This document shows positions 1 to 56,290 of a stretch of 56,290 bases of DNA, piece by piece. The translations under genes and the position numbers were made by a program. Location: NCBI GenBank assembly GCA_963514005.1, contig CAUPSL010000726.1, positions 1 through 56,290 of the forward strand. The letters run 5' to 3'. How positions within the stretch are numbered: the stretch's first letter is position 1; the number at the start of each line of letters is the position of its first letter. The notes beneath the pieces are model-generated. The model did no database searches. It was not told where the DNA came from and was given only the letters and a program-made list of their open reading frames with translations. The stretch comes from Raja brachyura. Lineage: Eukaryota.

Positions 1-190
1 TGTATATTCTCCCTGTGACCACGTGGGTTTTCTCCGGGTGCTCTGGCTTCCTCCAACACTCCCAAGACGTACAGGGTTGTAGATGAATTGGCTTTGATCA
101 AATTGTAAATTGTCACTAGTGTCTGTAGGGTAGTGCCAGTGTGTGGGGTAGCCACTGGTTGGTGGACCAAAGGGCCTGTTTCCACGCTGT
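1..190 (+). mobile_element. V-SINE (HE1-like) 3' part
   Basis: V-domain core TTCTCCCTGTGACCACGTGGGTTTTCTCCGGGTGCTCTGGCTTCCTCC, followed by a CR1-like tail; fuller copies at ~18914-19175 and ~40918-41180. Confidence 0.75.
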
Positions 191-199
191 ATCACAAAA

Positions 200-790
200 C
201 CTTTTTGAAATCTCTTACCTCGACAGAGATGCGACGTATCGTGTCTCCGTCCGCACTGCGGCCGAACATCCAGGACTTGGCGGCCTTTGCTGGAGACCGA
301 CCTCGGAGCTCCAACCGCGGGAGCCAGCGGGACTTAACATCGCGGAGCTTGAGGTCTCTGGTTGGAGACCGACTTCGAGAGCTCCAAGCCTCAGTGGCTT
401 CGATCGCCCCCGACGGGTAGGTTCGACTGCCCCAACCGCGGGAGAATGCAGGCACAGGTTAATGATCTGGGAAGATCAGCCATGATCAAAATGAATGGCG
501 GGTGCTGGCTCAAAGGGCCGAATGGCATCCTTCAGCAGCTATTTTCTATGTTTCGAGAATAAAGAGGGAAGAAGTTTGAACTTTATTGCCTTCCATCACA
601 GTGAGGAATGTGGGCAATCCGCTGTGGTGGATGCTTATATTAACTTTCATGTAGTTGTGTGTCTTGTGCTTTTTTTAGTATGGCTGTATGGAAATACGGA
701 TATCACTGTAACTTAATTGGTACACGGACATTGGTCAGCGAGTTGGGCCGAATGGTCTGCTTCCACACTCTATGACTCTATGAGTCTAAG
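200..790 (+). repeat. Composite interspersed repeat: unclassified GC-rich repeat plus CR1 3' tails ending in (ACTCTATG)n
   Basis: Same blocks recur at ~19180-19770, 41440-41670, 6970-7390 and 46975-47450. Confidence 0.6.
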
Positions 791-1022
791 ATCTCTGTTG
801 GCGTCCTTGCATCCTTCCCTGGTGAGGTTCCCGGTTCAAAACATAAAACGTAGATACAAATCAGGCTGAGCAGGTGTTGGCAGATGTACAAAACAATCTC
901 AGGACAATCTCAAGAGGTATTTCAGAAATAGTAGATAAACAGAATTTCACAACTCGTTTAAAGTAGCCGAATTAATGTGCAACTGGGAGAAATGTAATTG
1001 ACAACATCAGGATTTCGTGAGA

Positions 1023-1030
1023 TATAAATA
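1023..1030 (+). promoter_or_regulatory. Putative TATA box, GPCR copy 1
   Basis: TATAAATA about 100 bp upstream of the exon-1 ATG; same position in all three copies. Confidence 0.6.
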
Positions 1031-1124
1031 AACGCGAGCGGGGACCTTGAGCTACTGGCAGTGACGATCTACCTGGGACCATTGTCAGTACAGGCGGCAT
1101 CTTTATGTCCCACCTACATCAGCG

Positions 1125-1212
1125 ATGGGGGTTAGTGACTGGCAGCGGATACTTATATTGTGGAATGTCCAGTATTACTTTCGTTACATTATTACAGTCA
1201 TCGGACTGCTCA
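1125..1212 (+). CDS. GPR139/GPR142-like class A GPCR copy 1, coding exon 1 (N-terminus and first half of TM1)
   Basis: gcgATGg Kozak context; encodes MGVSDWQRILILWNVQYYFRYIITVIGLL, then a phase-1 donor A|GTAAGT; splices in frame (A+GT=Ser) to exon 2. Confidence 0.88.
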
Positions 1213-2190
1213 GTAAGTCGTTTTATCTGCTTGCCATTTAACAGCGTTGAGGGGTTGAATTTTGCAACTGCTCCTTCGCGTCAGGAGAGTGAAACTTTGA
1301 GCGGGGTTTGTCCATCTAAAGTATCCGACACCCAAACACAACTCCACACCAGGTCTCTGATTTTATTCAAGAAGTTGCATATTGTGTACTGTGTTAGTAG
1401 ATGTCAGTTAGAGTAAGTCGGCGCTTAATGCCGACGGGGAACTGAAGAGGCTCGCCGATAGGAGGGGGAGACACTCGTAGTGGCTCAGAAAGGGTCGCAG
1501 TGCGCGGTCCCTGCGCGGCTCCCGAGCTGGTGATTTGTGTAAAATGCTGCCCCCGTCAACACAAGTCCTCAACTTTAATGCCACTGAAAAGCCAGAATTA
1601 GAATCCTTTGTTTGCCGATCACCCGGACATTTGTTAGGACGGTTTCTGAAGTGTATAGTAATTCCGGATGGGGAAGTCAGCACAAAGGTGGCGTTCACTG
1701 GACACGGCTACTCCATCTCACCCCACACCACGCAAGCCCACCTTCAATGGACGAGTTTAATGATGAGGTGGGGCAATTGGAAGACAGTATGCGAGTGTTT
1801 TCTCATTTGATACAGTGAATTAATCAACAGCTTCCTTTGTGTAGGAGATGGTGGTAGCATGGCTTGTGAGAGCGGGTGTGAGGGGATTTATTCTGGGACG
1901 TCAGAACCAATTCCTGAGGTGTTGTGGACCTAACTCAACGAAACACCAGTGAAGGGAGGTGCCCACTTGATTAATCCTTTGATATACTTGCATCTGCACG
2001 GTCAGTTATTTTTCATGCGCCTGTTAACATATAGATAGCTGATTATTGCATATTGCCCATACCAGCATCTGGTGGCTGCCATACCGCAGGACAGCAGTAG
2101 GGGTCGCGCCTGCACCATGATCACCAACATTGAGAACACCTTGCACCTGATGACCAGATTCAAAGGCTGCTTGTAATCATTTCCTCACAG

Positions 2191-3080
2191 GTAATTTAGT
2201 GGCGATCGTCGTTCTCGGACGAGGAAAGTGCGGACTGTCTCGATGCATCACACAATATATGGTGGCGATGGCGGCAGCAGATCTATTGGCCGTCTTCTGC
2301 AACGTGGCGATATTTTACCTGTACGCTGTGATTTTTCCGTACTTCTGCACTATTGCATGCACCCTACAACAAGTGATGGCCTATGTGTCCCTGGACTGCT
2401 CAGTGTGGTTAACTGTCGCTTTTACATTTGATCGCTTTGTGGCCATTTGTTGCCAGGACTTTAAGACCAAGTACTGCACAGTTAGAATCGCCAGGGTAGC
2501 GATAGCAACAGTGTATGTGGTGAGTTTAATACGGAACATCCCCTACTACTTTTCATTTCAATCTCGTCACTTAAATCTGCCACTTGAATGTGAGGCCAAA
2601 CCGGAATATTATTCCCACCCTGGGTGGATTGCTTTCTCGTGGATTCACAACATTTTAACCCCTCTGCTTCCGTTTTTCGTTATTGTGTTGCTCAATATAC
2701 TGACGGTCAGAGCGATCGTGGTGGCAAGCCGAGCCCGCAGGAAGCTCCGAGCTCCCGTCAGTGGCGAGAAACAGGAGGACCCGGAGATCGAGAGTCGAAG
2801 GAAATCGATCATTTTACTCTTCTGTGTGTCCGGCAGTTTCATCCTCCTGTGGCTGACGGAGGTGATGCTCAACATTTATACGGATATTGCCAACGAACAC
2901 TATGTCCCAAACTGGGCTCATCCTCGGACAATGGCAAATACAGCCGGGAATATGCTTAAAATTCTGAGTTCGTGCACGAACACGTTTATTTATGTGATGA
3001 CTCAGTCTAAGGTCAGAGACGAACTGAAGAATGCAATCAAGTATCCCTTCACAATATGTCTTAAGCTTGTTAGAAGATAA
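2191..3080 (+). CDS. GPR139/GPR142-like class A GPCR copy 1, coding exon 2 (rest of TM1 to C-terminus); 325 aa in total, intact
   Basis: Acceptor tttcctcacAG|GT AAT TTA GTG. Motifs NLVAIVVL, AMAAADLL, SVWLTVAFTFDRFVAIC, NIPYY, LLPF, FILLW and NTFIY match GPR139-type receptors (ALAAADIL, TSIWITVPLTIDRYIAVC, SIPYY, NFFLY). Confidence 0.93.
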
Positions 3081-3330
3081 AATAGAATTAAGAATTGTGG
3101 ATTTGTTAATGAAGTGGGTAACGGGGTAACCATAGCAAAAAATTTCAATGTGGTAAAAAATCACAGCATAGACTGGTGTGTCTAGGAATGTTGCAAGGGG
3201 TAGTTTGGCGGTGCTGTCTCGAAGGGCGGAATGGCCTCCTCCTGCACCTATGTTCGATGTTTCTATGTTTTCTATGAATGTTTGGAACAACTATCTCGGG
3301 ACTGACACAATGTGAGCTGATTGCCGGAGC

Positions 3331-3503
3331 CAGAGCCGAACTTTTACCTGCTGAGGCCCTAAGTTGTATGAAATTTGAGGCCCTTCTCGAAAAACATTCG
3401 GGTAAAAAATGATTAAATAAATATATATTTCAAAAAATGATGTCCCCGAGGGTGTGTGGCCCTAAGCTATAGCTTATTTAGCTTATAGGTAAGTCCAGCA
3501 CTG
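3331..3503. mobile_element. hAT-type MITE, unit 1 only
   Basis: Imperfect TIRs (CAGAGCCGAACTT at the left, AAGTCCAGCACTG at the right), perfect 8-bp TSD GCCGGAGC (3323-3330, 3504-3511); empty site in units 2 (~22290) and 3 (~44430). Confidence 0.85.
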
Positions 3504-3647
3504 GCCGGAGCACGGAGTAAAGGGAATGAATGAGGCCAGCTCTGAATATTTCTGGACCGGGCTCCCTGTATGTGTCAGAGTAAATCACCGGTGCCCCCTG
3601 CAGACCGGTTGTGTCATGATCCTAAAATCGGTTACAGTATTTCAATA

Positions 3648-4383
3648 TTGTCTGCAACGAGACCTGGGTGTCATGGTACACCAGTTATTGAAAGTAGGCA
3701 TGCAGGTGCAGCAGGCAGTGAAGAAAGCAAATGGTATGTTAGCATTCATAGCGAAAGGATTTGAGTATAGGAGCAGGGAGGCTCTACTGCAGTTGTACAG
3801 GGTTTTGGTGAGGCTCACCTGGAGTATTGCGTACAGTTTTGGTCTCCAAATCTGAGGAAAGACATCCTTGCCATAGAGGGGGTATAGAGAAGATTCACCA
3901 GACCGATTCCTGGGATGTCACGACTTTCATAAGAGGAAAGATTGGATAGACTAGCCTTGTACTCGCTGGAATTTAGAAGATTGAGGGGGGATCTTATAGA
4001 ACTTACAAAATTCTTAAGGGGTTGGACAAGCTAGATGCTGGAAGATTGTTCCCGATGTTGGGGGAGTCCAGAACAAGTGGTCACAGTCTAAGGATAAGGG
4101 GGAATTCCTTTAGGACCGAGATGAGGAAAGCATTCCTTACACAGAGAGTGGTGAGTCTGTGGAATTCTCTGCCACAGAAGGTAGTTGCGGCCAGTTCATT
4201 GGCTATATTTAAGAGGGCGGTAGATGTGGCACTTATGGCTAAAGGGATCAGGGGGTATGGAGAGAAGGCAGGTACGGGATACTGAGTTGGATGATCAGCC
4301 ATGATCACATTGAATGGCGGTGCAGGCTCGAAGGGCCGAATGGCCTACTCCTGCACCTATTGTTCTATGTTTCTATGTTTCTA
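3648..4383 (+). mobile_element. CR1 LINE 3' fragment, unit 1 only
   Basis: Degenerate ORF2 C-terminus (QRDLGVMVH, KKANGML, RTSGHSLRI, TQRVVSLWNSLP) and (TTCTATGT)n tail; empty site tatttcaat|aaaactaatg in unit 2. Confidence 0.9.
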
Positions 4384-4559
4384 ATAAAACTAATGATGGA
4401 TTTGTGTGTTGTGGATCGTATGCAAATCGGAATAATGTGATCTATTTACAATTACATGTATTTTTACCGCATTTTGCATGTGACGGGTTCATGTCCACCT
4501 CTGCTACAAAGTGCTCTGTCCGACAAAGCCTGCTGGATCTCCGCTTGCCAACCATTTAA

Positions 4560-4857
4560 ACTCCCCTTCACTGGGTGGGAGATTGCAAACTTCACGTGGT
4601 CCACCCTGTGTCGACAAATGCAATCAACCCGACGTGCACAAACAAAAGATCAAATACAATAAGTTGACCAACAACTTTAGGCTGTGCACGCCACACGCAA
4701 AAAGCAGTAGTAGACTCCACTTCACATTCCCATCCCGACCTGTGTTTCGTCAGTCTCACTGTTTGCCATAGTGAACCCGCGCGTAACTGCACGATAAAAC
4801 ACCTCATACTTCCATTTGGGTAGCTTGTAACCCAACGGCATTAACTTTAAGTTCAAG
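4560..4857 (+). mobile_element. Old Penelope-like GIY-YIG remnant
   Basis: Diverged similarity to the Penelope fragment at 54340-54660; paralogous copy at ~46590-46885. Confidence 0.55.
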
Positions 4858-6960
4858 TATAAAAATTAATAATTTTTGGACGGAAATTTTTAAGATAATT
4901 TCGGAAGTTGTCAACATCCAATTGGACCCCGATTCAAAAACTAATAATATTAGAAATACTAGAACAAAATCAAATATTTACAACAAGCCAAAGAAACTTT
5001 ATCGACTATAGTTTAATAATTGGGAAAAAAATAATATTAAAATTTTGGAAAGGCCCTATAACCCCCACTATTACAATGTGGACTATGGAAATGTCGGAGA
5101 CCGACCCTACATTTGGAAAGATTAAGATTTGTCTTAATGGATAAATAAGAACTATTTACTAGAATATGGTCCCCATTTAGTGACTATTTGAAGGGGCAAA
5201 CCGGTTCGGCACGAGAACCGGACTGAAACCCGAATCAAGGATTAGATGAAGAATTTTATTTTATTTTTTTTTTAAATATTTTTTTATTAGAAGTAACCAA
5301 TTTACAATGTTTAAAACAAATTTACAAACATCAGCTTAATTCAATATTTATACAAATAACACATTGATAATTATTATCTTCTATTTTTTTGGAAATAAAG
5401 ATAGAAAAAGAATAGAGCAGTTATAAATCAATAAAGATGTGATTAAATAATAATTTGATTATATATAAGAAAAAAGAGAAAAGGAAAAAAAAGAAGAGAG
5501 AAAAAAAACAAAAACCACAAACAAAAAGGTGAAAGAATATTATATATATATGTATAAATGAAAAACAACAAAATATATTGTAAATAAAACTATTACAAAT
5601 AATAATATCAATAGAGACATGCATATTAATCCTAGTATGAAAATAAATTATTTTCCTCAAATCCCGTAGGGTACCCGTCGAGCCGTGATGCCAAGAACAG
5701 CTGCTTCTCTAAATACTGTATATATGGAGACCATATCTGTTCGAAGGAATTATATTTGTCCAATAGGACAAATCTATTGTCCAATATTTGTCCAATAGGA
5801 CAAATCTAATTCTTTCCAAATGTAACGTCTCCAACATCTCTGCTGCCCACATTTTAATTGTGGGGGATAATGTTCCCTTCCAAAATTTCAGTATGATTTT
5901 TTTCCCTATTATCAAACAGTAATCAAAGAAATTTCTTTGATTTACTGTAAGTACCAAATTTGAATCCGGAATTCCAAATATTATTAACTTTGGGTCAGGG
6001 TCCAATCTAACTTTAAGAACTTCAGAAATAACTTTAAAAATTTCTGTCCAGTAATAATTCAATTTGGGGCATGTAACAAAACTATGTATTAAATTTGCTT
6101 CTAAATTCTTACATTTATCACAAATAGAGGAGAGATTGGGAAAGATACTATTTAATTTAGTTTTCGAATAATGTAATCTATATAATACTTTAAATTGTAT
6201 CAATGTATGTCTAGCATTTAACGAACACCGATGTATTCGTTGTAAACTTTCTTCCCAATTTTCTTTTGTTATAGATAATCCAATTTCATTTTCCCATGCT
6301 TGACGATATGTTTCAGTTATTGGATTCTCCTTATCCAAAATAATGTTATATATATAAGCTATTAATTTTTCTGTATTTGGGTGCAAGTTAAACAGTTCAT
6401 CTAATAATCCTGGTTCTTTATTTTTATAATCTTGTGTATTAGATTTAACATAATCTCTAATTTGTAAGTACCTAAACAAGTGTTGTGGAGACAATCCGTA
6501 GATATCTTGTAACTCCTGAAATAAAAGAAATTTTCCTTTTCTATAAAGGTGCTCTATCCTTTTAATTCCTAAATCGTCCCAATGTCTAAACCCCCCATCT
6601 AATGTAGAGGGTTTAAATAATGGGTTATTCATAATTGGTAGTCTAAGTGAAAGATTATCTAAATGTAAAGTCTTAACTGAAGAATTTTATTTTATAATTC
6701 ACGGACATATCTCCAATGAGCTGATTATTCCGTTCTCTTTTAATTTTTTTGGTTTCTTTTCTCGCTCCCTCTATTATTTTCTATCTATATAAAAATAAAA
6801 AAATTAAAAATATATAGAAGTACAATTATTATACAATTGATAATATAAACAATATTTATAATGTATGACTACTACAAGCAAAATGTTTTTATTATGTGTT
6901 TTCTTCTAATTTAATAAATAAATAAATAAATAAATAAATACAATTTAAAAAATAATGATT
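4858..6960 (+). mobile_element. L1-clade LINE 3' fragment, interrupted by a second L1
   Basis: ORF2 C-terminal remnant (QRNFIDYSLIIGKKIILKFWK); 3' UTR resumes at 6678 and ends in (AAAT)n. Confidence 0.75.
5265..6677 (-). mobile_element. 5'-truncated L1-clade LINE with a 307-aa ORF2 C-terminal remnant
   Basis: ORF 5709-6632 (YLQIRDYV, QFKVLYRLHY, CDKC...H...CP zinc knuckle); T-rich tail; 18-bp TSD TGAAGAATTTTATTTTAT at 5247-5264 and 6678-6695. Confidence 0.88.
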
Positions 6961-8793
6961 TTATAAAAAGAGACCGACTTGGAGAACTCCAAGCCGCGGG
7001 GACTTCGATCGCCCCGACCTGCGGCCTTTGGTTGCGGGCTGCAGTGGAGCTTCGATCGCCCCGACGGATGGTTCGACGGCCTCGACCGTGCGAGAATAAA
7101 GAGGGAATAAAATTGCACTTTATTGCCTTCCATCACAGTGAGGAATGTGGGGAATCCGCTGTGGTGGATGTTTATCTGAACGTTAATGTAGTTGGTGGCT
7201 TGTTGCTTTTTTTCGTTTGTATGGTAATTCGCATATCACTGTACCTTAATTGGAACACGTGACATTAAAATTCCTTTGTAACCTTTGAATTCTTTGAATT
7301 GAGACTAGCTGCGATGGGCATTTTCGTGAGCATGGGCTAGTTGGGCCGAAGGGTCTGCTTCCACGCTATATAACTCTATGACTCCAAGATCCTTGTTGGC
7401 GTCCTTGCATCCATCCTGGTGAGGTCATCAGAGCTATGGTCCTCGATGTGTGGTCTCAATTGTACAAGACCCCCATGCCCGTGTGTGCTCCACGCTGCGT
7501 TTGATAAAGTAGCCAAACCTTCACGAGATTTCGCAGCGGAGCAGACAAATTGTGTAGGAAGGCAATGCACATACTGGTAAGAAACACAAAATGCTGGAGT
7601 AACTCAACGGGTCGTGCAGCATCTCCGGAGAAAATGAACCTGGGCGATTGTTTCGATGAACACCTGTGCTCAGACCCTCCTTTGCCTACGCGATCTCCCA
7701 GTTGCCAACTCTCTTACACATTCCCACACTGACCTTTAAGTCCTGGGCCTCCTCCATTGTCAGAGTGGGGCCACACCCTGCCCGTACGAAAAAGGGGGGG
7801 TGGCATGATAGGATCACCAAAATATGTGTGAAATAATGTGTACGCAGCGCACATCACAAGCGCGAAGCTCGAAGTCCATCGCCACCGGGTTCCAGGGCCC
7901 GCTTAAGGGGAGTTTAGATGCTCTCTGGTGCATTCACAGCCTTGTTTTGGAGCACTTTTGCACCAGGTTTATGACGAATATTTCAGAAATAAATTTGGTT
8001 GAGTCAAGAGTAATGAGCGGGTGGAATGGGATGATTGGGATCATTGTTGTATACATTTTTTTTAAATCAAGAATTGAAGTTGTCCTTGTTTCAATAATCA
8101 AGTTGTACTGTTGTAAAATGTTATGTAAAATGTTATAAAGGGACATGCAAAATCTTCAAATAAAAGACTATACGTTTTTGCAGTACAGAAAACTTTTTTA
8201 TAGAGAATGTTGTGTGTGTCGATTTGATTGTCTGTTACTGTTCGACTGTGTTAGTGTGCGCAGTGCACATTTGATAGTCTCCTTGATGTGATGTAAATCT
8301 AACAACTTTACATCACATCAATTTCAACATGGAATAGTGATGTGAATACAACATTTAGTCTGACTCAATTTCCATCATGAAAACTCAAGTTAAATTAAAT
8401 GGTGCATTTACATTACGATGATCGCTTTCAAACTAACCAATTTTTATTGTCATACTATTATAACAAATTCTAGTTCCATGATGACACATAAACAAGATGA
8501 CAAATCACATTTTGAATTCTCAAACATAATGTGATTGTGAATAATTACAGAGCTGCCTATCTTCACCGAGCATTTCTGTATTTTGATGGATGAAAATCAG
8601 TGTTTTGTTGGGGAAATCGGTATTTCTCACATAAATGCAATGGAACCTACTAGACAAAAACTGGATTTTTGAAAAGCAGTATTTTGCATGCAAACTAATG
8701 TATACCCAAATATCAGTATGGAATGTACTACTGAATTGGGAAACCATTTTTGAAATGTGAATATATAATTCTTGATTTTGATCCAATCACAAC

Positions 8794-8820
8794 TCTACAC
8801 TTATAAAACTCTGATCTTGG

Positions 8821-8907
<87 letters not shown>

Positions 8908-9879
8908 CACACTGCTCGAAAAAATTAAGCCCTGACGATAAACGTTTTACATATTCCTGTAGAGATTTATCCGGTGAAGTCATAAATCGGCTTACCTAAT
9001 AAAATTCCAGCTTTTTTACTTCAGTTAATCAAAATGTTCAAAAATGTCAAATATCTTTGTAAATGAAACCGCTTTGGCTGAGGACATGTTGACGTCACAA
9101 TGACGGCGCGGTGTGTTCACGCGCTGTGAGTTACGTCACCCCCCCCCCCCCCCCCTCAGGCCGGGACGACGTTCGGGAACCAGCACTCCCCTGTGAAGAT
9201 GCGACCCACCCCAAACCCCTCAAACTCTACGCCCTCCCTCGCTGTCCCCGTCCCCCCCCCCTCCCCACCCTCAACGGGTAGGGGACAGGTGCATTTTTCA
9301 GCCGGGAACGAGGGATGTTTGCCTTCAGGAACCAGCCCTCACCTCTGACGACGCCAACCCCCCGACACCTCAAACTCTACCCCCCTCGTTCTCCACCCCA
9401 TGCTCCCTCTCTGCCCCCTCACGCTCCCCCTCTCCCCACCCCTCCCTCTATGTGCATATGTGTCCCTGTGTGCACCTCTGTGTCCCTCCCTGTGCCTCTG
9501 TCTCCCTCTTTGTGCCTCTGGGTCCCTCTGTCACCCCGTGTTCTTCCGTATCCCTCTGTGTCCCTCTGTGTCCCTCTCTGTGACTCTGCATCCCTCTCTG
9601 TGCCTCTGTTTTTCTCTCTGTGCTTCTATGCCCCTCTCTGAGCCTCTCTGCCCCTCTCTGTGCCTCTGTGTCCCTCTCTGTGCCTCTGTGTCCCTCTTTC
9701 TCTTTCCCCCGCTCTCTCTCGCCGTGCCTGCGAGTTGGGGGCTATACGCGAGTGGATATGGCGGGGGATGGGGTAAAATGAGTGCGGGGTTGGTTAATGT
9801 GTGTGACGCCACAGGCTACCCCCTCCCCCCACAAACGCCCGTTGAGGGGATGGGAACTAACGGGTCCCACTTAGTCTAG
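8794..9879 (+). mobile_element. Non-autonomous Helitron, family A
   Basis: 5' TCTACACTTATAAAACTCTG, internal (GT)n and C/T-rich minisatellite, 3' hairpin GGGAACTAACGGGTCCC followed by CTAG|T. Confidence 0.8.
8822..8904. repeat. (TG)n microsatellite, about 41 units, inside the Helitron
   Basis: Seen directly. Confidence 0.97.
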
Positions 9880-10400
9880 TAACTATTAAACGTCTGATCT
9901 TGGATGTGTGTGTGTTTGTTCGTTTGTGTGTATGTCTGTGTATAATCACATCTTCTCGAACTAACGGCACTGACGGTAACATTTTTACATATTCCCTTAA
10001 GGATTTTTACCCTGGAGTCCAAAATCGCCTTCTGAAATATAATGTTTTATTTCCCGAGTTATCAAAAAAAATCTGACAAACTTTGAAGTCCGCACAATCT
10101 TGCTCACGCCGTGAGTGTCGTCGCCCTCGCAACCCTCCCTCATCCTTTGGTTGACGCCCGCTCCCCGCTGCTCCTCCTTTTTCTCTCCCCCCATCTCTCC
10201 CCTCCCCCAGTCTCTCTCCTCTTTACCCCACTCCTCCCCGCACTCCAGTCGCCACGCCGGCAACGCCCCCCAGAGGCAGCAGCAGATCACCACAAGGAGC
10301 GGCTCAAGCCGCGGGTTGGTGAAGGCGGATTGCGGCGGTCGCACTGTGACCTCAGATTCTCCCGGGCCTGCTCGGGCCTCGACAGTTTCTTCGAGCACTG
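9880..10400 (+). mobile_element. Second related Helitron-like element (family B), head-to-tail; 3' end not located
   Basis: CTAG|TAACTATTAAACGTCTGATCTTGGATGTGTG repeats the family-A 5' end; paralog starts at 48728. Confidence 0.6.
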
Positions 10401-12799
10401 CGGACACGAGCCCGAGGTGATCGGGAAATTGGCGAGGGAGATATTTGCCGCCGACGCTGCCTTCGAAAGCCTTGCCCTCAAGTTTCGCAGCGTGAATCTG
10501 CCCCGACTCGTAGAGCGAGCCATCCAGGCACAGCGGCAGCGATAGCGGCAACGAGCCAATCCGGGAGAAGAACAATCCTGTTCCGTCTCGGTCATCGAGC
10601 GCAACGCCAGCCTGGCGTTGATGTGTGTGTGTGTTAGTTGTCTGTCCGTTACGTGTGTGTGTGTGGGAGGGAAGGCGAGAAGGGAGGGAAGGAGAGAAGG
10701 GAGAGAGAGGTCCGGCGGCAGGAGCGGATGTCGGGGTCCGGGAAGACCGGTGTGAGCTGAGGCCAAGGCTTGTAAACTTTGCTCCAACCCCCGGCCCAGC
10801 CCCGCCCAGACCACCCTGTATTGTTCACCGTGTTTCCCCGTGGAGAGAGAGTGGTGGAGTGTGTGTAGCATGGCGACTGGAGGGGCGGGAGCGCTGTCCC
10901 GCGTACCGTGAGGGAACGACCCACCTCCCCTTCTCCCCCTTCTCCATTCCCCCCTCACACCCCCCTCCCTGTCTACCCCTTTCTTCCCCATCCACCCCTC
11001 AACTCTCTCTCCACCCCTCTCTCCGCCCTCCACCCGGCGTAGATTTACCCGAGCCGAGAGTAGATTACTCTGGCGCGGGGCCTACTTAGGCGTGGAGCCC
11101 AATTGGGAGCAAATGGTCCAATTGGCTTGAGGCCGGCCCTGACGCCAAGGTCATCCAGTGGCTGTACGGATGCAAGAGGGCCAAGGAGCCCAAAGGCAAG
11201 CCTTCCTCTGCCCTGGTGTAGAATAAAAGAATATTGTGCCACAATATATATATTTTTTTCACTCTGTATTTTTTTACAGGGGGGGGTGCGACCGCACCCA
11301 TCGCAAAAAAAAGAAAAGAAATGCGGATCGTGAATTCACGATGAGTATTTGACTTTTTTTTAATTTGCTTGCCAACCGAGCAAAATGACACAGCTTTTAG
11401 ATTGCCTGGCGGGACTTTAGGTGACCATTGGCAACTGGGCAACCGTTAATTTCGAACCCTGTACATTCTCCTTTCTGAACCAAATCAAGACGCCCTTTAG
11501 GTCACAAATGGCGGATACCCATCCAGAAGATCAGCTGAAACTTCGTACCTCCAAGTTGCAACCAAATATTCAAATGCTTTCCCACAACAAATTCATTAAC
11601 TTTACAATTAACAATTCTTTTTCATTTTCTTGAAGTTAGTACACAGTTGTTAGATTTTTACAAAATAATTTTGAAGTATATCTATGTGAAGTTTATTGGG
11701 TGCAGCCTCATTAGATTACATCTAACTTAATGCAGCATTCCGACATGAAAAGTTTCCCCACCCCTGTTCTAACTCCACCTTCTGCCTCAGTAGCAACTGC
11801 ATCAATGGACTGCTGCATTACTGAAAACATGCAAATTTTTATAATATTCCAATTATATTAAAAATATGATGGAAAAAGAAAGTCGCAAACGATGGAATTC
11901 ATATTTTTCATGATTGTTATCAAGGAAAAGAAAGCATTTCCAATTTGATATTATTCATATGGACGAGAAAATATAATTGCTCTAAAACCAGCGTTAATCT
12001 CACGAAAGGTAATCCCCATTTCCCTCTCCCCTCCTCCTATCCCCTTCCTCTTCCCCTCCACCTCTCTCCCCCTGCCCTTCCTCTCTCCCCCTCCGCTTCC
12101 TCTCTCCCCCTCCCCTTCCTCTCTCCCCCTCTCACATTGCTCCTCTCTCACATTGCTCCGCTCTCTCGGGGGCGGGGGCGAGGGGTCGCGGCAGGGAGGA
12201 ATGGCGTGGACCCGGCAGAGGGGGTCGGACGTGGACTCGGCGGGGGGGAGGGGGGGAGACGGGGGCCCGGGCGGAGCGGCACCTGCTGTCGAATCCTGAC
12301 CCTGGATCTGGAGTAACTCCCATGGACGGACTCTTCCTTCTGGTTTCCTGGTCCTCCATAAATATTCTAAATTTAAACCGGAGGTGGTGGAGGGCTGAAC
12401 AATAAGAGCCAATTGCATTTTATCTGTTTATTTACTGTGTATTTATAAGGTCTGTGGTATATATACACATTGAACTTTTATCTCCTGAAACTTTCTCGGC
12501 CATAGTACAACAACTGGGAATGAAATTAATATTAAAATGTCGGAAAGGCCCTATAGCCCCCACAATTAAAACTCAAGATTAGATGAAAAGTTATAATTAA
12601 TAATTTTCGAATGTTGTATTATTAGTAAATTATTCCATTCTTATCATCTTATTATTTTCTATCTATAAATAAATATATATATATATATAGAAGCAGAGTC
12701 ATTAAATAATTGATAATATTAGCAATGTATGACTGATATACATGAATGTTCTTATTATGTACTTGCTTCTAATAAAAATAATACTTTAATAAAAAAACG

Positions 12800-13220
12800 T
12801 AACCATCAAGTAGCTAGATAGCTATCCAGAGACCTAGATAACCAGAGCCTGTTAGCTAGCTATCCAGCTCTCTACTTATATAGCAGTGTATCAATCAAGC
12901 TAGCTAGTTAGCTATCGTTTTTATCAACCTAGCTACCATCTATGCGGCTAGCTAACTATCTCACTATCAAGCTAGCTATCAATCTAACTCGCGACATAAT
13001 TATTTAGCTATCAGTTGTGTTTGCTAGTTGGGTATCTATCCAGCTACCAATCAGGATACTTGCTAAATAGCTATCTATCTTGCTATATAATGTAGCTTGC
13101 CATCCAGCTATCTAGCTGTCTACCTAACTATTAACTTTGTGGATAGCTAGTTATTTAACTATCTTCCTATGTAACTTCCTAGCTAGCTATCTTGCCAGCT
13201 AATAATCCAGCTTTCTAGCA
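12800..13220 (-). repeat. Degenerate (TAGC/TATC)n-rich repeat, inverted relative to 16170-16950
   Basis: Seen directly; 12821-12862 aligns with the reverse complement of ~16617-16658. Confidence 0.65.
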
Positions 13221-13339
13221 AAGTAACTGAAGACGAGTTTTGTGTCAGTCCCCACAGTGCAAGACACCAGCAACGCCAGAATTTCAGGGGGGACGAACGG
13301 TTCAGCAGTGAATGCCGTCGCTGTTACTGCGAAGAACGT

Positions 13340-13690
13340 GTTTGGCAGTTGGAAGGTCTCATGGTGGATAAGTCACCTGGAAAAGATGGACCAAGCCCAT
13401 GGGTTCTGAAAGTGTAGTTGTGGAGATGGAGGAAGCATTGGTGGTGATCTTTCATCAATCGCTGGAGTCAGGACTGTTTTTAGAGCACTGGACATTCGCG
13501 ATTGTTACTCTACTGTTTATCAAGACAGCGAGATAAAATAAATAAAATGATAGCCCGACTAGACTGACTTCAGTGGACGGAAACAATTTGGAATCCATTT
13601 TTAAGCAGGAGGGTTTGGGCATTTGGAATCATATTGCGAAATAGCCAAAGTCAGCATGATTTTGACAACGGGAGATTTTGCCTGACAGAA
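13340..13690 (+). mobile_element. Highly degenerate CR1 RT fragment
   Basis: Remnants of KSPG.DG, W..ANV.LF.K and SQH.F...R.CLT motifs. Confidence 0.55.
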
Positions 13691-16169
13691 GGAATAAACA
13701 TGTACACTACTTTCTAAATGGAGACAGCATTCCTTAACGCAAAGGTACAAAGCAACTTAGGAATACTGGAGATAGACACAAGGAGTACATGCAAATGCCA
13801 AAGCAACAGTATGCTTGATAGATAAAAAAAGGTACAATTACTCGGCGGGACAGGCAGCGAGAAGGAATGGGTGACGTTTCGGGTCAAGACCCTTCCTAGA
13901 TGTCTATCTTCGGTTTAAACCAGCATCTGCAGATCTTTTTTTATGGAACACTACACTTGCCCAGGATCGAACCCGTATATTAGGCGCTGTGAGGCAGCAG
14001 GACTACGACCTGCGCAACTGTGCCGATCAAACGTCATAAGTCTCCATATGTGTCAAATGGGGAAAGTAAGGCAGATTCGGTACCCACACCACCCACATTG
14101 TGCGCATTCTTCACAACCTGCTGTACCTAATTCTAAGATATTCCATAGTATATGGGGAAAGTACATTTTCGAGCAAAAAGTTCAACAAGGATATTTGAGG
14201 ATAGTTAGATAATTTATTGAGCAATTTGAACTACAAAGAAAAATGAAAACAATCGTGACACATAGTGACATAGGATGGGAACAATAGGTCGGAGAAGACA
14301 AGAGAGGCGGGAAAACCATCAGATGTGAACAACACTGAGATGTATAATTGAGGAACTATCACGCGCCGGGCAATGGCCCTGAGCTAGGAGGTGGAATGAG
14401 ATGGATTCTCATTTTAATTATTTGTACACGAGGGACCGAATCGCCTTATTCGGTGTTGTATACGTTCCTTGACTCCAATATTCTGCCATTTGACCTCTAC
14501 TGGGGAAGATCAATGGGAATGGCGTCCTTGCCATGGATCCCACTCTGTTTTGACCCAAACCTGACGTGGGTGAGTTAATGTCGGTCTGAGATCTTTCTCG
14601 TCACACGCTGAATTGTCTACCGTCCAAAAATTGGCGGTGAGTGGATGGGTCCTGACATTGGGCCGGCCAACGTTTGTCTGAAATTAACCGGAATCAGACG
14701 GAATGGATTGATGGAGCGTGTGAGCCCTCTAGCGGATCCGCAGTGGAATAACAGGACTGCTGAACTCAACCGGTTCCTCCCTCGTTCTTGGTTTTTCCGC
14801 GGGTCCCGCCAGAGGTCCTTGTTCGATTTTCCACCGAGGCGCGTGTATTGCATCGCCCAATTAAATGCACATTTATCAATCGCGATTCGCAAATGATGGA
14901 AGGAACCGGAGAGTTTGGAATTGCATTCATGTTTCAAGTATCACATTCTTTTTCTTCTTTAGAGTTTGTAACTATCCAGTTTCCATTGTTCTCCGGATGG
15001 GAGAGAAACTAAGATTCTCATCCTCCTTTGAGGTTTCAACCCGGGTAATGCGTGTCCGTGTGCAGTCCTTCCCGCAGTGATGGATACTACTGTTAACTAC
15101 CCTCTGGGCACATTGTGAGACGCTGGCATATCGTACAGGTATTATTTTAATTAGGTTTGCCGCTATAACGTAGACACAGACCTATCACCCCACTGAGCCC
15201 ATGCCGACCACTGATCAACCGGTCACCTTAATTCCGCGTTATCCCACGTTCACATCCACAATCACAAACCACGGGCAACTTCACACAGACCTAAAAAATA
15301 AACAGCACGTCTCCGAGATGTGGGAAGAAACATGAACACTAACACATGCGGATCCAGGGGTAACGTGAAAACTCCATCCAGGCAGCGCACGAGGTCAAGG
15401 TTGAACCCGGCTCTCTGCCGCTGTGAAGTTGCAGATTTACCATCCTCGCCATTCTGCCGCTCTTGTGCAACATGTATCTGTCTCTCATCACAAATCTCAA
15501 TTTGTGCCTCAGTGGCGAGAAGAAAACTGATTCACTCACCGTCTACGCGCGCTGAATGCCTTCGTCATTAACTAGTAGGGATATTATTTTGAGTGTATAT
15601 GGGGGACATATACTGTTCATAGAAAAAAAACGAACGAAAATTGCAGGTATTTGCATCATTCTTTGAACGACTGGAAGTAAAAATAGAACGCTTTCCCCCA
15701 CGAGTAGTGGCACAGGATGGGAACTAGAAGCCGCGGAGGACGGGAGAGGCAGCGAACTCACGGTGTCCAACTAACACTGAGGAGCCATGAACCCTCCGTA
15801 GTCGCCGCTACGGATGACCAGATGTACATGCCCTCTCGTCGGGATGATCGAAACTCCGACGTAGAGACGGTCGAACATACTCCGCGGCTGGGAGTGCCCA
15901 GATTGGACACTTTCTTACTGGACACCGCGACTTCAGGAAGTTATGGGCCATGGGCCGTCGGTCGGAGCTCTTCTGCGGCGATCCCCGGCAAGGGATCCCA
16001 GGCTCCGGACGCTAACTCCACACCACCCCTGCGGCTAGAAGTTCCGTAGACCACAGCCCCATGATGCCAAAGTCACCAGGCCAGCGATCGGAGCTCTCCT
16101 TTCTGGCGACCCCGGCAAGGTTTCGACCCTGCTGGCAGGGCAGCCGACTCACAGTGCCTCCAACCGACC

Positions 16170-16950
16170 AATTAGATAGCTATCTAACTACTTAATAATA
16201 AAGCTGGTGGACAGGTAGCCGGCTAGATAGCTAGATAGCTAGTCAGCGTGTTAAATAGTTACATATACAGAAAGCGAACTATATACGTTGCTGGATAGCT
16301 CGATATTAAGATCGTTAGATAGCTCGATATCTGGACAGATATTCTGGAGAATTGTCTCGACCCAAAATGCCATCTATTCCTTCCAGAGATGGTGCCTGTC
16401 CCGCTGAGCTACTGCAGCAGTTTGCGTCTATCCTAGATAGATAGCCAGGTAGGTGGGTAGCCAGATAGATAGATAATTCGATATTTAACATGATATTTGG
16501 GTTGCTTGGTAGCTAGATAGAAGGATACCAAGATAGTTACATAGATAGATAGCCACATAGTTGGTCGCGAGATAGATACAAATATATCAAGTTATCTTGA
16601 TGAATGGAATGATCGATAGCTAGCGAGCAGGACCTGGTTATCCAGCTGTCCAGACAGCGAACTAGTTAACTTCATGGTAAAATTGGTGATTCGCTTTATA
16701 GCTAGATTGCTCACCAGCTAGGTAGATTGCTAGAGAGCTAGATATCTAGATAGATAGCTGGCTAGCTATAGCTGGATAGCTCGATGTTTAGGTAGTCAGA
16801 TTGCTGGATATCCGGAGATGATACCCAGGTAGCTAGATAGCCAGGTATCCAGACTTCCATGATATGAAGCTAGCTGGCTCGTTAAATACATAGTCAGATG
16901 TATAGTCCGATAGGTAGATTGCCCGCTGGCCAAGTAGGTATACAGGCAGA
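16170..16950 (+). repeat. Degenerate (TAGA/TAGC)n-rich repeat; paralog at ~36040-36560
   Basis: Seen directly. Confidence 0.75.
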
Positions 16951-16974
16951 CGATACCCGGACATGGCATTGAAG

Positions 16975-17275
16975 GACGAAACGCCGAAGCAAAGAAGTGG
17001 AAACCAAATAAGCGAACGGAAACGACGCCAAAAAGCCAAATAACTGAAAGCTGACGAAGCAGAAAAGCCAAATAACCCCAAGCGTAGAAGCCGAAAGCCA
17101 ACTAACCCAAAGGGCGGGACGGCGAAACGCCAACTAACCGAAAGGGCGGGACGCCTAAAGCCAACTCACCGAAAGGCCGCAATGCCGAAACGCCAAATCA
17201 CTGAAAGGCCCATAACGCCTAGAAGGCAACGCACCCAAAGGCCGCAATACCGAAAAGCCAATTAACGGAATGACG
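16975..17275. repeat. About 30-bp degenerate minisatellite (ACGCCGAAAGCCAACTCACCGAAAGG-like); paralog at ~36585-36805
   Basis: Seen directly; possibly subterminal repeats of a DNA transposon. Confidence 0.65.
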
Positions 17276-17761
17276 TCGCCGGGAGGACGGGACTTGTCAG
17301 AAATTGATCCAGACCCCCTCGTCCTTCACATCACTGGCCGGGGGAGATGAGAGGGTGGGCCCACACAAGACATAGGTGACTGGGCACCCGAGCACCAAGG
17401 GGTAAGCGGCAATGAGCGCATCCCGCGGGACAGCCCCACTTTCCCACGGCCACGGCCGCCCTCCGCCTCGTCTCCGCCATGCGGCCGCGCTGTGACGGGC
17501 TGTGGGTTGGCAGCATACACACACTGGTGGCCGACTGGAGCAGAGTTGGGGACATTCTGGACCCTGCGCCCACCCAGTGTCTCTGACCGCCATGCACCAC
17601 CACCGGACCCCGACCCACACATGGGGTGATTCACCCCCCGATACTTACGCCGGGCGATCCCCCCCCCCCCCCCCCCTCTGCCGCGTGGACAGACGGCAAT
17701 GGTCTCAACTCGAAACGTCGCCTATCCCTTCTCTCCATAGATGCTGCCTCACCCGCTGAGT

Positions 17762-18150
17762 TTCGTCTTATTTGGTGTCGGCTGCAATCTTACTAATTGG
17801 GCTTCGTTTAAGGATACTTTCCTGCACACATTTGACAAATTCCACCTCATCTCAGCCCTTTGCCCCAGGGCCGTCACGGTCTTTATTTGGGACCGTTTTT
17901 ATCCCCCAACTCTGAGAATACTATTCGTCTCAAAGTTGCCTCCAATCTCCGGCTATATATTTGTCCTTCTAATGCTCGTGGCCTTCTTGCAGCCCAATAT
18001 TACACCGACAACAAGACAAACATTCCCGTTTTTTCGTAGCTCCGATTATAGTCGCTGACTGGACGAACCGTCAGTAATGGCATGTCCAACATCAGCCGGG
18101 AAGTTCTCCTTCATCGGAAAGACAATTCCCACCCCGCACCTGTACCCTTG
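17762..18150 (-). mobile_element. Degenerate CR1 ORF2 endonuclease fragment
   Basis: Paralog of 37475-37868; reverse translation gives remnants of CR1 APE motifs. Confidence 0.6.
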
Positions 18151-18247
18151 TCCAGGGGGCTCCACATGTTTCAGCATGAGGGCCACATTATATATTTGGC
18201 ACATTTTGGAGGGCAATGGGAAAAAATAAAATCGTGTAAATGTTATA

Positions 18248-18492
18248 NNNNNNNNNNNNNNNNNNNNNNNNNNNNNNNNNNNNNNNNNNNNNNNNNNNNN
18301 NNNNNNNNNNNNNNNNNNNNNNNNNNNNNNNNNNNNNNNNNNNNNNNNNNNNNNNNNNNNNNNNNNNNNNNNNNNNNNNNNNNNNNNNNNNNNNNNNNNN
18401 NNNNNNNNNNNNNNNNNNNNNNNNNNNNNNNNNNNNNNNNNNNNNNNNNNNNNNNNNNNNNNNNNNNNNNNNNNNNNNNNNNNNNNNNNNNN
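18248..18492. other. Assembly gap (245 N) abutting a GA-rich satellite (18493-18710)
   Basis: N run. Confidence 0.99.
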
Positions 18493-18913
18493 AGGGGGGC
18501 GGCGAGAGAGAGGCAGAGAGAGAGGGCAGATGCCGAGAGAGGGAGAGGGAGGGAGAGAGGCAGAGAGAGAGAGAAAGGGAAGAAAGAGATGGCAGTAAGA
18601 GATAGAGCATATAGAGAGAGGCTAGATAAAGTGAGTCCAGATAGAGAGAGGCAAAGAGGGCAGAGGCAGAGTGGCAGAAAGGCAGAGAGGGAGGGCGATC
18701 AGAGAGAAAGAGGTGAAAGGATGATAAATGATTAGACGGAATGTTTAGGGTGATGTGGTCCAATCACAACAAATCGGACTAGCTTAAATGGAGCCTGGTA
18801 GACAGCATGAACGAGTTGGACCAAAGGGCCTGTATCCCAGAGCCACGATTCAATGACTCTATGTCTATGACACACAACAGGTCAGGTAGGTATTATAACA
18901 GCATTTAAGAAGA

Positions 18914-19175
18914 GGGCGGCACGTTTTACAGCGGCAAAGACCCAGGTTCAATCCTGACTATGGGTGCTGTCTGTATGGTGTTTGCATATTCTCCCTGAGA
19001 CTACGTGGGTTTTCTCCGGTTGCTCTGGCTTCCTCCAACACTCCCAAGACGTACAGTGTTGTAGATGAATTGGCTTTGATCAAATTGTAAATTGTCACTG
19101 GTGTCTGTAGGGTAGTGCGAGTGTATGGGGTGGCCACTGGTTGGTGGACCAAAGGGCCAGTTTCCACGCTGCATC
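18914..19175 (+). mobile_element. V-SINE (HE1-like)
   Basis: tRNA-like head GGGCGGCACG...GGTTCAATCC, V-domain core and CR1-like tail. Confidence 0.75.
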
Positions 19176-20003
19176 ACAAAACCTTTTTGAAATCTCTTAC
19201 CTCGACAAAGATGCGACGTACCGTATATCCGTCTGCACTGCGGCCGAACATCCAGGAGTTGGCGGCCTTTGCTGGAGACCGACCTCGGAGCTCCAACCGC
19301 GGGAGCCAGCAGGACTTAACATCACGGAGCTCGAGGTCTCTGGTTGGAGACCGACTTCGAGAGCTCCAAGCCTCAGGGGCTTCGATCGCCCCGACGGGGA
19401 GGTTCGACTGTCCCAACCGCGGGAGAATTCAGGCACAGGTTAATGATTTGGGAAGATCAGCCATGATCAAAATGAATGGCGGTGCTGGCTCGAAGGGCCG
19501 AATGGCCTCCTCCAGCACCTATTTTCTATGTTTCGAGAATAAAGAGGGAAGAACTTTGAACATTATTGCCTTCCATCACAGTGAGGAATGTGGGCAATCC
19601 GCTGTGGTGGATGTTTATATTAACTTTCATGTAGTTGTGTGTCTTGTGCTTTTTTTTAGTATGGCTGTATGGTAATACGGATATCACTGTAACTTAATTG
19701 GTAGACGGACATTGGGCAGCGAGTTGGGCCGAAGGGTCTGCTTCCACACTCTATGACTCTATGACTCTAAGATCTATGTTGGCGTCCTTGCATCCTTCCC
19801 TGATGAGGTTCCCGGTTGAAAACATAAAACTTAGATACAAAACAGGCTGAGCAGGTGTTGGCAGATGTACAAAACAATCTCAGGACAATCTCAAGAGGTA
19901 TTTCAGAAATAGCAGGTAAACAGAATTTCACAACTGGTTTAAAGTAGCCGAATTAATGTGCAACTGGGAGAAATGTAATTGACAACATCAGGATTTCGTG
20001 AGA

Positions 20004-20011
20004 TATAAATA
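20004..20011 (+). promoter_or_regulatory. Putative TATA box, GPCR copy 2
   Basis: TATAAATA about 100 bp upstream of ATG 20106. Confidence 0.6.
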
Positions 20012-20105
20012 AACGCGAGCGGGGACCTTGAGCTACTGGCAGAGACGATCTACCTGGGACCATTGTCAGTACAGGCGGCATCTTTATGTCCCACCTACAT
20101 CAGCG

Positions 20106-22051
20106 ATGGGGCTGAGTGTCTATCAGCGGGCACTTATATCGTGGAAAGTCCAGCATTACTTTGATTACATCATTACAGTCATCGGACTGCTCAGTAAGTC
20201 GTTTTATCTGCTTGCCATTTAACAGCGTTGAGGGGTTGAATTTTGCAACTGCTCCTTCGGTTCACGAGAGTGAAACTTTGACCGGGGTTTGTCCATCTAA
20301 AGTATCCGCCACGCAAACACAACTCCACACCAGGTCTCTGATTTTACTTCAAGAAGTTGCATATTGTGTACTCTGTTAGTAGATGTCAGTTAGAGTAAGT
20401 CGGCGCTTAATGCCGACGGGGAACTGAAGAGGCTCGCCGATAGGAGGGGGAGACAAATAACACTCGTAGTGGCTCAGAAATGGTCGCAGTGCGCGGTCCA
20501 TGCGCGGCTCCCGAGCTGGTGATTTGAGTAAAATGCTGTCCCCGTCAACACAAATCCTCACCTTTAATGCCACTGAAAAGCAGAATTAGAATCCTTTGTT
20601 TGCCGATCACCCGGACATTTGTTGGGACGGTTTCTGAAGTTTGTAGTAATTCGCGATGGTGAAGTCAGCACAAAGGCGGCGTTCAGTACCGGGGCTCTAC
20701 TGGACACGGCTACTCCATCTCACCCCACACCACGCAAGCCCACCTTCAATGGACGGCCGCTGTTGCACTCGGAACCTCGGGGTTTATGCATTCGTTCTGT
20801 TGGCATTAATGGATCGACGCATTTGTTAATTACACATTATCAGTGTGTATTGAGTTGAAGCCAGTTTGCCAGTAAGAATTTCATCATTCCGTATTCGATA
20901 CATATGGCAATAGAACACTTTTCACAACTCCACATTCACAATACATTTCTTTGTAAGTGTATTCAGTGTAAGTATATCCCGGTTTTATGCCATGCTGGTA
21001 ATTGTGGCGCTACGAGTTTAATGATGGGGTGGGGTAATTGGAAGACAGTATGTGAGTGTTTTCTCATTTGATAACGTGAATTAATCAACTGCTTCACAAC
21101 CTTCCCTCTAACTGCTCCCTTTTCCTTTCTTCACCCCGCTGCTTGTAATCATTTCCTCACAGGTAATTTAGTGGCGATCGTCGTTCTCGGACGAGGAAAG
21201 TGCGGGCTGTCTCGATGCATCACCCACTATATGGTGGCGATGGCGGCAGCAGATCTATTGGCCGTCTTCTGCAACGTGGCGATATTTTTCCTTTACGCTG
21301 CGATTTTTCGGTACGTTCCCACCATTGCATGCACCCTACAACAAGTGATGGCCTATGCGTCCCTGGACAGCTCAGTCTGGTTAACTGTCGCTTTTACATT
21401 TGATCGCTTTGTGGCCATTTGTTGCCAGAACTTTAAGAACAGGTACTGCACGGTTAGAATCGCCAGGGTAGCGATAGCAACAGTGTATGTGGTGAGTTTC
21501 ATTCGGAACATCCCCTACTACTTTGCATTTTATTCTGAATATATAGGCCTGCCCGTTGGATGCATGAAAAGCCGGAATATTATTCCCACCCTGGGTGGAT
21601 TGCTTTCTCCTGGATTCACAACATTTTAACCCCACTGCTTCCGTTTATCGTTATTGTGTTGCTTAATATCCTGACGGTCAGATCGATCGTGGTGGCGAGC
21701 CGAGCCCGCAGGAAGCTCCGAGCTCCCGTCAGTGGCGAGAAACAGGAGGACCCGGAGATCGAGAGTCGAAGGAAATCGATCATTTTACTCTTCTGTGTGT
21801 CCGGCAGTTTCATCCTCCTGTGGCTGACGGAGGTGATGACCTTTATTTATACGCATATTGCCAACATGCACAATGCCCCACACTGGGCTCATCCTTTGGC
21901 AATGGCACAAACAGCCGGAAATATGCTTAAAATTCTGAGTTCGTGCACGAACACGTTTATTTATGTGGTGTCTCAGTCTAGGGTCAGAGACGAACTGAAG
22001 AATGGAATCAAGTATCCCTTCACAATGTGTCTTAAGCATGTTAGAAGATAA
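20106..22051 (+). pseudogene. GPR139-like GPCR copy 2 (exons 20106-20193 and 21163-22051) with a single -1 frameshift at ~21566-21570
   Basis: Exon 1 MGLSVYQRALISWKVQHYFDYIITVIGLL, A|GTAAGT. Exon 2 is split into ORFs 21171-21629 and 21560-22051; it reads TGC ATG AAA AGC CGG versus TGC ATG GAA AAG CCG in copy 3. Could be an assembly indel. Confidence 0.85.
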
Positions 22052-22637
22052 AATAGAATTAAGAATTGTGGATTTGTTAATGAAGGGGGTAACGGGGTAA
22101 CCATAGCAGCAGCGTCTATTAATATTTGAGCTAAAGACACACTGGTGTGTCTGGGAATGTTGCAAAGAGTTGTTTGGAGGTGCTGGCTCGAAGGGCCGAA
22201 TGGCCTCCTCCTGCACCTATTTTCTATGTTTCTATGTTTTCTATGAATGTTTGGAACAACTATCTCTGGCACAATGCCAGCTGATTACCGGAGCAGGGAG
22301 TAAAGGGAATTAATGAGTCCAGCTCTGAATATTTCTGGACCGGGGTCGCAGTGTTTGTCAGAATAAATGACCGGTGCCCCCTGCAGACAGATTGTGTCAT
22401 GATCCTAAAATCGGTTACAGTATTTCAATAAAACTAATGAATGATTTGTGTCCTGTGGATCGTATGCAAATCTGAATAATGTGACCTATTTACAATTGCA
22501 TGTACTGTTACCGCATTTTGCATATGATGTGTTCATGTACAACTCTGCTGCAAAGTGCTCTGTTCGACAAAGCCTGCTGGATGTCCGGTTGCAAACCATT
22601 TAAAATCCCCTTCATTGGCTGGGAAGATTGCAACCTT

Positions 22638-23113
22638 CACATAGCAAAAGGATTTGAATATAGGAGCAGGGAGGTTCTACTGCAGTTGGTCAGGATTTTG
22701 GTGAGACCACACCTGGAGTATTGCGTCCTGTTTTGGTCTCCAAATCTGAGGAAAGGACATTCTTGCCATGGAGGGGCTCAGAGAACGTTCACCAGACTGA
22801 TTCCTGGGATGTCAGGTTTTTCATATGAGGAAAGGCTGGATAGACTCGGCTTGTATCGCTAGAATTTGGAAGATTGAGGGGTGATCTTATAGAAACTTAC
22901 AAAATTCTTAAGGGGTTGGACAGGCTAGATGCAGGAAGATTGTTCCCGATGTTGGGGAGGTCCAGAACAAGGGGTCACAGTTTAAGGATAAGAGGGAATT
23001 CCTTTAGGACCGAGATGAGGAAAACATTTTTCACACAGAGAGTGGTGAGTCTCTGGAATTCTCTGCCACAGAAGGTAGTTGAGGCAGTTCCTTGGCTATT
23101 TTTAAGAGGGACT
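22638..23113 (+). mobile_element. CR1 LINE ORF2 C-terminal fragment
   Basis: LVRPHLEYCV, RGDLIETYKIL and FFTQRVVSLWNSLP motifs. Confidence 0.88.
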
Positions 23114-23139
23114 TCTTAGGAATCTTAATTAATAAATAA

Positions 23140-24475
23140 GAAAAGCTAAAAGAAGATATGTGGTTGCTTTGGCAAGAAAAAGGTGAAAATAAATCCAAAG
23201 GGTTTCTACAGCTATATTAATAGCAAAAGGATAACGATGGATAAAATTGGACCATTGGAGAGCCAGAATGGACAGCTATCATCTCATGTTTGACAAACCT
23301 TCTTGATTTTTTTGAAGAGGTTACTAGGGAAATTAATGAGGGGAAAGCAGTGGATATTGTCTATATGGATTTCAGTAAGGCCTTTGACAAGGTGCCCCAT
23401 GGAAGGTTGGTTAAGAAGGGTCAATCTTTGGGTGTTAATGGCGGAGTAGCAAGATGGATTCAACAGTGGCTGAATGGGAGATGCCCGAGAGTAATGGTGG
23501 ATGGCTGTTTGTCAGGTTGGAAGCCGGTGACGAGTGGGGTGCCTCAGGGATCTGTGTTGGGTCCACTGTTGTTTGTCATGTACATCAATGATCTAGATGA
23601 TGGGGTGGAAAATTGGATAAGTAAGTATGCAGTTGATACTAAGATAGGGGGTGCTGTGGATAATGAAGTAGATTTTCAAAGTCTGCAGAGAGATTTGGGC
23701 CATTTGGAAGAGTGGGCTGAAAGATGGCAGATGGAGTTTAATGCTGATAAGTGTGAGGTGCTACATCTTGGCAGGACAAACCAAAATAGGACGTACATGG
23801 TAAATGGTAGGGAATTGAGGAATGTTGTGGAACAAAGGGATCTAGGAATAACTGTGCATAGTTCCCTGAAGGTGGAATCGCATGTAGATAGGGTGGTAAA
23901 GAAAGCTTTTGGTGTGCTGGCCTTTATAAATCAGAGCATTAAATATAGGAGTAGGGAAATAATGTTAAAATTGTACAAGGCATTGGTAAGACCAATTCTG
24001 GAGGATGGTGTACAATTTTGGTCGCCTAATTATAGGAAGGATGTCAACAAAATAGAGAGAGTACAGAGGAGATTTATTAGAATTTTGCCTGGGTTCCAGC
24101 AACTAAGTTACAGAGAAAGGTTGAACAAGTTAGGTCTTTATTCTTTGGAGCGCAGAAGGTTAAGGGGCGACTTGACTGAGGTCTTTAAAATGATGAAATG
24201 GATAGGCAGTGTTGACGTGGATAAGCTTTTCCCATTGAGGGTAGGAAAGATTCAAACAAGAGAGCATGACATGAGAATTAAGGGACAGAAGTTTAGGGGT
24301 AACATGAAGGGGGACTTCTTTACTCAGAGAGTGGTGGCTGTGTGGAGTGATCTTCCAGCAGAAGTGGTGGAGGCAGGATCGATTTTAACATTTAAAAGTA
24401 AAGTGGATATGTATATGGACGGGAAGGGAATGGAGGGGTATGGTCTGAGTGCAGGTAGATGGGACTAGGGAAAAT
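23140..24475 (+). mobile_element. CR1 LINE fragment with a 392-aa reverse transcriptase/C-terminal ORF (23290-24468)
   Basis: YMDFSKAFDKVPH, SGVPQGSVLGPLLF, SKYAVDTK (YADD mutated to YAVD), FNADKCEVLHLG. Confidence 0.93.
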
Positions 24476-27400
24476 GACTGGTGTACCATGATACCCAGGT
24501 CTCGTTTCATCTCCCCTTTTCCTAATCGGCGACCATTCAGATAAGTCGACTTTTCTGTTTTTTGCCACATTTATCCACATTATACTGCATTTGCCATGCA
24601 TTTGTCCACTCCCTCAGCCAATTCAACTTACCTTGCAGCCTCCCAGCATCCTCCTCACAGCTAACATTGCCCCCCAGCTTCGTATCACCCGCAAACTTGG
24701 ATCATGAAAATTCAAGTCAAATTAAATGGTACATTTACATTACGACGGTCGCTTTCAAACGAACCTATTTTTATCGTCATAATATTATAACAAATTCTTG
24801 TACCATGATAACACATAAAGAAGATCACAAATCACATTTTGAATTCACAAACATAATGTGATTGTGAATAATTGTAGAGCTGCCTATCTTCACCGAGCAT
24901 TTCCGTATTTTGATGGCTCAAAATCAGTGTTTGTTGGGGAAAATCGGTATTTCTCACATAAATGCAATAGAACGTACTACACAGAAACTGGATATTTGAA
25001 AATCAGTATTTTGCATGCAGCCTAATGTATACCCAAATATCAGTATGGAATGCTGAAAATCAGTACTACTGAATTGGGAAACCATTTTTGAAATGTGAAT
25101 ATATAAATCTTGATTTTGATCCAATCATACCTCTATACTAATAAAACTCTGATCTTGGATGCGTGTGTGTGTGTGCGTGTGTGTGCGTGCGTGTGTTCGT
25201 GTGTGTGTGTGTGTGTGTGTGTGTGCAATCACACTGCTCGAAAAAATGAAGCCGGACGATAAACGTTTCACATATTCCTGTGGAGATTTACTTGGTGAAG
25301 TCAAACATCAGCTTACGTAAAACTTTCCAGCTTTCTCTCTTGATTTAATCAAAATGTTCAAAAATGTCAAATATCTTTGTAAATTAAACCGATTTGGCTG
25401 AGGACATATTGATGTCACAATGACGGCGAGTTGCGTTGCGAGTGACGTCACCCCCCCCCCCCCCCCCCCCCCCTCCTCAGGCCGGGAGCGACGTTCGGGA
25501 ACCAGCACTCTCCTGTGACGACGCGTCCCACCCCAAACTCCTCACACTCTACCCCCTCCCTCGCTGTCCCGCCCCCCCCCCCCCACCCTCAACGGGTAGG
25601 GGGCAGCTGCATTTTTCAGCCGGAAGCAACGGATTTTTGCCTTCAGGAACCTGCCCTCACCTCTGACGACGCCCCCCCGACACCTCAAAAACTCTACCCT
25701 CCTCGCTCTCCCCCCCCCCCCGCTCCCTCTCTGGCCCCTCAAGCTCCGCCTCGCCCCCCTCTCTCCCCATCCCTCCCTCTCTGCGCATCTGTGCCGCTGT
25801 GTGTACCTCTCTGTCCCTCTCTGTGCCTCTGTCTCCCTCTTTGTGCATCTGTGTCCCTCTGTAACCACGTGTTCTTCTGTATCCCTCTGTGTCCCTCTCT
25901 GTGCCTCTGTGTCCCTCTCTGTGCCTCTGTTTCCCTCTCTGTGCTTCTATGCCCCTCGCTGAGCCTTTCATTCCCTCTCTGGGCCTCCGTGTCCCTCTCT
26001 GTGCCTCTGTGTCCCTCTCTCTCTTTCCCCCTCCCTCTCTCGCCGTGCCTGCGAGTTGGGGGCTATACGTGAGTGGATATGGCGGGGGATGGGGTAAAAT
26101 GATCTTCCAGCAGAAGTGGTGGAGGCAGGATCGATTTTAACATTTAAAAGTAAAGTGGATATATATATGGACGGGAAGGGAATGGAAGGGTATGGTCTGA
26201 GTGCAGGTAGATGGGACTAGGGAAAATAAATGGTCGGCACGGACTGGAAGTGCCGAGGAGGCCTGTTTCCGTGCTGTAATTGTTGTATGGTTATATGGTT
26301 ATATGGAGTTAGATGGCCCTTGTGGCTAAAGGGATCAGGGGGTATGGAGAGAAGGCACGTACAGTATACTGAGTTGGATGATCAGCCACGATCATATTGA
26401 ATGGCGGTGCAGTCTCAAAGGGCCGAATGGCCTACTCCTGCACCTATTTTCTATTTTCAATGACTGGTGTACCATGATACCCAGGTCTCGTTTCATCTCC
26501 CCTTTTCCTAATCGGCGACCATTCAGATAATAGTCGACTTTTCTGTTTTTTGCCACATTTATCCACATAATACTGCATTTGCCATGCATTTGTCCACTCC
26601 CTCACGCTATCCAACTTACCTTGCAGCCTCCTAGCATCCTCCTCACAGCTAACATTGCCCCCCAGCTTCGTGTCATCCGCAAACTTGGATCATGAAAATT
26701 CAAGTCAAATTAAATGGTACATTCACATTACGACGGTCGCTTTCAAACGAACCTATTTTTATCGTCATAATATTATAACAAATTCTTGTTCTATGATAAC
26801 ACATAAACAAGATCACAAATCACATTTTGAATTCACAAACATAATGTGATTGTGAATAATTGTAGAGCTGCCTATCTTCATCGAGCATTTCCGTATTTTG
26901 ATGGCTCAAAATCAAGTGTTTGTTGGGGAAAATCGGTATTTCTCACATAAATGCAATAGAACGTACTACACAGAAACTGGATATTTGAAAATCAGTATTT
27001 TGCATGCAGCCTAATGTATACCCAAATATCAGTATGGAATGCTGAAAATCAGTACTACTGAATTGGGAAACCATTTTTGAAATGTGAATATATAAATCTT
27101 GATTTTGATCCAATCATACCTCTATACTAATAAAACTCTGATCTTGGATGCGTGTGTGTGTGTGTGTGCGTGTGTGTGCGTGCGTGTGTGTGTGTGTGTG
27201 TAATCACACTGCTCGAAAAAATGAAGCCCGGACGATAAACGTTTCACATATTCCTGTGGAGATTTACTTGGTGAAGTCAAACATCAGCTTACGTAAAACT
27301 TTCCAGCTTTCTCTCTTGATTTAATCAAAATGTTCAAAAATGTCAAATATCTTTGTAAATTAAACCGATTTGGCTGAGGACATATTGATGTCACAATGGC

Positions 27401-27993
27401 GGCGAGTTGCGTTGCGAGTGACGTCACCCCCCCTCCCCCCCTCCTCAGGCCGGGAGCGACGTTCGGGAACCAGTACTCTCCTGTGACGACGCGCCCCACC
27501 CCAAACTCCTCAAACTCTACCCCCTCCCTCGCTGTCCCGCCCCCCCCCCCCCCCCCACCCTCAACGGGTAGGGGACAGCTGCATTTTTCAGCCGGGAGCA
27601 AAGGATTTTTGCCTTCAGGAACCTGCCCTCACCTCTGACGACGCCCCCCCGACACCTCAAAAACTCTACCCTCCTCGCTCTCCCCCCCCCCCCCGCTCCC
27701 TCTCTGTCCCCTCACGCTCCGCCTCGCCCCCCTCTCTCCCCATCCCTCCCTCTCTGCGCATCTGTGCCGCTGTGTGTACCTCTCTGTCCCTCTCTGTGCC
27801 TCTGTCTCCCTCTTTGTGCATCTGTGTCCCTCTGTAACCACGTGTTCTTCTGTATCCATCTGTGTCCCTCTCTGGGCCTCCGTGTCCCTCTCTGTGCCTC
27901 TGTGTCCCTCTCTCTCTTTCCCCCTCCCTCTCTCGCCGTGCCTGCGAGTTGGGGGCCATACGTGAGTGGATATAGCGGGGGATGGGGTAAAAT
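24349..27993. repeat. Local tandem duplication (24349-26100 / 26101-27993) of CR1 end + DNA-transposon-like piece + Helitron A
   Basis: GATCTTCCAGCAGAAGTGGTGGAGGC at 24349 and 26101; near-identical downstream sequence. Confidence 0.85.
25132..26100 (+). mobile_element. Non-autonomous Helitron A, 3'-truncated by the local duplication
   Basis: 5' TCTATACTAATAAAACTCTG plus (GT)n; homologous to 8794-9780. Confidence 0.78.
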
Positions 27994-28093
27994 GAGTGCG
28001 GGGTTGGTTAATGTGTGTGACGCCACAGGCTACCCCCTCCCCCCACAACCGCCCTTTGAGGGGATGGGACCCAACTGGTCCCACTTGGTCTAA
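27121..28093 (+). mobile_element. Non-autonomous Helitron A, complete
   Basis: 5' TCTATACTAATAAAA; 3' hairpin GGGACCCAACTGGTCCC, then CTAA. Confidence 0.82.
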
Positions 28094-29059
28094 TCATATA
28101 TATATTAAAACTCTGTGGCCGACTGCCGCCAACCGTCTGCCGCGTCTCCGCCCTTTGATGTCGCGCTCCGCCGAAACAGGACCCTCGGACGCCGCCGTTT
28201 TTCCCACCGGCCCGGACGTTACGCTCGCGCTTTTCCGACGGCGCTCCCCGTCACGTTTGGACGTCGTTACCTACACCGTTTTTAATAAAATCCGCCCCCC
28301 CCCCCCTCTTTTCGAAAATCGAACTGCTCTCACCCATAGAATTTTGGTAAATATTCCATCGTGCCATGTCATAATGCCCAAGACTCACAGATGGCCAATC
28401 GGAACGGATCTTATTTACATCTGCCACAGCCCCAGCCCCCCCCCCCTCCCCCTCCTGATGTTCCAGCACGGTCCCATTGTGTGATGTCGCAATGCCATCC
28501 CTCACAAATGGCCAATCGGAATGAATGTAATTTACATCTGCCTTGGCCCCTGCCCCAGCAGCCTGTGTGGAATGGCGTGATCACGTGTGTGGGAATAGAG
28601 AAAGAGGATTGGGGGTGATCGGGAGTGGGGAATAGATGGACTGCCCCTACCCTGCCCCCTCCCTCTCTACCACCCCACTCTTCCCCCTCCCTCCCCTACC
28701 CCATCTCCCTCCTCCCCATCCCTCCCCCTACCTCTCTCACCCTTCCCCATCCCTCTCTCCTCCCCCACCCCTCCCCCCTCCTCCTCCCATCCCATCCCTC
28801 CTTCCCTCTCTCCCCCATCCCCCTTCCCTCTCTCCCCCATCCCCCTTCCCTGTTTCCCCCTACCCCTCTTCCCCCCCCCCCCTCCCTCCTCTTCCACTTC
28901 TCTCCCCGTTCCCCGCTTAGTGTGTGTAACTTTGGGGGCGGGAACGCTTAGTGTGTGTGACGACACATGCCCCTCCCGCCGAACTACAAAGGAGGGTTAC
29001 ACAAAAAGCTGGAGAAACTCAGCGGGTGCAGCAGCATCTAAGGAGCGAAGGAGATAGGC

Positions 29060-29087
29060 GACGTTTCGGGTCGAGACCCTTCTTCAG
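29060..29087 (-). ncRNA. Minimal hammerhead ribozyme-like motif in a Penelope-derived palindromic repeat (~28995-29160)
   Basis: Reverse complement reads CTGAAGA-A-GGGTCTCGACCC-GAAAC-GTC. Confidence 0.55.
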
Positions 29088-29439
29088 ACTGAACCCGCTG
29101 AGTTTCTCCAGCTTTTTGTGTAACCTTCGATTCTGCAGCATCTGCAGTTCCGTCTTTAGAACTTACAAAGGGCCCGCTGTGTGTGACGACACGCGCTCCT
29201 CCCCCCCAACAGCTTTGGTGCGTGAGACGCGCAGCATCTGAACGCTCAGCTGTTTTTCCAATTATTCACCAACCGTCATTCTGACTTGGTTTGTGAAGAA
29301 CAAAGTCTGGATTTTCATTTGTCTCCAGATAAGAATCTGTTTCCATAGATAATTGTCATAGACAGCTGATTTTAATTTTTCTGTCGTTTGTTTGGCAGTA
29401 GGACATCTTTTTGAGACAATTTATCTTCCTGTCTCCATT

Positions 29440-30380
29440 TAGTTTATAATTCTTAAAGAGTGCATTTCATTTAAAATATTATTTTTTTAACATTAAAATA
29501 TTATTGAATTTCATTCTTAATTTCTTTATTTGTTTTTAATTGAATTGAATTGTTTCTCATTTAACTTCGCGTTATAAATATTAAAGAGTGCATTTCATTT
29601 AAAAGATTGTTTTTTAAATAAATCGTGATGAGTGCATTTCATTTAAAATATTAGTTTTTTACATTAACATTTGATAGAATTTCATTGTTAATTTCTTTAT
29701 TTTTATTGCATTGAATTGTATTGTTTCTCATTTAACTTTGGGTTATAAATCTTAAAGAGTGCATTTCATTTAAAAGATTTTTTTTTCATTAACATTTGAT
29801 TGAATTTCATTGGTAATTTCTTTATTTTTATTGCATTGAATTGAATTATTTCTCACCTAACATCACTAATTTTTAACTAACTTTTATTTTCAAAGACCGT
29901 TTTTTAAAAATAAAGTTGCTGTCTTTTAATTGACCGCTTAGATTCAAATTCATTGTTTTTTTAACTTTGTCGACGTTGAGTGTTTTTTTGCATTTTTAAA
30001 AGAGTTTAAAGAGTGCATTTCATTTAAAAGGTTAATTTTTTACATTAAAATTTGATTGAATTTCATTGTTAATTTCTTTATTTTTATTGCATTGAATGTA
30101 ATTCTTTTTCATTTAACTTCTCATTATGAATCTTAAATAGTGCATTTCATATAAAATATTATTTTTTGACATTAATATTTGATTGAATTTAGTTGTTAAT
30201 TTCTTTATTTTTATTGAATTGAATTTAATTATTTTCATTTAACTTCTCATTATAAATCTTAAATAGTGCATTTCATATGAAAGATTAATTGTTTTACAGT
30301 AACATTTCATTGAATTTCATTGTTAATTTCTTTTTTTTTATTGCATTGAATTTAATTCTTTCTCATTTAACTTTGCAATT
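29440..30380. repeat. AT-rich ~127-bp minisatellite (about 7 degenerate units) in the Helitron 5' region
   Basis: (G/T)AGTGCATTTCAT recurs near 29458, 29586, 29630, 29757, 30011, 30138 and 30264, mostly 126-128 bp apart. Confidence 0.85.
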
Positions 30381-30751
30381 TTAAAAGTTTGCGGTTATTT
30401 TAAGGATTCGCAGTTCATTTGAAAAGGCTAAATATTTAACAAATCGACAACAGATTAAAAAAAACATTTCATTGTGATTGATTTCATACTACAGGAAGGG
30501 CTCTGAAATTACTACAAGAAATTGATCTGTTTTCATTGACAACTGAGATTTAAAATCAATTTCTTTGTGATTGATTGCATTTGATCTGAAAGATTTCATT
30601 TTGAATAAATTAATCAGTCTTCATTGATAATACATTTATCTGTCTTCATTGATAATTGAGAGTGTGTTTGGGCTTTTTTTCAATCAGAAAGATTCAATTT
30701 TGAATAAATTAATCCTCTTTTCATTAACAACTGAGATTGTGTTTTCAAATC

Positions 30752-33700
30752 ATGTCAATGAGGAAAAGAAATAGAAGACGGTCATGTGATGATAAAATGA
30801 GACATCGAGAAGTAATGAGGAGGAGAAAAGAACAACAGATGCAGCAAGAAAGAACACAACATCTCCGAGATAATCCTGAGAGAAACCAGGAGAGAAGGGC
30901 ACAAGAAACACAGCCTGAAACATCTCAGTGTCTCCTTAGATAGTCGGGGGAGACAGCAGGAGAGAAGTGCACATGAGTCGAACCAGGAGAGAAGGGCACA
31001 AGAGACACAGTCTGAAACATCTAACTGTCTCCGATACAGTCAGGGGCCACAGCGGGAGAGAAGTGCACATGAGATGCAGCAAAAAACAACTCAACGTCTC
31101 ACAGTTAAACGAGTGAGAGAGCGGGAGAGATTGGCTGAGGAGATGCATCAAGAAAGAACTCAAGGTCTGAGAGATAAACGAGAGAGTGAATGCAAGAGAA
31201 AGGCTGAAGAGAAGCAGCAAAAAAGAACTCAATGTCTCAGAGATAAACAAGTGAGGGAGGAGGAGAGAAGGGCTCAAGAGAATCAGCAAGAAACAACTCA
31301 ACGTCTCAGAGATAAACAAGTGAGGGAGGAGGAGAGAAGGGCTCAAGAGAATCAGCAAGAAACAACTCAACGTCTCAGAAGTAAACGAGAGAGGGAGCAG
31401 GAGAGAAGGACTCGAGAGATGCAACAAGAAACAACTCAACATCTTGAGGAACATCAAGAAAGAAATGAGAAGGGATGCAGAGATGGGAGATGAAAGAACT
31501 AGAACGCTGGATGAACAGCGAAACAGAGATACAAGACAACGAAATGCACGCCTTACAAGGAGAAATCTTTCTGCTGATGTTGGTCAAATGACCAATGTTT
31601 GCCTTCATTGTCGAGCTTACCGCTTCTCAGGAGTAACGACCAACTTTTGCTGCATGAAGGGTAAGGTCAACATTGCTCCTCTGAAAACACTCCAGAATGC
31701 ACTCATTAATTTGTATACAGGTGACACACCACAAGCACATGAGTTCAGAAAGAATATTAGACAATACAATTGCCTCTTTCAATTCACGTCATTTGGTGCC
31801 AAGGAAGTGTTGGCACATGGATGGAATCCTTCAGGGACCATTCAAGGCCAGATTCATCATTTAATTGGTTCGTTGATGCCGGACTTATATCAACAAAGTA
31901 AATTCTTACAAATCTATTTCATGGACCCGCAAGATAGCATTGAGATGCGAATGAGTATACTCCAAGATGCTGGTATTCAAAGGGACATTGTTGAAATGCT
32001 TGAAAACATGATAAGACTAAACAACCCTTACATTCATTCACTTGTGATGGAGAGAATTAGAGATTTACCGGAGGCATCAATCGTTATTGATCCCAATTAT
32101 CGGCCACCTTTACAACATGAACGGAGGTTTAACGCACAAACTGCAAATGAAGTTGCCGTCCTCATAGCAAACAGTAATGATCCTGCGGCAACATCACGTC
32201 ACATTGTCTTGAGAAGAAGAGGAAGAGGAGGAGCAGAAGGAGGTCTGCGAATCATTTCAGAGTCCCATCGGTCTCATGACAGTTTTCAATACATCCTTTT
32301 CTTTCCATTTGGTGATGACGGATGGCATTCACAACTCCAAATGAGTAACGAAAGGAAATTGACACTAATGCGATATTATGCACATAGGATCATGAATCGT
32401 GACAATGAATTCAACCAGCTTTTGAGAGGAGGACGACTCTTCCAACAATATCGTGTTGATATGGCGGCTAAAATGGAAAGTGATGGACTCAATTATATTC
32501 GCATGAATCAGGTATCATTGAGGTCAACGACGTACAAAGGACTGACGGATGCATTACATGATAAACATGACTTGGAAAATGTCGGAAGGCGCATCATTCT
32601 CTCTTCAACATTTGTCGGTGGTCCCAGATATATGATGGAACGATGCCAGGACGCCATGATGTATGTTCGGAAGTATGGTACTGCTGCATTCTTCATTACG
32701 ATGACCTGCAATCCAAATTGGAGCGAGATCCGACAGTGCCCCTTTCCAAATCAGCAGCCGTGTGATCGACTGGAATTAGTAGCAATAGTATTCGAGCTGA
32801 AAAGAAAAATATTCATTAAGACTGTCACTGGAACAGATGGCTTCTTTGGAAACTGTATCGCTTTCATCCTGACTGTGGAATATCAGAAGAGAGGCTTGCC
32901 TCATTTCCATTGTCTGCTTTGGCTTGATGGAGCGAGTAAGCCAAGACCTCAACATTATGAAAGATTTGTGCAAGCTGAAGTTCCAGACCCGCAAGCCGAT
33001 CCAGAGCTGCATAAATTGGTACTCAAGCACATGATCCATGGACCGTTCTGCAAGGACACCTCTCCATGTTGGAAGGAAGGAAGATGCACCAAGAGATTCC
33101 CAAAGCCATTTGTGGAAAGTACAATGTGTGGAGATGATGCGTATCCTCTGTGCAGGAGAAGATCTCCAGCCATGGGAGGGTTTCAGGGACATCAAGAAGG
33201 ACGTCCGTTACAGACTATTACTTCCAATTGGGTTGTGCCCTCTAATGCCGATCTATTGAAGGCTTTCAAATGTCACCTCAACGTCGAAATATGCTGCTCT
33301 GTACAGTCAATACGTCATCAAGTACACCTTGAAGGGATTTGATCAGGCAGCTTTTGGAATTAACGTAAATGACGAGATTAAACTGTACCAGAATGGAAGA
33401 TACATTGGTCCTTCGGAGACAGGGGCATCAGTTCTTGGATTTCGTACTCATGAGAGACACCCACCTGTCATTCGACTTGATATACACCTGCCAAACCAAC
33501 AACAAGTATTTTTTGATGCTGCTCAGCAAGGGATGAACGATGGAATGGGGAGAACCACTTTGACAGAATTTGTGCGATTGAGTTCTGAAGATCCGTTTGC
33601 AAGAACACTATTGTACGTTGATGTACCTCGATTTTATACATGGAGCAGCAGGAGATGGCAAAGACAGAAGGTTGGGAAGAGAGTGGATAACTTCCCAGGT

Positions 33701-35428
33701 ATTTTTGAAGTCAACGTTCTTGGACGAATATATGTCATTTCTCCAAAACACGGTGACCTCTTCTACATGAGACTGCTTCTGCATCACGTGGAAGGGCCAG
33801 CGTCTTTCGAGTCTTTGATGACACATATTCGAATAATTCTTCCTTCCTTCAAAGATGTCTGCAGAGAAAGTGGTTTGTTGGAAGCTGACGACCATTGGCA
33901 ACAAACAATGGAAGATGCTGAGACGACAAAACTCCCCAGTGCGATGAGGGACTTGTTCGTTGTTCTGCTGACAAATACTGACATCAACGATCCTCTACAA
34001 TTATGGAATCGCTTCAAGAATTCCATGTCTGAGGATTACCTTGAAAGCGAGCGAAGAAGAAAAAGCGATCGAAATATCACAACTGATGAGAGACATCATG
34101 GTCAGGCTCTGTTTTATATTCAGGACCGGCTTCAGAATTGCAACACCACACTGGAAATATTTTCATTGCCTCGACCAAGAAATGAAAGGATGGACATTGA
34201 TGGTGAAAATGTTGATTTACTTAATGAATTGAATTACAATAGATCAGAACAACAGCGATTTGTTGATGAGAATGAGCCTCTGCTGAATGCTGAGCAGAGA
34301 GAAGTTTATGACCATGTGTGTGACTGCTTGCAAAGGGATCTATCTTCAATGATTTTCATTGACTCACCAGGAGGAACAGGAAAGACATTTATCATAAATA
34401 TGATCCTCTCCACGGTCAGAGCTCAAGGTCAAATTGCCATTGCTGTAGCATCGTCTGGTATCGCAGCCACATTATTGCCTGGTGGAAGAACTGCACATTC
34501 TCACTTCAAGATACCTATCCATGTGACGGAGGATTCAACGTGCAACATCAACAGCGACTCTAAAACGGGAGATTTCTTCAGGAGAGTGAAGCTCATTGTT
34601 TGGGATGAATGCCCATTGATTAGGAGGGAGTGCGTTGAAGCGGTGGACAGAACTCTTCAAGATGTATGTCGCAAAAAGGATCATTTTGGCGGGATTCTTA
34701 CCACTTGTTGTGGTGATTTTAGACAACTCCTTCCTGTAGTGAAGATGGGAAGTGATATTGATGTTCAAAACTCCTGCATCAAGACATCGTACTTGTAGCA
34801 AACTTTCACAGAGTTTGAATTGAAGAGGGATATGCGATTGACCGAAAGAGAGGGTGAGTATTCTCAATTTTTGTTGGATGTCGGAGAGGACAAGATTGAA
34901 AAGAATGAAGACAATGAAATTAACATTCCAGAAGACATGGTTCTTTCAGGAAGAACACTGGATGACTGCATTGATTATATCTATCCAGCATTTGACCACC
35001 CTGCAATTTTATTCTCTAAGAATTGTATCCTGGTTCCTCACAATGATACGATGAGAAGAATCAATTCAACGTGTGTCAGACGCTTCCCTGGAACCATGAG
35101 GGAGTACTATTCTTTCAATACTGTCGCTGACGGAACAAATTCAACTCACTTCCCAACGGAATTCCTCGATTCAGTGGAGATCTGTGGATTACCACCACAC
35201 AAATTGGAGTTGAAGAAAGGATCTCCAATTGTTTTAATCAGAAACATGCAACCCCCAAAGCTTTGCAATGGAACGAGGTTAATTGTAGAACAGCTACACA
35301 ATAATCCCATTGTTGCTAGAATCAACATGGGGGCCTACAAAGAAGAGATTGTTCTCATTCCTAGGATGAAGATAAATTTGTCAGAAGATGAAAACATTCC
35401 CATTAGGCGGAGCCAATTCCCTATTCAG
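30752..35428 (+). pseudogene. Helitron RepHel (HUH Rep endonuclease + Pif1-family SF1 helicase), disrupted
   Basis: CLHC...CC zinc finger and FRKNIRQYN. Rep motifs FITMTCNPNW, VEYQKRGLPHFH and YVIKY (after a frameshift near 33310). Helicase motifs SPGGTGKT, ASSGIAATLLPGGRTAHS, WDECP, GDFRQLLPV, LCNGTRL. In-frame TAG at 34796, frameshift near 31444, motifs V-VI missing. Confidence 0.93.
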
Positions 35429-35429
35429 T

Positions 35430-35573
35430 CGAGTTCCCGGTGGTTCTCGGAGTTTTTTGTCAGTCTCCCTAATGGTCGAAACTGACAAAAACCTCCGGAA
35501 ACGGCACGGCAACCTTGGGTGGGGCACAAAGTCTCCAGAGGTTTCCGTTCAGGTTTCCTAAGTGGGACAGGAA
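35430..35573. mobile_element. PIF/Harbinger-like MITE fragment at the Helitron truncation point
   Basis: End TTTCCTAAGTGGGACAGG (reverse complement CCTGTCCCACTTAGG) and an internal inverted repeat. Confidence 0.45.
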
Positions 35574-37972
35574 CATTACACACAGACCTATCACCCCCCT
35601 GAGCCCATGCCGACCACTGATCAACCGTTCACCTTAATTCCACGTTATCCCACGTTCACATCCACAATCACAAACCATGGACAAGTTCACACAGTCCAAA
35701 AAAAAAACCAGCACGTCTCCGAGGTGTGGGAAGAAACATGAGAACTAACACATGCGGATCCAGGGGTAACGTGAAAACTCCGTCCAGGCAGCGCACGAGA
35801 TCAAGATTGAACCCGGCTCTCTGCCGCTGTGAGGTAGCAGATTTACCATCCTCACCACTCCGCCGCTCTTGTGCAACATGTGTCTGTCTCACATCACAAT
35901 TCTCAATTTGTGCCTCAGTGGCGAGAAGAAAACTGATTCACTCACCGTCTACGCGCGCTGAATGCCTTCGTCATTAACTGGTTGGTGCCTTCGTCATTAA
36001 TGGTGCCTGTCCCCGCTGATTTACTGCAGCAGTTTGCGTCTATCCTAGATAGATAGTCAGGTAGGTGGGTAGCCAGATAGATAGATAATTCGATAGTTAA
36101 CATGATAGCTGGCAGCTGGGTAGCTAGATAGAAGGATACCAAGATAGTTACATAGAGAGATAGCCATATAGTTGGTCGCGAGATAGATACAAATATATCA
36201 AGTTATCTTGATGAATGGAATGCTCGATAGCCAGCTAGCAGGACCTGGTTATCCAGCTGTCCAGACAGCGAACTAGTTAACTTCATGGTAAAATTGGTAA
36301 TTCGCTTTATAGTTAGATTGCTCACCAGCTAGGTAGATAGCTGGAGAGCTAGATATCTAGATAGATATCTGGCTAGCTATAGCTGGATAGCTCGAAGTTT
36401 ATGTAGTCAGATTGCTAGATATCCGGAGATGATGCCCAGGTAGCTAGAGAGCCAGGTATCCAGACATCCATAATATGAAGCTAGCTGGCTCGTTAGGTAG
36501 ATAGCCAGATGTATAGTCCGATAGGTAGATTGCCCGCTGGCCAAGTAGGTATACAGGCAGACGATACCCGGACGTGGCATCGAAGGACGAGACGCCGAAC
36601 CGAAGAAGTGGAAACCAAATAAGCGAACGGAAACGAAAACTGAAAGCTAACGAAGCAGAAAAGCCAAATAACCGCAAACGTACAAGCCGAAAGCCAACTC
36701 ACCGAAAGGGTCGGACGGCGAAAAGCCAATGAGCCGAAAGGGCGCGACGCCCAAAAGCCAACGCACCTGAAGGCCGCAATACAGAAAAGCCAAATAACGG
36801 AATGACGTCGTCGGGAGGGCGGGACTGGTCAGCAATTGATCCAGACCCACGCGTCCATCACATCACTGGCCGGGGGAGACGTGAGGGTGGTCCCACACAA
36901 GACATAGGTGACCGGGCACTCTGAACCCGAGCACTAAGCTGTGAGCGGCCGAATGAGCGCATCCCGCGGGACAGCCCCCTCTCTCCCACGGACACGACCG
37001 CCCTCCGCCTCGTCTCCCCCATGCGGCCGCGCTGTGACGGGCTGTGGGATGGTGGCAGACGCACACAGGTATGAGGTTGGCAGCATAGACACACAGGTGG
37101 CCGGGTGGAGCAGCTTTGGGGACAGTCTGGTCACTGACCGCGATGCACCGCCACCGGACTCCCGACCCACACATGGGGTGATTCACCCCCCGATAGGGGA
37201 ATAAAAACGTTCCCAAATAAAGACCGTGACGGCCCTGGAACAAAGGGCTTAGATGAGGTGGAATTTGTCAAATGTGTGCGAAGGAATAAGCGACTGGCGA
37301 CCCCCCCCCCCCCCCCCCCCCCCCCCCCGGCCGCGGGGACAGACGGCAATGGTCTCAACCCGAAACGTCGCCTATTCCTTCGCTCCATAGATGCTGCCTC
37401 ACCCGCTGGGTTTCTCGAGCATTTTCTGTCTACTTTCGATGTTTCCAGCATCTGCGGTTCCTTCCTGGACATTTAGTGTCGTCTTATTTGGTGTCGGCTG
37501 CAATCTTACTAATCGGCCTTCGTTTAAGGATACTTTCCTGCACACATTTGACAAATTCCACCTCATCTGAGCCCTTTGCCCCAGGGCCGTCACGGTCTTT
37601 ATTTGGGAACGTTTTTATCCCCCTACTCTGCCAATACTATTAGTCTCAAAGCTGCCTCCAGTCTCCGGATATATATTTGTCCTTCTAATGCTCGTGGTCT
37701 TCTTGTAGCCCAATATTACACCGACAACAAGCCATACATTACGCTTTTTTCGTAGCTCCGATTATAGTGGCTGACTGGACGAACCGTCAGTAATGGCATC
37801 TCCAACATCAGCCGGGAAGTTCTCCGTCATCGGATAGACAATTCCCACCCCGCACCTGTACCCTTGTCCAGGGGGCTCCACATGTTTCAGCATGAGGGCC
37901 ACATTATATATTTCGCATATTTTGGCGGGCAATGGGAAAAAGTAAAAACGTGTCCATTTTATAAATTTAATA

Positions 37973-38180
37973 NNNNNNNNNNNNNNNNNNNNNNNNNNNN
38001 NNNNNNNNNNNNNNNNNNNNNNNNNNNNNNNNNNNNNNNNNNNNNNNNNNNNNNNNNNNNNNNNNNNNNNNNNNNNNNNNNNNNNNNNNNNNNNNNNNNN
38101 NNNNNNNNNNNNNNNNNNNNNNNNNNNNNNNNNNNNNNNNNNNNNNNNNNNNNNNNNNNNNNNNNNNNNNNNNNNNNNNN
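37973..38180. other. Assembly gap (208 N)
   Basis: N run. Confidence 0.99.
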
Positions 38181-38730
38181 GAGAGCGAGAGAGAAGGAAG
38201 AGAGAGGGGAGAGAGGGGAGAGAGGGGGCACAGAGAGAAGGCAGAGCGAGAGATAGGGCAGAGAGAGAGGGGACTGGGAGATAGGGAAGAGAGAGAGCAG
38301 CGATTGAGAGGGCAGAGAGAGAGAAGCCGAGAGGGCAGAGAGAGAGGGCAAAGAGAGAGGGCAGAGAGAGAGGGCAGAGAGGGAGGGAAGCGAGATATGG
38401 GCAGAGAGAGAAAGCAAAGGTCGAGAGAGGCAGAGAGAGGGCAGAGAGAGAGGGCAGTAAGAGGTAGAGCATATGTAGAGAGGCTAGATAGAGAGAGTCC
38501 AGATAGTGAGAGGCAGAGAGGGCAGAGGCAGAGTGGCAGAAAGGCAGGGAGAGAGAGATCAGAGAGAAAGAGGGGGCAGAGACAGAGAGAGGGCAGTGAC
38601 AACGAGAGGGCAAAGAGGGAGGGGGCAGAGAGAGAGAGGGCAGGGAAAGACAGGGTAGAGAGAGAGAGGGTAGAGAGAGAAGGGGGGACAGATAGACAGA
38701 GAGAGAGAGAGAGGGCAGAGAGAAGGGGCG
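38181..38730. repeat. Polypurine (GGGCAGAGAGA)n-like satellite
   Basis: Seen directly. Confidence 0.92.
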
Positions 38731-40124
38731 GAGAAGTACGATCGCACACTGTAACGCGCCACCGACCCATTCTGACCGCCGCAGCCGAACAACCCCCCCC
38801 CCCCCCGCACCCGGATTGCAACCAACTTGTACTTCACAGCGGCCCTTGTGATGTCTCGGCTCTGACACTTCGAGGGATCTAGCCGGTAACAACTCTAAGA
38901 ACAGCTCCAGGCCGCCGCGCTCCCCAACTCGAATCCACGCCGAACTGACACGCGCTCCGTCCTGCGCTGTGCTTGGTTCGGGCCGGAGTAAATCTCGTGG
39001 CGGGCCAGATGTGGCCCGCGGGCCATAGTTTGGAGACCCCTTGCCTTTGACCATCAACATACCAGTCTTGTGCCTTCCGCAGCCAGATTAACATTACGGT
39101 CAACACAACACTCAACGAACCAACCCACGCTCTGAGTTCATCCGCCTCACCCGCCAGGCTTCTTGCATTAAAGTAAAAGCAACTTAATCCTGCCTCGTTC
39201 GTTACCGAGCGTCGGCACATCCTCTCGACTGAACTTGCATTAATCTCCTTCCATAACATCTTCCACCTTCTCACCTGCCCTAATCCTGCGTTGGATCCCG
39301 CCCCCCTTACAATCTAATCTATACTCACCAGAGTAGCACTGGCAGACCTGCCCGCCGGGATATTGGTTCATCGCCAGTTCGGCTCCATACCACCCCTGTT
39401 GTACAGGTCACATCTGCCCCGGGAAACATCCAAATGTTGACCAATCTGAAATTCCGGCCCAAATCCCCGGCCACAAAAACACATTCCCATCTCCGGGTCT
39501 TATACTCACAAGCACATGCCACGAGGAGCAATCTCAAGATGACTTCTTGTCCCCATTAATTTTCGGCCCCTCTTTCTTCTCCCACCGACCACCTTGCATC
39601 TCCACCCTACTGTGCGGCTGAGCATCCTACTCCACCTCTCCTCTACCTGTGTGACACCTGTTATCTCCTTTTCATCCCTAGGCTTCCCACTCACTCCACC
39701 AACCTGCCAAACAGATCGCCGTCCCCTGCATCAACCTAACACTTACTAGGATTTATCCCGACCCAGTTTCCCTATTCCACCCCCCCACCCCCCCCCCCCA
39801 CCCACACACACACGTACCGGCCTGTAGAACGGTCCCAACCCGAAATGTCGTCTGTCCTTTCCCTCCCCAGATGCTGCCTGAGCCGCTGAGTTCCTCCAGC
39901 ACTTTGCCTTTTACTCAGGATTCCAGCGTCTGCAGTTCCCTGTGCATTTGACTGCACATCCACAGATTAGCCGGTACTTTGTGATTTCCGGAGAGGGGTG
40001 CAGCACGGCAACGGGTCCCTCGGCTGCGAGTGTTTACCTTTGAAAACCAACATCTGCAGCGCCTTCCTACTCAACATTTACCAACAGATGAGCAATCTTG
40101 AACCACAGAGCACAGGTTCATATG

Positions 40125-40875
40125 TGATTGGAGCAGGATTGGTCATTCGAATCAAGTCTACCCCGCCATACAATTGTGGCTGATCTATCTACCCCTCCTA
40201 AACCCATTCCCCATAACCCCTGACACCGGTATTAATAAATAACCTGCCTTAAACATATCCCTTAACATGGCCTCCGCATCCTTCTGTGGCAAAGAACCAC
40301 AGATTTACTGCCCTCGGTCGAAATAAATTGCTCCTAATGACCTTCCTAAAATAACCTCCCTTAATTCTGAGGCTATAACTTCTGGTCCTAGACTCTCCCA
40401 CTGGTGGAAACATTCTCTCCACATGCACTCTATCCAAGCCTTTCACCATTATGTACGTTTCAATGAGGTTCCCCCTTCATTCTCCTAAAGTCCAGTGACT
40501 ACAGGGCCAGCGCTGGCAAACGCTCACCATGGGTTAACCCACACATTTCTGGGGTTATTCTTGTACACAAGAATATGGGTTTGAAGACGAGACTGGAATG
40601 GTTGAATAGGAACCTGAGGGGCAACCTTTTAACTCGGGGAACGGTTGGTTTATGGAACGTGTTGCCAGGGGATGAGGTTGGGACAGGTACAGTAACTAAT
40701 TTCAAATAAATTGGACAGGTGTAAGAATGATAAATGGTTAGACGGAATGTTTAGAGTGATGTGGCCAAGCACAGAAAATTGGACTAGCTTAGATGGGGTC
40801 TAGTAGACAGCATGGATGCGTTGGGCCAAAGGGCCTATATCCCAGTGACATGATTCTATAACTCCATATCTATAA
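40125..40875. mobile_element. Two CR1 3' fragments (minus ~40125-40545, plus ~40570-40875)
   Basis: KGLDRVHVERMFP...ESRTR motif and CR1 3' UTR/tail. Confidence 0.7.
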
Positions 40876-40917
40876 CACTCAGCAGATCAGGTAGGTACTA
40901 TAACAACATTTAAGAAG

Positions 40918-41180
40918 AGGGCGGCACGTGGTAAAGCGGCAAAGAGCCAGGTTCAATCCTGACTGTGGGTGCTGTCTGTGTGGAGTTTGTACGTTCTCCC
41001 TGTGACCACGTGGGTTTTCTCCGGGTGCTCTAGTTTCCTCCAACACTCCCAAGGCGTACAGGTTTGTGGATGAATTGGCTTTGATCAAATTGTAAATTGT
41101 CACTAGTGTCTGTAGGGTAGTGCCTGTGTACGGGGTGGCCACAGGTTGGTGGACCAAAGGGCCTGTTGCCACGCTCTATC
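40918..41180 (+). mobile_element. V-SINE (HE1-like)
   Basis: Paralog of 18914-19175. Confidence 0.75.
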
Positions 41181-41902
41181 ACTAAAGTCGAAAGTCTAAA
41201 AAACATTTGGACAGTTACATGGATAGCCAGGTTTAGAGGATATTGGCCAAAAATGGGCAAATCCCCAATGGATGGCGCCAGCATTGGCTGCATCGCCAAC
41301 AGTCTGACGGCCGCTTCTTTCTTTGTTATTTTAATAATATGGGTTAATGTATGCTTTAATCTTCTTTATCTTATTTATGTGGGAGGAGGGCGGGGGGGGG
41401 GGGGGGGGGGGGGGGTTCTGGCCAAAACGTCTTTTTAATCTCTTACCTCGACGGATGTTTATATTAACTTTCAAGTAGTTGTGCGTCTTGTGCTTTTTTT
41501 TAGGATGGCTGTATGGAAATACGGATATCACTGCAACTTAATTGTTACACGGACAATAAAAAACCTTTGAACCCTTTGAAATGGGACTAGCAGTGTTGGG
41601 CATATTGGTCAGCATGGGCGAGTTGGGCCGAAGGGTCTGCTTCCACACTCTATGACTGTATGACTCTAAGATCTCTGTTGGCGTCCGTGCATCCTTCCCT
41701 GGTGAGGTTCCCTGTTGAAAACTTAAAGCTTGGATACAAATCAGGCTGAGCAGGTGTTGGCAGATGTACAAAACAATCTCAGGACAATCTCAAGAGGTAT
41801 TTCAGAAATAGCAGATAAACAGAATTTCACAACTAGTTTCAAGTAGCCGAGTTAATGTGCAACTGGGAGAAATGTAATTGACAACATCAGGATTTCGTGA
41901 GG

Positions 41903-41910
41903 TATAAATA
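41903..41910 (+). promoter_or_regulatory. Putative TATA box, GPCR copy 3
   Basis: TATAAATA about 100 bp upstream of ATG 42001. Confidence 0.6.
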
Positions 41911-42000
41911 AACGCGAGCGGGGACCTTGAGCTACTGGCAGTGACGATCTACCTGGGACCATTGTACAGGCGGCATCTTTATGTCCCACCTACATCAGCG

Positions 42001-42088
42001 ATGGGGCTGAGTGTCTATCAGCGGGTACTTATATTGTTCCAAGTCCAGAGTAACTTTCGTTACATCATTACAGTCATCGGACTGCTCA
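42001..42088 (+). CDS. GPR139/GPR142-like GPCR copy 3, coding exon 1
   Basis: MGLSVYQRVLILFQVQSNFRYIITVIGLL, then A|GTAAGT donor. Confidence 0.88.
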
Positions 42089-43366
42089 GTAAGTCGTTTT
42101 AACTGCTTGCCATTGTGTTGAGGGGGTGAATTTTGCAACTGTTCCTTCGGTTCACGAGAGTGAAGCTTTGACCGGGGTTTGTCCATCTAAAGTATCCGCC
42201 ACGCAAACACAACTCCACACCAGGTCTCTAATTTTACTTCAAGAAAATGCATATTTTGTACTGTGTTAGTAGATGCCAGTTAGAGTAAGTCGGCGGTTAA
42301 TGCCTACGGGGAACTGAAGAGGCTCGCCGATAGGAGAGGGAGACTAAACACTCGTAGTGGCGCAGAAATGGTCGCAGTGCGCGGTCCCTGTGCCGCTCTG
42401 ATGAAAAAATGATGCCACTGTCAACACAAATCCTCACCTTTAATGCCACTGAAAAGCCAGAATTAGAATCCTTTGTTTGCCGATCACCCGGACATTTGTT
42501 AGGACGGTTTCTGAAATGTGTAGTAATTCCGGATGGGGAAGTCGGCACAAAGGTGGCGTTCAGTACCGGGGCTCTACTGGACACGGCTACTCCATCTCAC
42601 CCCACACCACGCAAGCCCACCTTCAATGGACGGCCACTGGTTGCACTCAGAACCTCGGGGTTTATGCGTTCGTTCTGTGGTCATTAATGGATCGACGCAT
42701 TTGTTTACACATTATCAGTGTGTATTGAGTTGAAGCCAGTTTGCAAGTAAAAATGTCATCATTCCGTATTCGATACACATATGGCAATAGAACACTTTTC
42801 ACAACTCCACATTCACAATACATTTCTTTGTAAGTGTATTTTACCACATTCACAATACATTTCTTTGTAAGTGTATACACTTTGTAAGTGTATCCCGGTT
42901 TTATGCCATGTTGATAATTGTGGCCCTACGAGTTTAATGATGGGGTGGGGTAATTGGAACATAGTATATGAGTGCTTTCTCATTTGATAGAGTGAATTAA
43001 TCAACAGCTTCCTTTGTGTAGGAGATGGTGGTAGCATGGCTTGTGAGAGCGGATGTGAGGGGATTTATTCTGGGACGTCAGAACCAATTCCCGAGGTGTT
43101 GTGGACCTAACTCAACGAAACACCAGTGAAGGGAGGTGCCCACTTGATTAATCCATTGATATACTTGCATCTGCACGATCAGTTATTTTTAAGCGCCTGT
43201 TAACATATAGATAGCTGATTATTGCATATTGCCCATACCAGCATCTGGTGGCTGCCATACCGCAGGACAGCAGTAGGGGTCGCGCCTGCACCATGATCAC
43301 CAACATTGAGAACACCTTGTACCTGATGAGCAGATTCAAAGGCTGCTTGTAATCATTTCCTCACAG

Positions 43367-44250
43367 GTAATTTAGTGGCGATCGTCGTTCTCGGACGGGG
43401 AAAGTGCGGGCTGTCTCGATGCATCACCCACTATATGGTGGCGATGGCGGCAGCAGATCTACTGGCCGTCTTCTGCAACGCGGCGATATTATGCCTTTAC
43501 GCTGCGATTTTTCGGTGCATTCCCACTATTGCATGTACCCTACAACATGTGATGGCCTATGTGTCCCTGGACTGCTCAGTCTGGTTAACTGTCGCTTTTA
43601 CATTTGATCGCTTTGTGGCCATATGTTGCCAGGACTTTAAGAACAGGTACTGCACGGTTAGAATCGCCAGGGTAACCATAGCAACAGTGTATGTGGTGAG
43701 TTTAATACGGAATATCCCCTACTACTTTGCATTTGAACCTTATTATGGAAACGTTGAATGCATGGAAAAGCCGGAATATTATTCCCACCCTGGGTGGATT
43801 GCTTTCTCGTGGATTCACAACATTTTAACCCCTCTGCTTCCGTTTTTCGTTATTGTGTTGCTCAATATCCTGACGGTCAGATCGATCGTGGTGGCAAGCC
43901 GAGCCCGCAGGAAACTCCGAGCTCCCGTCAGTGGCGAGAAACAGGAGGACCCGGAGATCGAGAGTCGAAGGAAATCGATCATTTTACTCTTCTGTGTGTC
44001 CGGCAGTTTCATCGTCCTGTGGCTGACGGAGGTGATGCTCAGCATCTATTCCGATATTGCCAACAAACACTATGTCCCACACTTCGCTCATCCTAGGGCA
44101 ATGGCTAAACGTGCCGGAGACATGCTTAAAATTCTGAGTTCGTGCACGAACACGTTTATTTATGTGGTGACTCAGTCTAAGGTCAGAGACGAACTGAAGA
44201 ATGCAATCAAGTGTCCCTTCACAATGTGTCTTAAGCTTGTTAGAAGATAA
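43367..44250 (+). CDS. GPR139/GPR142-like GPCR copy 3, coding exon 2; 323 aa in total, intact
   Basis: Acceptor tttcctcacAG|GT AAT TTA GTG; ORF 43375-44250 with the same 7TM motifs as copy 1. Confidence 0.93.
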
Positions 44251-44619
44251 AATAGATTTAAGAATTGTGGATTTGTTAATGAAGGGGGTAACGGGGTAAC
44301 CATAGCAGCAGCGCCTATTAATAGTTGAAATAAAGACACACTGGTGTGTCTGGGAATGTTGCAATAAAGTAATCATGGTGAAATGTTTGTAACAAATGTC
44401 TCGGGACTGACACAATGCGAGCTGATTGCCCGAGCAGGGAGTAAAGGGAATGAATGAGACCAGCTCGGAATATTTCTGGACCGGGCTCCCTGTTTGTGTC
44501 AGAGTAAATGACCGGTGCCCCCTGCTGACCGGTTGTGTCATGATCCTAAAATCGGCTTCAGGATTTCAATAAAACTAATGATGGATTTGTGTGTTGTTGG
44601 GTTGTATGCAAATCAGAAT

Positions 44620-46460
44620 AAATAAGGTTCAAATAGAGCAATAGCTCTCTTAAATACTGATCAAAAAATATTAACTAAAATCCTATCTCACAGATTGAGT
44701 TTCGTGACGAACAAATTAATACACCACGACCAAACAGGTTTTATTCCAAAACGTTACTCATTTTATAATTTGAGACGACTATTCAATACTATATACTCAA
44801 ATAGAATTGCTGATGGTCATATTTAATCTCGGTGATGGAAACATTTCAATTGGGGTAGCAGTACTGCGCATGGGTTAAACTTTTATAGCGTAACCCAACA
44901 GCCAGAACATTATCAAATCAAATGTTAACAACTAAATTTAATCTATCTAGAGGTTGTAGACAAGGATGCTCGTTATCCCCATTATTATTCGCCCTTGCAA
45001 TTGAACCATTAGCAGAAAACTTTAGAGCCCTCCCAGAAATATGCGGGTATAATACCAAAGACACAATGAATAAAATATCTTTACATGCAGATGATGTATT
45101 AATATATATTACAAAGCCAGAAACTAGCATTCTAAACCTACTAAATCTAATAACTCAATTTGGTCTGTTTTGGGGATGTAGAATTAATTGGAAAAAAAAG
45201 CGATATCATGCCAATAACGGAATTCAATTCACACACACTACAACAATCCCCTTTTAAAATAGTTCAGGATAAACTAAAATACTTAGGAATCTATGTAACT
45301 AAGACATACTTTATTTAAATTAAACTTCCCACCTTTACTGAATGCACTACATAAAAATATTCAGTATTGGAAAATACTCCCTATCTCAATGTTTGGTCGA
45401 ACTAATGCTATAAAAATGATTTTTTTTTTAACCTCAATTATTATACCTATTTCAATCAATTCCGACATATCTTCCAAATGATTTCTTTTTTAAAGTCGAT
45501 TCCATTGTTACAAGCTTTATTTGGGATTATAAGAACCATAGAAAAAGCAAAAAAACATCTATGTAAATCAAAGACAAATGGAGGTCTAGCCTTACCAAAT
45601 GTTACTTTTATTTTTGGGCTGTCCATATTAAAAACATGAATCTCTGGCTGGAAGAAATGGATTTAAAGTATTTAAAGTATTAATAAAGTATTTATAAAAG
45701 AAACAATTTAAAGTATTACACAGACTACATTGCTCTCAAACAAAACAAAATAGAATCTTCCCACATATCTCTCCTATATGTGACAAATGTCAGCATCCAG
45801 AAGCTAACTTAATATATACTTTTGTAAAGTGTATAAAAATCAAAATTTCTGGACTGATATTTTTAGAATAATTTCTGAAGTTATCAATACTCCAGTGGAT
45901 CCTGATCCAAAACTAGTAATACTAGGAATATCAGAACAAAGCCTAACACTCACAACAAGCCAAAGAAACTTTCTCGACTATAGTATAATAACTGGGAAAA
46001 AACTAATATTAACATTTTGGAAAGGCCCTATAACCCCCTTAATTAAAATGTGGATCGTGGAAATGTCGGAGACTTTACACTAGGAAAGAATTAGACTTGT
46101 CTTAATGGACAAACATGAACTGTTTTTCAGAATATGGTTTCCATTCATTGACTATCTGAAGGGGTAGATTGGGTCAGCACGAGAACCTAACTGAAGCTCG
46201 AACTTAGGAGTAGATAAAAGTTAAATTTTATAACTCACGAACCTATCTCCAATGATGTATTATTAATAAATGTTTCCATTCTTGCTTTATTACAGCATTT
46301 GCCATTTTTTCTTCTTTTCTCTCTTTCTCACTCTTTATCTACAAATAAATAGAAGCAGAATCAGTTCATAATTGATAATATTTATAATGTACGACTGATA
46401 TATATGAAATGTTTTTATTATGATATGTGCTTGCTTCTAATAAAAATATTACTTAAAAAA
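44620..46460 (+). mobile_element. Degenerate L1-clade LINE (RT and C-terminus), unit 3 only
   Basis: HHDQTGFIPKR, RGCRQGCSLSPLLFALAIEPLA and ISLHADDVL motifs; poly-A-like tail; empty site at ~4430 in unit 1. Confidence 0.88.
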
Positions 46461-48582
46461 AATAATAATTTGAACTATTTACAAGTAAATGTATTTTTAC
46501 CGCATTTTGCATGTGATGTGTTCATGTCCACCTCTGCTGCAAAGTGCTCTGTCCGACAAAGCCTGCTGGGTCTCCGCTTGCCAACCATTTAAACTCCCCT
46601 TCACTGGGTGGGAGATTGCAACCTTCACGTGGTCCACCCTGCGTCGGCGAATGCAATCAACCCGACGTGCACAAACAAAAGATCAAATAGAACAAGTTGA
46701 CCTTCAACTTTATGCTGTGCACGCCACACGCAAAAAGTAGTAGACTCCCCTTCACATTCCCATCCCGACCTGTGTGTCGTCAGTCTCACTGTTTGCCATC
46801 GTGAACCCGCGCGTAACTGCAGGAAAAACACCTAATACTTCCATTTGTGTAGCTTGTAACCCAACGGCATTAACTTTAAGTTCACGTCATGCTGCCATAC
46901 AGCAGGGGAACGGCCCCTTTGGTCTAACTTGCCCATGGACACTCGCCTCATCTGCCCGCTTTTGCCGTATATCCCGACCGACCTCGGAGCTCCAACCGCG
47001 GGAGCCTGTGAATATCTCGGAGCTCGCGGTCTCTGGATAGAGACCGACTTGAAGAACTCCAAGCCGCGGGGACTTCGATCGCCCCGACGCGGGGCCTTTG
47101 GTTGCGGGGCTGCAGAGGAGCTTCGATCGCCCCGACGGATGGTTCGACGGCCTCGACCGTGCGAGAATAAAGAGGGAAGAAAATTGCACTTTATTGCCTT
47201 CCATCACAGTGAGGAGCGTGGGGAATCCGCTGTGGTGGATGTTTATGTTAACTTTAATGTAGTTGGTGGCTTGTTGCTTTTTTTCGTATGGCAGTATTGT
47301 AATTCGCATATCACTGTACCTTAATTGGAACACGTGACAATAAAATGCCTTTGAAACCTTTGAAATGAGACCAGTTGTGATGGGCATATTGGTGAGCATG
47401 GGCTAGTTGGGCCGAAGGGTCTGCTTCCACGCTATATAACTCTATGACTAAGATGTTTGTTGGCGTCATTGCATCCTTCCCTGGTGATGTCATCAAAGCC
47501 ATGGTCCTCGATGTGAGGTCTCAATAGTACACGACCCCCATGCCCGTGTGTGCTCCACGCTGCGTTTGACAAAGTAGCCAAACCTTCAGGAGATTTCGCA
47601 GTGGAGCAGACAAATTGTGTAGGAAGGCAATGCACATGTTGGTATAGAAACACAAAATGCTGGAGTAACTCAGCGGGTCGGGCAGCATCTCCGGAGAACC
47701 TGGGCGATTGTTTTGCTGAACACCCGTGCTCAGACCCTCCTTGGCCAACGCGATCTCCCAGTTGCCAAACACTTTAACGCTCTTACACATTCCCACACTG
47801 ACCTTTAAGTCCTGGGCCTCCTCCATTGTCAGTGTGAGGCCACACCAGGCCGGTACGAAGCTTTTCAAAAAGAGGGGTGGCATGATAGGATTACCACAAA
47901 TATGTGTGAAATAATGCATACGCAGCGCACATCACAAACGTGAAGCTCTAAGTCCCTCGCGACCGGGGTCCAGGGCCCGCTTGAGGGGGGTTCAGATGCT
48001 CTCTGGTGCATTCAGAGCCTTATTTTGGAGCACTTTTGCACCAAATTTATGACGAATATTACAGAAATAATTTGGTTGAGTCAAGAGTAATGAGTGGGTG
48101 GGATGGGATGATTGGGGTCATTGTTGTATACATTTTTTAAAAAATCAAGAATTGAAGTTGTCCTTATTTTAATAATCAAGTTGTACTGTTGTAAAATGTT
48201 ATGTAAAATGTTATAAAGGGGCATGCAAAATCTTCAAAAAAAGACTATACGTTTTTGCAGTACAGAAAACATTTTTTTAGAGAATGTTGTGTGTGTTGAT
48301 TTGATTGCCTGTTACTGTTCGACTGTGTTAGTGTGTACAGTGCACATTTGATGGTCCTCCTGATCTAACAACTTCACATCTCATCAATTTCAACATGGAA
48401 TAGTGATGTGAATAAAACATTTAGTCCGACTCAATTTCCATCATGAAAATTCAAGTCAAATTAAATGGTGCATTTACATTACGATGATCGCTTTCAAACG
48501 AACCTATTTTTATTGTCATACTATTATAACAAATTCTAGTTCCATGATGACACATAAACAAGATCACAAATCACATGTTTAA

Positions 48583-48727
48583 TTTGGGGGCTATGCGTGT
48601 GTGGATATGGCGGGGGATGGGGTAAAATGAGTGAGGGGTTGGTTAATGCATGTGACGTCGCAGGGCACACCCTCCCCCACAACCGCCAGTTGAGGGAATG
48701 GGACCCAACGGGTCCCACTTGGTCTAG
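48583..48727 (+). mobile_element. Helitron A 3' end, followed head-to-tail by Helitron-like family B (48728 onward)
   Basis: Perfect hairpin GGGACCC-AAC-GGGTCCC (48700-48716), then CTAG|T. Confidence 0.8.

Positions 48728-56290: not shown

Follow-up and report, generated by a model that had tools for sequence, protein, structure and literature searches.

In mammals, peptide-type class A receptor lineages, the MRGPRs and the formyl-peptide receptors, have expanded into sensor repertoires with selected extracellular faces. The OR, TAAR, V1R/ORA, V2R/OlfC, T1R and T2R repertoires consist of clustered hundreds of genes that evolve by birth and death (PMC10869828, PMC10116579). In cartilaginous fishes, 20-62 olfactory receptor genes have been counted (PMC10869828), and the small set has been put down to a trade of sensitivity for discrimination (PMC10116579). 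A passage in Tan et al. describes a 'relative paucity' of GPCRs in these animals and reports that MAS1 and related receptors are absent from them (PMC8455134). The microvillous type is the only one among the olfactory neurons of catshark, which express V2Rs (PMC10116579). In the mouse, homeodomain and O/E sites are the hallmark of odorant-receptor promoters and enhancers (PMC3247239, PMC5608512, PMC8213819). GPR139, like GPR142 a class A orphan receptor and the closest match of the genes described here among solved structures (E = 4.6e-11), is activated in humans by L-Trp, L-Phe and alpha-MSH and signals mainly through Gq/11 (PMC8807744).

Here, we describe a receptor family of Raja brachyura, starting from a window of 56,290 nt (the whole stretch of DNA that was analysed, contig CAUPSL010000726.1). 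The family comprises at least 693 loci for two-exon class A GPCRs. Judged from its sequences, it likely serves chemosensation as a large repertoire with a predicted pocket under diversifying selection, and sparse expression in olfactory-type sensory neurons is probable.

Three receptor genes in the window

The window carries three plus-strand class A GPCR genes, each with two exons separated by a GT..AG intron in phase 1. Exon 1 of copy 1 (1125..1212; 29 codons and one base, encoding the N-terminus and most of TM1) is directly followed by the GT donor and lies at the same position as in RefSeq models P0003 and P0004. Its exon 2 (2191..3080), which runs from the end of TM1 to the stop and matches Pfam 7tm_1, is intact, giving a full protein of 325 aa. 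Copy 3 is intact as well, with exon 1 at 42001..42088 and exon 2 at 43367..44250 (323 aa), and its 6-base deletion in ECL2 recurs in two paralogues on C50. The AlphaFold model of copy 3 has a GPCR fold (mean pLDDT 81, TM-scores ~0.7 to peptide receptors). No RNA run was listed as containing copy 3. In four sequencing runs, the reads over copy 3 cover the intron, contain no GT..AG joint and behave as DNA of relatives. The N-terminal, ECL1, ECL2 and ICL3 strings that an earlier, sequence-only reading had quoted from three two-exon copies are all present in the translations. That reading overlooked a defect in copy 2, whose exon 1 (20106..20193) is identical over 87 bases to that of a C707 paralogue: its exon 2 (21163..22051) is frameshifted within ECL2 by the loss of one base at ~21566, where the assembly has G instead of the expected GG. 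Copy 2 may be a young pseudogene or an assembly error, a choice on which the four sequencing runs are silent.

A self-BLAST of the window outlines a plus-strand duplication unit around copy 2 (15171..23114), of which the upstream part is found again at 35577-43011 and the gene with its downstream part at 1-4382, mostly at 86-94% identity. The copies sit in repeat-rich duplication units. The window as a whole matches C50 (6.11-6.26 Mb) and C707 in blocks only, with at most 97% identity, too little for a near-identical alternate haplotype of those stretches. A 32-base satellite lying upstream of both copy 2 and copy 3 was also considered as a family-wide feature and discarded, since only 5 matches occur in 80 sampled stretches and the local array accounts for 4. 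Rfam and tRNA searches gave no match.

A family of hundreds, separate from GPR139

A TM3 motif of the family has 693 exact matches in the genome, while the reversed control motif has none. All 40 sampled matches are family members, 32 of them with an open exon 2. Counting exact matches to one motif, 693 is a lower bound in which some loci may be assembly duplicates. A second motif recovers loci of which 13 of 31 carry the first, as do 6 of 15 in a 200-kb array; capture-recapture puts the total at ~1,650 loci (1,140-2,820). The sequence-only reading would have been undone by a genome holding only a few copies; with at least 693 loci, and with 12 of the 23 copies of the local (window) subfamily broken, the large birth-and-death family that it proposed is borne out. 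Many arrays lie near the ends of large scaffolds. In being a large, clustered birth-and-death family, these genes behave as an olfactory-type repertoire does.

Broken copies in repeat-rich duplication units would equally be expected if the array were mostly redundant, the product of segmental duplication, with loop variation arising from relaxed constraint and patchy gene conversion. Such redundancy is at odds with the 32 of 40 sampled loci, and all 15 in the 200-kb array, that are open, with subfamilies that the tree places across both sharks and rays, and with the conservation of promoters.

Searches at E<=1e-10 retrieved 2,176 database protein clusters, and among the best 120 of these, 119 are named as shark or ray and one is unnamed. 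The closest proteins among the matches listed are from skate, at 73-83% identity. Pfam assigns 7tm_1 above the cut-off and Srx below threshold, and nothing else; the OR, TAAR and vomeronasal Pfam families had no match to family proteins at E<=0.001, and the OR profile finds a single locus in the genome, on C1434. By these sequence comparisons, the family is not a member of the OR, TAAR, V1R, V2R or T2R families. It differs from OR-type repertoires in having no sequence kinship with them and in the single intron that interrupts its coding region where TM1 ends, and it was not counted in their surveys (PMC10869828, PMC10116579). Like those repertoires, it combines a variable pocket with a conserved signalling face: D2.50, R3.50, F6.44, N7.49 and Y7.53 are invariant in all 84 family proteins compared, whereas the pocket columns of the same proteins reach up to 2.3-3.4 bits. 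In fold and activation motifs, the genes are class A (rhodopsin-like) GPCRs.

Database members bear automatic names, such as 'probable G-protein coupled receptor 139' and in some cases vasopressin V2, capa or GPR15-like; the RefSeq and UniRef shark and ray entries under the first of these names belong to the same family and come without a description. ESM Atlas matches have GPR139- and FMRFamide-receptor-type names only. Our literature search found no paper describing the family, and GPR139 names did not occur in 12 of 24 supplementary files of Tan 2021, two of three of Marletaz 2023 and one small file of Matz 2023.

These names, and the GPR139-like label of the sequence-only reading if taken to mean GPR139/GPR142 duplicates, do not hold in the comparisons made. 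The true GPR139 of this genome is a separate gene, a single pattern match on C21, with 23-24% identity to the family, and a quick tree (SH-aLRT support only, with no verified GPR142 sequence included) places the family elsewhere than GPR139, whose branch is long. As far as sequence comparison goes, the family is a separate lineage and not orthologous to GPR139. Both share the GPCR fold, and a fold search prefers GPR139 no more than other peptide receptors. His 187 and Trp 241 of GPR139 are kept in the window copies, while Arg244 is replaced by Glu, Glu108 by Ala and Ile248 by a hypervariable site. In copy 3, the agonist-pocket residues E108, F109, H187, W241, R244 and N271 read A, Y, H, W, E and D, so that by alignment the GPR139 residue set is not matched. 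GPR139 is a single gene and the family has hundreds of copies.

In the tree, the family is sister (SH-aLRT 100) to a gene found in amphibians and sturgeon, with a match in reedfish as well; this gene is unexpanded, at ~1 cluster per species. Two separate relatives in the genome, L071 and L072, group with coelacanth and teleost 'GPR139-like' proteins. In the passage concerned, Rinne et al. 2019 distinguish the GPR139-like subtypes GPR210A and GPR210B and one unnamed set in fish and coelacanth, and name neither shark genes nor an expansion (PMC6504862).

Selection around the predicted pocket

Between copies 1 and 3, an exact recount reproduces the 27 outward-facing differences among 36 exon-2 amino-acid differences that had been counted by hand, in an outward third that makes up 108 of the 296 codons (binomial p = 3e-6). 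The cytoplasmic face had been called invariant, which fits the ICL3 string and is too strong for the inner face as a whole, where 8 of the 36 differences fall and omega is 0.39. Among the nine youngest copies, ECL2 (0.146) and TM6-ECL3-TM7 (0.148) have diverged beyond the first 400 intron bases (0.081), as had been predicted, and the promoter has diverged by 0.019; L032, with an exon 2 equal to that of L031, was omitted from one pairwise average.

Codon models were fitted to 11 intact copies of the local subfamily, leaving out L040 for its altered splice acceptor. Neutrality is rejected (M2a against M1a, 2dL = 121; M8 against M8a, 116), with omega of 5.5-6 at 9-10% of sites and all 18 flagged sites facing outward. 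A second subfamily (14 of 20 copies) gives 2dL = 245, with 21 of 22 flagged sites outward. In both, 7-10% of sites have an omega of ~6-9, almost all of them surrounding the predicted pocket, and flagged sites include or adjoin positions that line the GPR139 agonist pocket (alignment against PMC8807744).

The paralogues are mosaics that have exchanged outer segments, and in simulations recombination by itself was enough to raise the single-tree statistic to 21 on average. The signal survives such controls: segment-specific trees leave 2dL = 55 in the local subfamily and 126 in the second (12 copies; L185 left out as an outlier), and 30 mosaic-tree simulations without positive selection reached at most 49, against 117 observed. 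A test for recombination limited to synonymous-only codons (24 sites) did not reach significance (p = 0.41). Positive selection acts on the outward sites, and the diversifying selection that had been proposed for them is thus supported by site models in two subfamilies. The accompanying expectation of dN/dS above 1 across the outward face holds at individual sites and not for the outward third as a whole, which averages 1.04 in the local subfamily (inner face, 0.39). Because this mean is ~1.0 and synonymous divergence is raised outward too, part of the loop pattern, which had been ascribed to selection, is due to old segments that recombination has kept. At flagged sites, 12 of 39 nonsynonymous steps need 2-3 base changes, so omega may be inflated.

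An outward omega near 1.0 and raised dS are also what a mostly redundant array would give. The site models in two subfamilies after recombination controls, together with an outward omega of 1.33 in the second, speak against redundancy, which we regard as already largely refuted and very improbable. An arms race with microbes or parasites is another way to obtain such sites: the receptors may be innate immune sensors on leukocytes or barrier epithelia, diversified in the manner of formyl-peptide receptors, and antagonism would fit the mosaic paralogues, the many arrays near scaffold ends and the pocket-rim sites with omega of 6-9.

Promoters and the likely role of the family

In copy 1, the putative core promoter (973..1029, plus strand) contains TAATGT adjoining a weak O/E-like box (973-988), a second homeodomain site, TAATTG (995-1000), and a TATA box (1023-1029); copies 2 (19954..20010) and 3 (41853..41909) have the same layout. 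The O/E-like box of the window subfamily is mismatched at 3 of 8 positions. Across 40 unrelated family promoters, scored with O/E and homeodomain consensus sequences, a composite of a homeodomain site directly followed by an O/E (Ebf)-like box occurs in 18, against a background of 2-3%. None of 300 shuffles reaches this count, and among 300 scrambled boxes no different one equals it. It is present in 9 of 19 promoters of the discovery set, 5 of 13 of the second and 4 of 8 of the third, of which the third alone was pre-stated. A first held-out test, anchored on exact TATAA, failed (homeodomain site in 0 of 13), and the version without an anchor was devised only afterwards. Singly, the O/E-like box is found in 25 and the homeodomain site in 29 of the 40 promoters. 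The composite is lacking in 22 of the 40, and upstream windows used as controls score as well in 4 of 40 cases. A second composite pattern has 66 matches against 25 for its control, ~14 of them in known arrays, and is partly circular; a stricter, longer pattern from five related genes matched only those five sites and was set aside as subfamily homology.

Homeodomain cores top the list of enriched promoter 5- and 6-mers, and no Ets/PU.1-like word is among the ten best, which weighs against leukocyte sensors. The core TAATTG is common to homeodomain proteins in general, and Ebf has further roles in other neurons and in B cells; Ebf1 is a B-cell factor, a role that would suit immune sensors. No direct immune evidence for the family was found, and we consider an immune function doubtful. 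The sequence-only reading had listed chemosensory, pheromonal and immune roles; the promoter motifs narrow this list towards sensory neurons.

Which sensory cells these might be is a further choice. The family could serve solitary chemosensory cells of skin or mouth, somatosensory ganglia or gut sensory cells in the manner of MRGPRs, a reading that family size and selection fit equally well. Ebf factors act in many peripheral neurons, and CTAATTG resembles an Isl1-type site. The passage on MAS1 and its relatives would in addition leave a MAS1-type role vacant in cartilaginous fishes (PMC8455134). Adjacent homeodomain and O/E sites are the described odorant-receptor control signature (PMC5608512), however, and several family promoters share TAATGAGT with the extended site of mouse (PMC8213819), so that we hold a chemosensory role outside olfaction to be unlikely, if somewhat less so than an immune one. 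The motif, which resembles that of OR-type repertoires, appears to mark olfactory-type control, with factor binding predicted. Counted against an olfactory role are the V2R-expressing microvillous neurons of catshark (PMC10116579).

As an olfactory-type repertoire, the family would work as follows. Each receptor would bind a different ligand, probably a water-soluble amino-acid derivative or peptide, in its diversifying pocket, while the conserved inner face would carry signalling. Lhx2-type and Ebf-type factors would bind the promoter motif, and new pocket combinations would arise as copies are duplicated in tandem, lost, and recombined by unequal exchange or gene conversion. Compared with the MRGPR and formyl-peptide receptor expansions, this would be a different lineage, and those expansions are more than tenfold smaller. 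Taken jointly, the data may describe a further vertebrate olfactory receptor family, specific to sharks and rays, with over 1,000 genes that descend from a single GPR139-related orphan, have independently acquired the homeodomain and O/E code and shuffle their pocket segments; we see this fuller account as evenly poised between right and wrong.

Gene models of the family already exist in databases under a misleading name, and the ancestral ligand can be approached through the amphibian relative, which did not expand. Whatever the tissue, 700-1,700 selected receptor loci contradict the paucity stated in the passage of Tan et al. (PMC8455134). If the family is olfactory, it would explain why sharks and rays combine large olfactory organs with few known receptors, and, if true, it would overturn the view that these animals smell with a few dozen receptors.

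Size and genomic setting of the receptor family

Raja brachyura carries a very large clustered GPCR family with conserved signalling motifs, selected predicted pocket sites, mosaic paralogues and an odorant-receptor-like promoter motif. The window holds three of its genes (copies 1, 2 and 3), all on the plus strand and of one layout: exon 1 spans 88 bases, a phase-1 GT..AG intron follows where TM1 ends, and exon 2 is long. The proteins of copies 1 and 3 have 325 and 323 residues. As assembled, copy 2 is frameshifted by one missing base in ECL2 (around 21566); since single-base shifts in sister copies likewise fall mostly within short base runs, an assembly error cannot be distinguished here from a young pseudogene. 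Intron 1 measures 978, 969 and 1278 bases in copies 1, 2 and 3 (against roughly 1,400 in the sister copies nearest to them), and that of copy 2 diverges from the others until about 25 bases ahead of the acceptor.

Between copies 2 and 3 lies a plus-strand Helitron-type element (29438-35482), whose Helitron_like_N, PIF1 and Pif1_2B domains are spread over three plus-strand reading frames (31324-33339, 33260-34795 and 34799-35482), preceded by an AT-rich 127-base tandem repeat and a 69-base tandem repeat. A 407-codon reverse-transcriptase open frame (23245-24465, plus strand) is presumably a CR1/L2-type LINE fragment, and further LINE fragments are dispersed across the window. Copies 2 and 3 each have, 3-5 kb upstream, a 32-base satellite with GA-rich repeats after it (17004-17270 and 36690-36767). 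The satellite is also present in the local duplication unit on contigs C50 and C707, with one weak match outside that unit in 60 other fetched stretches.

The sequence-only reading had proposed a receptor repertoire, and a large family is indeed present, of a size beyond what could be seen from these genes. Across the 2.70-Gb genome, a protein search gave 2,621 first-look candidates, and all 134 that were scored had E < 1e-20. A degenerate 29-base pattern for the TM3 motif FTFDRFVAIC has 693 exact matches genome-wide (reversed control: 0). Forty of these, chosen across contigs C1-C15 out of 100 listed matches, were all family members, 32 with an open exon 2, which gives about 550 open genes with the TM3 motif alone. 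Because the motif misses many members (it is present in 13/31 loci located on C1-C15 by an independent ICL3 pattern, and in 6/15 loci of a 200-kb array in which exon 2 is open in 15/15), we estimate about 1,650 loci in total (1,140-2,820), a figure that takes in pseudogenes and, possibly, assembly duplicates. The local subfamily, to which the window genes belong, comprises 23 near-full copies spread over C50, C707, C775 (the window) and C1488, 11 of them intact.

Many family loci lie <2 Mb from the ends of the largest scaffolds (C1:0.4-0.7 Mb, C3:133.3 Mb, C10:0.05 Mb, C11:69.8-70.0 Mb, C12:67.6-67.9 Mb, C13:0.02-0.5 Mb and C14:67.7-67.9 Mb), which suggests subtelomeric arrays. Evenly spaced runs with near-equal scores at C25:13.10-13.47 Mb (~20 kb) and C29:2.67-2.74 Mb (~14 kb) are probably very recent tandem amplifications.

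Database relatives form 2,176 clusters at 90% identity. Of the best 120, 119 bear a shark or ray name and the other has none; the nearest named proteins to the window genes are from skates, and no chimaera protein is among the named matches listed. RefSeq already includes the family's genes, with names assigned automatically. Shark models of 430-490 residues (database proteins P0012, P0013, P0016 and P0021) are probably neighbouring genes merged by automatic annotation, and P0012 is a partial receptor fused to a whole one. Searches by title, term count and abstract start, with most subscription journals outside their coverage, found no description of the family, and the available text of PMC11979771, PMC10620051, PMC10115646, PMC8455134, PMC10869828, PMC6368271 and PMC12294341 does not mention it. 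The receptor family is real and, as a family, apparently previously undescribed.

Selected outward sites and mosaic copies

Copies 1 and 3 differ at 36 exon-2 positions. With outward, middle and inward thirds set from predicted helices, 27 of these lie outward (p = 3e-6), 8 inward and 1 in the middle third; the outward figure agrees with the sequence-only reading's hand count of about 27, and the loop strings it quoted for the three copies and the identical ICL3 are likewise correct. Its claim of diversifying selection on outward sites is borne out at site level. In codon models of the 11 intact local copies (our own implementation; Goldman-Yang, F3x4, empirical Bayes without parameter averaging), 2dL is 117 for M2a against M1a (121 with free branch lengths), and for M8 127 against M7 and 116 against M8a. 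The selected class has omega 5.5-6 at 9-10% of sites, and the 18 sites whose posterior exceeds 0.9 all lie outward (N-terminus, 1.32, 1.39, ECL1, 3.29, five in ECL2, 6.54, 6.55, ECL3, 7.31, 7.32, 7.35 and 7.36). Region-wide omega in this subfamily is 1.04 outward, 0.34 middle and 0.39 inward, and dS is likewise raised outward; the outward value near 1 and the raised outward dS count against a simple selection reading. In a distant second subfamily (~50% identical; copies picked from matches without stops), the test gives 2dL = 245 and omega 8.6 with 21/22 sites outward, and outward omega is 1.33 (both on 14/20 copies); selected sites include 2.61-2.65, 3.29, 3.32, 6.51, 7.35, 7.36 and 7.39.

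The selected positions coincide with or adjoin those of the GPR139 agonist pocket, given in the available text of PMC8807744 as 2x62, 3x32, 6x51, 6x54, 6x55, 7x38 and ECL2. Across 84 family proteins, the pocket columns have entropies of 2.3-3.4 bits, and D2.50, R3.50, N5.58, R6.30, F6.44, N7.49 and Y7.53 are invariant. We regard redundancy as a very improbable account of the family, which is almost certainly one sort or another of repertoire under selection for ligand recognition.

The nearest neighbour of a copy switches from segment to segment. Exon 1 of copy 2 is identical to that of L033 (L-numbers denote other loci of the genome), and copy 2 is nearest to L036 in ECL2 (1/71 bases differ) and the ECL3 region (4/105). 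Copy 3 has its ECL2 and a 6-base deletion in common with L031/L032 (1/66 differ) and differs from them at 18/105 bases in the ECL3 region. L034 differs from L035 at 2/354 bases over TM1-TM4, and from copy 1 at 2/105 in the ECL3 region. PHI-type tests give p = 0.002 (9 young copies) and 0.005 (20 copies), both the permutation floor; restricted to synonymous codons (24 sites), p is 0.41. Over TM5-ICL3-TM6, only 4/240 bases distinguish copy 1 from copy 3, so their identical ICL3 is partly due to recent exchange. The neighbours L031 (C50:6185108) and L032 (C50:6202816) have an identical exon 2, differ at 8/87 bases of exon 1, and sit in a surrounding 14-kb block of 98.8% identity.

With per-segment trees, the selection signal is still strong in the local subfamily (2dL = 55, omega 5.9), and 2dL is 126 in the second (12 copies). 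A null was simulated for the single-tree test: in 30 simulations on mosaic trees with zero positive selection, single-tree 2dL averaged 21 and reached at most 49, against the observed 117.

Promoters and predicted expression

Exon 1 was found by profile in 33/35, 17/20 and 15/20 fetched loci (rounds 1, 2 and 3), with a constant splice donor position. In round 1, TATAA lies 40-140 bases ahead of the ATG in 29/35 promoters, against 12% of background windows. The top enriched 6-mer ahead of it, TAATTG, is often followed, mostly two bases on, by an O/E (Ebf)-like box, scored against the O/E (Ebf) consensus TCCCNNGGGA. In the second round, a stricter TATA-anchored test failed for the homeodomain site (0/13) and gave a weak pass for the O/E-like box (3/13, p = 0.007). 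Devised after that failure, the composite test (homeodomain site, gap 0-3, box with <=3/8 mismatches, 170-50 bases ahead of the ATG) was applied to the first two rounds, with related promoters merged beforehand, and is positive in 9/19 discovery and 5/13 second-round promoters. With the definition fixed beforehand, 4/8 unrelated promoters of a third set carry the composite, against 2.8% background (p = 4e-5; 0/300 shuffles). Overall, it is present in 18/40 unrelated promoters and in 4/40 of the adjoining 120 bases upstream; among 300 scrambled boxes, only the consensus itself attains 18 (runner-up 15). The window's own promoters meet the definition, though with a weak box.

According to the available portions of the sources, O/E, homeodomain and TATA sites are enriched in mouse odorant-receptor promoters (PMC3247239), mouse odorant-receptor enhancers bear an adjoining Lhx2/Ebf composite (PMC5608512), and the characteristic site is TAATGA (PMC8213819). 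The composite of this family resembles these elements, and we lean towards olfactory-type expression. Expression in other, non-olfactory chemosensory cells is an unlikely alternative to this prediction, and an immune role is somewhat less likely still. As far as the available text goes, surveys give cartilaginous fishes 20-62 (PMC10869828) or about 10-50 (PMC10116579) olfactory receptor genes, and Tan et al. describe a relative paucity of GPCRs (PMC8455134).

Origin and possible workings

The genes had been read as GPR139-like, and their best solved-structure match is human GPR139, though only at E = 4.6e-11. The GPR139 TM3 pattern finds one locus in the genome, on C21, whose product can be recognised as GPR139 and shares 24% identity with copy 3. 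In a 55-protein tree (quick, midpoint-rooted, with a long GPR139 branch and SH-aLRT support without topology test), the 38 shark/ray family members cluster together (SH-aLRT 91), and their sister is a gene present in salamander, frog, caecilian and sturgeon (SH-aLRT 100). Given the separate C21 gene and this placement, the database name 'GPR139' is a best-hit label and identity with GPR139 does not hold; we infer that the expansion is specific to the cartilaginous-fish side. Two more relatives in the genome, separate from the family, group with coelacanth and teleost proteins. These GPR139-related orphan receptors, L071 (C24:30.97 Mb) and L072 (C5:119.2 Mb), are possibly the GPR210A/B subtypes of PMC6504862, whose available text names fish and coelacanth GPR139-like subtypes and no shark genes.

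We propose that the arrays would expand and contract via unequal exchange, that selected point changes would retune the pocket rim, and that conversion would recombine N-terminal, ECL2 and ECL3 segments into fresh combinations. Homeodomain and Ebf factors would drive sparse sensory-neuron expression, and every receptor would sense a soluble small molecule or peptide. Such a family would work similarly to the OR, TAAR, V1R and V2R repertoires, yet by sequence is a member of none. Roughly one cluster for each species represents the amphibian sister gene (database protein P0217 and relatives). Reedfish also has a match, and the matches include no amniote and no clear teleost member. Conserved and unexpanded across the three amphibian orders and in sturgeon and reedfish, the gene is a candidate route to the ancestral ligand.
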